Shown: in pieces, positions 1 through 64,000 of the stretch | Position numbering within the stretch: position 1 is the stretch's first letter | Layout of the letters: each line of letters starts with the position of its first letter | Assembly (NCBI GenBank): GCA_031369685.1 | Contig: JANMPD010000099.1 | Span: forward strand, 3,076-67,075 | Source of the DNA: Chloroflexota bacterium | GTDB lineage: Bacteria; Chloroflexota; Limnocylindria; Limnocylindrales; CSP1-4 | DNA length: 64,000 bases | Reading direction: 5' to 3' | Made by a program: the position numbers and the translations under genes | The notes under the pieces: generated by a model | Seen by the model: the letters and a program-made list of their open reading frames with translations, nothing else | Database searches by the model: none | What the model was told of the DNA's origin: nothing

Positions 1-338
1 CCTGGGGGCATGAGCTCATCTGGGCACACACCGATCGCTATGTCGGCAAGGTCCTCGTCATCGAGACCGGCCGGCGGCTGTCCTACCAGTACCACGAGAT
101 CAAGGATGAATCGATCCGCGTGCTCTCCGGTCGGCTCCGACTGACCCTCGAGAACGATCAGGGCGTCGACGAGGAGTACGAGCTTGGTCCGGGCGATGAC
201 GCGCATGTCGCCACCGGTCGCCGCCATCGATACGCGGCCATCGAGCGCTGCGAGTTGATGGAGGTTTCGACGCCCGAGCTTGCGGACGTCATTCGCCTGT
301 CGGATGACTTCGGGCGCGAGGGGACTTCGGCGCCCTGA
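1..338 (+). CDS. Cupin domain protein (5' partial; resembles the C-terminal cupin of mannose-6-phosphate isomerase type II)
   Basis: The frame of ORF 120..338 stays open back to base 3 (WGHELIWAHTDRYVGKVLVIETGRRLSYQYHEIKDESIRVLSGRLRLTLEN...). Hydrophobic beta-strand pattern with a conserved His/Glu motif typical of cupins. Confidence 0.55.
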   Translation, partial: WGHELIWAHTDRYVGKVLVIETGRRLSYQYHEIKDESIRVLSGRLRLTLENDQGVDEEYELGPGDDAHVATGRRHRYAAIERCELMEVSTPELADVIRLSDDFGREGTSAP

Positions 339-468
339 CCAATTCCGGGTGTCGCATCTAGCCCTCTGGGTGTAGGCTTTGCCCGCGACCGTCTCGCCTG
401 GTCGATGGTGCAAGGACCGGACGGCGGCTCGCCAAGCAGCCCCCGCGGGGGCCGGAGGGTCTGGCACG

Positions 469-744
469 ATGCACAGCTCCTTGATCGGCAAGGTCGAGAA
501 GGCCAATCGTTACGCCCGGGAACTCGATCGCATCTCCCTCGATCGCGTCTCGCTCACGTTCCGCGGCGACAACGACACGCACCAGGTCACACTCGACGCC
601 GGTCAGTGGCATTGCACCTGCCACTATTTCCAGAGTTGGGGAGCCTGTGTCCACCTGCTCGCCCTGCAGAAGGTCTTTGGCGTGATGCTGCCCGATGAGG
701 CGCAGGTATCCATCTTCGGACCGACGGCGGTGCCCACGGCCTGA
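469..744 (+). CDS. SWIM zinc-finger domain protein
   Basis: CxC...CxH motif (GQWHCTCHYFQSWGACVHLLAL) in ORF 379..744. Start placed at the internal Met (MHSSLIGKVEK). Confidence 0.5.
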   Translation: MHSSLIGKVEKANRYARELDRISLDRVSLTFRGDNDTHQVTLDAGQWHCTCHYFQSWGACVHLLALQKVFGVMLPDEAQVSIFGPTAVPTA

Positions 745-879
745 TCTTCGGAGGTCGGCCACGGGCCGCCTCCACCCCGACGAACAGACGACCCGCCCGG
801 GAAACCCGAGCGGGTCGTTGCGTTGGGGCGCACGAGCCCAGTGGCAGGGCCGGTCTCCCTCTGGCAGTGGCTCCGCCTG

Positions 880-1428
880 TCAGCGCACGGTGACCGCCCA
901 GTAGGTCAGACCATCACCGCGTCCGTCGGCCCGGAAGACGCGAGCCTCGAGGACCCATTGCCCTGGCGGGAGTGGCCCCACGGTTACCGACGATCCATCC
1001 GCGGCGCGACCGCCCGATCGGACGCCCTGCGGATGGGCTCCGCTCGTATCATCGGCGGCGGCGAATACCGTTGAGATGTCCCTGATTGCCGCCCCATCGG
1101 CGAATCGGATCTGGAGCGTGTCGGCGGCGCCGACTTCGACGGTCGGGATCGCATGGAACGGCAGCCACGGCGCGTCACTGCCGGCCCCATCCATCACATA
1201 GGTACCGAGCGCACCCAGGATGGTGCCCTGCGCGGTCACGAGCTCGGCGACGGGGCGGAGCACCGAGTTCGAAAGCACCTCCGTCGACAGCGGCGGCGGG
1301 GCCGTCGGCGTCGCGCCGACCGTGCCCTGGGCTCCGGGCACCGTGGTGCAGCCCATCAGGCCGACCAGGGCGAGGAGCGTCAGGCCGGCGATCGGCCCGG
1401 CGAAGGCGAGGTTGAGGTCGCGCGTCAT
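880..1428 (-). CDS. Hypothetical lipoprotein
   Basis: N-terminal signal peptide with a lipobox (LALVGLMGC). Its start overlaps the stop of the upstream gene by 4 nt. Confidence 0.5.
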   Translation of the reverse strand: MTRDLNLAFAGPIAGLTLLALVGLMGCTTVPGAQGTVGATPTAPPPLSTEVLSNSVLRPVAELVTAQGTILGALGTYVMDGAGSDAPWLPFHAIPTVEVGAADTLQIRFADGAAIRDISTVFAAADDTSGAHPQGVRSGGRAADGSSVTVGPLPPGQWVLEARVFRADGRGDGLTYWAVTVR

Positions 1429-2477
1429 TCGACCACCGAGCTCGGACAGCCCGCTCCGCTGCAGCCGCCGACCGTCACCTTGATCACGCTCGACAGCGAC
1501 GCGAGCACGCCATCACCGGTGGCTGGGACGAAGGCGGCCGACCACTCGTAGGTCGCCCTTGGTGAGACCATGAGCACGTACGTTCCATCTGTTGTCCCGC
1601 TCGGGGTCATGGGCCCGATGCTCGTCCAGGTGGTGGACCCGACGACCCGCCGTTTCAGGACCACCGTGCGCGCACTGATCGGATCGCTCATCAGGGCCCG
1701 ATTTGTCGACGCGCTGGTGGTCTTGAGCGTGGCCGTGAACCTGACCGCGTCCCCGACCCAGATACTGCTGGAGGACGCGCCGAGGGTCGTGGCTGTGGCG
1801 ATCGCGAGGCAGGACGAAAAGAGGGCACCCGCGGTCTGTCGGTCGTACTCGAGCTGGAGACGGGCCACGTCGCAGGGCGCGAATCCGTGGGCGAACCAGC
1901 CGGTATCGGGACGTGCCCGGCTGAGGGCCTGGACGACGGCGTCCAGGTAGTCCGAGTTGGTGCTGTTGTTCACGTGGTGACCGAGATCCTCGATGTGTCC
2001 GAACTCATCGAGCGCGATGGTCTCCGCGTCGAAACAGCCGTTGGCAATCGTTGCCAGTCCCTCGCACCAGCGGAGCGCGCCCCAGTCGAAGACGTAGTTC
2101 TGGGCGCGAAACCACATCTTGAAGCTCGTCGGTGCTCCGGACCGATCCGCGCAGGCAATGCCGGCCGACGAGCAGCCGGTCGGTTCGCCGTACGCGATTG
2201 TGCTCGCGGCGCCCGACGCTACCCGCGCGAAGGTCGCGGCGCGAGAGGCGCGAGTGCGGCTGGCATCGGCGGCCCCATTGTCGATTGCCGTCGCCATCCA
2301 CGCCGGCGGTGCCTGATTCGCACGCCATTGGTACGTGACGGCCTGATTCTGCGCCCAGAGTGCCCCACCGAGCAGGGGATCGGGTCCATGTGCAGTGGCG
2401 CTGCCGGCGGCGATCGCCATCAGCAACGTACCCAGCAGGATCGAGCGGTAGATGTTGCTTCGGACGTGCCTGATCAC
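1425..2477 (-). CDS. Secreted hypothetical protein with a metzincin-like DEFGHxxxxGHH motif
   Basis: Signal peptide (LLGTLLMAIAAGSATAHG). Motif ALDEFGHIEDLGHH resembles HExxHxxGxxH with the first His replaced by Asp. 4-nt overlaps with both neighbours. Confidence 0.5.
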   Translation of the reverse strand: MIRHVRSNIYRSILLGTLLMAIAAGSATAHGPDPLLGGALWAQNQAVTYQWRANQAPPAWMATAIDNGAADASRTRASRAATFARVASGAASTIAYGEPTGCSSAGIACADRSGAPTSFKMWFRAQNYVFDWGALRWCEGLATIANGCFDAETIALDEFGHIEDLGHHVNNSTNSDYLDAVVQALSRARPDTGWFAHGFAPCDVARLQLEYDRQTAGALFSSCLAIATATTLGASSSSIWVGDAVRFTATLKTTSASTNRALMSDPISARTVVLKRRVVGSTTWTSIGPMTPSGTTDGTYVLMVSPRATYEWSAAFVPATGDGVLASLSSVIKVTVGGCSGAGCPSSVVE

Positions 2478-3586
2478 GGTCGATTCCCCCTGGCCCGGGC
2501 GGGTGACGTGGCGATGTCAAGGAACGTCGGCGGTCCGCCGGGGCGGATCAGCCCGATCGCATCGGATGACGTTTCGATCCCGGTTGTCCCGGTGCCGTCC
2601 TGCAGGAACACGCCACGCTCAAGCTGACCGAGCGCGAGGCGCCGCCCGCTGGAGAGATCCACGAGGGTCGCCGTCGTCGTCCCATCAGCCATTCGGCGGA
2701 TCACGACGACCCGGCCATCGCGCGTAACGGCCGCACCGGCGGTGCCGGTCGCGATCGTCGTCGACCGTCCCGTCCGGAGATCCCAGGCGAGGATGTCACA
2801 GGGCAGGCCGGGACACGCCGCCCGGGTGATCAGCATCCGACCGACGATGCCGACGATGCTCCCGTGTTCGCCAGCGATCGTTGCAATCGCGCCCGTTGCG
2901 ATGTCGAGGACTCGGGTGACGCAGCGGTCGGGATCACAGGACTGAACGGCAAGTCGAGCGCCGTCGGCAGAAAGGATCAGGTCGGTCGACCAGACTCGCT
3001 TGATCCCGGCCCGCTGGAGCAACTCAGTGGTTGGTGGGACGACAAGCTGGGTTGGGCGCGACCCGTCGAGTGGCACTCGCCAGGTTCCGAGATCGGCGCG
3101 CGTACCACGCTCCAACAGATGCACCAGGGTCGTGCTCCCGTCACGCGTCAGCACCGCGCGACGGGCGATGGATCGCTCGATCGAGAGGGACCGCGAGCAT
3201 GGTGCCGTGGTGTCGATGACCTCGATGGTCGAGCGGGTCCCATCCTCGACGGTTGCCACGATGCGACCCTGGATTGGCCCGGAAACGAAGCTCCCGGGTG
3301 GCAGGTCCAAGACCACTGCACGAGCCCTCGGCGCTCCGATCGTGACCGTCCACCCCGTCAGGGACCCCTGAATGTCCGTGATCGGTCGCTGATCCCACCA
3401 CGTGCCATCGGCAGATCCGGGAGCGGCGGCCGCCGTTGCGTCCGCCGGCACGCACGCGACCAGTTGGGTGGGTAGCGGCAGGCTCCCGGCAGCAACACGA
3501 GGTGCGCCCCGGAACCCCGACCCGACGGCGAGGACCATGACCAGCGGCGGCCCGAGAATCACGACCCGACGTAGCCTCGATCTCAT
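2474..3586 (-). CDS. Secreted hypothetical protein (first gene of the 3-gene secreted operon)
   Basis: N-terminal hydrophobic signal segment (VVILGPPLVMVLAVGSG). Repetitive beta-rich Thr/Gly/Asp sequence. 4-nt ATGA overlap with the downstream gene. Confidence 0.5.
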   Translation of the reverse strand: MRSRLRRVVILGPPLVMVLAVGSGFRGAPRVAAGSLPLPTQLVACVPADATAAAAPGSADGTWWDQRPITDIQGSLTGWTVTIGAPRARAVVLDLPPGSFVSGPIQGRIVATVEDGTRSTIEVIDTTAPCSRSLSIERSIARRAVLTRDGSTTLVHLLERGTRADLGTWRVPLDGSRPTQLVVPPTTELLQRAGIKRVWSTDLILSADGARLAVQSCDPDRCVTRVLDIATGAIATIAGEHGSIVGIVGRMLITRAACPGLPCDILAWDLRTGRSTTIATGTAGAAVTRDGRVVVIRRMADGTTTATLVDLSSGRRLALGQLERGVFLQDGTGTTGIETSSDAIGLIRPGGPPTFLDIATSPARARGNRP

Positions 3587-3689
3587 TGCGATACCTCCTC
3601 CGGCGGGGGGCGGGAGGAGGGCGGAGGCTGCCAGTGTCGAGGTGGGCGCTTATCTGCGGATCACCTGCGCAGTGGCGGTGCTACAGTTC

Positions 3690-3870
3690 CCCTGATCGCT
3701 CAACCGGGCGGTCCCCCGAGTCGTCGCGAAGCCGGTGCAACTCCGGCACAGTCCCGCTACGGTGATCGTCGCTCCGGCGACGTAAGTCCGGTCGCCGACA
3801 CTCGGTGGATGCACGACCTTCGAGAGAAAGGCAGGCTCCCCGATGATTCCGACCGACTGACCAGTTCGCG
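3690..3870 (+). ncRNA. Cobalamin (AdoCbl) riboswitch
   Basis: Core GAAGCCGGTGCAACTCCGGCACAGTCCCGCTACGGTGA (3729-3766) matches the conserved RF00174 core (GGTGcaAaTCCgg...CCCGC.AC.GTgA). It lies in the 5' leader of a BtuF-type ABC importer operon. A downstream GAGAAAGGCAGGC segment resembles the B12-box region. Confidence 0.65.
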
Positions 3871-3931
3871 TCCCATCGACCCCGGCGGACGCCTCGGCCC
3901 GCCGCCCCACCCCTCGGTCGGAGACTCCCTG

Positions 3932-4972
3932 ATGGATCCTTTCGCGTCATTACGCGCGCCGCGTTTTGGAACCGGCACTGCGCCTACCCGCTCCCGCCGC
4001 CGAGATGTCGGCGGCATCACCCGGCTCGCGCCGATGGCCCTCGCCCTCGTGCTCGCGGCCTGCACAGGCGCGGCCGCGACGCCCACTGCCACGACCGCGC
4101 CCGTTCCAACGGTCGCCAGTACGCCTGCTCCCACGCCGACCCCGGCACCTGCCTTCCCGGTCACCATCGTCGACGACGAGGGCACGAGCGTCACGCTCGC
4201 CGCCGAGCCGCTCAAGATCGTGTCGCTCACGCCGGCCGCCACGGAGACCCTGTTCGCCATCGGCGCCGGGCCGCACGTTGTGGCCAAGGTCGAGGACATC
4301 ACGCCGTATCCGCCGGAGGCCGATTCGCTGCCGGTCGTGGCCACGTATCAGGGGGTCGATGTCGAGAAGATCGTCAGCTTGCGCGCGGACCTGGTGATTG
4401 CCGGGGGCCTCGGGTTCACGCCGCCTGCCGCGGTCGCCCAGCTCCGGACCCTTGGGATCCCCGTTGTCGTGCTGTATGCCGAGTCCGTCGCCGGCGCGCT
4501 GGCCGGAATCAACACCGTCGGGACCGTGACCGGGCAGGCCGACGAGGCGAGTGTCCTCACCGGCGCGATGCAGGCCGAGTTCGACCGGCTCGCGGCCCTC
4601 ACGCAGAAACTGCCGAAGCCGCTCACTTTCTACGAGATCGATGCCCAATCGGCCATCTACACGGTGCCGGCGGACTCGCTGTATGCAGAGTTGCTACGCC
4701 TTGCCGGCGCCGACCCCATCACGACGGATGCGAGCTACCAGATTTCGCTGGAGCAGCTCATCACCGCCAATCCTGAGGTGATTCTTCTCGGTGACGGCTC
4801 GTCCACGACGCCGGCGGACGTTACGGCACGACCCAACTGGGACGGGATCAAGGCCGTGGTGGACGGGAAGATCTTTCCGGTGAATAACACACTCATCACC
4901 CGCCCTGGCCCGCGCCTGGTGGAGGGCCTTCGGGCATTGATCAAGGCCCTGCACCCGGAGGTCCAGACCTGA
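3932..4972 (+). CDS. ABC transporter substrate-binding protein, cobalamin/Fe3+-siderophore type (BtuF/FecB family)
   Basis: Periplasmic-binding-protein class III features (LKIVSLTPAATETLFAIGAG...VEKIVSLRADLVIA). Lipobox LAACTG. Alternative start at 4034. The 3809 start would lie inside the riboswitch. Confidence 0.8.
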   Translation: MDPFASLRAPRFGTGTAPTRSRRRDVGGITRLAPMALALVLAACTGAAATPTATTAPVPTVASTPAPTPTPAPAFPVTIVDDEGTSVTLAAEPLKIVSLTPAATETLFAIGAGPHVVAKVEDITPYPPEADSLPVVATYQGVDVEKIVSLRADLVIAGGLGFTPPAAVAQLRTLGIPVVVLYAESVAGALAGINTVGTVTGQADEASVLTGAMQAEFDRLAALTQKLPKPLTFYEIDAQSAIYTVPADSLYAELLRLAGADPITTDASYQISLEQLITANPEVILLGDGSSTTPADVTARPNWDGIKAVVDGKIFPVNNTLITRPGPRLVEGLRALIKALHPEVQT

Positions 4973-5046
4973 GCTTCGCAACGCGCGCCGGGCTTCTCGG
5001 CCCGCGACCACGTTCCGGGATCCGCGCCGCGCTCGCTCGACGCCCC

Positions 5047-6054
5047 GTGCTGGTGGCGGTGAGCGGCGCGACGCTGCTCGCGGTCGCTCTCATTGCCGGG
5101 ATCGCGGCCGGATCGGTCGCGATCTCGCCGGCCGATACGCTCGGCATCCTGGCTCATCGGATGCTGGGACTCGACGTGACGCGGACGTGGACAGCGGCCG
5201 CCGAGACGATCGTGATGGACCTGCGCCTGCCGCGGGTCCTGACCGCGATGGTCGTCGGCGGCGGCCTCGCGGTTGCCGGCGCCGCGTTCCAGGGCCTGCT
5301 CAGGAACCCACTTGCGGATCCGTATGTCCTGGGCACGGCCTCGGGGGCTGCGCTCGGGGCCGCGGTCGCGGTGCTGATCCCCGTCCGGACGCTCTTCCTC
5401 CAGTTCGGCCTGATCCATGCCCTCGCGTTCATCGGGGCGCTCGGCGCCGTCGTGGTCGTCTACCGGTTGTCCAGGGTCGGGGCCACGGCGCCGATGACGA
5501 GCCTGCTGCTCACCGGGTATGCGGTCAGCTCGCTGCTCGCCGCGGGGCTGGCGATGGCGATGTACCTGTCGGGAGCCGGATTACGGCAGATCTTCGCGTA
5601 CCTCCTCGGTGGCTTCGACGCCGCCTCCTGGGGGCGCCTGGCGGTTGCGGCACCGCTGATCCTCATATCCAGCTTCGTGATCCTGCTTCGGGCACGGAGC
5701 CTCAACGGCATGCTGCTGGGCGAGGAGGCCGCCGCCCACCTTGGGATCGACGTTCGACGAGAGCGGGCCGTGCTCCTGGCGGTCGCGTCGCTGGCCACGG
5801 CGGCTTCGGTGGCAATCTCCGGGCTGATCGGGTTCGTCGGCCTCGTGGCGCCCCACGTCGTTCGCCTGCTGGTCGGCCCGAACGCTCGCCTGGTGCTGCC
5901 TCTGGCAGCGCTGCTCGGGGCGAGCCTGATGGTCGGCGCGGACCTCATGGCCCGGTTGCTCGGCGAGATTCCCGTGGGCGTGGTCACGGCCGTCGTGGGA
6001 GCGCCGTTCTTCCTCGCCCTGCTCCGCCGCGCCCATACCGGTTATGAACTGTGA
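5047..6054 (+). CDS. Iron-complex/cobalamin ABC transporter permease (FecCD/BtuC family)
   Basis: About 10 TM segments with FecCD signature regions. Follows the binding protein. Confidence 0.85.
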   Translation: MLVAVSGATLLAVALIAGIAAGSVAISPADTLGILAHRMLGLDVTRTWTAAAETIVMDLRLPRVLTAMVVGGGLAVAGAAFQGLLRNPLADPYVLGTASGAALGAAVAVLIPVRTLFLQFGLIHALAFIGALGAVVVVYRLSRVGATAPMTSLLLTGYAVSSLLAAGLAMAMYLSGAGLRQIFAYLLGGFDAASWGRLAVAAPLILISSFVILLRARSLNGMLLGEEAAAHLGIDVRRERAVLLAVASLATAASVAISGLIGFVGLVAPHVVRLLVGPNARLVLPLAALLGASLMVGADLMARLLGEIPVGVVTAVVGAPFFLALLRRAHTGYEL

Positions 6055-6791
6055 TCCGCCTCGACGGTGTATCTGTCGTCTATCGGGACCGCGCCGCGCT
6101 TCGCGATGTGACCCTCACGATCGATTCCGGCGAACGGGTCGCGATCATCGGTCCGAACGGGGCTGGAAAGTCGACCCTGCTGCGAGTGATCGCCGGACTG
6201 CTTCGTCCGGCGACCGGAACGGTGGAGCTCGGAGGGGACCGCGTCGATCGCCTTGAGCGCATGACCGTGGCACGACGTCTCGCCGTGGTGCCCCAACTGC
6301 CGGTGCTGCCATTTGCCACGACCGTCGAGGAGGTCGTCGCCCTGGGTCGCCTGCCGCATGAGCATCCCGTTCGGGGCATGCGGCCCGGCGACCGAGCGGC
6401 CGTCGCCGCCGCAATCGAGCGGGTCGGCGTGGGTCACCTGCTTGGTCGCGACGCACGTGAGCTCTCACTCGGTGAACGCCAGCTCGTCTTGCTGGCGATG
6501 GCGGTCGCCCAGGACGCGCCAGTCCTGGTCCTTGACGAGCCAACGGTCCACCTCGATCTCCGTCATCAGGTGGAGGTCATGGAGCTGGTCGGCGATCTCA
6601 ACACCCGTGACGGAACGACCATCCTCGCCGTCCTCCACGATCTCGGCCTGGCCGCCCACTTCTTCCCGCGCCTGATCCTGCTGGACCGTGGACGTGTGGT
6701 CGCCGACGGCTCACCGGCCGACGTCCTGGCTCCGGAACGGATCCGCGAAGTCTTCGGGGTCGATCCCACGTTCGTCCGCCTGGGGACGTGA
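6051..6791 (+). CDS. ABC transporter ATP-binding protein (BtuD/FecE family)
   Basis: Walker A GPNGAGKST, signature LSLGERQ and Walker B LVLDEPT. 4-nt overlap with the permease. Confidence 0.9.
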   Translation: MIRLDGVSVVYRDRAALRDVTLTIDSGERVAIIGPNGAGKSTLLRVIAGLLRPATGTVELGGDRVDRLERMTVARRLAVVPQLPVLPFATTVEEVVALGRLPHEHPVRGMRPGDRAAVAAAIERVGVGHLLGRDARELSLGERQLVLLAMAVAQDAPVLVLDEPTVHLDLRHQVEVMELVGDLNTRDGTTILAVLHDLGLAAHFFPRLILLDRGRVVADGSPADVLAPERIREVFGVDPTFVRLGT

Positions 6792-7543
6792 CCCCAATCT
6801 GGGCAAATCCATGCGCGGGCGGATTGCCCGACGCGTCGTGCTACGCTCCATGCGTGAATCGAGTGCGCACGGTACGCCGCGTCGCCCGACGCCTTTCTCC
6901 GATTGCCGCGATCGCCGTGGCATTCGTGGTCGTGGGATGCAGCGCCAATACCAGCCCGTCAACCCGCCCGCAGGGCAATGGCGCGACGCCGTCCGCGTCG
7001 GTGGCCCCGACCGTTGGGGCGCCGAGTCCGGACGTTCAGACGCCCACGCCGGATCCGGGCCCAACCGCAACCGCGACTGACGCCGGCGCCTCACCGTCTC
7101 CGTCGAATGTCGCGAACGGATGCAGCGGGAGCGACGCCAACCGGACCTTCTTCGACCAGGCGGCGGCAACGATGTCGTGGCCGGTCTACTGCGCGGTGCT
7201 TCCGACCGGCTGGTTCGTCGAAGCCGGCAGTTATCGCGTGGCGAACGGCGGCCACCTCAACATCACGTATCGAGGACCGGGCAACGCGCACCTTGCGATC
7301 ACCGAAGGCAACGTCTGCGACGGCCTTGGCACCGACATCGACGTGTGTGCTCCACGGGACGCGGTGATCGGCCCTGCCGCGTTCGGCGACCAGGTTGGCG
7401 AACTCGGGCAGGAGGGCACCGGACTTGTGCTCGATGTCGACCGTGGCGCCAACCCATCCTGGCGTGTCACGGGCCTCGGCATCAGCGCGGCGGACTTCAC
7501 GCTCCTGTGCGCCGCGATGTACCACGTGACCGCCGGCGGCTGA
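6788..7543 (+). CDS. Hypothetical lipoprotein (fourth gene of the riboswitch-controlled operon)
   Basis: ATGA overlap with the ATPase gene. Signal/lipobox AVAFVVVGCSAN followed by a Pro/Thr/Ala-rich linker. No recognisable domain. Exact start uncertain. Confidence 0.5.
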   Translation: MTPIWANPCAGGLPDASCYAPCVNRVRTVRRVARRLSPIAAIAVAFVVVGCSANTSPSTRPQGNGATPSASVAPTVGAPSPDVQTPTPDPGPTATATDAGASPSPSNVANGCSGSDANRTFFDQAAATMSWPVYCAVLPTGWFVEAGSYRVANGGHLNITYRGPGNAHLAITEGNVCDGLGTDIDVCAPRDAVIGPAAFGDQVGELGQEGTGLVLDVDRGANPSWRVTGLGISAADFTLLCAAMYHVTAGG

Positions 7544-7737
7544 GCCGGGCGCGCGGCAGCGGGGGAGCTGCCGGCCCTTCTCAGCGCAGTGCGGCCGCGA
7601 CGAGGGTCGCCACGGCGTCCGCCGTTCGCTCGGGATCGCCACCCTGCCCGATGATCATTGACGTGGCACCGAACCCGGCGAGGGCAGCGGCGGGGCAGCG
7701 GAATACGTGCGCGAGCCCTGCCGGGCATCATGCACGG

Positions 7738-8859
7738 ATGCGCATTGCCGAATTCGAGCTGGAACGCTACTTCGCCCGCTGGGAGTTCGCGGTCAAGCAC
7801 CTCCTGTGCGCCAGCGACGTCCAGGGCTGGTCGATGTCCGAGCTCCTCGAGCATGCGGACGATGCGACGGCCGCACTGTGGCGCGACCTCCATCTGGGCT
7901 ACACGGAGGCGCCCGGTCACCCGCTCCTCCGACGCGAGATCGCATCGCTCTACGAGACCGCGACGCCCGCCGATGTCCAGGTCCTGAGCGGGGCCGAGGA
8001 GGGGATCTTCGCCCTCGTCAACGTCCTGCTCGGCCCGGGCGACCATGCGATCGTGACGTGGCCGGGTTACCAGAGCCTGTACGAGATCGCGCGGGCCCTG
8101 GGTGCCGACGTCACGCTCCACGAACTCCGTGAGGACGCTGGCTGGGCAATCGATGTCGAGACGATGCGTGGCCAGGTCACGCCACAGACGAAGTTGATCG
8201 TCATCAACGCCCCACACAACCCGACCGGCATGCTGCCGGATCGCGCGACATTCGATGCCATCGTCGCGGTCGCCGCCGAGGCGGGCGCGCACCTGCTGGT
8301 GGACGAGGTGTATCGGTACCTGGAGTTCGAGGACGGCGCGCGTTTGCCCGCCGGCGTGGACGCAGGCCGGCACGTGATCTCGCTCGGGGTCATGTCCAAA
8401 TCGTTCGCCATGGCAGGCCTCCGGATAGGCTGGATCGCATCACGGGATTCGTCGTTGCTTGCCCGGGTCTCATCCTTCAGGGACTACACGACGATCTGCG
8501 CGTCTGCCCCGTCCGAGATCCTCTCGCTGATCGGGCTGCGCGCACGTGACGTGGTGCTTGGCCGGTCGCAGGCACTGGTGGCCCGGAACATGACAGCGAT
8601 GGACGCGCTCTTTGCCCGTTGGCCCGACACGCTGTACTGGGTTCGGCCGGGCGGTGGGTCGATCGGATTCCCGCGGCTCCGCGAGGACCTCGACATCGAT
8701 GCCTTCAGCGCCGAGCTGGTGGAACGGGAAGGGGTGTTGCTGCTGCCCGGGTCACGGTTCGGCCATCCCGGCAACCACTTCCGGATCGGCTTCGGGCGCG
8801 AGGACCTGGATGAAGCCGTGGCGGGGTTGGAACGGCACCTGGAGCGCGTGTCGCGGTAG
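7738..8859 (+). CDS. Pyridoxal-phosphate-dependent aminotransferase, class I/II
   Basis: N-terminus FELERYFARWEF...; PLP-lysine motif SKSFAMAGLRIGW; NPTG motif. The long ORF 7120..8859 has a non-coding-looking N-extension, so the start is set at ATG 7738. Confidence 0.85.
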   Translation: MRIAEFELERYFARWEFAVKHLLCASDVQGWSMSELLEHADDATAALWRDLHLGYTEAPGHPLLRREIASLYETATPADVQVLSGAEEGIFALVNVLLGPGDHAIVTWPGYQSLYEIARALGADVTLHELREDAGWAIDVETMRGQVTPQTKLIVINAPHNPTGMLPDRATFDAIVAVAAEAGAHLLVDEVYRYLEFEDGARLPAGVDAGRHVISLGVMSKSFAMAGLRIGWIASRDSSLLARVSSFRDYTTICASAPSEILSLIGLRARDVVLGRSQALVARNMTAMDALFARWPDTLYWVRPGGGSIGFPRLREDLDIDAFSAELVEREGVLLLPGSRFGHPGNHFRIGFGREDLDEAVAGLERHLERVSR

Positions 8860-8892
8860 GGGCCACGGGCGGTGGCCCGGCTGTGGCGGCGC

Positions 8893-8992
8893 TCGGCCAC
8901 CCGCGAGCCCCACTCGGCCACCCGCGAGTCCCACCGGCCACCCGCGAGCCCCACTCGGCCACCCGCGAGTCCCACCGGCCACCCATCCTGCC
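8893..8992. repeat. Intergenic tandem direct repeat (about 41-nt unit, roughly 2.4 copies)
   Basis: ggccacccgcgagccccactc / ggccacccgcgagtcccacc alternate twice, followed by a partial copy. The unit length is not a multiple of 3, so this is a DNA-level repeat. Confidence 0.7.
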
Positions 8993-9360
8993 AAATCGAC
9001 ATCCCCGGTCGGCAGGGCAGGCTTCGGGGACCGAACCGCGGCCAATGTCCCCTGATTCGGCCAACTCCCGTGCTCAGTTGAGCTCAGACCCGCAGGCCGG
9101 GCCGGTGTCCAACCCCGCGGACCCGCCGGCAACCGAGCCTTGGCGACCCAGGGTGTCGATGTGGCAGGAAACCGGGTCCCCTGGCTCGAAGAGCGGTGCC
9201 GGCGTCCGGGGCGTCGAGTCGCCCCACTTCTTCATCGGTTCGCTCGCCTCTCTCGAGGAGAAGTTCATCCGCCAGTGCGAACAGCTCGGTATCAACTCGA
9301 TCACGGTCGGCGAACTGGGTCTCTCGATGACCTCGTGGAGCGGCTGGTCGGAACCTGAGG

Positions 9361-9789
9361 TCAGGGCCCGATCGGCTGCGGCTTCGTCGCCAGTCCATCC
9401 TGCTGGAGGACATAGGCGTTGCCGTCGGGGGCGCGGAAGAAGAACCACCCGAAACCCGCGAACGCCGGGTTGCGGAACGCCTCGGCCGCCCAGATAACGT
9501 CGCTCAGCATCTCGGTCCCGGCTGCCTCGAGTTCCGCGCGTGCCGCGACGAGGTCGTCCACCGCGAACGCCGCGATGGGCCCGTCGGACGCGGCGGTCAT
9601 CAGCCGCTCGTCGGTGTGCCCCGGTCCATAGAGCTCGAAGTAGTCGCGCCCGCCCGATGCGAGCGGAAAGATGGCCCAATCTTTATCGAGGTGCGATGTC
9701 CGCAGGCCGAGGACGTCGCGAACGAAGACCGTCATCGCCTCGAAATTCGAGGTCCGGACTCCCAGGAAACTGATCCGTCGGATCTTCAC
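9361..9789 (-). CDS. VOC family protein (glyoxalase/bleomycin-resistance fold)
   Basis: 142 aa with the typical beta-alpha-beta-beta-beta VOC pattern (MKIRRISFLGVRTSNFEAMTVFVRDVLGL...). Confidence 0.75.
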   Translation of the reverse strand: MKIRRISFLGVRTSNFEAMTVFVRDVLGLRTSHLDKDWAIFPLASGGRDYFELYGPGHTDERLMTAASDGPIAAFAVDDLVAARAELEAAGTEMLSDVIWAAEAFRNPAFAGFGWFFFRAPDGNAYVLQQDGLATKPQPIGP

Positions 9790-9832
9790 GGGACCTCACG
9801 GCTCGGAGTGGTTCGCAACGACCAATCGCTTC

Positions 9833-10174
9833 TCACGATCGTGTCACGTGTACGCCATTCGCGCCTGACGTGCGGCTATAGCCGGCCACGAGCCAGCCAA
9901 CCGCAGCTCCAACACCGGCGAACACGAGCGCCGCGAGTGGCGCGAGCATCGCGGCATCGCGGATCTCGGACAACGGCACCCACATGCCGGCAGCGAGGGC
10001 CCACAGCCACGGCCGCCGGCGCGAGACGAACGCCGCAACCCCGCCCGTGATCAGTAATGAGCCCGCGGTGATCCCGGTGGCATCGAACCCGGGCCGAGAG
10101 TCCATCCAGGCCACAGCCAGCCCGACGCCGATGGCCACGACCGCAGCGAGTAGATCGCGCCGACCCTGCGACAT
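9833..10174 (-). CDS. Hypothetical small membrane protein
   Basis: Three predicted TM helices. Start placed at MSQGRRDLL to avoid overlapping the upstream gene. GC3-rich. Confidence 0.4.
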   Translation of the reverse strand: MSQGRRDLLAAVVAIGVGLAVAWMDSRPGFDATGITAGSLLITGGVAAFVSRRRPWLWALAAGMWVPLSEIRDAAMLAPLAALVFAGVGAAVGWLVAGYSRTSGANGVHVTRS

Positions 10175-10199
10175 CGAGCCCAGCCGCCGGCCCTGCGCC

Positions 10200-11396
10200 C
10201 TAGGCCCGCTTGCGCGCGAGATCGAGGAAGGGGAGTCGCACGACGGTCGCGTCGACCCGGCCGCGCCGGCCCTCAACGGTCCACTCCACCTGGAGGTTGG
10301 AGCCGGGCGCCTCGTGCGTGGACGGAACCGAGGCCAGCCCGACGGCCTGCTTCAGGATCGGGCTCCAGCCGAGGCTGGTGACCTTGCCGATCTGGGAGCC
10401 GGCGCGCCCTCCGTAGACCGGCTTGGGCGAGCGATCAACCGAGGCGGAGATCGCAGGTGGGAGATCCTGCGCGGAGTACAGCCCCTCGATCCCGTACCAG
10501 TCGAGCGTGATTCCGACCAGGCGACGCTTTGTTCCGGTGGCCGCCCCCTCGCGCGCCAGCGCCAGCTTGCCGACGAAATCGGCCTTCTTGAGATCGACGA
10601 GCCGGCCCAACCCGATCTCGTATGGGGAGTAGTTCTGCTCAGGATTGAGCGCGTGCCGGGCCGACGTGTAGTCCACCTCGAGCAGGATCAGCCCGGCCTC
10701 GAGCCGGACGACATCGAGCGCCAGCATGCCGGCCGGTCGGATCCCGTACGCCGCGCCGGCGTCCATCAGCGCATCCCAGGCCGCGACCGCGTGCTCGGCT
10801 GGGATCCAGACCTCGTAGCCGAGGTCGCCGGTGTAGCCGGTCCGCGAGACGTCGACGAGAATGCCCGCGAGTTTCGATGGGCGTCGCCGGAAGTACCCAA
10901 GCCCGGCAAACCGCTCTCCGGTCGCAGCCTCGAGCACGGCTCGGGCGAATGGGCCCTGAAGCGCCACCGCGGCAATCGCCTCGGTCTCATCCTCGACATG
11001 GATGTCCAGGCCGCGCGCGTTCATCGTGAGCCAGCGGTACTGCGGATCCGCGGCGGTCCAGCGGTACTCGGTCTCGGCCAGGCGATGGACGGTGCCGTCG
11101 TCGATGACCTTGCCGTGCTCATCGCACCAGGGCGTGTAGTAGACCTGCCCGACGCCGAGCTTGGTGGCGTCCCGGGTGATCATGCGGTTGACCAGCCGGG
11201 GAGCATCGGGACCCGTCACGCGGTACTTGTAGAGGGGGCTGACGTCGATGAGGGCGGCCGCCTCGCGGATGGCGTTGTATTCGATGTCGTGGGCATCGGC
11301 ATACACGGACGACGCGTAGTAACCGGACCATTCCCGCCACTGCATCTTTCGATTTAGGGGCTCGGTCCGGGGATGGAACGCGGTGCCGACGCTCAT
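10200..11396 (-). CDS. Aminomethyltransferase family protein (glycine-cleavage T protein / GcvT-like folate-binding)
   Basis: GcvT family motifs (LIDVSPLYKYRVTG, GYTGDLGYEVW). A possible alternative start is MQWREW at 11345. Confidence 0.8.
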   Translation of the reverse strand: MSVGTAFHPRTEPLNRKMQWREWSGYYASSVYADAHDIEYNAIREAAALIDVSPLYKYRVTGPDAPRLVNRMITRDATKLGVGQVYYTPWCDEHGKVIDDGTVHRLAETEYRWTAADPQYRWLTMNARGLDIHVEDETEAIAAVALQGPFARAVLEAATGERFAGLGYFRRRPSKLAGILVDVSRTGYTGDLGYEVWIPAEHAVAAWDALMDAGAAYGIRPAGMLALDVVRLEAGLILLEVDYTSARHALNPEQNYSPYEIGLGRLVDLKKADFVGKLALAREGAATGTKRRLVGITLDWYGIEGLYSAQDLPPAISASVDRSPKPVYGGRAGSQIGKVTSLGWSPILKQAVGLASVPSTHEAPGSNLQVEWTVEGRRGRVDATVVRLPFLDLARKRA

Positions 11397-11492
11397 GTGC
11401 TCTGGAACCTCCTCGAAATCAGGTGGCTCAAGTATGCCCCTCGCCCCCGCCGACCGGATGCGAGATCCCGGGGCATCAAACGAGGCTGGGCG

Positions 11493-12937
11493 TCATTCCG
11501 AGGCCGGCGGGGCGGCTACCGTCGCGGCGCATCGGAGGATGGCATCCGCGGAGATATCGATGTCGGCGTCCGTGGTCATCCAGTTTGAGACCGAGATCCG
11601 CATCGCGGCCATCCCATGCCAGGTCGTCCCGCCGAGCCAGCACGTGCCATCCGCCTGGACCGCGCCGATAACCGCACGGGTGAACGTATCAACCTCCGCG
11701 TCGGGCGCCGTGAGCCCGTCCGTATGGCCCCGCGGTGCGAACCGCACGAGGACCTGGTTAAGCACGACGTCGTTGAGAATCGCCACGCCCTCGACTCCGC
11801 GAAGGCGGTCCGCCATCCGTCCGGCCAGCGCGGAGCACCGTTCCACGAGGTCCGCCAGACCTTCGCGACCCAGCTCCCGGATGGCCGCATAAATCGGGAT
11901 CCCGCGAGCCCGCCGCGATGATTCGCCCACCCAGTTGCCGCCGTCCCGCTCACCGCTGACACCAGGGACGTAGTAGGCCGCGCCGTAGAGCATCGCGGAC
12001 CGATGGGCGCCCTGATCGCGAACCACCACGATCCCCGAGTCATACGGCACGTTGAGCCATTTGTGCCCATCGGTGGACCACGAATCGGCGTCGGCGAGAC
12101 CATCGACCAGATGGCGCCGGGCCGGGGCGACAGCAGCCCAGATCCCGAACGCGCCATCGACGTGCAGCCAGGCGTTCGGCAGTTCATGAACCGCCGCCGC
12201 GATCTCGGCCAGCGTGTCGAATGAGCCGGTATTGACGTTGCCGGCCTGGGCGGCGACGAGGACCGGCCGGTCCCGGAGCCCTGTCAGCGCCTCGCGAAGC
12301 GCATCGGCCCGCATCCGGCCCTGCCCGTCCGCCTCGACCATGACCACGCGCTTGCGCCCGAGGCCGAGCATCTGAAGTGACGCGAAGACGGTGGCGTGGG
12401 CCTCTGCCCCGATAACGACGGCGATCTCCGGCGCTCCCGCCAGTCCGTCGTCCTCGACGTCCCACCCGAGTCGCTGAAGGAGTCGATGCCGGCCAGCGGC
12501 AAGTCCCGTGAACGAGGCCATCGTGACGCCCGTCGTGAACCCGACGGACGCACCGGACGGCAGCCCGAGCAGTTCGAGAATCCAGTCGGCGGCGACCTCC
12601 TCGGCAACCGAGGCTGCGGGCGACATCACGAACGAGAACCCGTTCTGGTCCCATGTCGAGGTCAGCCAGTCGGCCGCGAGCGCTACGGGAGCCCGCCGCC
12701 GATGACGAACCCGAAGTAGCGCGGGCCGGCACTCGCCACGATCCCGGGGTCCGCGGCGTGGGCGAGGTCGACGACGACATTTTCGGCCTCCGACCCGTGC
12801 TCCGGGAGCGGCCCGCCCATCGAGGCCATGAGATCCGCTCGCGTCGCTGTGCTGCGGACGTCGCGGTCAGGGAGCGTCTCGAGGAATTCGGCGGCCAGGT
12901 CAGCCGCCTGGTGGAGGAGCGCGGCGCGGGATTTCAT
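11493..12937 (-). pseudogene. PLP-dependent amino-acid decarboxylase (group II), disrupted by a -1 frameshift near 12683-12686
   Basis: N-terminal fragment 12683..12937 (FLETLPDRDV...GPRYFGFVIGGGLP*). C-terminal part 11493..12629 continues (V)ALAADWLTSTWDQN...DGHKWL (PLP lysine). The reading frame continues upstream of 12629 in the -1 frame, so a single missing base restores a full-length decarboxylase. Confidence 0.7.
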
Positions 12938-12963
12938 GGCCGGAGGGTACCCGACCCGACGGG

Positions 12964-13362
12964 TCAGCCGTAGCCGAGGACTCGGACGCCCTGGATCTCG
13001 AAGTCCTGAGGGTTGCGGGTGACGACCGTTGCGTCATTGAACCACGCCACTCCCGCGATCATGGCGTCGCCAAGGCCACGAGGGCTTGTTCGCCCAAGTC
13101 GACGTCTCGTGTCGCCGGCCTGGATCGCGGCGTCTGGATGCGTCGCGACGAAGTCAAGCGCTCGGATCAGCGATCGCATCGTTGCGTTCTGGCGCTCGTC
13201 GCCGCCCGACAGAGCTTCGGCCACCACAACGTCGCAGACCAACAGATCGTTGGGCTCGGCGAACAACCGGGCGATGAGGCCATCAATCCCCGGCCTCGCC
13301 TTCGCATGGTCAATGAGGACCGTCGTATCAATCAGGTACCGCACGGCCGTCCTCGTCTTCAT
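12964..13362 (-). CDS. vapC: Type II toxin VapC (PIN-domain ribonuclease)
   Basis: PIN motifs (YLIDTTVLID, TRNPQDFE). Located immediately downstream of, and overlapping, a small antitoxin gene. Confidence 0.8.
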   Translation of the reverse strand: MKTRTAVRYLIDTTVLIDHAKARPGIDGLIARLFAEPNDLLVCDVVVAEALSGGDERQNATMRSLIRALDFVATHPDAAIQAGDTRRRLGRTSPRGLGDAMIAGVAWFNDATVVTRNPQDFEIQGVRVLGYG

Positions 13363-13627
13363 ATGGAGCCCACAGCTTCTTGTCGCGATCCCAGGAGTCG
13401 CGCGTCTCGCGGAGCAAGCGGTCCGTTTCTTCCGGCGTGCTTCCCCAGGCGTCGGAGTCCTTCAGGGCGCCGGCGTACTTCTCCCAGACCATGCGAGCGT
13501 TGTCCCGGCGAACCTGCTTTGCGACCAGCTCGGCGATGTAGCGACTTCGCCCCCGCGGACCGGCGACAGCATCGACGAGGGCGAGCGTCTCCTCGGGCAG
13601 GCTGATGTTCGTGCGTACCAGGGCCAT
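13328..13627 (-). CDS. vapB: VapB-family antitoxin (ribbon-helix-helix/CopG-like)
   Basis: About 99 aa starting MALVRTNISLPEETLALVD (RHH N-terminus). 35-nt overlap with vapC. Confidence 0.65.
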   Translation of the reverse strand: MALVRTNISLPEETLALVDAVAGPRGRSRYIAELVAKQVRRDNARMVWEKYAGALKDSDAWGSTPEETDRLLRETRDSWDRDKKLWAPYEDEDGRAVPD

Positions 13628-13740
13628 GGTCGGGCTCCGTGTGAATGGATTGCACACATGATATCACACGATATCCGGGCGCTCCGACTGACTATCCTGC
13701 GGAACGCCCGGCGCACCTGCCGGGACGCGGATTAGACTGC

Positions 13741-15432
13741 ATGGAGGCGATGCAGGCTGGATGTGCGGCTCGGGCCGCGGCTAACGAGGGGCGCGTGGCG
13801 CAGCGGTACGACGCGGTCATCATCGGCGGTGGCCATAACGGCTTGATCTCGGCGGCCTATCTGGCGCGCGCAGGGATGAAGACGCTCGTGCTCGAGAAGC
13901 GCCACCTGCTCGGCGGCGCGGCCGTGACCGAGGAGATCTTCCCGGGCTTCCGGTTCTCGGTCTTCAGCTACGTGGTCTCGCTCCTCCGGCCGGAGATCAT
14001 TCGAGAGCTGAACCTGCCTGCCCACGGCCTCGACATCCTGCCGCTCGATGGCACGTTCACGCCGCTCCACGAGGGCGAAGGGCCCAAGGGCCCGGATGGC
14101 CAGTCCACCGGGGACTACCTGTGGCGCGTCAACGACCACGGCCGAACCGTTCGCGAGCTGCGCCGCTGGTCGAAGAATGACGCCGAGGCCTACGAAGAGT
14201 ACGGCCAGCTCATGGTGGACATGGCCCGGTTCATCAAGCCGATCCTCGGGATCGTGCCACCGGATCCCGCCTCGCTGGACCCTCGGCCGCTGCTGCCGCT
14301 CGCCGGCCTCGCCAGGGCATTCCAGAAGCTCACCGAGCGCCAGCAGGCCGTATTCGTCCAGCTCATGACCATGTCCGCCTCGGACTTCCTGGACCAGTGG
14401 TTCGAGACGGATCCGCTCAAGGCCACCATGTCCGCATCCGGGATCATCGGCACCTACCAGGGTGTCAAGAGCCCGGGCACCGCGTATGTCCTGCTCCACC
14501 ACTACATGGGCGAGATCGACGGCGCCTTCCGCGCCTGGGGGATCCCGAAGGGCGGGACGGGCGGCATCTCCAATGCGATCGGCTCGGCGGCGCGCTCGCT
14601 CGGGGTCAGCATCCGGCTCGAGGCGCCCGTCGCGCGGATCCTGGTTCGCGCGGGCGAGGCAAGCGGCGTCGTGCTCGAATCCGGCGAGGAGATCCTGGCC
14701 GATTCGGTCCTGTCGTCGGTGGACAGCCGCCGGACGTTCATCGACCTCATCGAGCCTGGGACGCTCGACCCCGAATTCGAGGTCGAGGTCAAGCGCTTCA
14801 AGTTCCGCGGTTCGTCCGGCAAGGTCAACATGGCTCTCAACGGCCTGCCCAACTTCACGGCGATGCCCGGCTCCGGCGAGCACATGCGGGGGGCGATCTC
14901 CATCAGCCCCTCGATCGATGACATGGAACGCGCCTACGACGACGCCAAGTACGGGCACTGGAGTCGCAAGCCGTACATCGACATCATCATCCCCACCCTC
15001 GTCGATCCCTCGATGGCCCCACCCGGCAAGCACGTGATGAGCTGTTTCGTCCAGTACGCGCCGTATCACCTCGACCCGTCGCTCGGGACCTGGGATGACA
15101 ATCGGGAGGCCTTTGGTGATGCGGTCGTCGACCGGATCAGCGAGTTCGCGCCGGACCTCAAGTCGAAGATCCTGCACCGGAACGTGCAGACGCCGCTGGA
15201 CATCGAGCGGACCACCGGCCTGACCGAGGGCAACATCTTCCAGGGCGAACTGAGTCTCGAGCAGCTGTTCTTCAGCCGCCCGGTCCCCGGCTGGGCCCGC
15301 TTCCGCACGCCGGTCCGAAACCTCTGGCTGTGCGGCTCGGCGACGCATCCAGGCGGCGGAATCATGGGCGCCAACGGTCGGATCGCCGCGATGGAGCTGC
15401 TCCGCTCGCGGGGCAGGAAGTTCAGCTCATGA
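13741..15432 (+). CDS. NAD(P)/FAD-dependent oxidoreductase, phytoene-desaturase-like (CrtI/COG1233 family)
   Basis: Rossmann dinucleotide motif DAVIIGGGHNGLISAAYLARAG. C-terminal CGSATHPGGGIMG region typical of the CrtI family. Confidence 0.85.
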   Translation: MEAMQAGCAARAAANEGRVAQRYDAVIIGGGHNGLISAAYLARAGMKTLVLEKRHLLGGAAVTEEIFPGFRFSVFSYVVSLLRPEIIRELNLPAHGLDILPLDGTFTPLHEGEGPKGPDGQSTGDYLWRVNDHGRTVRELRRWSKNDAEAYEEYGQLMVDMARFIKPILGIVPPDPASLDPRPLLPLAGLARAFQKLTERQQAVFVQLMTMSASDFLDQWFETDPLKATMSASGIIGTYQGVKSPGTAYVLLHHYMGEIDGAFRAWGIPKGGTGGISNAIGSAARSLGVSIRLEAPVARILVRAGEASGVVLESGEEILADSVLSSVDSRRTFIDLIEPGTLDPEFEVEVKRFKFRGSSGKVNMALNGLPNFTAMPGSGEHMRGAISISPSIDDMERAYDDAKYGHWSRKPYIDIIIPTLVDPSMAPPGKHVMSCFVQYAPYHLDPSLGTWDDNREAFGDAVVDRISEFAPDLKSKILHRNVQTPLDIERTTGLTEGNIFQGELSLEQLFFSRPVPGWARFRTPVRNLWLCGSATHPGGGIMGANGRIAAMELLRSRGRKFSS

Positions 15433-17102
15433 CGGCCTCGGGCGACACCCCGCTCGGCGCACCGAGACCCGTCGCGATGCCGGCAACGCCCCGCCCCGCA
15501 CCGCGCTGGGACGTCGTGATCATCGGCGCCGGGCACAACGCGCTGGTCACCGCCACCTACCTCGCCAAGGGCGGGCTCAGGACGCTCGTCCTCGAGCGGC
15601 GGGATCGAGTAGGCGGCGCGGCCGACACCATCGAGCTCGGGCCCCATCTCCGGATCCCGGCGCTGGCCCACACCGTCGGCCGTCTCCGTCCTACCGTCCA
15701 TCGGGATCTCGACCTGAAGCGGCACGGACTGTCACTCATCGGGCCCGATGTCCGCGCCTTCGCGCCCTCACCGGATGGGTCCGCCGTCGTCCTGTGGGGC
15801 GATGTTGCAAGGACGGCCGAGGGATTGCGCGACCGATCCGCCGCGGATGCCGACGCCTATCCTGGGTTCGATCGCCTCGTCCGGTCGATGGGCAAGTTTC
15901 TGGATGAACTCGGGCGCTCCGCGCCGCCGGACATCGATGCGCCCGGGATCGGGGACGCGATCACCGGCCTGAAGCTCGGCAAGGCGTTCCGCGGCCTCGG
16001 CAAGCACGACGCGCGGACGATCCTGCGGATCCTGCCGATGGCCGTGGCCGACCTGGTCGCGGAGACCTTCGAGTCGGATGCCGTCCGCGCGGCGATCGCC
16101 TGGCGCGGTGTTCGATACAACGCCGTCGGGCCGTGGTCGGCCGGTACCGCGGCCATGCTGCTCATGGACTCGGCCGGCAACGATGGCGGCGCCGCCGGTG
16201 AAACGGTCTTTGTACGGGGCGGCCCTGGGGCGCTGTCGGCGGCCCTCGCGTCCGCGGCCCGCGCGGCCGGCGTCGAGATCCGGACCGGGGTCGAGGTCAC
16301 CGCGATCACCTCGAAGGACGGCCGCGCAACCGGCGTGGTCTTGGCCTCGGCTGAGTTGATCGCCGCTCGCGCCGTCGTCTCCGGCGCCGACCCGAAGCGA
16401 ACCCTGGTTGGGCTCGTCGACCCCGTTGCGCTGGGCCCGAGCCTCGGCTGGCGAGCCGGCAACATCCGGACGCCGGGCGTTGTTGCCAAGGTCAACCTGG
16501 CGCTCAAGGGCCTGCCGTTCTTCCCGGCCGCCCGCAAGGACGGCAAGGAGGTCCTCCGCGGCCGGATCATCGTGGCCTCGGGGATCGACGCCATGGAGCG
16601 GGCGTTTGACGCGTCGAAATACGGGCGCTCGTCCGAGCTGCCGATCCTCGAGGCGACCATTCCGTCGCTTGCCGACCCTTCGCTCGTCGAGGGCTCGCGT
16701 AAAGGCTCGCAGGTCATGAGTGTGATCGCCCAGTACGCGCCCTATGCGCTGCGCGAAGGCGACTGGGCGAGCCACGCCGACGCGTTCGGTGACGCGGTTG
16801 TCCGTACGCTCGAATCGGTTGCACCGGGCTTTCGCAAGCTCGTCACCCATCGACAGGTGCTCAGCCCCGTCGACCTCGAACGAGACTACGGCCTGACGGG
16901 CGGGCACCCGCTCCACGCAGAACCGGGCCTCGACCAGTTCTACCTGTGGCGCCCGCTCCTCGGCCACGCCCGGTACCGGATCGGCGGGCTCGAAGGTCTG
17001 TACCTGTGCGGTTCCGGCGCGCACCCCGGCGGCGGCATCACCGGCGGCCCCGGCCAGAACGCCGCCCGCGAGATCCTGTCCGACGTCAAGAAGCGCCGCT
17101 GA
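15429..17102 (+). CDS. NAD(P)/FAD-dependent oxidoreductase, phytoene-desaturase-like (tandem paralog)
   Basis: DVVIIGAGHNALVTATYLAKGG motif. C-terminal CGSGAHPGGGITGG. ATGA overlap with the upstream paralog. Confidence 0.85.
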   Translation: MTASGDTPLGAPRPVAMPATPRPAPRWDVVIIGAGHNALVTATYLAKGGLRTLVLERRDRVGGAADTIELGPHLRIPALAHTVGRLRPTVHRDLDLKRHGLSLIGPDVRAFAPSPDGSAVVLWGDVARTAEGLRDRSAADADAYPGFDRLVRSMGKFLDELGRSAPPDIDAPGIGDAITGLKLGKAFRGLGKHDARTILRILPMAVADLVAETFESDAVRAAIAWRGVRYNAVGPWSAGTAAMLLMDSAGNDGGAAGETVFVRGGPGALSAALASAARAAGVEIRTGVEVTAITSKDGRATGVVLASAELIAARAVVSGADPKRTLVGLVDPVALGPSLGWRAGNIRTPGVVAKVNLALKGLPFFPAARKDGKEVLRGRIIVASGIDAMERAFDASKYGRSSELPILEATIPSLADPSLVEGSRKGSQVMSVIAQYAPYALREGDWASHADAFGDAVVRTLESVAPGFRKLVTHRQVLSPVDLERDYGLTGGHPLHAEPGLDQFYLWRPLLGHARYRIGGLEGLYLCGSGAHPGGGITGGPGQNAAREILSDVKKRR

Positions 17103-17105
17103 GTT

Positions 17106-17136
17106 CAGGCGTAGCCGCGGCGATCGGCGCGGGCTA
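17106..17136 (+). terminator. Possible stem-loop after the oxidoreductase pair
   Basis: Imperfect inverted repeat gtagccgcg-gcgatcgg-cgcgggctac. Confidence 0.25.
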
Positions 17137-17147
17137 CCCTTCGCGGC

Positions 17148-19973
17148 ATGAGCGTCCCGTTCGTCGGTCGCACGAGCGAGCTTGATTCGCTTGCCTCGCT
17201 GGTGCGTCGCGCTCGCCTCGACCGGGCGCCGATCGCGGCGCTGATCACCGGCCAGCCCGGAAGCGGCAAGAGCAGCCTGCTGGGCGAGCTCCTGGGCGTG
17301 GGGAGCGGTCGCACGGCTCCGCTGCCGAGTGTCCGGGTCGCGGGCTTCGAGCCCATGCAGTCCGTGCCGCTTGCTGCCGTGGGCGACCTGCTTCGACATC
17401 TGGCGAAGGCACCGGGCGAAGGCGCCGTGCTCGATCGGCTGGCCTTCGGTGGGCCCGAAGCCCCGGATCGCGATCCCCTGCGAATCTTCGAGGCCGCCCA
17501 CCGGGCACTCGTCGTCGAGGGCCCGATCCTGATCGTCATCGACGACCTGCAGTGGGTGGATGAGCGGTCGCTGGCGCTGCTTCACTACGTGCTCCATGCG
17601 GCGGCATCGACGCATCAGCCCGTCGCGCTGATCGCGGCCGCGCGGCCTTCTCCGGCCGCCGCGGCGTTCCGCGCGAGCCTCGCGGCAGATCTTCCGGCGG
17701 ATCGTCACGCCCTCATGGAACTAGGGCCGCTCGCCATCGAGGATGGTCGTCGGCTCGCGCGGTCCATAGATCCGGGCCTCGACGAGGCTGAGGCGGGAGA
17801 CCTGTGGCGCCGTGCCGCCGGCTCGCCGTTCTGGGTGGAAGCTCTTGCGAGGACGCGGGAATCCGCCGATCCATCGAGCCTCATCTATGACCGCCTTCGC
17901 GACCTCGGCGCGGACGCTGGCTCTCTCCTCGCCGCACTTGCCGTCGGTGCGCGGCCGTTCGTGGACGAGGAGACCGCCGACCTGCTCGACTGGGAGATCG
18001 ATCGCGTTCGCCTCGCGTCGAACGAACTCGTCGTTCGCGGTCTGGCTCTCGCCGGAGGCGGGACCATCCGCGTCGCTCACGACCTCATCCGCGAAGCAGC
18101 GACGGGGGCCCTTCCAATCGCGGCGCGTCGGCGACTCCATACGAGCTTGGGGACGTGGATCGAAGCCTCCGCGGGAGACGACCTGCCGATGCTTCGTGAG
18201 GCCCTCGACCATCGGGCCGCTGCTGGATTGCCCATGGCCGACCTCGCGACGCGCCTTCTCGCGTCCCCCCGGAGGCGCCTGCTGAGCGGCGACGATCTTC
18301 GACTGCTGGCGTCGATCAGCGACGCCCTCGACCCCGGCGACCCGGACCGGCTCCCGCTCGACCGCCGCCTGGCCGAGCTGGCGGCCGTACTCGGGGAGCA
18401 GGAGCTTGCCGAGCGACGCTGGTCAGCGGTCGGCGACAGCACCACGGACCCACGGGAGCGGCAGCATGCCGAGATCGAGGCGGCCCGAGCCACTTATCGG
18501 CTCGGCCGGCCGACTGATTCGCACGCGCATGTCAACCGCGCCCGTCAGGCCTGGCCGGCGGACGGCCACATCATGATCCAGCTCGATGCACTGCAGGCCG
18601 AGGTCGAGCTCTGGCTCGACCATGAAACCGCCGCCGGGAGCGCGACCGCGGAGAGAGCGCTCACCGGCGCTCGAGCGTTGGCCAGTGACGCGGGCGGCAT
18701 CGACCAACTCGCGCCCGACGGTCGGCGGGCGTACATGGCAGCCCTCGTCGTCGCCGGTGACGCTGCGCTGCAGGAGGACCGCTCCGACGAGGTGATCAAC
18801 CTCAGCGGGACGATCCTGCAGGTAGCCGAGGGACTCGACGACGAGTCATACGTCGCGGCCCTCATTCGCACCGGTTTCGCGCTCCGTCCACTCGGCCGGA
18901 TCAAGGAGTCCGAAGCGCAGTACCGGAAGGCCTGGGACATCTCGAAGCGGCTGGTGCTCCCGACCCTGACCGTTGAGGCCGGCCACGGTCTGGCGCGAGG
19001 GCTTCGAGATATGGGTCATCTCGGCGAAGCTCGAGATATCGCAACCGAGACGGGCCGACTCGAGGCGCGCATCAGGAACGCGCCGAGGCGGTGGGGCAGC
19101 GCCTCCTCCATCGTGCATTCGATCGAGCTCTCGCTCGGCGACCCGGCCGCGGCCATTCGCGCTCTCCGGCACGACGCCGAGACGGAACCAGATCCTCACT
19201 ATCGCCTCGCCATCCACGAGACCGTGGCGGCGTGGCAGGCGCGGTTCGTCGGCCGCAGGGTCGCGGCAGAGGTTGAGGCGGGGCTCGCTGCGGCGCGGGC
19301 CGATTCCGCGCTCGCCCGTTGTCCTCGATGTGCTGCTGAACTGTCGATCGTCTCAGCGGAGCTCCTCGCTCGAATCGGCGAGGTTGCGTCCGCCCGGGAT
19401 GCGCTGGCAGCCTGGGACGAGGGGACGACGCGCCTATACCTCCAAAGGGACCTCTGGCGGATGCGCGCGACGGCGTCGATTGCGAGCGCCGAAGGTGACG
19501 ACGGACAGGCCGTCTCCATCCTCGAGCGATACGCGCAAGTTCTCTCTCGCGGGGGCCTCATCGAGGATCTCCTGTGGGCTCGGCTCGACCTCGGCCGGAG
19601 CCTGGCCCTGACCGACCGCGCGCGAGCCGTCTCCGCATTCACGGAAGCGGCCGAGCTGGCGGAGCAGATCGGCGCAAGCAGTCAGGCAAGGCTGGCGGCT
19701 CAGGCCCTGCGCCGTCTGGGCGTGCGGGCCTGGCGCCGTGGTGGTGCGACTGCCGGAGAAGGGCTCGCCAGCCTCAGCGGGCGGGAACACGAGATTGCCG
19801 GCCTCGTGGCCGACGGCGGCAGCAACCGCGAGATCGCGGAAGCGCTGCTCATCTCGCCGAAGACGGTAGAGCGCCACGTGACGAACGTCCTGGCCAAGCT
19901 CGGGCTTCGCAATCGGACCGAGGTGGCGTCGCTGATTCGCTCCGGCCTGGTACGGGATTCACCCGATGAATGA
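17148..19973 (+). CDS. LuxR-family transcriptional regulator with N-terminal AAA/STAND-like ATPase (LAL type)
   Basis: Walker A GQPGSGKSSLL. Long helical/TPR-like middle region. C-terminal LuxR HTH (LSGREHEIAGLVADGGSNREIAEALLISPKTVERHVTNVLAKLG). Confidence 0.85.
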   Translation: MSVPFVGRTSELDSLASLVRRARLDRAPIAALITGQPGSGKSSLLGELLGVGSGRTAPLPSVRVAGFEPMQSVPLAAVGDLLRHLAKAPGEGAVLDRLAFGGPEAPDRDPLRIFEAAHRALVVEGPILIVIDDLQWVDERSLALLHYVLHAAASTHQPVALIAAARPSPAAAAFRASLAADLPADRHALMELGPLAIEDGRRLARSIDPGLDEAEAGDLWRRAAGSPFWVEALARTRESADPSSLIYDRLRDLGADAGSLLAALAVGARPFVDEETADLLDWEIDRVRLASNELVVRGLALAGGGTIRVAHDLIREAATGALPIAARRRLHTSLGTWIEASAGDDLPMLREALDHRAAAGLPMADLATRLLASPRRRLLSGDDLRLLASISDALDPGDPDRLPLDRRLAELAAVLGEQELAERRWSAVGDSTTDPRERQHAEIEAARATYRLGRPTDSHAHVNRARQAWPADGHIMIQLDALQAEVELWLDHETAAGSATAERALTGARALASDAGGIDQLAPDGRRAYMAALVVAGDAALQEDRSDEVINLSGTILQVAEGLDDESYVAALIRTGFALRPLGRIKESEAQYRKAWDISKRLVLPTLTVEAGHGLARGLRDMGHLGEARDIATETGRLEARIRNAPRRWGSASSIVHSIELSLGDPAAAIRALRHDAETEPDPHYRLAIHETVAAWQARFVGRRVAAEVEAGLAAARADSALARCPRCAAELSIVSAELLARIGEVASARDALAAWDEGTTRLYLQRDLWRMRATASIASAEGDDGQAVSILERYAQVLSRGGLIEDLLWARLDLGRSLALTDRARAVSAFTEAAELAEQIGASSQARLAAQALRRLGVRAWRRGGATAGEGLASLSGREHEIAGLVADGGSNREIAEALLISPKTVERHVTNVLAKLGLRNRTEVASLIRSGLVRDSPDE

Positions 19974-20041
19974 GGGTCCGATCCCGGCCTAACCTCGCCC
20001 GGCGACCCAGAACGGGTCCCGAAGTCGGCGAGGAGAGTCCC

Positions 20042-20377
20042 ATGGCCATCGCGATGCTCATCGCGGGTCCGGACGCCGCCGAACCAACCGTCGGGCCCGA
20101 GGCGGCCGAGCGGCTGGCCCAGATCGGGATCAGCCGAATCTCGCTGCTCGCGGACCGTCTGGGAGTCGGGGTCGTGCTGGAGGGCTGGGCATTCGACCCT
20201 ACCCGCATTGGCGAAGCTGTCCGCGCAATCTTCCCGGACGGCACTGATGGTGTGCGGATCCTTCACGAGGTTGAACTCGTGACGGTGGCCGCGACATCAA
20301 GCGCGACGAGAGACGCAACTCGTCGTCGACGGCGCGCGTTGGATCGGGGAAAAGGGGTGGACGTGGGAAGCCTTTGA
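20042..20377 (+). CDS. Hypothetical protein
   Basis: ATG preceded by GAGGAGAG 4 nt upstream. GC3-rich. No recognisable domain. Confidence 0.35.
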   Translation: MAIAMLIAGPDAAEPTVGPEAAERLAQIGISRISLLADRLGVGVVLEGWAFDPTRIGEAVRAIFPDGTDGVRILHEVELVTVAATSSATRDATRRRRRALDRGKGVDVGSL

Positions 20378-20476
20378 TCGATGCCTCTCCAGATCGATGC
20401 CTCTCCGGGGCGGGTCCTTCCAGATCGGAAGTGCCGCCCTGGAACCCACCGCCCTCAGCACAATTGGAGAACTGTC

Positions 20477-20953
20477 ATGACAAGCAGGAAAATGCGTTCC
20501 GCGCTTCGCAGTCCGCTGCTCGCGCTGTTCCTGGTCGCCGTCTTCGCGGGCACCGCCATCGCCACGAGCGCGAGCGGATTCGTTGGCACACCGCTGTCTC
20601 GGGTGACGATGTCCGAGCCGGTGCATTTCAACACCGGCGCTGTCAAGTTCCAGACGAAGGCAGCTGTCGACGTTGCCACAGCGACCGTGACTGTCGCTCC
20701 GGGGGGCACCTCCGGTTGGCATTCGCACCCCGGGATCGTGATCGTCTCCGTGAAGACCGGCAGCGTCACCCGCTATGACCAGACATGCGCAGGCACGGTC
20801 CACGGTGCTGGCACGGCCTTTGTTGAGACCGCCGGTGACGGACCGGGCATGGTTCTGAACCTAAGTCCCACGGACGTTGCCGTCCTGTACGTCACGTACG
20901 TGGTTCCGACCGGGGCCGCCCTGCGGATCGACGAGGCAAACCCGGGCTGCTGA
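20477..20953 (+). CDS. Secreted cupin-like protein
   Basis: GGAGA RBS. Signal peptide MRSALRSPLLALFLVAVFAGTAIA. GWHSHPG cupin motif. Confidence 0.6.
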   Translation: MTSRKMRSALRSPLLALFLVAVFAGTAIATSASGFVGTPLSRVTMSEPVHFNTGAVKFQTKAAVDVATATVTVAPGGTSGWHSHPGIVIVSVKTGSVTRYDQTCAGTVHGAGTAFVETAGDGPGMVLNLSPTDVAVLYVTYVVPTGAALRIDEANPGC

Positions 20954-20981
20954 CGGCACGCTGGATCTCCCGCAGTTACCC

Positions 20982-21013
20982 AATGGAGCCCCTCTTGGTG
21001 GAGGGGCTCCATT
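20982..21013. terminator. Perfect 13-bp inverted repeat hairpin
   Basis: aatggagcccctc-ttggtg-gaggggctccatt, 30 nt after the cupin stop. Confidence 0.4.
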
Positions 21014-21232
21014 CATCTCGCGGCGATGTCGCCGATTGGCGTTGACGTCCATCGGGCGATCGGCTTAGGACCGGCCGCACCCAGACCACGAACGGGCCGA
21101 AGCGTGGAACGCTGCGGGCTACTGAACGGACACCCGCCAGAAGAATCGCGGCCACGTGAAGGTCCACGGCCCCAGGTTCACCGAGGCGTCCAACTGGACG
21201 AGGTATTCGCCTGGCGCGAGCGGTGCCTTCAC

Positions 21233-21847
21233 TCATGCGGAGATGACCGCTCGATCGCCGTACCCGAGGACACGACCGCCGTGCTCCGGGGTGATCCCTT
21301 CCTGCTCACCCTCCGTTAGGCCGGCGAGTGCGGATACAGGGGCGATGGTGCTGGTCCACGAGTGCATGCCGGCAGCCTCGGGGCTGGCGGCGATGCGATC
21401 GATGGAAAACAGGTACCCGGTCGGCACAGCGAACGTCATCGTTCCGCCCGGGCTTACCACGACCGGTTCGGCGTTCAACTTGAACTCGTGCGGACCGCAC
21501 GAGTCCGAGCCGTAGATCGCGCCGTTGAGCCAGAGGCTGCCGCAGCCTCCGAGATCCGAGTTCGGCGTCGCGCCGCCAGCGGCCGTGAGCGTCGCCGACC
21601 CGAAGACAGGCGGAGGCGTCGGCACCGGCCCAGTCGGCAACGGTTCGGGTTGGGACGCGGTAGGCGTCGGGGCCGGTGTCGGCCCGTCGGTCGGCACGAT
21701 CGTGACGGGCGGCGTGGCGACCGGTTCCTTCGAGGGTGTCGCGGCCAGGGTCGGCGTGGGGCCGGGCTCGAGGGATGGGGAGGGCGAAGCGGTCGAGATG
21801 GCACACGCGGCGAGGAAGAACGGCACGAGAATGGCAGCGGCTCTCAT
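21233..21847 (-). CDS. Hypothetical lipoprotein with a Pro/Thr-rich linker
   Basis: Lipobox FFLAACAIS followed by a PT-rich low-complexity region and a C-terminal globular part. Confidence 0.5.
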   Translation of the reverse strand: MRAAAILVPFFLAACAISTASPSPSLEPGPTPTLAATPSKEPVATPPVTIVPTDGPTPAPTPTASQPEPLPTGPVPTPPPVFGSATLTAAGGATPNSDLGGCGSLWLNGAIYGSDSCGPHEFKLNAEPVVVSPGGTMTFAVPTGYLFSIDRIAASPEAAGMHSWTSTIAPVSALAGLTEGEQEGITPEHGGRVLGYGDRAVISA

Positions 21848-21933
21848 TGGGTGGACCTCCAGCCTCAGGGACGCGCGGGGACCGGACGTTGATACGCGCT
21901 GACGTGGACCGCCTGACCGGAGGAAACCCCGGC

Positions 21934-23157
21934 CTATACGGTTGGACTCGGGTCGGGCTCCGCGGAGGGTTCCTCCGGATCGGGATCACCGACATCGGCA
22001 TCGGTGAGCGGATTGGGCTCGCGCGGGACACGGATCGAGCGGCCCTCGCGCTGCTGGAGGCGTTGCGCGGCGCGCGCTGCGACTGGTCCGGCCTCGACGC
22101 TCTGGCCCAGCCAGTGGAAGAAGAAGGCGGACAGGACCGCAGCGATCGGAATGCCGAAGATCGCACCGCTGATCCCCGCGATCTTGCCGCCGACGAGGAC
22201 GGATCCAAGGACGACGATCGGATGGATCCGTAGCGCCTGGGCCATGAGGCGGGGTTGGAGCACGTTCATCACGACGAGCCAGCCGGCGGCCATCACGACG
22301 AGTGTCCCGAGCGCCGCCTCCGGCTTGGTGACCATCGCCACGAGCACGGGCGGCGTCCAGGCGAGGAAAGGCCCGAAGAACGGGATCGCCATGAGCAGCC
22401 CGGCGGAGGCGGCGGTCCCGGCAAGGTAGGTCAGGCCGAAGATCGCGCTCGCAAGCACGGCCACCGCGCTGTAGACGATCCCCAGGACCGCCTGGCCGCG
22501 AAGGAAGCCGCCAAACGACCGCGCGACGCTCCGCTCAAGGAGCCGTCCTTCCTCCTTGTACTGGGGCGGCACGAGCCGGAAGGCCGAGGCCACGAGACGA
22601 TCCCGGTCCGCGACCATGTACAACGACAGGACAACGATGAGGAGCAGGTTCGCAAGAGCGCCGAGGCTGGCGACGGCCACCTGTTGAAGGGGTTCGGCAA
22701 GCTGCGTCGCGTAGCGGTTCAGGTTGTCGAGGAACGCCGCGCCCTGGGTCGCCAGGTCGATATCCAACCCGACACCATCGAGTCGTGCCTGCCAGGGGGA
22801 CAGAATGATGGGCAGCTCGTCGCGCAGGGTTGGAACGCTCGCGATGAAATCGGCAATCGAACTCGCCAGGGCGCCTGCGACGGTCACGGCGAGGATGACG
22901 AGCGCACCGAACAGCAGGATGTAGACGACCATCACGGCCCCCGCCCGCGACAGGAACGGGACGGTGGCCACTCGGGCCACGATCGGGGTCAGGATGAAGG
23001 CGAGCAGCCAGGCCAGGAAGAAGACGAGGATGATGTCGCCGAATGCCGCGAGCAGATTCGCGAGGAACCCGAGGACGACAAAGGTCAGCGCGATCGCGGC
23101 GAGAATCAGGACGATATCCAGCCAGCGTCGTTCCCGCGGCGTCAGCTCAAAGCTCAA
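21934..23157 (-). CDS. AI-2E family transporter (PerM/YdiK-like)
   Basis: Eight TM helices with AI-2E signature regions (LVFFLAWLLAFILTPIV; MAIPFFGPFLAWTPPVL). Confidence 0.8.
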   Translation of the reverse strand: MSFELTPRERRWLDIVLILAAIALTFVVLGFLANLLAAFGDIILVFFLAWLLAFILTPIVARVATVPFLSRAGAVMVVYILLFGALVILAVTVAGALASSIADFIASVPTLRDELPIILSPWQARLDGVGLDIDLATQGAAFLDNLNRYATQLAEPLQQVAVASLGALANLLLIVVLSLYMVADRDRLVASAFRLVPPQYKEEGRLLERSVARSFGGFLRGQAVLGIVYSAVAVLASAIFGLTYLAGTAASAGLLMAIPFFGPFLAWTPPVLVAMVTKPEAALGTLVVMAAGWLVVMNVLQPRLMAQALRIHPIVVLGSVLVGGKIAGISGAIFGIPIAAVLSAFFFHWLGQSVEAGPVAARAAQRLQQREGRSIRVPREPNPLTDADVGDPDPEEPSAEPDPSPTV

Positions 23158-23187
23158 GTCGCCCGCCTCCCTCGGTCCGGATCCGGC

Positions 23188-24186
23188 CTACCGGAGCCCC
23201 ATCTTCTCGCGAACCTCATCCATGGTCGCCGTCGCGATCGGCTTGAGGTGATCGGCGCCCGCCTCGAGCACGCCATCGACTTGCTCCGGGTGCGCCATCA
23301 GGTCCGCGTAGCGTTCCCGGGCTCCCGCGTAGTGCCGGATGATCCGCTCCGCCAGGAGTCGCTTCATGTCGACGCACCCGGTGATCGCCTGCCGCTCGCC
23401 CTCCCAGAGCTGGAGGTAGTCCTCGCCGAAGAACCGCTGGAGCTGGCAGACGTTGCAGACCTCGGGTCGGCCGGGATCGGTCCGTTTGATCCGCTGCGTA
23501 TCGGTGACCATCGATATGACCTGGCGCCGGATATCGTCCTCCGACGCGAAGATCTCGATCGTGTTGTTGAGCGACTTGGACATCTTTCGCACGCCGTCGG
23601 TGCCGAGGACGACCGGCGCCTCCGTGAACACGGCCTGCGGCTCGGGGAAGGTCTCGCCGTAGCGGTGATTGAATGCCCGGACGATCTCGCGCGACAGCTC
23701 CAGGTGGGCGGCCTGATCCTTGCCGACCGGCACCGTCGAAGCCTTGTAGATGACGATGTCCGCGGCCTGCAGGACCGGGTAGGTCAGCAGGCCGTGATTG
23801 ATGTCGTCCGGCTGGTTGAGCTTCTTCTCCTTGTACGTCGGCGTCCGCTCGAGCCAGCTGACGGGCGTGACGGTCGTGAGAAGCCAGGCAAGCTCCGTGT
23901 GCTCGGGCCGATGGCTCTGCACGAACAGGGTGCACTGCTCAGGATCCAGGCCGAGGGCCAGCAGGGCCGCCGCCATCTCGCGGGTCTGGCGCCGCATCCG
24001 GGCTGGGTCGTGGGTGCTGGTGAGGGCGTGGTAGTCGACGATGCAGTAGATCGCCTCGAACTCGTACTGGAGCCGAACGTAGTTCCGGATGGCGCCGAGG
24101 TCGTTGCCGATGTGGGGGGCCCCGGACGGCTGGATCCCGCTGAACGTGCGCGCAACGGTGGAGCCGACGGAGGCATTGGTGGGCAT
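23188..24186 (-). CDS. trpS: Tryptophan--tRNA ligase
   Basis: Class I aaRS motifs: FSGIQPSGAPHIGN (HIGH-like) and KMSKS. Alternative start at 24240. The 24642 start is rejected. Confidence 0.9.
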   Translation of the reverse strand: MPTNASVGSTVARTFSGIQPSGAPHIGNDLGAIRNYVRLQYEFEAIYCIVDYHALTSTHDPARMRRQTREMAAALLALGLDPEQCTLFVQSHRPEHTELAWLLTTVTPVSWLERTPTYKEKKLNQPDDINHGLLTYPVLQAADIVIYKASTVPVGKDQAAHLELSREIVRAFNHRYGETFPEPQAVFTEAPVVLGTDGVRKMSKSLNNTIEIFASEDDIRRQVISMVTDTQRIKRTDPGRPEVCNVCQLQRFFGEDYLQLWEGERQAITGCVDMKRLLAERIIRHYAGARERYADLMAHPEQVDGVLEAGADHLKPIATATMDEVREKMGLR

Positions 24187-24325
24187 CGTCAATCGAGTGT
24201 AGCGGAGCCAATGCCGCTCGGAGGTCGTGGGTTGATCCATGGTCCCGGCGCGCGCGGTGGGCAACCTCGTACCATCACGCGGTGACCTGCCGCGATCCCC
24301 TCCACCGATCCACCCGAGGACCCCG

Positions 24326-25438
24326 ATGAGTGCGCCGATGCGCGTTGCCGTGCTCGGCGCCGGGTCGGTAGGTCGAGAGGTCGTTCGCGCCCTGCTCGAA
24401 CGGGCAGATGAGCTTCGGGCGGCCGATGGTTCTCCGATCGTGCTCGCAGGCGTGGCCGTTCGCGACGTTGGCCGGGCGGCAGCAGCCGGCATCCCCGAGG
24501 CGCTGCTGACCGATGCGCCGGCCCATCTCGTGGCAGATCCAGACACGGACGTGGTCATCGAACTCATGGGCGGAGACGAACCGGCCCACACCTTCATCTC
24601 GGCAGCGCTCGCCGCCGGCAAACCGGTGGTGACCGCCAACAAGCACGTGATTGCCTACCACGGCGCCGAACTCGAAGCAACCGCGCGCCGGATCGGGACG
24701 CCGCTCCGGTTCGAGGCGGCTGTCGGTGGCGGGATCCCGGTGCTCGGCCCGATCGCGGCCGAACTGGCGGCCAATCGCCTGGACGCCGTGCGCGGCATCG
24801 TCAACGGCACGACCAACTTCATCCTGACGGCGATGAGCCGCGACGCGCGGCCGTACACGGACGTGCTTGACGACGCCCAGGCCGCGGGCTATGCCGAAGC
24901 GGACCCGACCGGCGACGTGGAGGGCCACGATGCGGCCAACAAGCTGGTGATCCTGGCGCGACTTGCCTTTGGGCTGTGGCTCGAGCCCGTGACGATTCGC
25001 CTCGCGCCGTCGGCCGCTGGTGGCTCTCCCGGCCTCTCCGGGATCACCGGTGTGACCATCCCGGACATCGAGGCCGCCGCCGCTGAGGGGTTCGCGATCA
25101 AACTCATCGCGGCGGCCGTTCGAACACCGGCCGGGATCGAGGCATCGGTGCTCCCCTCGGCCGTGGAGCGGGAATCGCCACTCGGGCAAACCGACGGCGT
25201 GCTCAACCGCATCGAAGTTGATGGCTGGCCCATCGGGTCTGTCGCGTTCGCCGGGCCCGGAGCGGGCGGCGCGGCGACCTCGTCGGCCGTGCTTGCCGAC
25301 CTCGTCGCCCTCTCGCGGCATGGCGGCAGCACCTGGGCCGGCCTCGGGCCGGCCTCGGGGCCGGCCGCAGCGTTGGCACCGCTGGACGGCGACGTGTTCG
25401 TCGGTCCGTCGGGTGTTGCCTATCCGGTGATCAGATGA
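24326..25438 (+). CDS. hom: Homoserine dehydrogenase
   Basis: [18 protein letters not shown]-binding site. ANKHV and GTTNFIL motifs. Partial C-terminal ACT region. Confidence 0.9.
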
Positions 25439-26508
25439 CCGACGCGAAGGCCCGACCCGGGCTCCTCGCCCGATATGGCGCGCGGCTGCCGATCACCGTG
25501 GCCACGCCACACCTGTCTCTCGGAGAGGGAAGCACGGCGCTCGTCGCTGTTCCGAGGCTTGGTGCGCAGGTAGGGGTCCCGAACCTCCACGTCAAGCTCG
25601 AGGGCATGAACCCGACCGGCTCGTTCAAGGATCGGGGCATGGTCGTGGCCGTGGCCAAGGCGCTCGAGGCGGGCGCCAGATCCGTGATCTGCGCGTCGAC
25701 GGGCAACACGTCCGCGTCAGCCGCGGCCTACGGGGCGGCCGCCGGCATCGAGGTGGTCGTCGTCCTCCCCAGGGGGGCCATCGCGATCGGAAAGCTGCTC
25801 CAGGCGCTGATGGCGGGGGCGCGGGTCGTGGCCGTGGATGGCAACTTCGATCAGGCCCTCCACGTTGTCCGCGAGATGGCTTCCGACCTGAACCACCCGA
25901 TCACCCTCGTCAATTCAGTCAACCCGTATCGACTCGCCGGGCAGAAGACCGCGGCGTTCGAGATCTGCGACGATCTTGGCCGGGTCCCCGATTACCTGGC
26001 GATCCCGGTCGGCAATGCCGGCAACATCAGCGCCTACTGGTCGGGGTTCACGGAGTACGCAGAAGCCGGGATCGTCGAGGGACGGCCGCGGATGCTCGGG
26101 TTCCAGGCTGCAGGCGCCGCGCCGATCGTCCTCGGACATGCCGTTGAGCATCCGGAAACGATCGCGACCGCCATTCGAATCGGCAATCCAGCATCGTGGT
26201 CGCTGGCCACCGCAGCCAGGGACGAATCCGGGGGGCGAATCGAGGCCGTAACCGACCGGGAGATCCTTGCTGCCTATGGGGACCTGGCGCGCCTTGAGGG
26301 CATATTCTGCGAACCATCGTCGGCCGCCAGTGTTGCCGGCATCCGCAAGATGGCGCAGGCGGGCGCCATCGAGCCCGAATCGCTGGTCGTGGCTGTTCTG
26401 ACCGGCAATGGCCTGAAAGACCCCGAGACGGCGGAACGGACGGCTGGTGCCGGGATCATCGAGTCGCGTGCCGACGTCGACTCGGTACGTATGGCGTTGG
26501 GTTGGTAA
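25435..26508 (+). CDS. thrC: Threonine synthase
   Basis: PLP motif [12 protein letters not shown]. 4-nt overlap with hom. Confidence 0.9.
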
Positions 26509-26530
26509 GTGGTGTGAGGTTCGCAGGCGG

Positions 26531-27493
26531 ATGACAACGAGCTGGTTGGCCGAGCTGGATGGACACCGCGTTGGAGTGGAGGTGCCGGCGTCGACGGCGA
26601 ACCTCGGTGCCGGCTATGACTGCCTGGGGATGGCCCTCGACCTCACCAACAAGATCGTCCTGGAAGTTGCCGGTTGGAACAAGCCCGAACACGAGTTGAC
26701 GGTCATCGGCCAGGGCGAAGGCGAGCTCGAGCCCGATGACGAGAACCGGTTCATTCTCGGCGTCGAGGCGGCGATCATCGAGGTCCACGGCGAGGTTCCG
26801 AAGGGCGCGTCCTGGCGGATCGAAATGACGAACAAGATCCCGCTGGCGCGCGGCCTCGGCTCGAGCGCCGCGGCCACCGTAGGCGGGCTCCTCGCGGCGA
26901 ACGCGCTGCTCGGCGACGTGCTGTCCACGAGCGACATGCTCCGGCTCGCGACCCGGATCGAGGGTCACCCCGATAACGCGGCCGCGGTCCTGCTCGGCGG
27001 GTTCGTCGTATCGCTGGCCGTCGGCGATTCCGTCGAGGCAATCCGGTTCGATGTCCAGCGCGGAATCCGGGCCGTGGTGTTCATCCCCGAACTCCGCCTG
27101 CCGACGAACGAGATGCGGCGGGCCTTGCCGGACAGCGTGCCGCGCGCCGACGCGGTTGCCAACCTCGGGCGTGTCGCGATCGGCGTGGCCGGCATGGCGA
27201 CCGGGCGAAGCGACATCCTGCGGCTGCTGACCGAGGACCGCCTGCATGAGCCGTACCGAGCCGCGGTGTATCCGCAGCTGCCGCGCCTCGTGGCCGACGC
27301 GCGAGCGGCCGGCGCGATCGGTGCGTGCCTGAGTGGCGCCGGCTCGGCGATCATCGCCTTCACCAACAAGGTCTCGATCGTCGCCGCAATCGAGGCGGCA
27401 TTCCGGGCCACGGCGGCAGACACGGATCTGCCGGGGCGGGTCGAGGTCCTCAAGCCACGCAACAATGGGGCGGCGATCCTGCCCAAGGCCTGA
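26531..27493 (+). CDS. thrB: Homoserine kinase
   Basis: GHMP kinase motifs (PLARGLGSSAAA). Completes the hom-thrC-thrB cluster. Confidence 0.85.
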   Translation: MTTSWLAELDGHRVGVEVPASTANLGAGYDCLGMALDLTNKIVLEVAGWNKPEHELTVIGQGEGELEPDDENRFILGVEAAIIEVHGEVPKGASWRIEMTNKIPLARGLGSSAAATVGGLLAANALLGDVLSTSDMLRLATRIEGHPDNAAAVLLGGFVVSLAVGDSVEAIRFDVQRGIRAVVFIPELRLPTNEMRRALPDSVPRADAVANLGRVAIGVAGMATGRSDILRLLTEDRLHEPYRAAVYPQLPRLVADARAAGAIGACLSGAGSAIIAFTNKVSIVAAIEAAFRATAADTDLPGRVEVLKPRNNGAAILPKA

Positions 27494-27526
27494 GCCTGGG
27501 TTGACGCGCGGGACGACACTGCGCAG

Positions 27527-27721
27527 GTGGAGCAAGTGGGGAACCTCCTGCAGTCGGTTGCCCAGGGGCTGGCCGGCTTGATCGCCGGAGCGTTCCGGGC
27601 CGTGAGCCTTGCTGTCTACGGCGTCTTCCACGCGCTCCAGACCGCGCTGCCGGGCCCGTGGCTGCCGATCGTGGTGGCTGGCGTCATCGCCCTGGTGATC
27701 TGGCTTCGGGCGAGGAACTGA
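27527..27721 (+). CDS. Hypothetical small membrane protein
   Basis: 64 aa with two hydrophobic helices. Weak evidence. Confidence 0.25.
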   Translation: MEQVGNLLQSVAQGLAGLIAGAFRAVSLAVYGVFHALQTALPGPWLPIVVAGVIALVIWLRARN

Positions 27722-27788
27722 TCCGGGCCGCTCAGCCGGCCCAAACCCCGTCCCGTTGGTGCGAACCTCCGTCAGGTGGTCCGCGCCC

Positions 27789-28562
27789 TCACTTGGACCG
27801 GGTCCGTATGAATGACAGGGTCTCCTCCCATGCCGCCGCGGACGCGTCGGCATGGTCCGCGGCCTTTCGATCGAAGAACGAGTGCGGCGCATCGGGGTAG
27901 ACCAGCGTCCGATGCTCGAGCCCCGCCGTGTTCATGGCCCGGTCGAAGGCCTCGCGGACGTCCGGACCGATGTTGGGGTCGGCTCCACCATAGACGGCGA
28001 GGACCGGGGCCTCGATCTCGGCGGCCACGTCCGCCGGGGCCGGCGACCCGCTCCCGGACGCGCCCGTCGGCCAGCCATAGAACCCGATGAGCCCATCCAG
28101 GCCGAGGCCGAGCGTGCCGGCAAGGAATGCCAGCCGGCCGCCCATGCAGAAGCCGGTCACGAACAGGTGGGTGGGTGCGGCGTCCTCCGATCGAAGGGTC
28201 CGCACCGCCGCGATGCCGGCCCGGATATCCGCGCTGAGGGTCGCCCACCGCGTCTGTCCGACATGCGGGCCGAAATCGAAGTCGTCGCCGCGGTCGCCGA
28301 GGCCCGCCGTGCGGGCGAAGTAATCGATCGCGACCGCGTCGACCCCGTTCTCGGCGAAGCGGAGGGCCAGCTCCTCGTAGTAGGCATGCAGCCCACGCAC
28401 GTCGGGGAGAATCAGGATGCCCGCGCCCGTCGGATGCGCGGCCCGGGTGGCGAACGCCCCGAACGCCGTCCCGTCGGCCGAGGTGAGGGTCATCGCCGCC
28501 CCATCCACCGCACCACCGGCGATCGGGGTGATCGGCGGCCGGCTGTCGACATCGAAGCACAT
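27789..28562 (-). CDS. Dienelactone hydrolase family protein
   Basis: Alpha/beta hydrolase with nucleophile elbow GFCMGG and the DLH family pattern. Confidence 0.8.
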   Translation of the reverse strand: MCFDVDSRPPITPIAGGAVDGAAMTLTSADGTAFGAFATRAAHPTGAGILILPDVRGLHAYYEELALRFAENGVDAVAIDYFARTAGLGDRGDDFDFGPHVGQTRWATLSADIRAGIAAVRTLRSEDAAPTHLFVTGFCMGGRLAFLAGTLGLGLDGLIGFYGWPTGASGSGSPAPADVAAEIEAPVLAVYGGADPNIGPDVREAFDRAMNTAGLEHRTLVYPDAPHSFFDRKAADHADASAAAWEETLSFIRTRSK

Positions 28563-28582
28563 CTCGTCTGGTCCCCCTGTGG

Positions 28583-29554
28583 TCAGGTGCTTGTCGAGGC
28601 GAGCGGCGCTCGTGCCGTCGTGAATGCCACGATCTCCGAGGTGATCTGCAGCCCAAGACTCGCATAGAGCGCCAACGCCGCGCTGTTCGTAGATGCGGCG
28701 CCAATCAGCGCCCTCGTGGCTCCGAGCTCGCGGGCCGCTCGCAGAACCGCCCGACAGACCTCACCACCAAGGCCCCGACGGTGCCAGTCCGGATGTACCC
28801 CGACCGGCTCGAGCTCGACCGTTTGCGTTGTCGGGTCAAGCCAACCGAGCGCAAAGGCGACGGCCAGGCCCTCCTGGGTCACGATCTGGAGATCCAGATC
28901 AGATCGGTAGAGCCAGGCATCACGGACGTGACGATAGCGGTCCACCGTCATCGTCGAGTCGGGGAATGCGACGCGTCCGCAGGCGACACGCGCCTCGATG
29001 TCGGCGTCCGTCTCGAGACGCCGGAATCGCATCGACGCCGGCAGGGCGGGGGCAGGCCAGTCATCGCCGACCGAGAGATCGCCGGTGAAGTGCACGAAGC
29101 CGGGACGGCGCTCGGGCGTCATGCCAGCCGCCACCATAGCGCCCATCGCCGCCCTGTCCTCGGCGGCGACCCATGCCCGGAGGGGCTCCGTGTCCAGGCC
29201 TCCGATGGCGCTCCGTCGAGAATCGGCCCAGACGAGCATCTCGATCATCAGGTTCCGGGCGGCACCTGGTTTCAGCCCTCCAACCAGGACATCCACCTCG
29301 GCCGGTGGCGTAAACCACGCATACCCGACCAATGTGCCGTCCCCTCCGATCCACAACCGGACCCGCTCGGTCAGGGCCGGCATGCGCTCGTCGGCCAGGA
29401 CGACCCACCAATCGAGGTCGCCCGGATGGAAACGCACCGCCGGCCAATCACCGGCCAGCCGGTCTCCGACCAGTGCCTGCATCCGACGGGTGTCGTCCCT
29501 CGATTGCCACGCGCGAGATAGAAACGGGCGAGATCGATACGGACTGACGACCAT
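28583..29554 (-). CDS. GNAT family N-acetyltransferase (two-domain)
   Basis: C-terminal acetyl-CoA site RRGLGGEVCRAVLRAARELGA. Start set at the internal Met. The ORF extends to 29614. Confidence 0.6.
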   Translation of the reverse strand: MVVSPYRSRPFLSRAWQSRDDTRRMQALVGDRLAGDWPAVRFHPGDLDWWVVLADERMPALTERVRLWIGGDGTLVGYAWFTPPAEVDVLVGGLKPGAARNLMIEMLVWADSRRSAIGGLDTEPLRAWVAAEDRAAMGAMVAAGMTPERRPGFVHFTGDLSVGDDWPAPALPASMRFRRLETDADIEARVACGRVAFPDSTMTVDRYRHVRDAWLYRSDLDLQIVTQEGLAVAFALGWLDPTTQTVELEPVGVHPDWHRRGLGGEVCRAVLRAARELGATRALIGAASTNSAALALYASLGLQITSEIVAFTTARAPLASTST

Positions 29555-29766
29555 CCGTTCATTGTGACGCGATGGGCTTCGGCATGGCCGCATGGCCGCA
29601 GGGCCGAGCCGCATGCCGAGCCACGGCCGGGCGGCTCCGCAGGGTCACCTCGTGGAGCCGGCCATGATCCATGGCACCAGGACCGCACCCCCGGCACTGT
29701 CGGACGACGGCTCTGATGGCGGTTGTCGCTAACTTCGTACGTCCGGCGTATGAAACGAGGACGGCC

Positions 29767-29781
29767 TTACGTGGGGCGTAA
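29767..29781. promoter_or_regulatory. Palindromic operator-like site TTACGTGGGGCGTAA (copy 1)
   Basis: Inverted repeat TTACG-N5-CGTAA in the divergent GNAT/aspartokinase intergenic region. A second copy lies at 29942-29956. Confidence 0.3.
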
Positions 29782-29941
29782 GAACCCGACGCGATGGACC
29801 CTCTTCGGGGCCCAAAGCCCTGGTCCAGCACGACCTGACCCCGAAAATCAGCCTGATCGAGTCAATCAAGGCACGTTTCATCCCTGCGATGTATGAAATC
29901 CGACGCCGCGGCCTCGCGAGAGGGGTCAGGGCGTCGGTTTC

Positions 29942-29956
29942 TTACGTGGGGCGTAT
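29942..29956. promoter_or_regulatory. Palindromic operator-like site TTACGTGGGGCGTAt (copy 2)
   Basis: Near-identical copy 175 nt downstream of copy 1. Both copies lie next to a gtatgaaa start-like motif. Confidence 0.3.
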
Positions 29957-29959
29957 GAC

Positions 29960-30020
29960 GCGCCGACCGGCTGACGCGCCGACCGGCTGGGCGCCGACGG
30001 GCTGGGCGCCGACCGGCTGG
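29960..30020. repeat. Tandem 15-nt direct repeat (gcgccgaccggctgg, 4 copies), immediately 5' of the aspartokinase start
   Basis: Seen directly in the sequence. One unit reads gacggg instead of gaccgg. Confidence 0.7.
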
Positions 30021-30045
30021 GATCGTCGGGTAGAATGCGCGACCG

Positions 30046-31320
30046 ATGCACCGCCCACTCGTCGTTCAGAAATTCGGCGGCTCCTCCGTCGCGGACGCGG
30101 ATCGAATCCGTCGCGTCGCGCGCCGGATCGCCCGTGAGCGCGCTGCGGGCAGCGACCTCGTGGTCGTGGTATCGGCGATGGGCGACACGACCGATGAGCT
30201 GATGGCCCTCGCCACGGCCATCACCGACGAACCGGATCCCCGCGAGCTGGACATGCTCCTCGCCACCGGCGAGCACCAGAGCGCGACCCTGGTCTCGATG
30301 GCACTCCACGCGCTCGGGGTCCAGGCCATATCGCTGACAGGGCCGCAGGCTGGGATCACCACGGATGGCCGTTACGGGCGCGCCCGGATCGCGAATGTCG
30401 ACCCGGTCCGGATCCGCGAGGAGCTGGAGCGCGGCAACGTCGTCATCATCGCCGGTTTCCAGGGCCAGAGCGCGGAGGCTGTGGGCCGATCCGAGATGAC
30501 CACGCTTGGTCGTGGTGGTTCGGATACCACGGCTGTGGCGCTGGCTGCGGCGCTCGGTGCCCGGCGATGCCAGATTTACACCGACGTCCGCGGGATCTAC
30601 ACGGCGGATCCGCGAATCGTTCGAGATGCCCGGCAGTTGTCGGTCATCGGGTACGAGGAGATGCTCGAGCTGGCGCACCAGGGTGCGCAGGTGATGCAGG
30701 TCCGGGCCGTCGAGCTCGGATGGGTCAACGACGTCGTCATTGAGGTACTCAGCTCGTTCGAGGACGCGCCGGGCACGCTGATCAAGGAGGATCTCCTCGT
30801 GGAGCAACGCAACAAGGTTCGCGGCCTGGCGCATGACCGCAACGTCGCAAAAGTGACCGTCGTCGCCGTACCGGACCGTCCGGGCGTGGCGCGATCCCTG
30901 TTCGATCCACTGGCCGAAGCCGGGATCAACGTGGACATGATCGTCCAGAATGTCGGGCATGGCGGTGCCACCGACCTCTCGTTCACGGTTCCCCGCGTCG
31001 AGCTCGCCAAGGCCAAGAAGGTGCTCGAGCCGATCGTCCGGGATCTCGGTGCGCGCGAGTTGACCACCGATGCATCGGTCGCGAAGGTTTCGATCGTCGG
31101 GGCCGGATTGCACAACGCACCGGGCTACGCCGCTCGGATGTTCGGAGCGCTTGCCGATGCGGGCGTGAACATCGAGATGATCTCGACATCCGAAGTCCGG
31201 ATCACCTGCATGATTGCCGAGGCCGAACTGCCACAGGCCCTCGATGCGCTGCACCGTGCGTTCGAACTGGCACGACCCGACCCGATCGACGAAGCCGCAA
31301 CCGGCCGGGCGGCCGGCTGA
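30046..31320 (+). CDS. lysC: Aspartate kinase
   Basis: VVQKFGGSSV start. Amino-acid-kinase fold with two C-terminal ACT domains. Confidence 0.9.
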   Translation: MHRPLVVQKFGGSSVADADRIRRVARRIARERAAGSDLVVVVSAMGDTTDELMALATAITDEPDPRELDMLLATGEHQSATLVSMALHALGVQAISLTGPQAGITTDGRYGRARIANVDPVRIREELERGNVVIIAGFQGQSAEAVGRSEMTTLGRGGSDTTAVALAAALGARRCQIYTDVRGIYTADPRIVRDARQLSVIGYEEMLELAHQGAQVMQVRAVELGWVNDVVIEVLSSFEDAPGTLIKEDLLVEQRNKVRGLAHDRNVAKVTVVAVPDRPGVARSLFDPLAEAGINVDMIVQNVGHGGATDLSFTVPRVELAKAKKVLEPIVRDLGARELTTDASVAKVSIVGAGLHNAPGYAARMFGALADAGVNIEMISTSEVRITCMIAEAELPQALDALHRAFELARPDPIDEAATGRAAG

Positions 31321-31325
31321 GCGGG

Positions 31326-32216
31326 ATGACGACCTCGGACATCCTCGCCGCCTATGCCCGCGTCGAGCGGTTCGAAGCCGTCGGCTCGACCAATGACATC
31401 GTCCGAGCCTGGCTGGCCGAGGGCACGCCCGAGGTCTGCGTCGCCGTCGCCGACGAGCAACTCGCCGGGCGAGGGCGCAGTGGCCGGATTTGGGCCGCGC
31501 CGAAAGGTGCAGCGCTGCTCTGCTCGGTCGGCTTCCGGCCCGCCTGGCTCACCGCGGCACAGGCCTGGCGGCTCGCCGCGATCGTGGCCCTCGCGATGGC
31601 CGACGCGGCCGAGGACGTGGCCGGGCTCAGCGAGGGCACCATCCGGTTCAAGTGGCCCAACGACCTGATCGTCGTCGATGGGGGCCCGGATGCGCTCCTG
31701 ATCGGGGACATCAGCGCAGCGGATGCGCTGCAACGGCGCTCGGCACCGATCACCCTCCGGAAGCTGGCCGGGATCCTCGGCGAAACGGATGGCCTGGGCA
31801 CGGCCGATCCGCGGATGGTCGTGGGCATCGGGATCAACGCCGATTGGCCCGCGGTCGACTTTCCACCGGACCTGGCGTTGTCCATGACGTCGCTCCGGGA
31901 GGTCTCGGGGGGCCGGCCGATCGACCGGAACGCCCTGCTCGACGGGTTCCTCGGGCGGCTGGAGACGCGGCTGGCGGCCCTCCGTGGCGGGCGATTCGAT
32001 GTCGCCGGCTGGATGGATCGCCAGGTCACGACCGGTCATGTCGTGACGCTTGCGGGCCTTGACGGGTCGACGATCGCGGTGCGGGCACTCGGGGTGGACG
32101 GGGCCAGCGGCGCCCTTGTCATCGAGGCGATCGATGCCCTTGGCCATGCATCGGAACGGCACGTGTTCGCGGGCGAGATCGTGCACCTCCGAATGGCCGT
32201 AGCGGACTCGGTGTAA
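31326..32216 (+). CDS. birA: Biotin--[acetyl-CoA-carboxylase] ligase (group I, no N-terminal HTH)
   Basis: GRGRSGRIW motif. KWPNDL motif. Confidence 0.85.
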   Translation: MTTSDILAAYARVERFEAVGSTNDIVRAWLAEGTPEVCVAVADEQLAGRGRSGRIWAAPKGAALLCSVGFRPAWLTAAQAWRLAAIVALAMADAAEDVAGLSEGTIRFKWPNDLIVVDGGPDALLIGDISAADALQRRSAPITLRKLAGILGETDGLGTADPRMVVGIGINADWPAVDFPPDLALSMTSLREVSGGRPIDRNALLDGFLGRLETRLAALRGGRFDVAGWMDRQVTTGHVVTLAGLDGSTIAVRALGVDGASGALVIEAIDALGHASERHVFAGEIVHLRMAVADSV

Positions 32217-32220
32217 CGGG

Positions 32221-32880
32221 ATGGCCCGTCCGGTGTTCAAGAGTACGGGAGCGGCACCATCGGCCGCACCCCGGATCGTTCATTTGGATCTCGACCGTCC
32301 GCTCGTTGAAGCGGCCCTTCGGGACCCGGCCCGATTCGAAGCCCTCTATCGGCGGTATGTGGCCCAGGTGTACAGCTTCGCCTACTACGAACTCGGGAAT
32401 CATCACGTGGCAGAGGACGCGACGGCGCGGACCTTCCTGTCGGCACTCGCGAACCTGCCGAAATTCGATGAGCGCGCGCGCCCCGAGGACGGTGAGGGCG
32501 CCTCAACCTTCAAGGTCTGGTTGTTCCAGATCGCTCGTAACGATATTGCCAACGAGCGGAGAAGGGCTCGCCGCAATCCGGTCACGGTCCTCCAGGAGCC
32601 CGTGGCCGCGATGATCGCGGATCCCCTCAACGTCGAGGAAGACGCCGTCCTTCGGGACGAGGCGTCCGTAGCGTGGAAGGCCGTGGGACGACTGCCGAGC
32701 GATCGTCGCCGAGCGCTGGTCCTGCGTTTCGTCAACGAGCTCAGCACGGCCGAGATCGCCGGGGTCATGGGTCGTTCTGAAGGCGCGATTCGGGTCCTCC
32801 TGCACCGTGGCCTGCGCGCCGTGGCTCGCGACCTTGGTGAGCGAGCCGGCCACGGGCCGGACGCGCCGCGCCGAACGTGA
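32221..32880 (+). CDS. RNA polymerase sigma-70 factor, ECF subfamily
   Basis: Region 2 (FEALYRRYVAQVYSFAYYELGNHHVAEDATARTF) and region 4 HTH (LSTAEIAGVMGRSEGAIRVLLHRGLRAV). Confidence 0.8.
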   Translation: MARPVFKSTGAAPSAAPRIVHLDLDRPLVEAALRDPARFEALYRRYVAQVYSFAYYELGNHHVAEDATARTFLSALANLPKFDERARPEDGEGASTFKVWLFQIARNDIANERRRARRNPVTVLQEPVAAMIADPLNVEEDAVLRDEASVAWKAVGRLPSDRRRALVLRFVNELSTAEIAGVMGRSEGAIRVLLHRGLRAVARDLGERAGHGPDAPRRT

Positions 32881-33497
32881 TGCTCCACGGTCGCGAAGTG
32901 CTCGAAGTCGAGGCGCTGGTTACCGATCGGTATCTCGATTCACTGCTCACCGAAGCGGACCTGGCCGTTTGCGATCCGGGCGCGGCGGAGGGCGGAGCAC
33001 GCCGCTGGCCCCGGTTTTTGACCGGGCTCCTGGGTGGGTCCGGATCGAACGATCCCGCGCGCCTGGACAGCAGCGTCCGGCTGGCCTCGGAACGCCTTGC
33101 GAGGGACCTGCCGCGATTCCACCCCTCATTCCGGTTCGAGGAGCGCCTTGCGGTCCGGCTGGCCGAGGCGGCAGCGGCGATGCACCTGCCACTCGCGGCG
33201 AGCGGCGAATCTTCGGCCCGCATGGTCGCACTGCCCACGCCACTGCCGGGGGTCGGCGGTGATCCGGTGGCCACGCAGGATCCTCGCACCCGCCGGACCC
33301 GATGGACGGCGGCGTCGGATCCGCGGCCGTTGCTGGTCGGCGGCGCGGTAGCGGCCTCGGCTCTGAGCCTGGCCGGGGCAGCGTGGGTCGCGTGGCGTCG
33401 GGGCAGGGTCCATGGATCGCCCATGGCCAGGGCCGCACGCGCCGCCCACGGAATACGGGCGCGATCGACCCACGCGATGCGCGGCCGGCCGGCGTAG
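32877..33497 (+). CDS. Putative anti-sigma factor (single TM)
   Basis: ATGA overlap with the sigma gene. One TM helix (LLVGGAVAASALSLAGAAWVAW). No conserved domain recognised. Confidence 0.4.
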   Translation: MMLHGREVLEVEALVTDRYLDSLLTEADLAVCDPGAAEGGARRWPRFLTGLLGGSGSNDPARLDSSVRLASERLARDLPRFHPSFRFEERLAVRLAEAAAAMHLPLAASGESSARMVALPTPLPGVGGDPVATQDPRTRRTRWTAASDPRPLLVGGAVAASALSLAGAAWVAWRRGRVHGSPMARAARAAHGIRARSTHAMRGRPA

Positions 33498-33505
33498 GCG
33501 CCCAG

Positions 33506-34522
33506 ATGCCGATCAAGCTGCCCTCATTCCGCCCCCGCAAGGACGCCTATCCGGCCGACCTCTGGACCAAGTGCCCGTCCTGCTCGGAGATGCTCTTCAA
33601 CAAGCAGCTCGACAAGACCGATCGCGTCTGTCCAACCTGCGGCCATCACTTCCGACTGTCGGCCGCGGCCCGCATCTCGCTCCTTGTGGACGACCGCAGC
33701 TGGATAGAGCTCGACGCGGGGCTCCAGAGCCTCGATGCCCTCGGGTTCGTCGACCAGAAGCCGTATCCCGATCGGCTTGCGGCGGCGCAGATGGCCACCG
33801 GTATGCGTGACGCGGCGGTCCGCGGAACCGCGACGATTGACGGGCACCGCGTCTCGTTGTGCGTGATGGACTTTGCGTTCATGGGCGGATCCATGGGCGC
33901 CGTCGTGGGCGAGAAGGTGACCCGAGCCGCCGAACAGGCGCTGATCGAGCGCCTGCCTCTCATCATCGTCTCGGCATCAGGTGGCGCCCGGATGCAGGAG
34001 GGCACGCTCGCCCTGATGCAGCTCGCGAAGACGTGTGCGGCGCTCGAACGCCTGCGGGCGGCGGGCGTTCCTTACATCTCGATCATGAGCGACCCGACGA
34101 CCGGTGGCGTGTTCGCCTCTTATGCGGTCCTCGGTGACATCAATATCGCGGAGCCGAACGCCCTGATCGGATTCGCCGGGGCGCGGGTGGCCGCGGGAAC
34201 CATCGCCCAGGAACTGCCGCCGGGTTTCCAGCGCTCCGAGTTCCTGTTCGAGCACGGATTCGTCGACCGCGTGGTCGCCCGGCGCGAACTCCGCGGCGAG
34301 ATCGCGGATCTCCTGCGCTACCTGGTTCCCGGGGAGCAGCGCCCGGTCCCAGACGGCGGGAGGTCCCTGTTCGACCCGATCGGTTTCCTGACCTCGCTGG
34401 CCGATCGTGTCATTCCGGACCTGCCAACGCCTGATGAACCATCGACGCGACCGGTCGAGGTCGCCGCCGACGAAGCCGTGCCCGCCGCGCGCGCCGCCGA
34501 CCGGGAGCAGACCCGTGGTTGA
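33506..34522 (+). CDS. accD: Acetyl-CoA carboxylase carboxyltransferase subunit beta
   Basis: N-terminal zinc ribbon CPSCSEMLFNKQLDKTDRVCPTCGHHF. Carboxyltransferase domain (MGGSMGAVVGEK). Confidence 0.9.
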   Translation: MPIKLPSFRPRKDAYPADLWTKCPSCSEMLFNKQLDKTDRVCPTCGHHFRLSAAARISLLVDDRSWIELDAGLQSLDALGFVDQKPYPDRLAAAQMATGMRDAAVRGTATIDGHRVSLCVMDFAFMGGSMGAVVGEKVTRAAEQALIERLPLIIVSASGGARMQEGTLALMQLAKTCAALERLRAAGVPYISIMSDPTTGGVFASYAVLGDINIAEPNALIGFAGARVAAGTIAQELPPGFQRSEFLFEHGFVDRVVARRELRGEIADLLRYLVPGEQRPVPDGGRSLFDPIGFLTSLADRVIPDLPTPDEPSTRPVEVAADEAVPAARAADREQTRG

Positions 34523-35516
34523 TCGCCTGCTCGGGCGACGGCCGACAGCCGGCCCCGGGGCGCCCGAGGACGCCAAGGCCGAAATGTGGAATCGCGTCCA
34601 GCTGGCCCGGAACCTGCGCCGCCCGAGGACGCTCGACCTCCTCGCGGAGATGGCCGACGAGATCGTCGAAATCCATGGCGATCGAGCCTTCGGGGATGAC
34701 GCCGCGATGGCCTGCGGGTTCGCCCGGATCGACGGTCACCGAATCGTGTTCATCGGCCAGCAGAAGGGTGCCGATACCGAGGAGAACGTCCGGCGCAACT
34801 TCGGGATGCCGCATCCGGAGGGCTATCGCAAGGCGATGCGGGCGATGGATCTTGCGGAGCGGTTCGGGCTGCCCGTCGTCACCTTCGTCGACGTGCCCGG
34901 TGCGCACCCGGGCCCCGAATCGGAAGAGCGGGGCATTGCCGAGGCGATCGCCCGGTCGATCGGGCTGATGACCCGGCTGCGGACCCCGATCGTATCGATC
35001 ATCACCGGCGAAGGGGGGTCCGGCGGAGCCATCGCGATTGCCGTGGGCGACGTCGTGATTGCGCTCGAGAACGCGGTCTACGCGGTGATCAGTCCGGAGG
35101 GCTGTGCTGCCATCCTGTGGCGGTCGTCGGACGAGGCGGCCACGGCTGCCCTGGCAATGCGCATGTCGGCCGACGATCAGCATGCGCTGGGGGTGGTGGA
35201 CCAGGTGGTCTCCGAGCCCGGCGAGGGTGCGCATGCCGACCATGCCGAGACGGCCCGACGCCTCCGGGCGGTGATCGTGACGGAGCTGGATCGTCTCGAG
35301 CGGATCCCGTCGGATGAACTCGTCGCTGCTCGGTATGAGCGCTATCGTGCCTTCGGCGCCTACACTGAGACGGCCGCGCCACCCATGACGCCGACGCCCA
35401 ATCGCGGGCTTGCCGACCGGTTGCGCGACCTGCTGGATCCGACTCGCTGGTTGACCGGCACAACGACCACCGGACCGTCGCGCCGCGACGAACCGCCCGC
35501 CCAAGAGGAGGCCTGA
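34514..35516 (+). CDS. accA: Acetyl-CoA carboxylase carboxyltransferase subunit alpha
   Basis: RPRTLDLL, FGMPHPEGYRKA and GEGGSGGAIA motifs. GTG start overlapping the accD stop. Alternative start at ATG 34584. Confidence 0.85.
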
Positions 35517-35518
35517 GC

Positions 35519-36169
35519 GTGCCCCAGGACCGCGATACCGGCCCGGACGCCGCGCGCGCCGCGGCTCATGCTGGCATTGAACGCCTCATGGACACACTCC
35601 TGCCTTCGCTGATCGCCAAGTTGGCCACGCTCAATGTCGGCGAACTCGAGGTCCGTGAAGGGGATTGGCAGGTTCGGCTCCGTCACCCGATGGCCGCCGG
35701 CCAGGACTTTGGACGCAGGGCCACCGATCGATCAGGGCAGCGGGCACACGCCGGGCACGAGGCGGTCGGGGCTCCCGCGCCGGCCCGAGCTCTCGCCTCC
35801 GGGGTCGTAGCCGGCGCAACGACGGCAGCCTCGAACGGCACTCTGCCGGCCCTCTCGCCGGTTGGGCCGGGGCGCACGGCGGACGGTCCGCCGGCTCGCG
35901 ATCCTGGTCCGGGAGTACCGGTGCCTCGCGGTCCGATCGCGACTTCGCCCGCGGTCGGCATCTTCCAACCAGGCTCGGCGGCGGTCGCCGGTGCGCGGGT
36001 CAAGGCCGGTGAGCGGCTCGGCGCGGTCGACATGCTCGGGATCCCGCAGGACGTGGTCGCGCCCGCCGACGGCATCGTGGCCTCGATCCTCGTCGAGGGC
36101 GGCACGGCCGTCGAATACGGACAGGAGCTGGTCGGTATCGAGGCGACCGCCGGGTCCGAGGCGCGCTGA
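35519..36169 (+). CDS. Biotin-carboxyl-carrier-like protein lacking the biotinyl-lysine (BCCP paralog)
   Basis: N-terminal BCCP-like domain (LIAKLATLNVGELEVREGDWQVRLRHP). C-terminal biotinyl/lipoyl-type barrel (GAVDMLGIPQDVVAPADGIVASILVEGGTAVEYGQELVGIE). The AMK position reads MLG and no Lys lies in the hairpin. GTG start 2 nt after the accA stop; accC starts 2 nt after its stop. Confidence 0.6.
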   Translation: MPQDRDTGPDAARAAAHAGIERLMDTLLPSLIAKLATLNVGELEVREGDWQVRLRHPMAAGQDFGRRATDRSGQRAHAGHEAVGAPAPARALASGVVAGATTAASNGTLPALSPVGPGRTADGPPARDPGPGVPVPRGPIATSPAVGIFQPGSAAVAGARVKAGERLGAVDMLGIPQDVVAPADGIVASILVEGGTAVEYGQELVGIEATAGSEAR

Positions 36170-36171
36170 TC

Positions 36172-37542
36172 ATGTTCAGCAAGATCCTGATCGCCAACCG
36201 CGGAGAGATCGCCCTGCGGATCCTGCGCGCCTGTCGCACGATGGGCATCGAGGCCGTCGTCGCCTACAGCGAGGCCGATCGCGACAGCCTCGCCGTCCAG
36301 CTGGCGGACGAAGCGATCTGCATCGGCCCGTCGGACGCGCGGCGCTCGTACCTGTCCGTGCCGGCGATCATCTCAGCTGCGGTCGTGACGGGCTGCGATG
36401 CCATTCATCCGGGCTACGGCTTCCTGTCCGAGGACGAGACATTCGCCGAGGTCGTCCGCGCCCATGACCTGACGTTCATCGGTCCGCCGCCCGAGGTCCT
36501 CGATCGTTTCGCGAGCAAGGAAGGGACGCGCCGCCTCCTCGGTGGCTATGGCCTCCCGACGATCCCGGGTTCTGTCGGCATGCTCCGTGACGATGAGCAC
36601 GCGCTCGCCGAGGCGGACCGGATCGGCTATCCCGTCCTGATCAAGCCCTCCGCCGGGGGCGGCGGCAAGGGCATGCGCATGGTTCGAACCCCGCGAGAGC
36701 TCGAATCATCGCTCAGGGTCTGCCGATCCGAGGCGAAATCGGCATTCGGTGACGACGCCCTGTATCTCGAGAAGTGGCTCGACGACACCCGCCACGTCGA
36801 GGTCCAGGTCGCGGTCGATCGCTACGGCCTCGGCGTCCAGTTCGGTGAGCGCGACTGTTCGGTCCAGCGCCGCCACCAGAAGATCCTCGAGGAAGGTCCC
36901 ACCACCGCCCTCAGCCCCGCCGCTCGAGCCGAGCTGTGCGAGCGGGCGATCCACGCCGTGGTCGCGGCAGGCTATGAGAACGTCGGAACCCTCGAGTTCC
37001 TTGTCGATGCCGAGGGCAAGGCCTACTTCATCGAAATCAACTGTCGGATCCAGGTCGAGCATGGCGTGACCGAGATGCTGACCGGCATCGATCTCGTGGC
37101 GATGCAGATCCGGATCGCGGCCGGCGAGCCGCTGGGCATGACCCAGGCCGACGTGCAGCCCCGCGGGCACGCGATCGAGTTCCGAATCAACGCCGAGGAC
37201 CCGGCCCACGACTTCCGGCCCGGCGCGGGCACGGTCGAGCGGTATCACGCTCCGGGCGGCCCGGGGATCCGGATGGACTCACATCTGTTCCCAGGCTACG
37301 AGGTGCCGCCCTTCTATGACTCGCTGCTCGGCAAGTTGATCGCGTGGGGACCGGATCGGGCGACCGCCATCGAGCGGGGCCGGGCGGCGCTCGACGAACT
37401 CGTCGTCGATGGCATCGTGACCAACCTCGAGATCCACAAGGCGCTCATTTCCAGTGAGACGTTCCTCGAGGGTCGCATGACGACCAACTTGCTCGATCGA
37501 GTGGGCAGCGCGGCCTTTCTGGCTGCTGCCGCTCGGCCCTGA
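36172..37542 (+). CDS. accC: Acetyl-CoA carboxylase biotin carboxylase subunit
   Basis: MFSKILIANRGEIALRI start. ATP-grasp fold. Confidence 0.9.
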   Translation: MFSKILIANRGEIALRILRACRTMGIEAVVAYSEADRDSLAVQLADEAICIGPSDARRSYLSVPAIISAAVVTGCDAIHPGYGFLSEDETFAEVVRAHDLTFIGPPPEVLDRFASKEGTRRLLGGYGLPTIPGSVGMLRDDEHALAEADRIGYPVLIKPSAGGGGKGMRMVRTPRELESSLRVCRSEAKSAFGDDALYLEKWLDDTRHVEVQVAVDRYGLGVQFGERDCSVQRRHQKILEEGPTTALSPAARAELCERAIHAVVAAGYENVGTLEFLVDAEGKAYFIEINCRIQVEHGVTEMLTGIDLVAMQIRIAAGEPLGMTQADVQPRGHAIEFRINAEDPAHDFRPGAGTVERYHAPGGPGIRMDSHLFPGYEVPPFYDSLLGKLIAWGPDRATAIERGRAALDELVVDGIVTNLEIHKALISSETFLEGRMTTNLLDRVGSAAFLAAAARP

Positions 37543-37570
37543 CCACCCAGTCACCCTACGGAGCCTGCCC

Positions 37571-38026
37571 GTGACCGAGACCGTCCATTCAGCCCGAGAG
37601 ATCGAGGCGCTCATCCCGCACCGGTGGCCGATCCTGCTCGTGGATCGCATCATCGAGTACGACGCGGAGGCCAGGCGCATCGTCGGGATCAAGGGCGTGA
37701 CGGCGACGGAGTGGTTCTTCCAGGGGCACTTTCCGGGCCTGCCGGTGATGCCCGGCGTCTTCCAGGTCGAAGCGCTCGCCCAGACCATGGCCGTCTACGT
37801 GGCGAAGCAGCCCGGGTTTGGCGACCGGATCGGACTGTTCGCCGGGATCGACGACTGTCGGTTCAAGCGGGTCGTGGTCCCCGGCGACACGCTCCGGCTC
37901 GAGATCACGATGGACAAGCTCGGCAAGCGTTTCGGGCGCGGACACGGGATCGCCAGCGTGGACGGCGAAGTGGCCTGCGAAGCGACCTTGAGTTTCATCA
38001 TCCCCAGCGAAGGCGTCCTGCGATGA
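37571..38026 (+). CDS. fabZ: 3-hydroxyacyl-ACP dehydratase
   Basis: Hot-dog fold with the FabZ active-site region (WFFQGHFPGLPVMPGV). Confidence 0.9.
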   Translation: MTETVHSAREIEALIPHRWPILLVDRIIEYDAEARRIVGIKGVTATEWFFQGHFPGLPVMPGVFQVEALAQTMAVYVAKQPGFGDRIGLFAGIDDCRFKRVVVPGDTLRLEITMDKLGKRFGRGHGIASVDGEVACEATLSFIIPSEGVLR

Positions 38027-38159
38027 CGGCACCTCGCTGCGTTGTCGCCTGCGCGCCCTCGCTCACGCACGCTGGCGTGCGCCCGCTCGGGTGCTCGGCT
38101 CCGCCTTGCGCTGCCCCGCCCTCACAGGACGCGGGCCGACACGTACGCGGGGTGATGGC

Positions 38160-38906
38160 ATGAGCAGCCGCGTCGCCGTGCTGTCCGACGTCCACGGCAA
38201 CATCACCGCCCTCGAGGCGGTTCGAAAGGCCGTGAATCGCGAGAAGCCGGATGCCGTGCTCGTGGCCGGGGACCTGGTCTTGAATGGGCACGATCCGGTG
38301 GGCACGCTCGCGCTGCTCCGGGACATGGAGCGCGACGGCGCGATCATCGTCCAGGGCAACACCGACATTGCGGTGGCCGATTTCGATTACGCCGCGGCGT
38401 TCCCCTGGATGCAGGAAGGCGTCTCGGATTCCGTCCTGGCCGCCGTGGAATGGGCCCACGACACGCTCGACGACGAGGCCCTCGCGTGGCTCCGCCGCCT
38501 CCCCGCGGAACGGCGCCTCCGGATCGACGACACGATGCTCCTCGTGACCCACGGTTCGCCGGGTTCCCAGACGGCAGGGTTCGATCGGGACCTCGATGCC
38601 AGCGTCACCCTTGAGCGGCTCTCCCGAACCGACGCGCGGATCATCTGCTGCGGGCACACGCATATCCCCGACATTCGCGACTTTGGCTGGAAGCAGATCG
38701 TCAACGCGGGCAGCGCGGGCAACACGCTGGACGGCGATCCGACCGCATCGTGGGCGCTGGTCACCCTCGAAGGGGAATCGGTGACCGCCGAGATCAAACG
38801 GACCGAATTCGACACGATGACGGTGGCCACAGCGCTGTCCGAGCGAGGCCTGCCCGGTGATGTCTATCGCGCCGCCACGGTTCGTACAGGGAAGCTCGTT
38901 CGGTGA
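38160..38906 (+). CDS. Metallophosphoesterase (calcineurin-like, YfcE-type)
   Basis: VLSDVHGN, GDLV, GNTD and CGHTH metal-binding motifs. Confidence 0.75.
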   Translation: MSSRVAVLSDVHGNITALEAVRKAVNREKPDAVLVAGDLVLNGHDPVGTLALLRDMERDGAIIVQGNTDIAVADFDYAAAFPWMQEGVSDSVLAAVEWAHDTLDDEALAWLRRLPAERRLRIDDTMLLVTHGSPGSQTAGFDRDLDASVTLERLSRTDARIICCGHTHIPDIRDFGWKQIVNAGSAGNTLDGDPTASWALVTLEGESVTAEIKRTEFDTMTVATALSERGLPGDVYRAATVRTGKLVR

Positions 38907-40162
38907 ACGGCGGTTCGCCGCGCGTCGTCGTCACCGGCATGGGCGCCCTCTCCGCGCTCGGGAATGACGTTGCGTCAACATGGGACGGCCTGCTCGCAGG
39001 ACGTTCCGGGATCAGGACGATCCAGGCGTTCAACCCCGCGCGCCTCACATCGCGGATCGCCGGCGAGGTGCGTGACTTCGATGCGAGTGGCGTGCTCGAT
39101 CGCAAGGACATGCGCCGCACGGATCGATACATCCAGTTCGGTCTGGTCGCCGCCCGGGAGGCGCTCGATCAGGCCGGGTTTCCCGGCCGGATGGACGGGC
39201 CGCTCGCCGAGCGAACCGGCGTGATCATGGGCTCGGGCCTCGGCGGCGTCGCGACGCTGTTCGACAATGTGCTCGTGATGGGCGCGCGAGGGCCCGATCG
39301 AATCAGCCCCTTCTTCATTCCGATGGGAATCGCCAATGTCGGCGCTGGCCAGATCGCCATCGCGTTCGGGCCACTGGGACCGAACTTCGCGATCGTCTCG
39401 GCCTGCGCCACCGGCGCCCACGCGATCGGTGAAGCCTGGGAGACGATCCGGCGTGGCGACGCGGAAGTCATGCTCGCGGGGGGTTCCGAAGCCACCATCC
39501 ACGAGGCCGTGGTTGGCGGATTCGCGTCGATGAAGGCCCTGTCGACCAGGAATGACGATCCGGAAAGGGCATCCCGTCCGTTCGACAAGGGTCGGGATGG
39601 GTTCGTGATCGGCGAGGGGAGCGGCGTGCTCGTGCTCGAATCGCTGGCCCATGCCAGCGCCCGCGGCGCCGAGCCGCTGGCCGAGATCGTGGGCTACGGG
39701 GCAACCGCCGATGCATCGCACATCACGCTCCCGGCACCGGGTGGGATCGGCGCGGTCCGAGCTGCCCGACGCGCGCTCGCGAAGGCCGGGCTCGATGCCT
39801 CCGAGGTGGATCACCTCAACGCCCACGCAACCTCGACGCCGGAAGGCGATCGTGCCGAGCTCCAGGCGATCCACACGATCTTCGGCGATCACGCCCCGCA
39901 GGTTGCCGTGACCGCCAACAAGTCCATGCTCGGCCACACCCTTGGCGCGGCGGGTGCCCTGGAATCGATCTCGGTGATCCAGGCGCTCCGAACCGGCTCT
40001 GTACCGCCGACGATCAACCTGACCGATCCCGACGACGACGCGGACGGCCTGGACCTGTCGCCGGTCCTGGCCTCCCAACGCGATCTTCGGATCGGCGTCA
40101 ACAACTCGTTCGGCTTCGGCGGCCAGAATGCTGCCCTCATCTTCCGGCGGTGGGACGCATGA
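38903..40162 (+). CDS. fabF: Beta-ketoacyl-ACP synthase II
   Basis: Thiolase fold. Active-site Cys in the AC(A)TGAHA motif. C-terminal NSFGFGGQNA. ATGA overlap upstream. Confidence 0.9.
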   Translation: MNGGSPRVVVTGMGALSALGNDVASTWDGLLAGRSGIRTIQAFNPARLTSRIAGEVRDFDASGVLDRKDMRRTDRYIQFGLVAAREALDQAGFPGRMDGPLAERTGVIMGSGLGGVATLFDNVLVMGARGPDRISPFFIPMGIANVGAGQIAIAFGPLGPNFAIVSACATGAHAIGEAWETIRRGDAEVMLAGGSEATIHEAVVGGFASMKALSTRNDDPERASRPFDKGRDGFVIGEGSGVLVLESLAHASARGAEPLAEIVGYGATADASHITLPAPGGIGAVRAARRALAKAGLDASEVDHLNAHATSTPEGDRAELQAIHTIFGDHAPQVAVTANKSMLGHTLGAAGALESISVIQALRTGSVPPTINLTDPDDDADGLDLSPVLASQRDLRIGVNNSFGFGGQNAALIFRRWDA

Positions 40163-40755
40163 GCCCGAGTCGTCGGAACCGACCGGATGGACCGGGCTCG
40201 GACAGCCCCGGTGCCGCCGACGGGGCGGTGCCTTCTGACGGTGGCGTATCGGCGGCAGGTTCGAGCTCGGATCCCACGCTGAGCACGGCTACGGCCGACG
40301 CCGGCAACACCACCCTGCTCGCGCTCATCGATCGGCTCGCGGGCATGCTGGACCGGAGCGACTTGACCGAGCTCGAGGTCCAGGTCGGCGAAACTGCCGT
40401 CGTTCTCCGCAAGCACGCCGCCGTGACGCGCGCCCCGGTCGCGGCGCCCGCACCCGCCCTAGCCGGCTCGGCCGGCCCTGGTGCCGAAGTCGCACCGGCC
40501 GGCTCCGTGGTCACCCGCCCGTCGGTCAAGGCGCCCCTGACCGGCATCTGGTACGGATCGCCGTCCCCCGGGACGGCCGCGTACGTGACCCCGGGCGGCG
40601 AAGTCGCGGCCGGCCAGGTCATCGGCCTGATCGAGGCCATGAAGCTGTTCAACGAGATCAAGAGCGATCTGTCCGGCCGTGTCGTCAAGGTCCACGCTGA
40701 GGACGGAAATTTGGTCAAGGCCAAGCAGCCATTGATCGAGGTGGATCCACTGTGA
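40150..40755 (+). CDS. accB: Acetyl-CoA carboxylase biotin carboxyl carrier protein (canonical, Lys-containing)
   Basis: Biotinyl motif IEAMKLFNEI. N-terminal domain ELEVQVGETAVVL. Low-complexity N-terminus; the true start may lie downstream of 40150. Confidence 0.8.
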   Translation: MGRMSPSRRNRPDGPGSDSPGAADGAVPSDGGVSAAGSSSDPTLSTATADAGNTTLLALIDRLAGMLDRSDLTELEVQVGETAVVLRKHAAVTRAPVAAPAPALAGSAGPGAEVAPAGSVVTRPSVKAPLTGIWYGSPSPGTAAYVTPGGEVAAGQVIGLIEAMKLFNEIKSDLSGRVVKVHAEDGNLVKAKQPLIEVDPL

Positions 40756-41957
40756 ACCCCGAGACCGGACCCGCGCTCCATGCTCATGTCACCGGCTGGG
40801 GCCGCTACGTGCCCGAACACATCCTGACCAACGCCGACCTCGAGAAGATGGTCGACACGAACGACGAGTGGATCGTGACCCGGACCGGCATCCGCGAGCG
40901 GCGAGTCGCCGCGGCCCACGAGACCACGGCCTCCATGGCCGCCGTGGCCGGCCTTCGCGCGATCAGGACCGCCGGGATCGATCCCGAGGACATCGACCTC
41001 ATCCTGCTCGCGACGCTCACCCCGGACTACTGGATGCCCTCGACCGCCGCGCTCGTGAAGGAGGCGATCGGCAACCAGAAGGCCGCCGCGATGGACATTG
41101 CGGCCGCCTGCTCGGGATTCGTCTACGCGTTCGCGACGGCCCAGGCCTACGTGACCTCGGGTCTTGCCCGCCACGTCCTCGTGATCGGCGCCGAGCTGCT
41201 CACTCGATTCCTCGACTACACGGATCGAGGGACGTGCATCCTCTTCGGGGATGGGGCCGGTGCCGTGGTCGTGTCGGCGTCCAACGAGCCCGGCGGCAGC
41301 CTTGGCATCGAGATGACAACCGAGCCCCAGGGTGCGTACATGATCTGGTTGCCGGCGGGAGGCGCCAAGGCGCCGCCATCAGCCGAGACCATCCGCCGGG
41401 GCGAGCACTACATCCGCATGGAGGGCCGGGAGACCTATCGGTTTGCCACACGGACGCTGGCCACCACGGCGCTGGAATCCGTTCGGCGCGCCGGCCTCGA
41501 GCCCGACGACATCCGCCTGTTCATCCCGCACCAGGCCAACATCCGGATCATCGAGGCCGTCGCCAAGGGCCTCGACCTGCCCATGGACCGAATGTTCGTG
41601 AACCTCGACAAGTACGGCAACACGTCCGCTGCATCCGTCCCGATCGCCCTGGCCGAAGCCGTCAATGAGGGCCGGGTCGATGTCGGTGACGCAATCTGCA
41701 TCGTCGCATTCGGGGCAGGCTTCACCTCCGGAGCTGCCACCATCCGCTGGACGGCCGACCCCGCGCGTGGCATCGCCGGTGACGCCGCTGTCGACCCATC
41801 GACGGTCCACGTACGTCTTCCACAGGACTGGGACGCTGTTGACCCAATCCCGGCCGCCCTGGCCGAGATGATGGCGCGTCCGGATCCGCTGAACACGCCG
41901 CTGGACGACGTCGTACCGGACGAACCAGCTCCGTCTGCCACGGAGGTCCATCGATGA
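40752..41957 (+). CDS. fabH: Beta-ketoacyl-ACP synthase III with an approximately 70-aa C-terminal extension
   Basis: Catalytic triad context (AAACSGFVYA; HQANIRI; NTSAAS) and GWGRYVP start motif. 401 aa versus about 330 typical. Confidence 0.85.
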   Translation: MNPETGPALHAHVTGWGRYVPEHILTNADLEKMVDTNDEWIVTRTGIRERRVAAAHETTASMAAVAGLRAIRTAGIDPEDIDLILLATLTPDYWMPSTAALVKEAIGNQKAAAMDIAAACSGFVYAFATAQAYVTSGLARHVLVIGAELLTRFLDYTDRGTCILFGDGAGAVVVSASNEPGGSLGIEMTTEPQGAYMIWLPAGGAKAPPSAETIRRGEHYIRMEGRETYRFATRTLATTALESVRRAGLEPDDIRLFIPHQANIRIIEAVAKGLDLPMDRMFVNLDKYGNTSAASVPIALAEAVNEGRVDVGDAICIVAFGAGFTSGAATIRWTADPARGIAGDAAVDPSTVHVRLPQDWDAVDPIPAALAEMMARPDPLNTPLDDVVPDEPAPSATEVHR

Positions 41958-42742
41958 TCGATCTCACGGGCAAGTCCGCGGTTGTCACCGGTGGATCCCG
42001 CGGCATCGGGCGGGCCATCGTGCTCCGCCTGGCCACGCAGGGCGCCGATGTGGCCTTCAGTTATCGGGGGAGCGCGGCGACACCAATGGGCCACGGGAGC
42101 GGGCCAAGTCGCTCGGGAGCACCAGCGGAGGTCGTGGAGGCGGTCCGGGCCCTCGGTCGGCAGGCGCTCCCGGTCCAGGGCGATGTCAGCGATCCTGCGG
42201 CGGCCGACGCGCTGATCAAGGCGGCGCTCGAGGCCTTCGGCAAGGTCGACATCCTCGTCAACAACGCCGGCATCACCCGCGATGACCTGATCATGCGGAT
42301 GTCCGTCGAAGCCTGGCAGGACGTCATCAACACCAACCTGTCGGGCGCGTTCTACGCGATCAAGGCCGTGACCCGACCGATGCTCAAGGCCAAGGGCGGC
42401 CGGATCATCAATATCACATCGGTCTCGGGGCAGGCAGGGCAGACCGGGCAGGCCAACTATTCCGCCGCGAAGGCCGGACTCATCGGTCTGACCAAGGCCA
42501 CGGCGCGCGAACTCGCGTCCCGCGGGATCACCTGCAACGCCGTGGCTCCCGGGTTCGTCCTGACCGAGCTGACCCAGGGCCTGGCGCAACCGCTCCAGGA
42601 TGAGATCACCTCGCGGACGCCGCTCGGCCGATTCGGCACGCCCGAGGAGATCGCGAATGCCGTCGCGTTCCTGGCCAGCGATGATGCCGCCTACATCACG
42701 GGCCAGGTCCTGGCTGTCGATGGTGGCCTGGTGATGATGTAG
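41954..42742 (+). CDS. fabG: 3-oxoacyl-ACP reductase
   Basis: SDR motifs TGGSRGIG, NNAG and YSAAKAG. Low-complexity insertion (GSAATPMGHGSGPSRSGAP). Confidence 0.9.
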   Translation: MIDLTGKSAVVTGGSRGIGRAIVLRLATQGADVAFSYRGSAATPMGHGSGPSRSGAPAEVVEAVRALGRQALPVQGDVSDPAAADALIKAALEAFGKVDILVNNAGITRDDLIMRMSVEAWQDVINTNLSGAFYAIKAVTRPMLKAKGGRIINITSVSGQAGQTGQANYSAAKAGLIGLTKATARELASRGITCNAVAPGFVLTELTQGLAQPLQDEITSRTPLGRFGTPEEIANAVAFLASDDAAYITGQVLAVDGGLVMM

Positions 42743-42764
42743 CGACCGGACCGGTGGTCGGCCC

Positions 42765-43928
42765 TCAGCCCCGCAGGGCCTCCCCGAGCGCCCCGACAAC
42801 GCGATCGACTTCGCCGTCGGTCAGATCCGGGTAGATCGGCAGCGAGATCTCCCGCTCGTATTCCCGGGTCGCCACGGAGAGGTCATCGGCTTCGTAGCCG
42901 TATGTTCGCCGGTAGTACGGATGGAGATGCAACGGGATGAAGTGGACGCTCGTCCCGATCCCCGCGTCACGCAAGCGCTCGATCACCGCCGCTCGCCGCT
43001 CCGCCCCGCCCTCCTTGAGCCGGACCGGGAAGAGGTGCCAGGCGTGGACTTCGCCCGGGATAGGTTCCATCGGCAGGTCGACCCAGTCCACGATCCCCGT
43101 CGATCGTATGCCGGCCGCGTATCGGACCGCGATCCGCTCCCGCGACAGTCGCATCGACTCCGCCCGCTCCAGTTGCACGATTCCGATCGCGGCAGCGAGG
43201 TCGGTCATGTTGTATTTGAATCCGGCGTCCTCGATCTCGTAGTACCAACTGCCAGCCGCGGTGTAACGCTTCCAGGCATCCCGGCTGATCCCATGCAGAC
43301 GCATCACCCGGGCTCGATCGGCGATTGCATCGTCATCGGTTACGAGCATCCCGCCCTCCCCGGTCGTCACCGTCTTCGTGGCGTAGAAACTGAGCGCCCC
43401 TGCGGTACCGATCGAGCCGGCAGCGCGACCGTTCCTCGAGGCGGGGAGCGCGTGGGCGGCATCCTCGATGACCGCGATCCCGCGGTCACGCGCGAAATCG
43501 ACGATGCCCTCCACGTCGGCCATGAGTCCGCCGAAGTGGACGACGATCAGCGCTTTCGTCGTCGGTCGCAATTGCGCCTCGACGGTCTCCACCGTCAGGT
43601 TCAGCGTCCGAGCGTCGACATCGGCGAGCCGCGGCCGTGCGCCGACATAGCGGACAACCTCGCCACAGGCCGCAAACGTATACGTGGGTACGATTACCTC
43701 GTCGGTCGGGCCGATGTGGAGCGCTTCGAGCGCCAGGTGGAGCGCCGCGGTCGCGGAGTTGACCGCTACGGCGTGTCGTGTCCCGACGGTCGAGGCGACA
43801 ACCTCCTCAAACGCCATCGACCGCTCGCCCGTCGTAAGCCAGCCCGAATCCAGGACCCGCAGTACGGCTTCTCGTTCAGGGGCTGTAATCGAGGGTCGAT
43901 GGAACGGGATGGCCGACGAGCCGGTCAT
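42765..43928 (-). CDS. DegT/DnrJ/EryC1/StrS family sugar aminotransferase (PglE-like)
   Basis: PLP fold-type I sugar aminotransferase. Lys in FYATKTVTTGEGG. 4-nt overlap with the upstream dehydratase. Confidence 0.9.
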   Translation of the reverse strand: MTGSSAIPFHRPSITAPEREAVLRVLDSGWLTTGERSMAFEEVVASTVGTRHAVAVNSATAALHLALEALHIGPTDEVIVPTYTFAACGEVVRYVGARPRLADVDARTLNLTVETVEAQLRPTTKALIVVHFGGLMADVEGIVDFARDRGIAVIEDAAHALPASRNGRAAGSIGTAGALSFYATKTVTTGEGGMLVTDDDAIADRARVMRLHGISRDAWKRYTAAGSWYYEIEDAGFKYNMTDLAAAIGIVQLERAESMRLSRERIAVRYAAGIRSTGIVDWVDLPMEPIPGEVHAWHLFPVRLKEGGAERRAAVIERLRDAGIGTSVHFIPLHLHPYYRRTYGYEADDLSVATREYEREISLPIYPDLTDGEVDRVVGALGEALRG

Positions 43929-45838
43929 CTCACAGTCGACTCCATCTCGGCTGAATTGGATGCAAGAACGCCCGAATGGGTCAGTTTCTCTCGCACGACC
44001 CGATTGTCCGCGGCCAGCGCGGCCACCTCCAGCTCGGCTACGAGCTCTCCAAGCGGCACCCGCATTGGCGGCCCCTTGAGGGGGATTGTGCGGAAGACGC
44101 GGTCATGCGTTGTCGGCCGAACGGTCTCGTGGTCGAACAGGAGAGTCTCATGGAGCCGCTCGCCGGGGCGCAGGCCCGTGAAGACTATTTCGACATCGCC
44201 CACGTCCAGCCCGGCCAGGCGGATCATGTCGGCCGCAAGCTCGACGATGCGGATCGGCTCGCCCATATCGAGGATGTAGACCTCGCCAGGAGTGGAGTCC
44301 GATCCGGCAAGCAAGATCAGGCCGACCGCTTCGGGGATCGTCATGAAGTAGCGAGTGGCGTCGGGGTCAGTGATCGTGAGAGGCAGCCCCTGCTCGAGTT
44401 GCCGCTGAAAGATTGGGACGACGCTGCCGCTGGACCCGAGCACGTTCCCGAATCGGACGGCGGTGTACGCACGGTTGTTGGCTTCAGCCGCCTCAACGGT
44501 GAGCAACTCCGCAAGTCGCTTTGTCGCGCCCATGATCCCGCTCGGTGCGACCGCCTTATCGGTCGAGATCAGGACCAACTGTCCAACACCTGTTGAGACG
44601 CAGGCATCGATGACATTTCGGGTTCCGACCACGTTCGTGAGGACGGCCTCGGATGGGAACGATTCGCAGATCGGGACATGCTTGAGAGCCGCCGCGTGAA
44701 ACACCACGTCGGCCTCCGAGGCGTTGATTGCCTGGAGGACGGCTGCCTTGGAACGAATGTCGAGAAGTTCTGCGTGGACCGTCGCCCCCCCGGGCCACGA
44801 TTGTTCTGCGAGGCTCCGTTCGATGGCCCATAGCGCAACCTCGCTGTTGTCGATGAGGGTGAGGCGCCTCGGACCAAGCGCCAGGATCTGTCGCGCCAGT
44901 TCGCCGCCGATCGATCCACCCGCTCCCGTTACAACGATGCTCGCGCCGTTCAGATAGGCCAGCAACTCGTCAGAGTTGCGAGTGGCTGGATCCCGACGAA
45001 GCAGATCATCCAAACTGACGGGTCGGATCCTCGCGAGGCGATCACCATTGCCGAGCAACTCCCGCAGATCCGGCACGATCTTGATGTCGAGGCCGAGGCC
45101 TCGGCCGCTTTCCACCGCTCGTCGCACGACCACGCCGGGGGCGGAGGGCATAGCAACGACGAGGAGCGTGGCTCCGGTCGCGCGAACCGCCTCCGGCATC
45201 CGCTCGAGTCCACCATATATTTTCGCGCCCAGCATCTGCGAGCCCCGTTTGGCGGCATCATCGTCGAGAAAGCCCACAACCTTTACCTGAACCGTCCGGT
45301 CATGCCGGGCCAGTCGTGCGATGGCAGCGCCCGCCTCGCCGGCTCCGTAAACAAGCGTGCGTACTTCTCTCGACTCGCGGTCTGACGCTCCGTTTGACCG
45401 AACTGCCTCGAGCATCGATCGAATGGCGAAACGGCCGCCCCCGATGAGCAGGAGATTGAGCATCGCCATAAGCGGGAAGAAGGATCGCGGCATCCCACTA
45501 GTCCCCGGAGCATCGACGGCTGCGAGAATCAAGAACGTCGCCGCCGCCAAGACGGACCCGGTACCGACAGCAGCCGCGATCCCGAGGAGTTCGCGAACCG
45601 ATGCATACCGCCATTCGCGACGATAGAGACCGAACATGACATTGACGATCGGTTGGATGGCCAAGGGAAGCAACGCGACCGGTAGATAGGGCCGCATCGA
45701 GGCGAGGACATCGCTGGCATCGAATCGCAGGGCAAACGCCCCAAGGATGGACAACCCCGTGACGGCGAGGTCGTATACGAACAGGTGTCGACCTCTGATC
45801 GCGAATCGGGGGGTTGCGGCCTGTTTGTCGCTCGGCAT
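43925..45838 (-). CDS. Membrane-anchored NDP-sugar 4,6-dehydratase (CapD/PglF/WbpM family polysaccharide biosynthesis protein)
   Basis: Four N-terminal TM helices. Two Rossmann domains (VVTGAGGSIGGELARQ). Start at MPSDKQ. The ORF extends to 46003. Confidence 0.85.
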   Translation of the reverse strand: MPSDKQAATPRFAIRGRHLFVYDLAVTGLSILGAFALRFDASDVLASMRPYLPVALLPLAIQPIVNVMFGLYRREWRYASVRELLGIAAAVGTGSVLAAATFLILAAVDAPGTSGMPRSFFPLMAMLNLLLIGGGRFAIRSMLEAVRSNGASDRESREVRTLVYGAGEAGAAIARLARHDRTVQVKVVGFLDDDAAKRGSQMLGAKIYGGLERMPEAVRATGATLLVVAMPSAPGVVVRRAVESGRGLGLDIKIVPDLRELLGNGDRLARIRPVSLDDLLRRDPATRNSDELLAYLNGASIVVTGAGGSIGGELARQILALGPRRLTLIDNSEVALWAIERSLAEQSWPGGATVHAELLDIRSKAAVLQAINASEADVVFHAAALKHVPICESFPSEAVLTNVVGTRNVIDACVSTGVGQLVLISTDKAVAPSGIMGATKRLAELLTVEAAEANNRAYTAVRFGNVLGSSGSVVPIFQRQLEQGLPLTITDPDATRYFMTIPEAVGLILLAGSDSTPGEVYILDMGEPIRIVELAADMIRLAGLDVGDVEIVFTGLRPGERLHETLLFDHETVRPTTHDRVFRTIPLKGPPMRVPLGELVAELEVAALAADNRVVREKLTHSGVLASNSAEMESTVR

Positions 45839-46083
45839 TGTGGTCAACGACACATGAACGCTTGCCCCCAAGTCCGATGGCCGCACAACGCAGCCATCTT
45901 GATCCGTGATCCAGGGGATTCTCGCGCGACCCCGATAAACAGGGTACCACTCGCGCTTGGCGACGAACGTCGTGACGACGGGCGAATACGGGGCCGACCG
46001 CAAGGGCGACCACGAATGGCCACCTGTGGACGCGACCGCCTTGCCCGAGACGCTGAGTTTGCTGTGCTAGACTCCGGCCCGAT

Positions 46084-47463
46084 TTGGAACCGCAAGACCG
46101 TACCCCTCACTCTGGCCGCTCCCAGTCGGCGACGGTCGCGACGTTCTTGTCGTTCGTCTGGCCGGGGCTTGGGCAACTCTATCTTGGCCGCCATCGCGCA
46201 GCCGCGGTGTTCGCCGCTCCATCGCTGGTAGTGCTTCTGGTCCTGCTGTACCTGGCACGCGACGGACTTGAGGTCCTCGTGGTCCGGCTGATCATCCCGA
46301 GTAGCATCACGATCGTCGTTGCCACAATCGTGGCCGCCGCGGCGTGGCGCTTGGCGTCGATGGCGGCAGCGTTCTACGCCGTGCGCCCAGAGCCCATCAG
46401 GAGTACACAAGGGAGACAGGCGCCGAGTTCGATACGCGGATCATCGGGGGCACGGCGGGTCCTCGCGATCCTGGCGCTTGTCGTGCTGGTATCGCACGGC
46501 CTCCTCGCCTGGGGCGGGCTCGCTTTACGCCATGCCGGATCCCAGATCTTCGTCGGTCTCAGCCCGACGAGCCAACCCTCCGACCAGCCGCTCGGTTCAG
46601 ACTCGGGTGGCCAGACCCACGAGCCGACCGTGACGCCAGTACCTGATGACTGGATCAATTTGTTGATGATCGGCGCCGACTCCGGGCTGGGCTATAACCA
46701 TGCCCTGACCGACACGATCATCGTCGTCAGCGTGAACGCGACGACGCAGCAAGCCGCGATGTTCAGCTTCCCGCGAGATATCGCAGGATTCGCGATGTAC
46801 GACGGCGGGGCGTATTCAGGGAAACTGAATTCCCTCATGTCATACGCTGACGCACGCCCCAGGGAGTTTCCAAATGGTGGCATCGCCACCTTGAAGAACG
46901 AGGTCGGGTTCCTGCTCGGCGTGCCGATTGACTACTACGCCTTTGTAAATCTGGCGGGGTTCACAACGATCATCGACGTTCTCGGAGGCGTCGATGTCGT
47001 CAATGACCGCGCGATAACCGATGCCGGCTATGAGTTTCCGGACCATAAGACAGGATTCTTCCTGACAGCGGGCCCTCACCACCTCGATGGCCGCACGGCC
47101 CTGGCGTATGTGCGCTCGCGCAATGGCCCTGGCGACAACGATTTCACGCGCGCCCGACGACAACAACAGGTGCTTCTGGCCCTGAGGGCGCACTTGACTG
47201 ATCCAGCGATGCTGCCCAAGTTCGTAACCGTCCTTGAAGCTGTTGCCAGGACCGTGCAGACGGACTATCCGGAGGCCCAGGCGCCAGACCTGCTCGTCCT
47301 GTCCAAGAAGGTGGAGGGCGGTTCGATCGACCAATTCGTGCTCGGCCCGCCGTATGCCGAACGTGACCCATCGAGCTCATCGTACCGATTGATCCTCGAG
47401 ATGAAGAAGGTGCGCGCCCTGTCAATCCGCATTTTCGGCCCGGCGTCCTCTTACGCCCCGTAA
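46084..47463 (+). CDS. LCP family protein (LytR-CpsA-Psr glycopolymer ligase)
   Basis: Two N-terminal TM helices and a Pro-rich linker. LCP core motifs (TDTIIVVSVNATT; FPRDI; RQQQVL). Confidence 0.85.
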   Translation: MEPQDRTPHSGRSQSATVATFLSFVWPGLGQLYLGRHRAAAVFAAPSLVVLLVLLYLARDGLEVLVVRLIIPSSITIVVATIVAAAAWRLASMAAAFYAVRPEPIRSTQGRQAPSSIRGSSGARRVLAILALVVLVSHGLLAWGGLALRHAGSQIFVGLSPTSQPSDQPLGSDSGGQTHEPTVTPVPDDWINLLMIGADSGLGYNHALTDTIIVVSVNATTQQAAMFSFPRDIAGFAMYDGGAYSGKLNSLMSYADARPREFPNGGIATLKNEVGFLLGVPIDYYAFVNLAGFTTIIDVLGGVDVVNDRAITDAGYEFPDHKTGFFLTAGPHHLDGRTALAYVRSRNGPGDNDFTRARRQQQVLLALRAHLTDPAMLPKFVTVLEAVARTVQTDYPEAQAPDLLVLSKKVEGGSIDQFVLGPPYAERDPSSSSYRLILEMKKVRALSIRIFGPASSYAP

Positions 47464-47474
47464 GCGAAGGTTCG

Positions 47475-48470
47475 CTAAGTGACGAGCCCGTAGAGGGAGT
47501 CGAGTTGGTCGACGACGACCTCGGCAGCATGATTGCGTTCAACCCACACGCGCCCTGCGATGGCTCGGCGTTGTCGGTTGGGTTCGTCATCGAGCAGCGC
47601 GACGACATGGTCGGCGCACTGCGCAGCCGTTGAGGCCTGGCCGATTGGCGCTGGACTCGCCAGAGGATTGGGGTGGCGAAGGTCCGCGATGACCGTGAGC
47701 CCGGTCGCCATCGCCTCCAACTCGTACTGGCTGAGAATGCCGAGGTTGAACTGGCCCAGTGTGACCCGGTGGCGCGCCAAGAAGCTCGGCATCTCATCGT
47801 GGGCCCGTGGGTCGACGAACACAACACGATCCCCGAGCCGTTCGCGAGCGACTCGGGCCAACGAACCTGAATTGATGACCGTAATGGTCGTCGATGGACG
47901 TCGTCGAAGGACTTCCGCCGCCGAATCGATCGCGACAATCGCCCCCTTCACCTCGTCCAACTTGACGCCAATCAGAAGGTCTCGATCGGCCTGGCGCGTC
48001 GGGGAGAATCGGTTTACGTCGATCGGGTTCGGCAGAAACACGGCATCTGGCCGGTAGTTTTCGATGTCACTCGCCAGGTCGGGCGTTGCGTAGAGAACGA
48101 TCGCGGCCCCACGCAGGACGAACGAGACGTAACGCCCCCAGGCTGAACGTGGGCTCAGGCCGCGGATGTCCGTGCCGTGACAGTGCACCACATAGGGACG
48201 CGATGTGAATATCCCGACGAGCGCCTGGGTCGCATAGTGAACGTGGACAAGGTCCACCCTTTCATGGCGGATCCGGGCTGCGGCGGCACCGATCGTCGCC
48301 ACGCGAAGTGGGGCAGCCGCCAGCTTCCACGGAAATGGAAGGTTCGCCCCGGGCTTGGCCGGATCGATGACGATCGCCCGCCTGCCGCGGCGACGCTGCT
48401 CGAGCGCAAGTGTTTCGGGAACCGAGGCGATGTCGTTCACATGCGCGACAGACAGGGCATTGTTGGACAC
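47475..48470 (-). CDS. Glycosyltransferase family 1/4-like
   Basis: GT-B fold hallmarks (HVHYATQALVG; E-x7-E-like region). Divergent from the GT2 gene. Confidence 0.6.
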   Translation of the reverse strand: MSNNALSVAHVNDIASVPETLALEQRRRGRRAIVIDPAKPGANLPFPWKLAAAPLRVATIGAAAARIRHERVDLVHVHYATQALVGIFTSRPYVVHCHGTDIRGLSPRSAWGRYVSFVLRGAAIVLYATPDLASDIENYRPDAVFLPNPIDVNRFSPTRQADRDLLIGVKLDEVKGAIVAIDSAAEVLRRRPSTTITVINSGSLARVARERLGDRVVFVDPRAHDEMPSFLARHRVTLGQFNLGILSQYELEAMATGLTVIADLRHPNPLASPAPIGQASTAAQCADHVVALLDDEPNRQRRAIAGRVWVERNHAAEVVVDQLDSLYGLVT

Positions 48471-48546
48471 GAACCGAGTATATGGAAATAATGCCGAAGC
48501 CTACCCTGCCACAGACCTGTGAACGCCATCAATTCATGGAGGATGC

Positions 48547-49605
48547 ATGCCCGATGCGGCCGGAGCAAACGGAGAGGTGCCTGTCGTAACCCTTCTGGTA
48601 GCGATGAGAAACGAGGCTGACAACATCGTGGCCTGCCTTGAGTCAATCAAGGCCCAGGATTATCCGGAAGCATTGATCGAAATCCTCGTGTTCGATGGCA
48701 ACTCCACGGACTCGTCTACGGAGATTGCCGAGCGCACCCTGGGGCGTCGCCCTCGCGCAAGCGTCCGTCCCAACCCGCGGCAGACCCAGGCTGCGGCATG
48801 GAATATCGGCATCGAGGCCGCCGCCGGCGACGTGATCGGCATTGTCAGCGGACACTCGATCCTCGCCCCGGACTATGTGCGCGCCGCCATCGAGGTACTG
48901 CGGCGCACTGGTGCGGAGATGGTTGGCGGTCCGGTCCGAGCGATCGCAACGGGACCCGTCGGCGAGGCGATCGCGCTCGCCGGGAGCACCTCCTTCGGCG
49001 TCGGGGGGGCAAGCTTCCACTATCTCGAGGAAGAACAGGATGTCGATACGGTCTATATGGGCCTGAGCCCCCGCGACGTGTACCGGCGCTTCCGTTTCGA
49101 CGAGGAGATGGTCCGCAATCAAGACGATGAGCTCAGCTACCGATTGCTGGATTCCGGTTTACGAATCGTATGCAGTCCCTTGATCCGGAGTGCGTACCGC
49201 TCGCGCGGCACCCTCCCCGGGCTCTGGAAGCAGTACTTCGCCTACGGCTCCTGGAAGGTCCGCGTTATGCAAAAACATCCGGCCCAGGTGCGACTACGAC
49301 ATATCGTGCCGACCACGTTCGTCTGTTCACTGATCGTCGGGGCCGCCGCCGCTTTGGCTTGGCGCCCGGCTGCTCTACTGCCAGTCGGCGTTCTCGCAGC
49401 CTATGGGATCGCAATGGCTCGCGCCATCGCAACCATTCGGCCGCAACCTCGGAGCTCGGTCCTACCGTGGCTACCGCCCGCCTACCTGACTGCGCATGCC
49501 GCCTACGGCCTTGGTGTGCTTGCGGGCCTGATCAGGCATCGTCATTGGGAGCATGGCAGCCTGCGCCTGATGCTCACCCAACTGGTCGCACGCGCCAGAA
49601 ACTGA
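48547..49605 (+). CDS. Glycosyltransferase family 2
   Basis: GT-A N-terminal domain (VTLLVAMRNEADNI; DGNSTD). C-terminal TM helices. Confidence 0.8.
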   Translation: MPDAAGANGEVPVVTLLVAMRNEADNIVACLESIKAQDYPEALIEILVFDGNSTDSSTEIAERTLGRRPRASVRPNPRQTQAAAWNIGIEAAAGDVIGIVSGHSILAPDYVRAAIEVLRRTGAEMVGGPVRAIATGPVGEAIALAGSTSFGVGGASFHYLEEEQDVDTVYMGLSPRDVYRRFRFDEEMVRNQDDELSYRLLDSGLRIVCSPLIRSAYRSRGTLPGLWKQYFAYGSWKVRVMQKHPAQVRLRHIVPTTFVCSLIVGAAAALAWRPAALLPVGVLAAYGIAMARAIATIRPQPRSSVLPWLPPAYLTAHAAYGLGVLAGLIRHRHWEHGSLRLMLTQLVARARN

Positions 49606-50269
49606 TCCTGTGGGTTCGCGGAGCGACTCGAGCGATCGCTTGACCGAGGCGATGGTGGATGAGTGCGGCAGGGCCGACCACGTAGAGCAATGCGCTGACC
49701 GGAAACGAACCATTCGGCGATCGACCAGCCAGCTCAATCAGGCGATCCGATGACATCGCCACAACCCGCGAGTTGCGAGGGTTGCGGATCACGAAATCGT
49801 AGATGACAACAAGGCCTCCGGGCCGCACGATGCGTTCCATTTCAGCGAACAATGTGGCTCGGGCAGCGGAGCTCGGGATCGACGAGAAGACAGTCGCTGC
49901 GGTCGCCACACTGAACGCGCCGTCGGCGAAGGGCAGGGATACATCGGTGCCGACCCGAATGTCGACGCCAGGATTCCGAACTCGAGCCGCAACGACCCTG
50001 GTCTCAACAAGGTCGATTCCCGCTAATTGATCGGCCGGCCAGCCCGCATGGCGCCAGAACTCGAAATCGAGTCCGCTGCCGCACCCGACATCGATGATCG
50101 GTGGGTTCTGACTGTTCGGGATTTCGGACCTGACGAGTTCAAGCGTTCGTGCCCAACGTTCAGCGGTCAGCATTCGAGATGCGGCCGCTGCCCACGGTCG
50201 CGTGGCCTTCATGTCACGGGCCACAAAGATTCGCCTGATCGCTTCCGCTTCGTCGGGACCGTCCGTCAC
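49574..50269 (-). CDS. Class I SAM-dependent methyltransferase
   Basis: SAM motif I (IIDVGCGSG) and motif post-I. Confidence 0.75.
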   Translation of the reverse strand: MTDGPDEAEAIRRIFVARDMKATRPWAAAASRMLTAERWARTLELVRSEIPNSQNPPIIDVGCGSGLDFEFWRHAGWPADQLAGIDLVETRVVAARVRNPGVDIRVGTDVSLPFADGAFSVATAATVFSSIPSSAARATLFAEMERIVRPGGLVVIYDFVIRNPRNSRVVAMSSDRLIELAGRSPNGSFPVSALLYVVGPAALIHHRLGQAIARVAPRTHRISFWRVRPVG

Positions 50270-50271
50270 GA

Positions 50272-50946
50272 TCAGGTCACACTGCTCGTGCCGCCCCGAG
50301 CGTCAGCCCAGCTTTCTCGAAGCGAACGTCCGAGTCGTGCCTCGGCGGCCTCGATGCTCAACGCCCGTCCGGCAAGGGCACCGATCGTCCGGCCGAGGAT
50401 CCACAGATCGAGTGCCGGCGAGCGGCACTCCAGGTAGGCGAGATCGATCCTCAATTTCGCCGGCAATATCACCGACCGATATTTTCCCTCCGGGTTCGGT
50501 CCATCGAGCATCGATGCCTCCTCCACGTAGATGAGTTGTGTGAGCCCCGTGATTCCCGGAACAGAAGAGAATACGCGGACATGCAGGGGGTCATCGAGAT
50601 CGACGAATTCCGGTGCCTCGGGCCGCGGCCCGACCAGTCGCATGTCCCCTAGCGCCACGTTCCAGAACTGTGGCAACTCGTCGAGCCTGAAACGGCGCAA
50701 GACCGCACCGACTCGGGTGATCCGAGTGTCGCGTGCACCGGTCACGGCCATCCCGACCGCACCACCATGCGACATCGTTCGCAATTTGAGGCACCGGAAT
50801 GGTTCGCGGTTCCGACCTATCCGGATCGCGCGATAGAACGCCGGCCCCGGACGGTCAAGCTTCACTGCCAGCGCGAGCACGAACACGAGCGGCAGCGTCA
50901 GTATCGCGATGACGAGACCGATCAGGCGCTGTGTTGACTCGGACAT
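50272..50946 (-). CDS. Small monotopic phosphoglycosyl transferase (bacterial sugar transferase, PglC/WbaP-C-like)
   Basis: Single N-terminal re-entrant helix. Sugar_tran motifs (KLRTM; GLTQL). 224 aa. Confidence 0.85.
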   Translation of the reverse strand: MSESTQRLIGLVIAILTLPLVFVLALAVKLDRPGPAFYRAIRIGRNREPFRCLKLRTMSHGGAVGMAVTGARDTRITRVGAVLRRFRLDELPQFWNVALGDMRLVGPRPEAPEFVDLDDPLHVRVFSSVPGITGLTQLIYVEEASMLDGPNPEGKYRSVILPAKLRIDLAYLECRSPALDLWILGRTIGALAGRALSIEAAEARLGRSLRESWADARGGTSSVT

Positions 50947-51031
50947 GCTTGCCAGGTCCTCATTGGGAATGCCAGCGGATCAGGCTACGATGGTATCGCC
51001 ACCCCGGCGGAACTGGGGATCAGCGGGACTC

Positions 51032-52486
51032 ATGCTCCGATCCTTTCTTCGTGACAGCCTGATCTACGGCTCCGCCACTGTCCTGGTGCGAGCCGTGGCG
51101 ATTCTCATCGTTCCGATTCTCACCCGTTTCCTGACCCCTGCGGACTATGGCTCGATCGACATCCTGGCCGTCTTCGCGGGATTCGTGAGCGTCATCGTTT
51201 CGCTCGAGATCGTCCAGGCAGTTGCGCGTTTCTATCCGGACAGCACCAGCCTCACCGATCGTGTTGGCTACGCCTCGACGTCGCTTTGGTTTGCTGTCAT
51301 CGAGTACACCGTCTTCCTCGGACTCGGGCAACTGCTGGCACCCCGATTGGCAGAAGCGCTCCTGCGTTCGCCCGACAACGAAGAGATTGTCCGTGTCGCG
51401 CTGGTCGCGATGTGGGGCAACGGGATCTTTTATGTTGCCCAGAGTCAGCTGCGGTGGCAGCTCCTTGCGAAGCGCTTTGCTGCGGCCAGCATCCTCTACT
51501 CGGTCACCTCGATGGGCGCCGGCATCCTCTTCGTTGTCGGCGGCGCGGGCGTTGCGGGCGTCTTCGCCGGTCAGGTCATCGGGGCTGCGGTCGGAATCGG
51601 CGTGTCAGGTTGGGCCCTCCGGTCGGCATATCGGCCCGCCATCGATCTTGCAAAGCTCCGGGCGATGTTGGCCTTTTCAGCACCGCTCGTCCCGTCGAGC
51701 CTCGGAGTGCTGGCAACGGTATATATCGACCGGATTGCCATTTCCGCGCTGCTCGGGCTAGGCGAACTGGGGCTGTTTGGAATCGGTTACAGGCTCGCTT
51801 CGGTGACCGCTCTGCTCAGCCTGGGCGTTCAAAGTGCATTGACCCCTTTGATCTACACCCACCACCGCGCGGCGCAGACGCCAAGCGAGATCGCCAATAT
51901 TTTCAGGCTCTATGCCGCCGGCGCGATTGTCTTGTCGCTAGGTCTGGGCCTGTTCGCCCGTGAGATGCTGGCGCTGCTGACCACGCCGGCATATGCGGGC
52001 GGAGCCGTGGTGGTACCGCTCCTTGCGCCGGCGCTCGTCCTGTCCGGGATGTACATCTTCGCGCCCGGACCAAGCATCGCAAAGCGGACCGGGCTCATTG
52101 CAGGGATCAACCTCGCTGGAGCGATCCTCAATACGGCGTTGAACCTGCTCCTGATCCCGGTGGCAGGGATTCTTGGCGCCGCAGCAGCGACGTTGACGAG
52201 CGCCGCGATCGTGTTCTGCCTGAACATGACGGTGAGCCAGCGCCTCTATGCTGTTCCCCATGACTGGCGTTCGCTCGGAGCCGCGGTTGCCGTTGCCGCA
52301 GCACTCCTTGGCACCGGATGGTGGCTCGCCCCCCCCGATCTTCTCGGGGTCGGTGTCAAGGCAGTTCTCTTGATGCTCGGACTGATCGCCTGCATCCGTC
52401 TGGGTCTCGTTCAGACGCGCGAGGTCTTCAGCATGATGGAGGTCGCCCGCGATGGCATCCGCCGTGTCCGTATGTCGGGCTCATGA
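51032..52486 (+). CDS. Polysaccharide biosynthesis protein / Wzx-like flippase (MOP superfamily)
   Basis: Approximately 12-14 TM helices. N-terminal Wzx-like region (YGSATVLVRAVAILIVPILTRFLTPADYG). Confidence 0.75.
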   Translation: MLRSFLRDSLIYGSATVLVRAVAILIVPILTRFLTPADYGSIDILAVFAGFVSVIVSLEIVQAVARFYPDSTSLTDRVGYASTSLWFAVIEYTVFLGLGQLLAPRLAEALLRSPDNEEIVRVALVAMWGNGIFYVAQSQLRWQLLAKRFAAASILYSVTSMGAGILFVVGGAGVAGVFAGQVIGAAVGIGVSGWALRSAYRPAIDLAKLRAMLAFSAPLVPSSLGVLATVYIDRIAISALLGLGELGLFGIGYRLASVTALLSLGVQSALTPLIYTHHRAAQTPSEIANIFRLYAAGAIVLSLGLGLFAREMLALLTTPAYAGGAVVVPLLAPALVLSGMYIFAPGPSIAKRTGLIAGINLAGAILNTALNLLLIPVAGILGAAAATLTSAAIVFCLNMTVSQRLYAVPHDWRSLGAAVAVAAALLGTGWWLAPPDLLGVGVKAVLLMLGLIACIRLGLVQTREVFSMMEVARDGIRRVRMSGS

Positions 52487-53094
52487 AGGTTGTCATCGTT
52501 GGATACGGCATCGGGAATCTCGGGGCGATCCCGAACATGCTCCAGCGGCTGGGAGTCGACGCTCACATCAGCCGCGACCCCGCGACGATCCGGGCCGCCG
52601 ATCGACTCATCCTGCCTGGCGTGGGCGCCTTTGACGCGGCGATCCGGGCCCTCCACCAGTACGACCTCGTCCCGGTGCTCAACGAGCGCGTCCAGGCTGG
52701 GCTGCCGGTCCTGGGGCTGTGCCTTGGCATGGAAATCATGGCGAGCGATAGTGAAGAGGGAACACTGCCGGGACTCGGGTGGATCCCGGGCCGCGTGGTC
52801 CGTTTGATCCTTCCGCCGGGTGACGCTCTTCGGATCCCGCATATGGGCTGGAACTACATCACGCCCCTAACGGATCTACCGTTGCTCCACGAGCTCGGTG
52901 AGCGCCCTCGATTCTACTTTGCTCACTCGTACCACTTCGCTGCCGCATCTCCAGACGACGTCGCGGCAACGACCACCTACGGGATCCCGTTTGCGTCGGT
53001 CATCCACCACGACAACGTGACGGGAATTCAGTTCCACCCAGAAAAGAGCCATCGTTTTGGCTTGAAGCTGTTCGAGAACTTCCTTGCCCCTTGA
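52483..53094 (+). CDS. HisH-like glutamine amidotransferase (WbuY-like)
   Basis: Class I GATase triad context (GLCLGMEIM; H-x-E near the C-terminus). ATGA overlap with the flippase gene. Confidence 0.85.
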   Translation: MKVVIVGYGIGNLGAIPNMLQRLGVDAHISRDPATIRAADRLILPGVGAFDAAIRALHQYDLVPVLNERVQAGLPVLGLCLGMEIMASDSEEGTLPGLGWIPGRVVRLILPPGDALRIPHMGWNYITPLTDLPLLHELGERPRFYFAHSYHFAAASPDDVAATTTYGIPFASVIHHDNVTGIQFHPEKSHRFGLKLFENFLAP

Positions 53095-53953
53095 CCAGAT
53101 CCCGATTCCGAGAGTGATCCCCGTCCTCCTCCTGGACGAGGATGGGATGGTGAAGACGGTGCGTTATACCGACCCGACGTATGTCGGCGATCCGGTTAAC
53201 GTGATCAACCTGTTCAATCGATTTGAAGTTGACGAAATAGCCCTGCTCAACATCCGAGCGACAGTCGATGGCACGGCGATGCCATTCGCGCTGATGGAAG
53301 AGTTGGCGAGCGAATGCTGGGTGCCACTCTCGTACGGTGGCGGGATCAGCAACCTCGAACAGGTCAGGCAGATCCTCGGCCTGGGCATTGAGAAGGTTGT
53401 TCTTGGCACCGCAGCGGCCGATCAACCTGAGCTCATTCGGACCGTGGCTGAGACATTTGGCAGTCAGGCGGTCGTTGTGTCGGTCGATGCCATGCAAACG
53501 CGGGCAGGTGGGTATGACGTGGTCGTCGAGAGCGCGACGCGGTACCTGGGTGTTGACCCGGTCGTCTACGCGCTTCGGATGGCGGCGATGGGGGCCGGCG
53601 AGATCCTGCTCAATGCGGTCCATCGCGACGGCACGATGGCTGGCTACGATCTCGCGCTCATCGACGTGGTGAGCCATGCCGTCGACATCCCGGTGATCGC
53701 CTGTGGTGGGGCGGGAGACCGGCGCGACCTTGCGACACCGCTGCTCGCCGGGGCCAGTGCGGTCGGTGCGGGAAGCCTGTTCGTCTTTCAAGGGCGCGCG
53801 CGGAGCGTCCTCGTCAATTTTCCGGAGCGTGGCGCCCTTGAAGCCATGCTCGAGCCGGCGCTGCGACACCGGGCCGAGGCTCAGGCCCAGGTCAACACCG
53901 CGCGGAGTGATTCGACGACCCGCCCGACTCCGTTGTCTCCCAGACCCGGATAG
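53084..53953 (+). CDS. HisF-like cyclase subunit (WbuZ-like)
   Basis: (Beta/alpha)8 HisF-like motifs (VIPVLLLDEDGMV; IACGGAG). Possible GTG start at 53114. Confidence 0.85.
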   Translation: MPLDQIPIPRVIPVLLLDEDGMVKTVRYTDPTYVGDPVNVINLFNRFEVDEIALLNIRATVDGTAMPFALMEELASECWVPLSYGGGISNLEQVRQILGLGIEKVVLGTAAADQPELIRTVAETFGSQAVVVSVDAMQTRAGGYDVVVESATRYLGVDPVVYALRMAAMGAGEILLNAVHRDGTMAGYDLALIDVVSHAVDIPVIACGGAGDRRDLATPLLAGASAVGAGSLFVFQGRARSVLVNFPERGALEAMLEPALRHRAEAQAQVNTARSDSTTRPTPLSPRPG

Positions 53954-55002
53954 AGCGGCAACGTGAGGCTTTGCCTGTACGCGGTCCACGAGCCGGGCAA
54001 GTCTCCGCTTTGGCCCCCATAGGTGTTCCTGAAGAACGGCTCATGGTGGAGCGCATAGGTGCCCAGGGTCGTCTCGATCCCTCGTTCGCGCATGCGGGCG
54101 ATCACAACATCCCGCTCAATCGTGGAGTCCAGGAGGATCACGAACGACTGGTAAACGTGCCCGCCCCAGGCGGGCTCGACCGGAGGCGTGACACCGGGGA
54201 CACCAGCGAGGGCGGATCGATACACCCCTGCCAAACGACGCTTCTCGGCGATGACGGCCTCGAGCTTGCGCATCTGGGCGAGCCCAATTGCAGCCAGAAT
54301 GTCGCTCAAGCGGTAATTGAATCCGGCCATGGCAAACGTGAAGCGCCCGTCGGCGCGGTGTCCGCCGTGGTTGCGGAGAAGTCGCAGGGTGTCGGCGATC
54401 GCGGGATCGTTCGTGGTGACCATCCCGCCTTCGCCCGTCGTGATCGCCTTCCGGGGATGGAAACTGAAACAACCAAGCGTGCCGATCGATCCGACGGGTT
54501 TGCCGTAATAGGTTGTCCCGATCGCGCACGCCGCATCCTCAACGACCAACAGTCCGTGCTTTTCGGCGATGGCCATGATCGGATCCATGTCGGCTGAGAG
54601 GCCGAAGGTGTGCACCGGCATGATGGCGCGGGTCTTGTGGGTGACCTTGGTCGCGAGGTCCTTCGGGTCGATCGTAAAGGTCGACGGATCTATATCGACC
54701 AGCACAGGACGGGCTCCCTGCTGGACCACGACATTTGCGGAGGCGGGAAACGTGTAGTCAGCAACCAGGACTTCGTCCCGAGGGCCAATCCCAAGCGCCG
54801 CCAGCGAGAGATGCAGGGCCGTGGTCGCCGAGGTCGTTGCGATCCCGTGCGCCGCAGCGACGCGGTCAGCGACGACCCGCTCAAAAGCCGCGACCTTGGG
54901 ACCCTGGGTCAGTTGGCCACTGGCGAAGACCTCTTCGACTTCACGCAGTTCCTCAGGGCCCAGGTCTGGGACCACCAAACGGATGAACGTGTCGAGCGTC
55001 AT
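53881..55002 (-). CDS. DegT/DnrJ/EryC1/StrS family sugar aminotransferase (second copy)
   Basis: Sugar aminotransferase fold. Lys in SFHPRKAITTGEGG. 4-nt overlap with the upstream epimerase/dehydratase. Confidence 0.9.
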   Translation of the reverse strand: MTLDTFIRLVVPDLGPEELREVEEVFASGQLTQGPKVAAFERVVADRVAAAHGIATTSATTALHLSLAALGIGPRDEVLVADYTFPASANVVVQQGARPVLVDIDPSTFTIDPKDLATKVTHKTRAIMPVHTFGLSADMDPIMAIAEKHGLLVVEDAACAIGTTYYGKPVGSIGTLGCFSFHPRKAITTGEGGMVTTNDPAIADTLRLLRNHGGHRADGRFTFAMAGFNYRLSDILAAIGLAQMRKLEAVIAEKRRLAGVYRSALAGVPGVTPPVEPAWGGHVYQSFVILLDSTIERDVVIARMRERGIETTLGTYALHHEPFFRNTYGGQSGDLPGSWTAYRQSLTLPLYPGLGDNGVGRVVESLRAVLTWA

Positions 55003-55970
55003 GTTGATGCGCTCAGCGACTCCTGGTACCAGGCGACGGTTTCCCGCAAGCCCTCACCGAGAGGGGTTTGAGCATCGAAACCAAAGATTTCCCTTGCTCG
55101 CTCCATGGCCGCACAGTGTCGCCGGACATCGCCGGGCCGGGCGTCGGCATGAATCACCTCGGCCTCAACTTCGAGCGCGGTCAGCAGTGCGTTGACCAGG
55201 TCGTTCACGCTTGTTTCGTGGCCGCTGCCGACATTGATCACGAGCCCGCGACTGCCCGGGCTCTCGTAGATCCTCACCGCGGCCTCGGCCGTGTCGCGCA
55301 CGAAAATGAAGTCTCGTGTTTGTTCGCCGTCGCCAAAGATCTCGATTGTCTCGCCCCGGAGTGCCCGTCCGACAACGATGGGTATGAGGCCGGCGTATGC
55401 ACCGGCATTCTGGCGCGGTCCGTAGTTGTTGAATGGGCGGAGGATCGCCGCGTCGATCCCATAGGTCTCGCGATAGGCGAGGACGATGTGATCCCCGGCG
55501 AGCTTGCTCGCCGCGTATGGCGTTGAGGGATTTGGCGGGTGCTGCTCGTCCATCGGCACGTAGGAAGCCGAGCCGTACGCCTCGGATGACGAGAAGTGGA
55601 TCAGGGTCTCGTAGTAGCCCTGTCGGAGGAGCTCGCATGACACTGTCGCGAGCGCGACGTTCTGTTCAACGGTCCAGCGCGGGTTGACCAGGGACGTAGG
55701 CAGGGGAACGATCGCGAGGTTGAAAACGACATCGATTCGGTCAGCCGACAGGATGGCTGTCATCGCGTCGTAGTCTGCCGCATCCTGCCGATGGATGATC
55801 AATCCCGGGTAGCCCTTACGCGCATCAGCCAGGTTCTCTTCTCGGCCAAGAAACAGGTTGTCGACCACGACGAGGGCCGCCGGCCGATCGCGTGCGATTC
55901 TCTCGACGAGGTGGCTCCCGATGAAGCCGGCCCCACCCGTGACGAGGACTCGCTTTCCGGTCAAGCTCAT
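54999..55970 (-). CDS. NAD-dependent NDP-sugar epimerase/dehydratase (RfbB/GalE-like SDR)
   Basis: TGGAGFIGSHL motif. YAASK catalytic motif. GDGEQTRDFIFV motif. Confidence 0.85.
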   Translation of the reverse strand: MSLTGKRVLVTGGAGFIGSHLVERIARDRPAALVVVDNLFLGREENLADARKGYPGLIIHRQDAADYDAMTAILSADRIDVVFNLAIVPLPTSLVNPRWTVEQNVALATVSCELLRQGYYETLIHFSSSEAYGSASYVPMDEQHPPNPSTPYAASKLAGDHIVLAYRETYGIDAAILRPFNNYGPRQNAGAYAGLIPIVVGRALRGETIEIFGDGEQTRDFIFVRDTAEAAVRIYESPGSRGLVINVGSGHETSVNDLVNALLTALEVEAEVIHADARPGDVRRHCAAMERAREIFGFDAQTPLGEGLRETVAWYQESLSAST

Positions 55971-56123
55971 GGCGCGGTCCGGCAAGGTGGGCGTGATCTT
56001 GGCGCTCAGTGGAATCCTCATCTCTGAGCGATCGGACGATCGCAACGCTCGGCAGTATGGCATGGCCGACGAGGCGGTAGGCTGTAGCCGCCCATTGGCC
56101 CATGAACGAGGCGAACCTGCTCC

Positions 56124-57347
56124 ATGACTTCGAATGACAACGCTCGCCGCCTCTGCGCTCGGTGCGTGTATGACGACGGGGTCCCCGGGATCGTCTTCGA
56201 CCGTGATGGCGTCTGCAACTATTGCGCGACACATGACGCCATGGAGCGTGAGTACCCGACGGGCGAACTTGGAGCTCGCGTCCTCGATAGCATCGTCGCC
56301 AAGATCAAGGTTGCTGGCAAAGGCAAGAAATACGATTGCGTGGTGGGCGTCAGCGGCGGCTGCGATTCATCATTCCTGCTTCACAAGATGGTCGAGATGG
56401 GCCTGAGACCTCTCGCCGTTCATTTCGACAACACGTGGAACTCGCCGATCGCAACCCAGAACATCTACAACGTTCTCGACAAGCTCGGCGTCGAGCTCGA
56501 CACGCTCGTCGTCAATTCGAAAGAGTACGACGACATCTATCGGGCGTTTCTTCTCGCAGGGGTCAAAGACGTCGAAGCGCCGACGGACATCGGGCTCGCG
56601 GCGACGATGTATCGCGCCGCTGAGAAGCATGACGTCCAGTACATCATCGAAGGGCACTCGTTCCGCACGGAAGGGATCGCGCCACTGGGCTGGATCTACA
56701 TGGACGGCAAATACATTTCGAGTGTCCACCAGCGTTATGGCACGCGACCGATGAAGACCTTCCCCAATCTCGGGCTGCAGGACTTCCTTCGCTGGGCGGC
56801 TGTAAAGCGGATCAAGCGCATTCGGCCGCTCTACTACCTCGACTACGACAAGGCGGCCGCAAAGGCATTCCTGAGTTCCGAACTGGGCTGGGTCTGGTAT
56901 GGCGGACACCATCTCGAGAACCGGTTCACGGCGTTCTGGCACACGTACTTTCTGCCCCAGCGCTACGGGATCGACGCGCGCCAACTCGGGCACGCGGCAC
57001 TGGTCCGGTCCGGCCAGCTCGATCGCAACGTCGCGATCGCCGAACTGGCTGAGCCCGTCGTGGCCGACAAGGAGATCGTCGCGCTGGTCCAGAAGCGCCT
57101 GGGTTTCTCCGACGAGGAGTTCAGGATGGTGATGACGTCGCCGCACCACAACTACTGGGACTTTCCCACCTACAAGGCGACATTTGAGCGGCTGCGGCCC
57201 CTGTTCTGGCTGCTCTACAGGCTCGATCGAGTCCCCAAGAGCTTCTATATGAAGTTCACCCTGCCCGACCCGGCCCGCACCGCGGCCTTGGCATCGCGAA
57301 CGGAACCGCTCCCCAATGTCGCATCACGTCTTCATCGGCCTGACTGA
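56124..57347 (+). CDS. N-acetyl sugar amidotransferase (PP-loop ATPase, WbuX/PseA-like)
   Basis: N-terminal zinc-ribbon CxxC...CxxC. PP-loop SGGCDSS. Confidence 0.8.
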   Translation: MTSNDNARRLCARCVYDDGVPGIVFDRDGVCNYCATHDAMEREYPTGELGARVLDSIVAKIKVAGKGKKYDCVVGVSGGCDSSFLLHKMVEMGLRPLAVHFDNTWNSPIATQNIYNVLDKLGVELDTLVVNSKEYDDIYRAFLLAGVKDVEAPTDIGLAATMYRAAEKHDVQYIIEGHSFRTEGIAPLGWIYMDGKYISSVHQRYGTRPMKTFPNLGLQDFLRWAAVKRIKRIRPLYYLDYDKAAAKAFLSSELGWVWYGGHHLENRFTAFWHTYFLPQRYGIDARQLGHAALVRSGQLDRNVAIAELAEPVVADKEIVALVQKRLGFSDEEFRMVMTSPHHNYWDFPTYKATFERLRPLFWLLYRLDRVPKSFYMKFTLPDPARTAALASRTEPLPNVASRLHRPD

Positions 57348-58617
57348 CGTCGCGGGATACTTCGGGAGCCTTGCCGACGGCTTCCGATCGCTCGGCGTGC
57401 CATGTACGGTCATCGATGAGTCGCCGGACTTTTACCAGTACCGGCGACTCACCGTCCACGGGCGGCTGGGTCGAGCCCAGGCGTACATGGGCGATCGTGC
57501 CGGACGCGGCCCCTTCCGCTTGGTCTGGGGTCTCGGGCTCCTCATGCTTCGGATGGTCAGGGTTCCGCTTCGTTTGTCCGCCCTGTTGGTCGCGTTGTAT
57601 CGCTGCGACGTCTTCATTTTCACATCGGGGGATGGGTTCCTGAAAGGGCTCGAGCTGCCTCTCCTCCAACGGTTGGGCAAGCGGATCATCTGGGTCTTCA
57701 CCGGATCCGATCATCGTCCGCCCTATCTGAATGGGCGCTATATCAGGAGGGCAGAGCGGGAAGGTTGGAACTATCTCGCTGCAGAGTCGGAGCGGATCGC
57801 GGCCCGCGTAGCCCGTGTGGAGCGCCACGCGGACGTGATCGTGGCCCACGCAGCGTCTGCACAATTCCACACACGCTCGTTCGTCGACTTTTTGGCACTC
57901 GGTATTCCGGTCCCGGTGGTTGGGTCAGTCGGCGAGGCCACGATCGACGACCAGTCGGCTTCGTCCGGCCGCGTTCGAATCATGCACTGTCCGTCCGACC
58001 TTGAGTCAAAGGGCACGGCAGCGATCCGAGGGGTCATTCACTCGCTGATTCGCGATGGCTTGCCCGTTGATTACGAGGAAGTCATGGGTCGCCCGCACGC
58101 CGAAGTACTGCAGGCACTGGGCAGAGCCGACCTCCTCGTTGATGAGGTCTACGGCGATACGCCGATGGGTGTGATCGCCAGCGAGGCCGCTGCGCATGGT
58201 GTTCCGACAGTCTGTGGTGGTTACTATGCGACCATAGTGGGCGCGCTTGGACGGGATGACGATGCTCCGCCGAGCCGGTTTGTCGCGCCGGAGGACCTTG
58301 AGGCGGCGATCCGTGAGCTTGTCGTCAATGGGAACGAACGCGCGGCGTTGGGCCGCGAGGCGAGGGCGTTTGTGACGCAGCGGTGGCGGCCCGAAGGGGT
58401 CGCAGAACGCTACCTGCGGCTCCTCGATGGGTCCGTACCTTCCACCTGGCTCCTTGATCCGAACGCTCTGGACTACATCGGCGGGTGGGGCATCAGCCAG
58501 ATTGAGCGACGGTCGGCCCTCGCCGCCTTCCTCGCTTCATGTGGTGGACAGGCACTCGCGCTCCCTCCGCACTCTCCGATTCGCGGCCGCGTCATGGCCG
58601 AGATCGCCGGCCTGTGA
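57316..58617 (+). CDS. Hypothetical protein, possible GT-B-fold glycosyltransferase-like
   Basis: The C-terminal half resembles the GT1 C-domain (GVPTVCGGY...). Atypical N-terminus. Overlaps the upstream gene by 32 nt, so the start is uncertain. Confidence 0.45.
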   Translation: MSHHVFIGLTDVAGYFGSLADGFRSLGVPCTVIDESPDFYQYRRLTVHGRLGRAQAYMGDRAGRGPFRLVWGLGLLMLRMVRVPLRLSALLVALYRCDVFIFTSGDGFLKGLELPLLQRLGKRIIWVFTGSDHRPPYLNGRYIRRAEREGWNYLAAESERIAARVARVERHADVIVAHAASAQFHTRSFVDFLALGIPVPVVGSVGEATIDDQSASSGRVRIMHCPSDLESKGTAAIRGVIHSLIRDGLPVDYEEVMGRPHAEVLQALGRADLLVDEVYGDTPMGVIASEAAAHGVPTVCGGYYATIVGALGRDDDAPPSRFVAPEDLEAAIRELVVNGNERAALGREARAFVTQRWRPEGVAERYLRLLDGSVPSTWLLDPNALDYIGGWGISQIERRSALAAFLASCGGQALALPPHSPIRGRVMAEIAGL

Positions 58618-59207
58618 AAACACCACGTGCAGTTGCGGTGATCGACGACATCTATCAATCGTTGCGAGCGACCATGCGTTCAGTCTGGGACCGCGACCTG
58701 CCCCTCGTTGAGCTGCTCTTCGACCGGTGGGAACGTGCACGCAGTCTTGGTTTCGGTGAGGCGTCCAGCGCGTACCACTTGAGCTATTTCTACGGCACGG
58801 TCAAGGTCGGCGCCAATGTCTGGATCGGCCCATACACACTCATCGATGGAAGCGGCGGCGGAGTCGACATCGGCGACTACTGCGTCATCAGCGCCGGGGT
58901 GCACGTCTACACCCACGACACGGTCGCGTGGGCAGTCTCGGCCGGCAAGGCTGAACACAAGCGGGCCCCGGTTTCGATCGAGGACTGCGTCTATGTCGGC
59001 GCGCAGACCGTGATCGCGATGGGAGTAAGGGTCGGTGCACATTCGGTGATCGGCGCGAACTCATTCGTGAACCGAGACATCCCGCCGTACTCCGTTGCCG
59101 CCGGGGTCCCGTGCCGGGTCATCGGACGAGTCGAAGTGTCCGAGGTCGGTACCGTTGAGCTCATCTACTCCGGGAGCGATCGTGCGCACGGAGTGGGCGA
59201 ACGCTGA
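58614..59207 (+). CDS. Hexapeptide-repeat (LbH) sugar O-/N-acetyltransferase (LacA/MAT/WbbJ-like)
   Basis: Left-handed beta-helix hexapeptide repeats (GANVWIGPYTLIDG...VGAHSVIGANSFV). GTG start overlapping the upstream stop. Confidence 0.8.
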   Translation: MKTPRAVAVIDDIYQSLRATMRSVWDRDLPLVELLFDRWERARSLGFGEASSAYHLSYFYGTVKVGANVWIGPYTLIDGSGGGVDIGDYCVISAGVHVYTHDTVAWAVSAGKAEHKRAPVSIEDCVYVGAQTVIAMGVRVGAHSVIGANSFVNRDIPPYSVAAGVPCRVIGRVEVSEVGTVELIYSGSDRAHGVGER

Positions 59208-59264
59208 TCCCGGCTACATTCGCCAGATCGTCCTCGGGCCACACGGGCCGGCCCGGCGATCGTG

Positions 59265-60647
59265 TCAATCGACCGCCGCATCGAGTTGCTCGGCCAGTGT
59301 TCGCGCAAGATTTCGTCGATCGAAGCGGCCTTCCGGGTCGGCACCGTCTCGCGACAGACGAGCGCTCAGGAGTCGGCGTAGGCCGCCGGCCACCCCCTCG
59401 GGCGTCGGGTCCGCAACGACCGACCAACCGAGCGAATTGAGCATGTTCCTCGCATCGCCGTCCGGCACGACGGCGAGCACGGGCAACCCAAGCCCGATGT
59501 AGTCAAACAGTTTGCCGCCAACGAACATCTTGCTGCCTGGGTCGTTCGCGAGAAGGTAGAGCGCGGCGTCGGCCCCGGCTGCGGCCGCCATCGCTTCGGA
59601 TCTCGACCTGTGACCGGAGAAGGTCACGACTGTGGAGAGTCGGGGGTCGGCCAGCCATTGCCGCGCCGTTGCCGAGCTCGCCTCGTCCATCCAGCCGATG
59701 AATTCGACGCGGAGCCGATCGATCGCATTGGCATCCCGGTCGAGAAACAGGGCGACGCCCGCGAGAAAAGTGTCGAGACCTTCCTTTCCGGCCGTGAGGC
59801 TGCCTCCGTAGACCAGCCTGAAGAATCGGTCGTCACGTGCTGCCGGCACGACGGTCCGGATTTCCTCGGCGTCATAGCCGTTGGTGATCGTCGTGATCTT
59901 CTCTGAGCTGGCGGGATAGCGGGCCCGCAACGCATCAGTCAATGACGGCGTCACTGACACGACGTGTGCTGCGTTGTCGATGATCCAGCGCTCCAGCCAC
60001 CGCTGGAGGCGTCGATACGGTCCCGGCAACGGTGGCAGAAGCGAGTTCCCGACCCACGGGTCCCGAAAGTCCGCCACCCACGCGAGGCCCGTGCGACGGG
60101 CAACCAGTCCCGCCACGATGTGTCCGGTGATCGCGGGTGAGGTCGAATAGATCGCCTGCGCCGGCCTCCGCCGGTGGGCTGACAAGGCAGACCGAACGGC
60201 AAACGGAATCCAGGTCAGATGCTCGTCCGGAAACAAGACGAGGGACGCGACCCGCGAGGCGCGACTCTGCCCAGGCCTCGGAGCGTTGGCCGACGTCGGC
60301 GCTCCATCCACCGCCGGGTCGGTACTCCCGGGTCGCCGGAGGCGCCCGAGGCGTTGAAGGCGCCGGTAGATCGGCCACCACGGTTCGAAGATGAAGCTCC
60401 GTTCGATCTCAATCCCGGGAGGTAGTTTCGCGATCGCCCCCTCATCCCGGATCTCGTAGCCCGGGTTCCGCGGGGTGATGACGACCGGTTGCCAGCCGTA
60501 GTCCGGAAGATAGCGGCTGAACGTGAGGGTCCTCTGGATGCCGGCCCCGCCGAGAGGCGGATAGAAATACGCCACCATCAGCAGCCGTCTGCGTTTCGGG
60601 GCTGCAGATTGCGGGGCCAGCTCAGACTCGAGCAACGATGTCGTCAT
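59265..60647 (-). CDS. Glycosyltransferase family 4
   Basis: GT-B N-terminal domain (LLMVAYFYPPLGGAGIQ) and C-terminal GT1 domain. Confidence 0.8.
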   Translation of the reverse strand: MTTSLLESELAPQSAAPKRRRLLMVAYFYPPLGGAGIQRTLTFSRYLPDYGWQPVVITPRNPGYEIRDEGAIAKLPPGIEIERSFIFEPWWPIYRRLQRLGRLRRPGSTDPAVDGAPTSANAPRPGQSRASRVASLVLFPDEHLTWIPFAVRSALSAHRRRPAQAIYSTSPAITGHIVAGLVARRTGLAWVADFRDPWVGNSLLPPLPGPYRRLQRWLERWIIDNAAHVVSVTPSLTDALRARYPASSEKITTITNGYDAEEIRTVVPAARDDRFFRLVYGGSLTAGKEGLDTFLAGVALFLDRDANAIDRLRVEFIGWMDEASSATARQWLADPRLSTVVTFSGHRSRSEAMAAAAGADAALYLLANDPGSKMFVGGKLFDYIGLGLPVLAVVPDGDARNMLNSLGWSVVADPTPEGVAGGLRRLLSARLSRDGADPEGRFDRRNLARTLAEQLDAAVD

Positions 60648-62244
60648 TTTTGAGCGGACCGGGGACTATGGGCTGGGCCCTCCGGGCGACCTCCGGTAGC
60701 GCGGCGACCAGGCCTATCAGCAGCCACAGGTATGGCTCCTCGAAGAGGCGCCCCTCGAATTGGCTTGCGACGAAGATTGAAGTGATCCCGAGGGTAATCG
60801 CGCCGGCAGCCCTCGCCACAGGAGGCGGCGCCCTTCGGGCTGACCAAACGACCCGGGCGAGTGCCACCGCAAGCAGGATGACGGTAAGGATCCCCGGGGT
60901 CCCGGTCTCGGCCGCGATTCGAATCAGCTCGGTATGAGGGAGCGATACGGGCGCGGAGATCCGATCCGCCGGAATGAAGTCCGCATAGGGCCCCAGGATT
61001 TGCGGCTGGAAACCGCCAATGCCGATACCCCAGAGCGGATGATCCAGATACATCGCGACGCCCGCCCTGGCAAGGTATCGTCGAACCGAATCGAGCGGCA
61101 TCCGGTCGATCACCGGGTCCATCCAGAGCGGGGGTCCGACGCTGCCATTGCCAACCTGCCCAGGCCGATTGGGGTTGTCTGGATTGTTCGGGTCGGTGAT
61201 CGCACCAATCGTGTCACCAACGTCCACAGCCGTCGACGTGACCCGAACCAGTACCGTCGCATTCACGACAAGGACGAGGGCGAACCCAAACAGGGCGGCT
61301 GCCACGGGCTTGAGAGCGCGCCCCCAGGGCCGAACGAACGCAACCCAAACGACCAGCGGAACGAGTGCCACCAGCCAACCAGCCCGCGACTGGGTCAACG
61401 CCTGTCCCGCGCCGATCATGGCCGCGGTCGCCATAAGCCCAATGAATGCCCGGCCGGACAATTCGCGCAGGATCGCAATCGCGGCAAGAACAGCCAGCAG
61501 CCCGAGTGACAGGAAGCGCGATGCTATGTTCGGGTCCGCGAACGTTCCATTGCGCCGCCCAAGGACATTGAGCGCCCCCTCGCGCCAAAGATAGAAGTCG
61601 AAGACCGACTCGGCGAGTAGGACGGCGGCCACAAACGCGGCACTCAAGATCAAGGCGATCGTGATGATCCGGAGCTGACGGACATCGCGAACCGTCTCGG
61701 CAACGAAGAACGCGAACACGGCGTACGTCGCCGTTGCGGCTTCAATCCTGATCCCGTTCGGCCAACGCGTCGCCGCGAGGCTGAGCCCAGCGACGGCGAT
61801 CACAATGATGATCGCCAGGACGATCGACCGCGGGACGGGAATCAACGTGCGACGCACCGACCGTACCGCCAGTGCCACGAACCCGGCGATCATCCCAAGG
61901 CGCGAGATCTCCAGTAACTCGACCGGAAACAGCTGCTTGGATAGCTCGAGCGGCAGGGTGAGGACGATCCCTACGAGGATGGCGAGATCCGGCTCTCGTC
62001 GTGCGGCGGACCAGATCCCGGCAGGGCTCGATATGACCAGGTGCCAGCCACGCGGCCAGCCGAGCGCGATGTCGCGACCCCGTAAGCCCACCATGCGACT
62101 CCACCAGCGATCGGGGGAACGGCGGGGTGACCCCCGAACCGCGTCCATCATACTGGGCCAATTGGTCCGCCACGCGATGGACCCGTCGGTGAATCCCATC
62201 GACTCTGGTAGTGTGCAGCGCGCATGACCCCCCGATGGCGCCAC
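60622..62244 (-). CDS. O-antigen ligase/polymerase-like membrane protein (Wzy_C domain)
   Basis: At least 10 TM helices. Large periplasmic loop with a Wzy_C-like region (TQSRAGWLVALV). Overlaps the GT4 start by 26 nt. Confidence 0.7.
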   Translation of the reverse strand: MAPSGGHARCTLPESMGFTDGSIAWRTNWPSMMDAVRGSPRRSPDRWWSRMVGLRGRDIALGWPRGWHLVISSPAGIWSAARREPDLAILVGIVLTLPLELSKQLFPVELLEISRLGMIAGFVALAVRSVRRTLIPVPRSIVLAIIIVIAVAGLSLAATRWPNGIRIEAATATYAVFAFFVAETVRDVRQLRIITIALILSAAFVAAVLLAESVFDFYLWREGALNVLGRRNGTFADPNIASRFLSLGLLAVLAAIAILRELSGRAFIGLMATAAMIGAGQALTQSRAGWLVALVPLVVWVAFVRPWGRALKPVAAALFGFALVLVVNATVLVRVTSTAVDVGDTIGAITDPNNPDNPNRPGQVGNGSVGPPLWMDPVIDRMPLDSVRRYLARAGVAMYLDHPLWGIGIGGFQPQILGPYADFIPADRISAPVSLPHTELIRIAAETGTPGILTVILLAVALARVVWSARRAPPPVARAAGAITLGITSIFVASQFEGRLFEEPYLWLLIGLVAALPEVARRAQPIVPGPLKNDDIVARV

Positions 62245-63213
62245 CTCATCCTCGCCGGCCTCCTGCCTGTCCTGCTGACGGCGTGCAGCCAGACAGATCC
62301 CTCGCCCACGGCGGTTCCGCCTACAGCCGGGCCACCGTCGGCGACCCCGTCACAGGGTCAAGTGCCGACACCTTCCGCGAGCCCGACGTCGTCGCCGTCG
62401 CCCACTGAATCGGTTGCCCTGAAGGATCGGCCATTCACGGTCCTCGTTCTCGGCGCCGATCTGGAAGGGCGTACCGATGTGATCATGGTCGTTGGCGTCG
62501 ACATCAAGTCGCGACGAATCTCATTCGCATCGATACCGCGGGACACCATCAACGTCCCATTGCCGAACGGTGGGACCTTCGCCGACAAGAAGATCAATTC
62601 CTTTTACAACTTTGCCGCTGCCAGACAATCGACATACCCACAGGGACCAGCCCGAGCAACGACGGAGCTTGTCGGCGGAATGCTGGGGATCAAGATCGAC
62701 TTCACCGCCCGGACCACGTTCAGAGGGTTCGAGGGCCTGACCGACGCAATGGGCGGGGTCGGCATCACCCTGACCAAGGCGGTCGTCGACCCGTCGTATC
62801 AGGTCACGACCAGGGACGTGGGCGTGTCCTTTCCGAAGGGTTCGCAGACGCTCACTGGCAAACGCGCCCTGATCTTTGTTCGCACGCGCGGCGGAGACAA
62901 CGACTTCGAGCGCCAACGGCGCCAGCAGGCGTTCCTCCTGGCCGCCGGGCGCCAGGTGCTCGCCAAACCGACCCTCGTCGTCGCCCTGCTTGCGGCGCAA
63001 GGCAATTTTCAAACTGACTTCCCGATCACGCAGATCCCGGACCTCATCGGGGCCATCGGCAAGATCGATGGCTGGACGATCAATCAGATCGTGCTCGGCC
63101 CGCGAACCTACGAATCGGCGGCGACGTGCACCTGCGGCTACGCCCTCGAACCGAAGCTGGATGCCATGCGCAAGCTGGCCAGAAGCTTCTATCCCTGGGC
63201 CGTGCTTCCCTGA
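62224..63213 (+). CDS. LCP family protein (second LytR-CpsA-Psr ligase), lipoprotein
   Basis: Lipobox LLTACSQ. PT-rich linker. LCP motifs (TDVIMVVGVD; IPRDT; RQRRQQAF). Confidence 0.85.
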   Translation: MTPRWRHLILAGLLPVLLTACSQTDPSPTAVPPTAGPPSATPSQGQVPTPSASPTSSPSPTESVALKDRPFTVLVLGADLEGRTDVIMVVGVDIKSRRISFASIPRDTINVPLPNGGTFADKKINSFYNFAAARQSTYPQGPARATTELVGGMLGIKIDFTARTTFRGFEGLTDAMGGVGITLTKAVVDPSYQVTTRDVGVSFPKGSQTLTGKRALIFVRTRGGDNDFERQRRQQAFLLAAGRQVLAKPTLVVALLAAQGNFQTDFPITQIPDLIGAIGKIDGWTINQIVLGPRTYESAATCTCGYALEPKLDAMRKLARSFYPWAVLP

Positions 63214-63258
63214 TCCGAGGCGTCCCGGCGGTACCGGGCGAACTCGGGCTCCTGCGGG

Positions 63259-64000
63259 CTACCCGACAGTCACCCCCACCATGCCGAGGGCACTCACGCC
63301 CAGCAGCACCAGGTCCAGCGCGATGACCAGCCCGACCGCACCCCATGCGAGCACGTTCGCGATCCGGCCATTCCGATGCCGACCCATGATCCGATCGTCA
63401 TTCACCAGCAGGACCATGAACACGAGCACGATCGGGAGGAGCAGGCCCTGCAGGTTCTGCGACGCAACGATCAGCGGCAGAAGGTCCAGGCCCGGGATCA
63501 GGACGATGAGCGCTCCGACCCCAAGCACGAAGGTGTAGATCCCGAAGAATGCCCGGGCGTCCTCGAACCGCTTGTCGACGCCCGATTCCCAGCCGAACGC
63601 CTCGCAGATCACGAACGCCGTGGAGATCGGCATGATCGTGGCCGCCAGCACGGATGCGCCGAACAGTCCGACGGCGAACAGGGCCGTGGACAGTTCACCG
63701 GCCACCGGGCCGAGCGCCCGTGCTGCCTGCTCGGCGGTGTCGATGTGCCCTCCGACCGCGAAGACCGTCGTTGCCGTGGCCACCACGATGAACACTGCGA
63801 TGACGTTCGTCCAGATCGCCCCGCCGATGGCGTCCGCCTGTTCGAGGCGGAGTTCCTCCTCGTCGATGCCCTTCTCGGCCACGGCACTCTGGAGATAGAA
63901 CTGCATGTACGGGGTGATGGTCGTGCCGACGAGGGCGACCATGAGGAGGATCACGGCGGGGGACAGATCGAAGTTGGGGCTGACCATGGCGGTAGCGACG
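63259..64000 (-). CDS. mntH: Nramp family divalent metal (Mn2+/Fe2+) transporter, C-terminal part (3' partial at the window end)
   Basis: Nramp TM6-11 features (GTTITPYMQFYLQSAV; GAIWTNVIA). The frame is open to the window end. Confidence 0.8.
   Translation of the reverse strand, partial: VATAMVSPNFDLSPAVILLMVALVGTTITPYMQFYLQSAVAEKGIDEEELRLEQADAIGGAIWTNVIAVFIVVATATTVFAVGGHIDTAEQAARALGPVAGELSTALFAVGLFGASVLAATIMPISTAFVICEAFGWESGVDKRFEDARAFFGIYTFVLGVGALIVLIPGLDLLPLIVASQNLQGLLLPIVLVFMVLLVNDDRIMGRHRNGRIANVLAWGAVGLVIALDLVLLGVSALGMVGVTVG

Follow-up and report, generated by a model that had tools for sequence, protein, structure and literature searches.

Other bacteria, among them Dehalococcoidia from the phylum to which the organism studied here belongs, are known to have corrinoid salvage operons in which a cobalamin riboswitch controls btuFCD, or btuFCD together with cobTSCU. 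In Bacteroides, formerly uncharacterized lipoproteins of B12 operons have been shown to bind cobamides, and BtuG, BtuH, BtuJ (DUF4465, a beta-jellyroll), and BtuK of Bacteroidota are accessory cobamide-binding surface lipoproteins (PMC13616437). In Mycobacterium tuberculosis, a translated upstream open reading frame (uORF) under the control of a B12 riboswitch is required for expression of PPE2 (Kipkorir et al. 2024, PMC11260477). Here, we analyzed a locus within a 64,000-nucleotide stretch of a Chloroflexota (Limnocylindria-type) genome, referred to as the window, in which a sequence-only reading had proposed a cobalamin riboswitch, a BtuF/C/D-type importer, and an accessory lipoprotein. We are highly confident that the locus combines a riboswitch with BtuFCD in a corrinoid uptake operon, which is predicted to be repressed by cobalamin.

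Four co-directional genes follow the riboswitch in the order btuF, btuC, btuD, and a fourth, uncharacterized gene, here called G4 (Table 1). The products of the first three all pass Pfam gathering thresholds, and binding protein, permease, and ATPase are encoded together. In NCBIfam, the top match of the permease is BtuC (PRK09535, 271 bits against a cut-off of 461) and that of the ATPase is the “corrinoid ABC transporter ATPase” (236 bits against 537), in keeping with the proposed transporter type. For the binding protein, BtuF (PRK03379) comes second, at 97 bits against a cut-off of 234, behind TIGR04281, which at 132 bits is also under its cut-off. All three scores lie below the curated NCBIfam cut-offs for an equivalog-level assignment to BtuF, BtuC, or BtuD. 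BtuF (a lipoprotein), BtuC, and BtuD would form a type II ABC importer, and the riboswitch and the occurrence of cobSUTC within the same operon in relatives point to corrinoids as its probable substrate.

Table 1. Features of the locus, in window coordinates
Feature	Position	Strand	Basis or detail
Cobalamin (AdoCbl-type) riboswitch aptamer	3698..3843	+	RF01482 sub-threshold match, own model R1, orthologues, covariation
Shine-Dalgarno-like GAGAAAGG	3824..3831	+	Inside last (3') aptamer hairpin; invariant in aligned copies
Leader mini-ORF ATG ATT CCG ACC GAC TGA (MIPTD*), 5 codons + stop	3843..3860	+	
CCGACCGA, proposed anti-Shine-Dalgarno within mini-ORF	3849..3856	+	Perfect complement of 3914-3921
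TCGGTCGGAG with btuF Shine-Dalgarno GGAG (3920-3923)	3914..3923	+	8 nt 5' of btuF ATG
btuF-like substrate-binding lipoprotein	3932..4972	+	PF01497 Peripla_BP_2, 96.9 bits; lipobox LAAC, Pro/Thr linker
btuC-like permease	5047..6054	+	PF01032 FecCD, 276.9 bits
btuD-like ABC ATPase	6051..6791	+	PF00005 ABC_tran, 112.6 bits
G4, uncharacterized lipoprotein	6788..7543	+	ORF from GTG 6788; likely start GTG 6854
G4 globular domain, ~145 aa	7100..7543	+	AF2 model; homologue alignment

The four genes had been described as translationally coupled, but the coupling is partial: btuC and btuD overlap at a GTGA (6051-6054), whereas the earliest canonical start codon past the btuF stop is the GTG at 5047, at which btuC is taken to begin. 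An overlap of btuD and G4 is possible at 6788-6791; it reads GTGA rather than the ATGA that had been claimed, and homologues suggest that G4 starts at the later GTG. G4 is presumed to be co-transcribed with btuFCD. For btuC, an alternative start may lie at a CTG (4969) that overlaps the btuF stop.

The core motif on which the riboswitch had been proposed, GGTGCAACTCCGGCACAGTCCCGCTACGGTGA, was located at 3734-3765. An Rfam scan of the whole window at gathering thresholds gave no match, RF00174 included, an outcome that the sequence-only reading had set against its own claim. A sensitive scan of 3550-4000 nonetheless aligned the full length of RF01482 (AdoCbl, clan CL00101) to 3703-3838 on the plus strand, with 43.5 bits against a gathering threshold of 50 (E = 8e-7). 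Such a shortfall could mark a degenerate, nonfunctional remnant of a riboswitch ahead of a constitutively expressed operon, an explanation that we consider extremely improbable given the full-length alignment and its E value. Of seven copies that occupy this position in related loci, five pass gathering (L001, L002, L004, L006, and L007), at 51 to 55 bits for RF01482 and 37 bits for RF00174, and the aptamer core of the window copy is near-identical to those of orthologues above gathering. With a riboswitch model (R1) built from six copies, we found exactly one copy 5' of btuF in 69 of 89 sources (the window and 68 others). Double-sided, compensatory changes occur in 17 of 37 pairs across 64 distinct copies. 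In an alignment that was itself fitted to the model, 95.5% of cells are paired, compared with 30 to 45% when partners are slid, and none of 500 shuffles attains the values seen in the real alignment. The expression platform 3' of the aptamer is conserved too, which likewise argues against a remnant, and the riboswitch lies directly 5' of btuF on the same strand as the B12 transport genes. By these comparisons, the riboswitch is genuine and of the AdoCbl type that had been claimed, and the window copy merely scores low against the Rfam models.

That platform appears to be organized around a short open reading frame. In most riboswitch copies, a start codon lies 9 to 13 nt after GAGAAAGG, and in 11 loci this start codon opens btuF directly, which shows the start to be genuine and gated. 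A five-codon ORF occupies the leader position in 48 of the 69 riboswitch copies (six codons in one more); the encoded peptides vary, with 29 different ones among 45 tabulated copies, at constant length. The segment CCGACCGA pairs with 3914-3921 in the minimum-free-energy fold and is kept in close relatives, TCGGTCGGAG is invariant across 10 aligned leaders, and about 70 nt separate the end of the mini-ORF from btuF.

We propose that the riboswitch probably gates this conserved leader ORF and thereby relays control to btuF by way of a ribosome. The last aptamer hairpin would hold GAGAAAGG as the ribosome-binding site of the leader ORF. When B12 is scarce, the leader would be translated and the ribosome would cover CCGACCGA, the putative anti-Shine-Dalgarno, leaving the btuF ribosome-binding site in TCGGTCGGAG free and btuF-btuC-btuD-G4 expressed. 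With AdoCbl bound, the leader would go untranslated, CCGACCGA and TCGGTCGGAG would pair, and expression would drop. Because the ORF is so short and lies at such a distance from btuF, termination-reinitiation is disfavored, and control is probably exerted by unmasking of the anti-Shine-Dalgarno/Shine-Dalgarno helix or by blocking of a terminator-like hairpin. The case for a relay is clearer in the L004 group than in the window, where the Shine-Dalgarno region has a further possible pairing partner, CATCGACC; the energy difference between matched and mismatched duplexes is weak (-14.4 versus -12.4 kcal/mol).

The description of the fourth gene as a lipoprotein gene without a recognizable domain was confirmed. 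G4 begins with a signal peptide, RVRTVRRVARRLSPIAAIAVAFVVVGC, that has a positively charged n-region, a hydrophobic h-region, and the lipobox VVGC, which fits the pattern [LVI][ASTVI][GAS]C, all as read from the sequence. Cys51 of the lipobox, encoded at 6938-6940, is kept in at least 90% of homologues, and a Pro/Thr/Ser linker of roughly 55 residues follows; signal peptide, lipobox, and linker are all conserved among homologues. The “surface” location that had been suggested would here amount to a tether on the cytoplasmic membrane, the cell being presumably monoderm. Beyond the linker lies a small alpha/beta domain, modeled by AF2 with a pLDDT of 93.1 and a pTM of 0.88, in which nine residues are invariant in the alignment (C112, C135, C177, C187, F121, W131, W142, Y161, and W225); the four cysteines presumably stabilize it through disulfides. 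No family was found for G4 in Pfam at E values up to 10 or in NCBIfam above cut-off, the PDB holds no sequence relative, and a Foldseek search of the PDB with the AF2 model returned no significant fold match. A B12-binding fold, for which a search had been suggested, did not emerge from this confident model, and G4 shares neither sequence nor fold similarity with known B12-binding proteins in Pfam, the PDB, or Foldseek.

All 138 homologues of G4 are unnamed or “hypothetical” proteins from Chloroflexota/Limnocylindrales, and the family, with 344 cluster representatives among 1.84 billion, is confined to Chloroflexota. The proposed profiling against B12 riboswitches gave a favorable result: 78 of the 89 sources have btuD or cobC/cobT (as part of btuFCD or btuFCD-cobSUTC) directly 5' of G4 and in the same orientation. 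The riboswitch is also detected in 69, and the others are mostly contigs that stop short of the leader. Part of this linkage may be inherited synteny, since the operonic cases all come from one class. The gap before plausible G4 starts is mostly between -4 and about 130 nt, and several loci have a 4-nt overlap of G4 with cobC or btuD. On the 3' side, the neighbor varies (an aminotransferase, an arginase on the minus strand, a GCV_T on the minus strand, and others) while the upstream link stays. In L052, L054, and L059, an RF00174-controlled ECF-type B12 operon replaces btuFCD, and G4 still adjoins it.

Some neighborhoods would also suit a different reading, which we regard as unlikely though a serious contender, in which G4 has no B12 role and is a general lipoprotein of the envelope or of a sensor type, such as one that binds a lipid or wall component in the manner of LolA/RseB. 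G4 would then be a conserved backbone gene beside which B12 cassettes were inserted, with read-through of no functional meaning. It is the stretch from upA to G4 that varies in this region: some loci have btuFCD there, others btuFCD-cobSUTC or an inverted ECF operon, and still others nothing. Five loci without nearby B12 genes (L039, L040, L050, L053, and L080) keep G4 intact, with the four cysteines present. The neighborhood of L050, and probably that of L080, resembles those of btuFCD-bearing relatives minus btuFCD, and L039 and L040 carry a promoter-like TTGACC-N17-TAGGCT immediately 5' of G4. Distant paralogues of the domain are part of an anti-sigma-like protein (located beside an ECF sigma factor), a PP2C membrane protein, and a tandem lipoprotein, and the two readable contexts among them are unrelated to B12. 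The weak top fold matches (RseB/LolA-like and START/lipocalin-like) are to hydrophobic-ligand binders. However, about 90% of sources keep the B12 arrangement, and the link to btuD or cobC survives where both flanks have diverged (e.g., L030-L036, L063, L078, L079, and L084). Moreover, both btuD and cobC, where they precede G4, can abut it closely or overlap it, a recurrence that would be difficult to account for unless co-expression were under selection.

In a further reading, G4 would assist the transporter from outside the cytoplasm without itself binding corrinoids, for instance by promoting its assembly or stability or by docking with BtuF, or it would bind another salvage substrate, for example alpha-ribazole or the lower-ligand base. 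In about 20 loci, the order is btuFCD-cobS-cobU-cobT-cobC-G4, and G4 stays last in the operon, after these nucleotide-loop assembly genes, a position that would suit such a substrate. The domain is small and has several invariant aromatics, and an anti-sigma-like protein uses it as its extracytoplasmic portion, which suggests recognition of a protein or small ligand. Yet most loci, the window included, have G4 without cobSUTC, and we know of no importer of free lower ligands that uses BtuFCD; we judge a partner or alternative-substrate role to be improbable.

We favor a B12-related extracytoplasmic role for G4, to which we give somewhat less than an even chance. Its conserved linkage to B12 genes and its lipoprotein architecture make a B12-linked binding role outside the cell plausible, with corrinoid binding as the candidate function, and G4 is a reasonable but unproven candidate for a B12 helper protein. 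As a membrane-tethered extracytoplasmic protein, it would most likely bind a ligand outside the cell with its domain and capture a corrinoid, or a part of one such as the lower ligand, and hand it over to BtuF. The full combination, in which G4 represents a new Limnocylindria-specific family (presumably in monoderm cells) for extracytoplasmic corrinoid capture, with a novel fold, that feeds BtuF from an operon switched by a leader-ORF riboswitch, is offered tentatively, at odds well below even. If it is true, G4 on its long Pro/Thr linker would be the B12 counterpart of the NEAT-to-IsdE heme relay, and its fold would be unlike that of any solved B12-binding protein.

Compared with described systems, the locus resembles btuFCD salvage operons in its general plan. 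As in those operons, a cobalamin-clan aptamer lies 5' of a Peripla_BP_2/FecCD/ABC_tran importer on the same strand, and relatives of the window carry cobS, cobU, cobT, and cobC in the operon. It differs in a window riboswitch that scores under Rfam gathering, in an extra terminal gene for a family-less lipoprotein, and in the leader ORF as the predicted platform of most copies. In its weak resemblance to the unclosed beta-barrels of the RseB N-terminal domain and LolA, G4 has its best, nonsignificant fold match (RseB N-terminal domain, 2v43_B, E = 0.013, TM 0.42), an extracytoplasmic location, and an anti-sigma-like paralogue; the match is too weak for an assignment to that fold, and the sequences are unrelated. 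We hypothesize, as had been suggested, that G4 may be analogous to BtuG/BtuH, and its proposed role can be likened to that of the B12-binding lipoproteins of Bacteroidota or of NEAT-type relay domains in heme uptake. Like BtuG/H/J/K, G4 is a lipoprotein without an annotated function that is encoded in a riboswitch-regulated B12 uptake locus, lies outside the cytoplasm, and has been assigned a putative role in a relay. Sequence similarity to these proteins was not found, nor was any Pfam match, PF14717 (DUF4465) included, and G4 has the small alpha/beta domain, with no significant PDB match, in place of a beta-propeller or beta-jellyroll, and a cytoplasmic-membrane tether, presumably in a monoderm cell, with no BtuB partner. 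The leader recalls ppe2 of M. tuberculosis in its short upstream ORF, which we propose to be riboswitch-gated and needed for downstream expression. It differs from ppe2 in that the ORF has only five codons and ends about 70 nt before btuF, and in that natural variants use this start codon for btuF itself.

A scan of the whole 64-kb window at Rfam gathering thresholds matched zero families, and RF00174, the family named in the sequence-only reading, stays below its threshold in the window copy. The core motif which that reading quoted is in place, and a sensitive scan of positions 3550 to 4000 gave a full-length match to RF01482 (AdoCbl riboswitch, clan CL00101; 43.5 bits against a gathering score of 50, E 8e-7). 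Because these scores fall below threshold, the element was tested comparatively. A cobalamin riboswitch lies at the same place, at gathering level, in five of seven related loci retrieved by means of G4 homologues, G4 being the lipoprotein gene that follows btuD (RF01482 at 51 to 55 bits in loci L002, L004, L006, and L007; RF00174 at 37 bits in L001). Our own covariance model, built on six riboswitch copies, found exactly one copy per source in 69 of the 89 sources surveyed (the window plus 88 fetched loci, numbered with L), always 5' of btuF and on the same strand. Across 64 distinct sequences, standard pairs fill 95.5% of cells, compared with 30 to 45% when the partners are slid, a percentage that leans toward the model because the alignment was fitted to it; changes on both sides, which stay informative, occur in 17 of 37 pairs, and none of 500 shuffles matches the observed values. 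Together with the orthologues at gathering level, these results bear out the proposed riboswitch, which is real; the window copy merely scores low against the Rfam models.

The three genes that follow encode a BtuFCD-type importer. In NCBIfam, the best matches are BtuC for the permease and "corrinoid ABC transporter ATPase" for the ATPase, with BtuF second best for the binding protein. All three proteins score below the equivalog cutoffs, which leaves the riboswitch and gene linkage as the grounds for B12 specificity. Translational coupling of all four genes had been proposed, and it holds in part: btuC and btuD share a GTGA overlap, but 74 nt separate the btuF stop from the first canonical btuC start, in a frame that is open throughout (CTG 4969 is a possible start). 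Likewise, the junction of btuD and G4 is not the proposed ATGA, although a GTGA overlap is possible at 6788-6791; many G4 homologues have a start equivalent to GTG 6854 ("VNRVRTVRR..."). A consensus scan of 3400-7900 found no promoter or terminator, a result that carries no information at this GC content and in this phylum. ARAGORN found no tRNA in the 64-kb window. Neither riboswitch nor importer is unusual, both being of a well-known kind; what is added is the putative accessory family of G4 and a conserved mini-ORF with natural variants.

Features of the window, of related loci, and of proteins matched by the G4 profile (P numbers)
Feature	Source	Position (strand)	Observation
Unassigned trio	window	2474-3586, 1425-2477, 880-1428 (-)	co-directional, divergent from riboswitch region
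RF01482 match	window	3703-3838 (+)	full length
Riboswitch core motif	window	3734-3765	
Mini-ORF ribosome-binding site	window	3824-3831	GAGAAAGG, inside last aptamer hairpin
Mini-ORF	window	3843-3860	ATG ATT CCG ACC GAC TGA, 5 codons
Mini-ORF codons 3 to 5	window	3849-3856	CCGACCGA
Complementary segment	window	3914-3921	TCGGTCGG
btuF Shine-Dalgarno	window	3920-3923	GGAG; Shine-Dalgarno region 3914-3923
btuF	window	3932-4972	PF01497, 96.9 bits; lipobox and Pro/Thr linker
btuC	window	5047-6054	PF01032, 276.9 bits
btuD	window	6051-6791	PF00005, 112.6 bits
G4	window	6788-7543	likely start GTG 6854
Aminotransferase	window	7738-8859 (+)	class I/II
First gene of inverted ECF-type operon	L059	8158-9438 (-)	
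First gene of inverted ECF-type operon	L054	8158-9465 (-)	
First gene of inverted ECF-type operon	L052	462-2030 (-)	
Promoter-like TTGACC-N17-TAGGCT	L039	~810-870	~8 nt before stand-alone G4 ATG
Promoter-like TTGACC-N17-TAGGCT	L040	~815-870	~8 nt before stand-alone G4 ATG
P0127			lipoprotein, two tandem G4 domains; profile match
P0251	L090	496-2444 region	cytoplasmic N terminus, membrane segment, C-terminal G4 domain; profile match
P0265			cytoplasmic N terminus, membrane segment, C-terminal G4 domain; profile match
P0241			PP2C-phosphatase membrane protein, G4 domain at end; profile match

The G4 ORF encodes 251 amino acids, comprising a signal peptide with lipobox VVGC (Cys51), a Pro/Thr/Ser-rich linker of ~55 residues, and a domain of ~145 residues (~105 to 251). 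C112, C135, C177, C187, F121, W131, W142, Y161, and W225 are invariant in an alignment of 32 sequences; the four cysteines, F121, W142, and Y161 are still invariant among 121. G4 had been described as a lipoprotein with no recognizable domain, and indeed it matches zero Pfam families even at E 10 and no NCBIfam model above cutoff; a profile search of PDB sequences found unrelated lipoproteins only, aligned at their signal peptides and linkers. Two candidate assignments were rejected: NCBIfam "lipo-invert tail" (20 bits against a cutoff of 37) falls in the signal and linker region, and for PF27998, precomputed on two homologues, local Pfam gave just low-complexity "PT repeat" matches. A word-indexed search found 138 homologues, all unnamed or "hypothetical," with every named-organism match in Chloroflexota or Candidatus Limnocylindrales. 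Among 1.84 billion cluster representatives, a profile search picked out 344 family members, and 226 GTDB species genomes contain relatives. A 1,011-residue protein with an ABC_tran fragment (P0221) looks like a gene-call artifact across btuD and G4 rather than a fusion and is not used as evidence. As modeled, G4 represents a lipoprotein family with a confidently predicted fold, one lineage only, and zero annotated domains.

We mapped BtuF/C/D, CobS/U/T/C, and flanking genes by tblastn in the 89 sources, three of which are too short for a context call. In 78, the gene directly 5' of G4 on the same strand is btuD or cobC/cobT, and ~20 of these have the order btuF-btuC-btuD-cobS-cobU-cobT-cobC-G4 (e.g., L004); cobS, cobU, cobT, and cobC are absent from the window. 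Distances from the upstream stop to plausible G4 starts run mostly from -4 to ~130 nt, including several 4-nt overlaps with cobC or btuD. The gene 3' of G4 differs (an aminotransferase, an arginase-fold gene or GCV_T on the other strand, and more), and several lineages retain btuFCD-G4 with both flanks changed. G4 is linked to B12 uptake or salvage operons in ~90% of sources. The window's aminotransferase was rejected both as CobD-like, its best NCBIfam matches being PRK07324, GntC, and capreomycidine-synthase VioD-type PLP enzymes rather than CobD, and as an operon member, being 194 nt from G4 and a frequent, not constant, neighbor. The trio on the other side of the riboswitch has no family in Pfam or NCBIfam and has hydrophobic, signal-peptide-like N termini; it adjoins the B12 locus in most relatives and persists where btuFCD is replaced (L054 and L059) or absent (L080).

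In L052, L054, and L059, an opposite-strand operon stands in place of btuFCD, led by an RF00174 riboswitch that the divergent G4 adjoins. Its genes encode an uncharacterized 426-residue secreted protein, CbiQ, a fused double ATPase, and an ECF S-component. The 426-residue protein, secreted or membrane anchored and without a Pfam match, repeats the motifs "...DGSFSS.G..NTNS.GVAGQAL...", which we take to resemble alpha/alpha-toroid repeats (prenyltransferase or transcobalamin alpha-domain-like), and it is a second, independent candidate for extracytoplasmic B12 binding. No second G4-like domain occurs in this protein, in the window, or in any of the loci.

Taken together, the observations point to G4 as a putative membrane-tethered extracytoplasmic binding protein that is probably expressed along with the genes for corrinoid uptake and salvage. 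We put a B12-related extracytoplasmic role at a little under an even chance; direct corrinoid capture, a narrower reading within that role, we consider rather unlikely. That G4 has an unrelated envelope or sensor function and is carried along by synteny is, in our judgment, rather unlikely, and two observations keep a non-B12 role alive. One is the stand-alone copies: five sources (L039, L040, L050, L053, and L080) have G4 without a nearby B12 gene, and L050 and probably L080 look like btuFCD-bearing relatives minus the cassette. A conserved promoter-like sequence just before the ATG suggests that G4 of L039 and L040 may be near-leaderless and independently transcribed. G4 is intact, with all four cysteines, in the five loci of the replaced and stand-alone groups that were inspected for this (L050, L053, L054, L059, and L080). 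The other is sensor-type paralogues among the distant profile matches. The P0251 gene overlaps by 4 nt the ECF-type sigma-70 gene directly before it, the usual place of an anti-sigma factor gene, making P0251 a putative anti-sigma, and P0127 neighbors Crp and ROK regulators; no B12 relation was seen in either context. These architectures and contexts mark the G4 domain as a probable reusable sensor or binding module for general extracytoplasmic recognition, of which the operonic lipoproteins form one subgroup, by far the largest. That G4 binds a ligand other than a corrin, or acts through a protein partner, strikes us as improbable.

The leader between riboswitch and btuF contains the mini-ORF, which in the window starts eleven nt after GAGAAAGG. 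A 5-codon ORF is present in 48 of the 69 riboswitch copies and a 6-codon ORF in one, starting 9 to 13 nt after AAAGG. In 11 loci, the same-position start codon opens the long btuF ORF itself, which identifies the position as a true start gated by the riboswitch. A rough estimate from base composition is that ~2% of random frames at such a GC content would be exactly five codons long. The 45 tabulated copies encode 29 different peptides (MIPTD, VHRIT, MRPTG, VHTIP, MDESG, and others) at constant length, and this turnover, though the copies are related, argues for selection that would act on translation of the mini-ORF rather than on its peptide.

Two designs appear to connect the mini-ORF to btuF. 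In the window's group, CCGACCGA is perfectly complementary to TCGGTCGG, which overlaps the btuF Shine-Dalgarno sequence; L063, L065, and L084 differ in sequence and retain complementarity to the Shine-Dalgarno region. The L004-type group has a hairpin (CCCCTCC...GAGGGG) immediately next to the stop codon, in many cases with a U-rich stretch behind it; the 3' arm of this hairpin can pair instead with a second CCCCTCCGG that otherwise masks the btuF Shine-Dalgarno CCGGAGG, giving a four-segment relay (CCCCTCC / GAGGGG / CCCCTCCGG / CCGGAGG); L061 has compensatory arms (CCCCCGG/CCGGGGG). With the ribosome footprint blocked in folding, the Shine-Dalgarno region is freed in L004 and L057; the result is less clear-cut for the window, where CATCGACC is a potential competing partner of this region. 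Pairing of the post-leader segment with the btuF Shine-Dalgarno region was computed at -14.4 kcal/mol for matched and -12.4 kcal/mol for mismatched duplexes, a small difference that includes a few mispicked starts and does not count as proof. When folded as single sequences, the leader and the hairpin that follows the G4 stop codon (7539-7585) have z-scores near 0; at 68% GC, folding energy by itself is thus no guide. We infer a ribosome relay in which, without B12, the mini-ORF would be translated and its ribosome would keep the anti-Shine-Dalgarno (or terminator) arm single-stranded, allowing btuF translation; bound AdoCbl would sequester the ribosome-binding site of the mini-ORF, the helices would form, and expression would fall.

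Soils and fresh waters harbor Limnocylindria and related Chloroflexota in abundance. A survey of freshwater Chloroflexi metagenome-assembled genomes reported no recognizable B12 transporters (PMC6169038), and the present locus type therefore fills an annotation gap: this lineage, at least, carries a BtuFCD importer under riboswitch control, in many cases joined to cobinamide-salvage genes, and one small protein, G4, is nominated as a candidate accessory factor. The Bacteroides B12-locus lipoproteins BtuG, BtuH, BtuJ, and BtuK were "uncharacterized" until shown to bind cobamides (PMC13616437), a precedent that makes the earlier idea of an accessory lipoprotein analogous to BtuG and BtuH reasonable, but G4 lies outside those families, since neither sequence nor fold places it among them. 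Corrinoid binding by G4 would make it the first accessory protein of this type beyond the Bacteroidota-type outer-membrane systems, and one with a new fold; without such binding, the locus amounts to a common B12 uptake operon plus a passenger gene. The leaders form a natural comparative series, with btuF gated directly or through a 5-codon ORF with an anti-Shine-Dalgarno segment or a four-segment relay, which could make riboswitch-to-ribosome relay mechanisms testable. Their nearest experimental precedent, which they resemble and yet differ from, is the B12 riboswitch of Mycobacterium tuberculosis ppe2, where translation of an upstream ORF is required for downstream expression (PMC11260477).

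Follow-up and report, generated by a model that had tools for sequence, protein, structure and literature searches.

A Chloroflexota surface-glycan locus with a portable cassette predicted to make an acetamidino sugar

Which glycan is made by a block of 18 genes that fills ~20 kb (positions 42765-63213) of DNA from an uncultured Chloroflexota bacterium, and which of its sugars might carry an acetamidino group, is the question raised by this locus. Pfam and NCBIfam profile searches of the 64-kb window (the whole stretch of DNA analysed) recovered in this block every gene class listed in the initial annotation, with the families stated there, and the locus appears to be a surface-polysaccharide cluster that should make a wall-anchored glycan with rare amino sugars. 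fabG lies upstream and an Nramp transporter downstream, the GC3 of the block (0.66-0.79) is below that of its flanks (0.80-0.89), and the entire locus is kept in a sister MAG (L001) at protein identities of 79-94%; the WbuX of the closest relative is 94% identical. A similar layout is seen in locus L081. Longest-ORF starts were too long for several genes, and the start codons of HisH, SDR2, PglF and LbH were re-set from domain starts and stop-start overlaps, which couple Wzx-HisH, SDR2-AT2 and PglF-AT1 (ATGA) and GT433-LbH (GTGA). No nucleotidyltransferase, PCP/Wzz chain-length regulator or tyrosine kinase was found within the locus.

Three of the genes form a putative amidotransferase trio:

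52483-53094, forward strand: HisH-like glutaminase subunit, WbuY/AglY role (TIGR01855, 209 bits)
53084-53953, forward strand: HisF-like cyclase-fold subunit, WbuZ/AglZ/HisF2 role (NF038364, 301.7; cutoff 310)
56124-57347, forward strand: WbuX/NASAT-family N-acetyl sugar amidotransferase, a PP-loop ATP pyrophosphatase (TIGR03573, 229.9; cutoff 203.2)

Assignment of the PP-loop protein to TIGR03573, as previously proposed, is borne out by a score above cutoff, the sole match in the NCBIfam search, and by both signature motifs, the SGGCDS PP-loop and the CARC...GVCNYC zinc tetracysteine, as defined for NASAT enzymes (PMC10607449). Its homologs exceed 5,500, many of them annotated as N-acetyl sugar amidotransferases. 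The trio could also be read as housekeeping histidine genes (HisH/HisF) next to an asparagine synthetase or tRNA-modifying enzyme, and the HisH-like protein, whose GLCLG cysteine and HPE (His-x-Glu) motifs are intact, does pass the hisH equivalog TIGR01855 (209 against a cutoff of 105.4). However, the HisF-like protein reaches only 179.1 on the true hisF model (TIGR00735, cutoff 294.6) and scores far higher as AglZ/HisF2 (301.7) and WbuZ (TIGR03572, 240.5), the PP-loop protein matches TIGR03573 only, the 64-kb window holds no hisA/B/C/D/G/I, no second hisH or hisF copy and no his operon, and the trio is linked across 64-71 related glycan loci. The histidine, asparagine synthetase or tRNA-modification reading is thus extremely improbable and is refuted as far as sequence analysis reaches, in agreement with the earlier reading of the HisH/HisF-like pair as WbuY/WbuZ-like subunits.

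The trio is part of a portable cassette with four further genes:

53881-55002, reverse strand: AT2, DegT-family sugar aminotransferase (PF01041, 404 bits)
54999-55970, reverse strand: SDR2, extended SDR (PF01370, PF16363)
57316-58617, forward strand: GT433, divergent GT-B glycosyltransferase of 433 aa (AF2 model and Foldseek)
58614-59207, forward strand: LbH, sugar N-acetyltransferase of the Pcryo_0619 type (PF00132)

This cassette of SDR, aminotransferase, N-acetyltransferase, HisH, HisF, WbuX and glycosyltransferase spans at least six bacterial phyla. Co-occurrence was counted in 80 loci picked by similarity to the present WbuX, so that the counts describe one subclade and not the entire family: WbuX is accompanied by HisF and AT2 in 71 loci each, by HisH in 68, SDR2 in 67 and LbH in 57, and GT433 is present in 56 of 84 loci. 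The 80 loci span Chloroflexota, Actinomycetota (including cultured Microbacterium), Pseudomonadota, cyanobacteria, clostridia and Acidobacteriota, and the order SDR-AT-LbH-HisH-HisF-WbuX-GT433-Wzx is fixed in Methylotenera, L063, L013 and L044. A four-gene core, SDR-AT-LbH-GT433, occurs without the trio in the archaeon Methanoculleus and in the O-antigen locus of P. cryohalolentis.

LbH had been grouped with the PglF enzymes, a placement that the gene neighbourhoods do not support: WbuX is accompanied by LbH in 57 of the 80 loci and by PglF in one, and among characterised enzymes LbH comes closest to the Pcryo_0619 sugar N-acetyltransferase of Psychrobacter (48% identity; E 7e-42 to 8VR6, the next match being 5e-15; Foldseek TM 0.77-0.85 against 'Pcryo_0619 N-acetyltransferase' entries). 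Co-occurrence and this likeness together place LbH with the second SDR/aminotransferase pair and the amidotransferase trio. The GT433 ORF was not singled out in the initial annotation, and has no family match in Pfam or NCBIfam. Its AF2 model (pLDDT 92.7) matches the GT4-type enzymes HepE, PimA, MshA and BshA in Foldseek (probability 1.0, 11-17% identity), and GT433 is, on this modelled structure, a GT-B fold glycosyltransferase that travels with the cassette. A homolog adjoins Pcryo_0619 (E 1e-59), that of Methanoculleus is 41% identical, and relatives comprise 1,318 cluster representatives at E<=1e-30; GT433 is proposed to be the dedicated transferase of the cassette sugar.

What sugar the cassette makes depends on SDR2, which, judged from its sequence, should form a 4-keto sugar either as a LegB-like 4,6-dehydratase or as an oxidative C6-decarboxylase. 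The second SDR dehydratase/aminotransferase pair described previously is of the two families stated, but SDR2 may be a decarboxylase and not a dehydratase. AT2 matches the solved structures of perosamine synthase (259), 9BGP (253), 8VR3, an aminotransferase of Psychrobacter (237), and ArnB (233), and shares 36.5% identity with the aminotransferase of the Psychrobacter cassette and 46.5% with its Methanoculleus counterpart; SDR2 (motifs GAGFIG, SSSEAYG, YAASK and TRDF) shares 30% identity with 8VR2, the SDR of Psychrobacter, and 52% with that of Methanoculleus. An ArnA/UXS-type decarboxylation of a UDP-hexuronic acid from a pathway encoded elsewhere in the genome, tentatively entertained here as the less probable reaction, would make the cassette sugar a 4-acetamido or 4-acetamidino 4-deoxy-pentose of the Ara4N type and would resemble the end of the proposed route to 2,3,4-triacetamido-2,3,4-trideoxy-L-arabinose in Psychrobacter. 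The O-antigen of P. cryohalolentis includes triacetamido-arabinose (PMC8040287), and its four-gene module (SDR, AT, LbH = 8VR6 and GT433 homolog) directly follows WbpA-B-D-E; Psychrobacter proteins are 48% (LbH) and 37% (Wzx) identical to the present ones, and SDR2-class and Psychrobacter-class SDRs stand in for one another at a single position of cassettes that are identical in other respects. The Psychrobacter SDR is itself taken as a decarboxylase from gene order and glycan chemistry, however, and SDR2 scores about half as high as that enzyme on the UXS-type (58.7 against 113.5) and ArnA (51.5 against 83.8) models but higher on LegB (183 against 134), with 199 on RmlB. SDR2 also differs from the Psychrobacter class in a motif that reads TRDF instead of IRAW; in UXS enzymes it is TRAF. 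The Ser-Glu pair of SDR2 (SSSE; Ala or Thr in simple epimerases), the nucleotide-sugar 6-dehydrogenase adjoining Microbacterium cassettes, and the partial redundancy of a second 4,6-dehydratase pathway alongside PglF again favor decarboxylation, whereas no 6-dehydrogenase is found in the 64-kb window, weak evidence since such a gene lies within 10 kb in just 4 of the 15 Psychrobacter-class loci. 4,6-Dehydration by SDR2 is favored.

A second sugar module, with its putative initiating transferase, is encoded apart from the cassette and is listed here with the methyltransferase gene that follows the transferase:

42765-43928, reverse strand: AT1, DegT-family PLP sugar 4-aminotransferase (PF01041, 400.8 bits)
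43925-~45838, reverse strand: PglF/WbpM-like membrane-anchored UDP-HexNAc 4,6-dehydratase (PF02719, Polysacc_synt_2, 345 bits; PF13727, CoA_binding_3)
49574-50269, reverse strand: SAM-dependent methyltransferase (PF08241, PF13649)
50272-50946, reverse strand: small monotopic phosphoglycosyl transferase (PGT) of PglC-like size, 224 aa (PF02397, Bac_transf, 158.6 bits)

The PglF-like dehydratase, AT1 and small PGT of the bacillosamine-type set proposed initially are all present, and no dedicated PglD-type acetyltransferase accompanies them. The PglF-like protein, which probably starts at 45838 (the longest ORF reaches 46003), has ~4 N-terminal hydrophobic segments and the motifs GAGGSIG, STDKA and MGATK, and shares 35-40% identity with a PglF-like gene of L085, the P. 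cryohalolentis locus; this gene is probably 0612 in PMC8040287. AT1, its predicted partner, has the Schiff-base lysine motif SFYATK and scores 349 on the PseC and 335 on the ArnB HMM, both under cutoffs; with ArnB (283 bits), perosamine synthase (241) and the pneumococcal aminotransferase 6EWJ (209) as closest solved relatives, it belongs to the DegT family as stated but is not PglE-like specifically. At C4 its product may have the stereochemistry of either the bacillosamine or the AAT-Gal type. The PF02397 match spans almost the entire PGT, which has a single N-terminal hydrophobic helix (residues 8-26), a DELPQ dyad and a PRP motif, and is predicted to start the repeat on polyprenyl phosphate. 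The methyltransferase lies directly downstream, its GTG start a few bases past the PGT stop, and the GT2-MT-PGT neighbourhood is also kept in L081 and L083. As a PglD-type enzyme LbH was rejected (TIGR03570, 52.6 against a cutoff of 160.8).

The acetamidino group could instead sit on the diamino-trideoxyhexose made by PglF and AT1, or on a different HexNAc of the repeat, and not on the cassette sugar, close to the picture in the initial annotation. Family members do vary in target (WbpG acts at C3 of ManNAc3NAcA and WbuX at C2 of L-FucNAc; PMC10607449), and 58-67% identical WbuX homologs are also found in loci that have Wbp-type genes and, as neighbour, an SDR of an epimerase-like class. However, of the 80 loci of this WbuX subclade one contains PglF and 12 contain the PGT, whereas AT2, SDR2 and LbH are present in 57-71 and directly adjoin HisH-HisF-WbuX, so that amidination outside the cassette sugar appears unlikely.

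The remaining genes would assemble, export and attach the glycan:

46084-47463, forward strand: LCP1, LytR-CpsA-Psr glycopolymer phosphotransferase (PF03816, 114 bits)
47475-48470, reverse strand: GT4-type (GT-B) glycosyltransferase (PF13439, PF13579, PF13524)
48547-49605, forward strand: GT2 glycosyltransferase (PF00535, 75.9 bits)
50909-52486, forward strand: Wzx-type flippase (PF13440, PF01943)
59265-60647, reverse strand: GT4-type glycosyltransferase, 460 aa (PF13439, 58.6 bits; PF13579)
60622-62244, reverse strand: Wzy_C-domain membrane protein (PF04932, 61.8 bits)
62224-63213, forward strand: LCP2, LytR-CpsA-Psr phosphotransferase, predicted lipoprotein (PF03816, 102 bits)

The Wzx, Wzy-like and two LCP genes reported earlier are thus present. 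LCP1 has N-terminal TM helices and LCP2 an LTAC lipobox (residues 18-21); they are 34% identical, and score 102.7 and 84.9 on TIGR00350 (cutoff 62.3). The GT2 has C-terminal hydrophobic (TM) segments at 253-295, and Wzx, a multi-pass membrane protein, is 37% identical to the Wzx adjoining the Psychrobacter module. LCP enzymes are also able to glycosylate proteins. The Wzy_C protein (~10 hydrophobic segments, a ~100-aa loop; no match in NCBIfam or PDB sequences) is a candidate repeat-unit polymerase, or possibly a ligase/O-oligosaccharyltransferase. If it were the latter (PglL/WsaB/WaaL-like), the product would be a short glycan on a surface or S-layer protein rather than a peptidoglycan-linked polymer, as might be argued from PF04932, its sole match and a domain that also spans WaaL/PglL-type ligases, from the missing chain-length regulator, and from the predicted reducing-end diamino-trideoxyhexose, a typical feature of protein-linked glycans in Neisseria and Campylobacter. 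Against this, both LCP genes fall inside the low-GC3 block or on its border and are kept with it in L001, and the locus encodes no protein that would be a candidate acceptor. LCPs provide the usual route of wall attachment in monoderm-type envelopes (PMC7831098), and their wide distribution in Chloroflexi is already known (PMC2632651). Protein glycosylation is accordingly considered improbable.

A Wzx-dependent surface-glycan locus with two sugar-making modules, in which one LCP or both most likely link the product to peptidoglycan, is therefore the reasonably probable explanation; substrates, amidino position, polymerisation and peptidoglycan acceptor we infer as follows. The PglF-like protein and AT1 would convert UDP-GlcNAc to UDP-2-acetamido-4-amino-2,4,6-trideoxyhexose, and the PGT would put this sugar-1-phosphate on polyprenyl phosphate as the first residue. 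Since the locus has no dedicated PglD-type acetyltransferase, the 4-amine may stay free, be methylated, or receive an acetyl group from the cassette enzyme. SDR2 would oxidise a nucleotide sugar to a 4-keto intermediate, by the favored 4,6-dehydration of UDP-HexNAc or UDP-Hex or alternatively by oxidative decarboxylation of a UDP-uronic acid, AT2 would aminate C4, and LbH would N-acetylate the amine. The PP-loop of the NASAT would then adenylate the acetamido carbonyl with ATP, HisH would free ammonia from glutamine for delivery by the HisF-like barrel, and the acetamido oxygen would be swapped for ammonia to give the acetamidino group; the target could be the N-acetyl group of another residue. 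GT433 would move the cassette sugar onto the lipid-linked repeat, the two GT4s and the GT2 would attach further residues, one decorated by the methyltransferase, and Wzx would flip the unit for polymerisation by the Wzy_C protein and transfer to the wall by the LCPs. A zwitterionic product, suggested earlier, is unsupported because the locus has no gene for an acidic constituent; the glycan is predicted instead to be cationic. It probably bears a positively charged acetamidino group on one sugar, made by a cassette common to many phyla.

The boundaries and gene classes that the initial annotation assigned to the glycan locus stand, because Pfam and NCBIfam scans of long ORFs recover 18 genes at 42765-63213. 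Gene starts were trimmed using domain starts and ATGA/GTGA stop-start overlaps, by which those of HisH (52483), SDR2 (55970), PglF (near 45838) and LbH (58614) were re-set. The features, in order along the window, are:

Upstream flank: type II fatty-acid synthesis cluster, accD, accA, accC, fabZ, fabF, accB, fabH, fabG
Locus from 42765, first half: DegT aminotransferase AT1, PglF-like membrane SDR, LCP1, GT4, GT2, methyltransferase, 224-residue Bac_transf phosphoglycosyl transferase (PGT), Wzx, HisH-like protein
Locus to 63213, second half: HisF-like protein, DegT aminotransferase AT2, extended SDR (SDR2), TIGR03573 amidotransferase WbuX (56124-57347, + strand), 433-residue ORF GT433 (57316-58617), LbH acetyltransferase, GT4, Wzy_C protein, LCP2 (62224-63213)
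Downstream flank: Nramp transporter

The G+C content of the window is ~68% and dips to 62-65% at ~44-63 kb; GC3 per gene is 0.66-0.79 from the PglF-like gene to LCP2 and 0.80-0.89 in the flanks. No tRNA genes were found flanking the block. The nearest genomic locus is in a sister Chloroflexota MAG, whose WbuX is 94% identical and in which 16 of the 18 proteins are 79-94% identical, the exceptions being AT1 and PglF; remaining close matches are from Chloroflexota or named Candidatus Limnocylindria. The gene order of the upstream fatty-acid cluster is itself unusual, with a calcineurin-like metallophosphoesterase (38091-38906) between fabZ and fabF and a biotin carboxyl carrier protein (40150-40755) between fabF and fabH, and the split accD/accA type is also there. 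Elsewhere in the window, ORFs of 210, 363 and 391 residues follow one another at 880-3649 on the minus strand with coding-like GC3 and no Pfam match at E<=1e-5, and two flavin amine-oxidase-like genes (13645-17102) precede a 952-residue regulator (17115-19973) that carries an AAA_16 ATPase domain at its N terminus and LuxR/GerE at its C terminus.

The N-acetyl sugar amidotransferase (NASAT) family is defined by a PP-loop SGGxDS and a tetracysteine CxxC...[GN]xCxxC motif (PMC10607449). WbuX has both, i.e. SGGCDS at residue 77 and CARC...GVCNYC at residues 11-34, and scores 229.9 bits against a cutoff of 203.2 on TIGR03573, its sole NCBIfam match, so that its sequence places it in the WbuX/WbpG/PseA group as first proposed; its predicted function is the conversion of a sugar acetamido to an acetamidino group. 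A phmmer search of WbuX against solved structures gave no match, and it is therefore distant in sequence from the Legionella enzyme LpNASAT. The HisH and HisF partners belong to the same locus, 3 kb upstream of WbuX. The HisH-like protein keeps its catalytic Cys and His-x-Glu motifs, and the HisF-like protein, although below every cutoff, is clearly nearer the AglZ/HisF2/WbuZ paralogs (301.7 against 310 on NF038364, 8 bits short; 240.5 against 299.7 on TIGR03572) than true hisF (179.1 against 294.6). A role of this pair in histidine biosynthesis, which the initial annotation had named as a refuting condition, is at the sequence level refuted by the failed hisF model and the lack of his genes: tblastn with both proteins found no second HisH or HisF copy in the whole 64-kb window, and scans of the remaining genes found no his operon or other his gene in the 64 kb, those genes being thrA/thrC/thrB-like, an aspartate kinase, a glycine-cleavage T protein, transporters and a LuxR-type regulator. 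The HisF-like ORF is 289 residues long (homolog median 257), and its tail, rich in Pro, Ser and Thr, shares 73 nt (53881-53953) with the 3' end of AT2, which is transcribed toward it; the two genes share only 4 nt in the sister MAG. The longer tail may mean that a stop codon has been lost or that the assemblies differ.

The neighborhood of this amidotransferase is widely conserved. When 80 loci containing relatives of the window's WbuX, taken with 10 kb on each side, were compared with the 18 locus proteins, AT2 and HisF each recurred in 71, HisH in 68, SDR2 in 67 and LbH in 57, as against 12 for the PGT and only 1-2 for PglF and the LCPs. All-against-all ORF clustering finds the GT433 family in 56 of 84 loci. 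The order SDR, aminotransferase, LbH, HisH, HisF, WbuX, GT433 is found in Methylotenera mobilis 13 and three other loci (L063, L013 and L044), with Wzx next in three of the four. Hosts of this seven-gene cassette include Chloroflexota, Actinomycetota, Pseudomonadota, cyanobacteria, clostridia and Acidobacteriota, and cultured carriers of the window-class cassette include Microbacterium sp. CJ88, EST19A and K24 (Actinomycetota), Methylotenera mobilis 13 and Andreprevotia chitinilytica DSM 18519. A four-gene core of SDR, aminotransferase, LbH and GT433, without the amidotransferase trio, is present in the archaeon Methanoculleus (SDR 52%, aminotransferase 46.5% and glycosyltransferase 41% identical to the window's) and in the O-antigen locus of Psychrobacter cryohalolentis. 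On the basis of co-occurrence (the 57 loci of 80), shared order and this standalone core, LbH belongs to the cassette, and not with the PglF set to which it was at first attached. No NeuB-like family occurs among the ORF clusters of the 84 loci, and their interpretation as legionaminic or pseudaminic acid clusters was rejected.

Other components recur around the cassette in the 84 loci: a Gfo/Idh/MocA oxidoreductase, a nucleotide-sugar 6-dehydrogenase, WecB, AsnB and a formyltransferase. The AsnB-like glutamine amidotransferase, of 630-670 residues, adjoins SDR-AT-LbH-GT433 in the Methanoculleus sp. FWC-SCC1 locus (7353-13370), the P. cryohalolentis locus (13375-15267) and 15 others; it is also a neighbor in loci without WbuX, HisH and HisF, the window has no such gene, and it might supply an alternative amidation function. 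In four proteobacterial loci (L056, L057, L063 and L037, at ~4.3-5.9 kb in locus coordinates) a second LbH gene and a Gfo/Idh/MocA oxidoreductase lie directly upstream of the SDR of the window's class with overlapping gene ends; the top NCBIfam model for this oxidoreductase is UDP-GlcNAc 3-dehydrogenase at 152 bits, under the cutoff, and this may point to an additional 3-amino step in these hosts. An Actinomycetota MAG (L022, 8.9-16.1 kb) carries two WbuX and two HisH genes, with one HisF detected, in ~7 kb and on opposite strands.

The closest structurally characterized counterpart of the core is the P. cryohalolentis K5T module Pcryo_0617-0620 (8VR2, 8VR3/8VR5, 8VR6/7/M), in which SDR (8VR2), aminotransferase (8VR3), LbH N-acetyltransferase (8VR6) and a GT433 homolog are contiguous in the same order and are followed by Wzx. 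Aminotransferase and Wzx are 36.5% and 37% identical to those of the window, and the gene adjoining Pcryo_0619 encodes a full-length GT433 homolog (27% identity, E 1e-59). The module differs in coming after WbpA, WbpB, WbpD and WbpE, in lacking WbuX, HisH and HisF, and in its host, a diderm that makes O-antigen. Pcryo_0619 bears directly on the LbH protein (ACETYLTRANSFERASE), for which NCBIfam puts O-acetyltransferases first and the PglD/NeuD/VioB model TIGR03570 gives 52.6 against a cutoff of 160.8. The closest solved relative of LbH is 8VR6 (E 7e-42; runner-up 5e-15), identified as a P. cryohalolentis protein by a search with its aligned sequence; Pcryo_0619 is 48% identical to LbH and occupies the same SDR-AT-LbH-GT433 neighborhood. 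A predicted LbH model (pLDDT 90.6) matches the Pcryo_0619 N-acetyltransferase entries in Foldseek with TM 0.77-0.85, rmsd 2.2 A and 42% identity. Since Pcryo_0619 is by far the closest relative and its own NCBIfam profile is similarly ambiguous, the O-acetyltransferase ranking was set aside, and LbH is best read, by sequence and model, as a predicted sugar N-acetyltransferase of the Pcryo_0619 type.

The reaction of SDR2 determines which sugar the cassette would make. SDR2 scores 199 against a cutoff of 365 on the RmlB model and 183 against 475 on LegB, and has SSSE and YAASK motifs that are also common to decarboxylases. Three motif classes can be told apart among the SDRs adjoining WbuX: the window class (S-S/T-S-E, YAAxK, Q-T/S-R-D-F; 40-100% identical to SDR2), the Psychrobacter class (STSEVFG, YAVSK, QIRAWC; 26-31% identical) and an epimerase-like class. 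Although PelX is the top PDB match, the Ser-Glu pair excludes a plain 4-epimerase. The same pair, however, is common to dehydratases and decarboxylases, and its presence in SDR2 is compatible with an oxidative decarboxylase, as is the fact that window and Psychrobacter SDR classes occupy one slot in otherwise identical cassettes. The O-antigen of P. cryohalolentis contains 2,3,4-triacetamido-2,3,4-trideoxy-L-arabinose (PMC8040287). By chemical logic its SDR, with its different motifs (STSEVFG/YAVSK/IRAW) and 30% identity to SDR2, should oxidize and decarboxylate UDP-GlcNAc3NAcA. Lack of a 6-dehydrogenase had appeared to argue against a decarboxylase in the window, but the point was dropped: in each class a minority of comparable size has the enzyme within 10 kb (12/43 window-class and 4/15 Psychrobacter-class loci). 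Against decarboxylation, the SDR2 class reaches only about half the Psychrobacter-class scores on the decarboxylase models (58.7 vs 113.5 on UXS-type, 51.5 vs 83.8 on ArnA) and scores higher on LegB (183-204 vs 134). Decarboxylation by SDR2 is thus possible but somewhat doubtful, and there is roughly an even chance that its sequence denotes a LegB-like 4,6-dehydratase.

The glycosyltransferase of the cassette has escaped profile-based annotation: no Pfam or NCBIfam model matches GT433, and a precomputed Pfam domain is likewise lacking for each of the 100 homologs nearest to it. An AlphaFold model from 52 sequences (pLDDT 92.7, pTM 0.92) nevertheless matches HepE, PimA, MshA and BshA (GT-B/GT4) in Foldseek at probability 1.0, with only 11-17% identity, and the GT433 profile weakly touches the C-terminal region of PglA and PimB. 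Residues D281 and E290 are invariant. When 1.84 billion cluster representatives were searched with the profile, 1,318 matched at E<=1e-30 and 6,251 at E<=1e-3. The modeled fold places GT433 with the GT-B (GT4-like) glycosyltransferases, and its linkage leads us to propose it as the transferase dedicated to the cassette sugar.

Taken to its full extent, the proposal is that SDR, aminotransferase, N-acetyltransferase, HisH, HisF, NASAT and GT433 form a self-contained, horizontally mobile unit that would make, amidinate and transfer one chemically undescribed sugar, a 4-acetamidino-4,6-dideoxyhexose or 4-acetamidino-4-deoxypentose; that GT433 represents an unrecognized dedicated GT-B family of ~1,300 or more 50%-identity clusters; and that in Chloroflexota the unit would feed an LCP-anchored, net-cationic wall polymer, an envelope type not yet characterized there. 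As a joint statement this is tentative and rather unlikely to hold in every part.

A second sugar is expected from the first module of the locus, that of the PglF-like dehydratase, AT1 and the PGT. The PglF-like protein (PF02719, 345 bits, and PF13727; ~4 hydrophobic segments) has the STDKA and MGATK motifs, and is classed as a PglF/WbpM-type UDP-GlcNAc 4,6-dehydratase by its S-T-D-K motif, Met in place of the SDR Tyr and N-terminal membrane domain. Its score on the PseB equivalog is 184.6 against 407.75, and by that model it is therefore not of the inverting PseB type. Its stop codon overlaps the start of AT1, which was initially labeled PglE-like and is in fact closer to ArnB, perosamine synthases and the pneumococcal aminotransferase 6EWJ. 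The PGT has PF02397 at residues 8-190, a single hydrophobic helix at 8-26 and the Asp-Glu dyad in DELPQ, and is classed from these features as a minimal, PglC-like small monotopic phosphoglycosyl transferase. No PglD-type acetyltransferase was found in the locus with TIGR03570. On the basis of the PglF-like motifs and the AT1 and PGT families, the sugar of this module is thus predicted to be a 2-acetamido-4-amino-2,4,6-trideoxyhexose of either C4 configuration.

Wzx, the Wzy_C protein and the two LCPs fit a Wzx/Wzy route that would end in LCP-mediated transfer to peptidoglycan. The Wzy_C protein has ~10 hydrophobic segments and a PF04932 domain (61.8 bits) that does not separate polymerases from ligases; it has no match in PDB sequences or NCBIfam, and no chain-length regulator was found in the locus. 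LCP1 and LCP2 score 102.7 and 84.9 against a cutoff of 62.3 on TIGR00350, and LCP proteins have previously been catalogued across Chloroflexi (PMC2632651). LCP1 has several N-terminal TM helices and LCP2 an LTAC lipobox. The two are thus unlike in anchoring and are only 34% identical; in LCP2 a long linker rich in Pro, Ser and Thr comes after the lipoprotein signal (LLTAC). Genes for a nucleotide-sugar 6-dehydrogenase, a pyruvyl transferase and a glycerol- or ribitol-phosphate transferase are all absent from the locus. The predicted product would be cationic through its amidinium group and possibly also a free amine; the zwitterionic character that the initial annotation had thought possible finds no support in the locus itself, which has no acidic-group gene.

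Each part of the locus has known counterparts. It shares a PP-loop and tetracysteine amidotransferase with HisH- and HisF-like partners with E. coli O145 (WbuX/Y/Z), P. aeruginosa O5 (WbpG-HisH2-HisF2), M. maripaludis (AglX/Y/Z) and Legionella (LpNASAT) (PMC10607449), but unlike these acetamidino systems has no FnlABC (FucNAc), WbpABDE (ManNAc3NAcA) or NeuB-type synthase (Leg/Pse). The membrane PglF-like dehydratase (STDKA/MGATK), translationally coupled DegT aminotransferase and ~220-residue monotopic PGT with a DE dyad resemble the Campylobacter and Neisseria pgl (PglF-PglE-PglC) and AATGal priming sets (pneumococcal and Bacteroides fragilis AATGal genes), from which the locus differs in its AT1, less near PglE, and in lacking a PglD/NeuD-type acetyltransferase and a PglB-type oligosaccharyltransferase. 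Monoderm Wzy-dependent capsule and secondary wall polysaccharide loci with LCPs (CpsA/TagTUV) likewise combine a PGT, several GTs, Wzx, a Wzy_C protein and LCPs in one variable, lower-GC block; here, in contrast, a CpsC/CpsD-type chain-length/tyrosine-kinase pair is missing, the LCPs number two, of which one is predicted to be a lipoprotein, and the bacterium belongs to the Chloroflexota. WbuX-HisH-HisF clusters within polysaccharide loci have been described, e.g. in Sphingomonas, where cluster B for a cell-associated polysaccharide brings together a WbuX-family amidotransferase, AglZ/HisF2, HisH, SDR, aminotransferase, acetyltransferase, GT4s and Wzy, and adds a nucleotide-sugar dehydrogenase, an MviM dehydrogenase, an AsnB-like amidotransferase and Wzc, i.e. 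a Wbp-type uronic-acid route, all missing from the window (PMC11340318).

Every component of the locus is therefore from a known family. New here are the definition of a seven-gene cassette with a four-gene core, the attribution to it of a GT-B family that lacks a profile model, the connection with Psychrobacter enzymes of solved structure, and the occurrence of a locus of this kind, LCPs included, in Chloroflexota. Current understanding is not overturned; rather, a known pattern is filled in. The recurrent cassette, including a GT family without a profile model, would tie the making of acetamidino groups to one particular 4-amino sugar pathway. To our knowledge the envelopes of soil Chloroflexota are almost unstudied, and the locus, if correctly interpreted, would provide the first concrete genetic model of a peptidoglycan-linked glycopolymer in these bacteria. 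Glycans bearing amidinium groups are strongly cationic, and such a polymer should therefore influence how phages adsorb, how metals are bound and how the cell interacts with the surfaces of hosts or soil.
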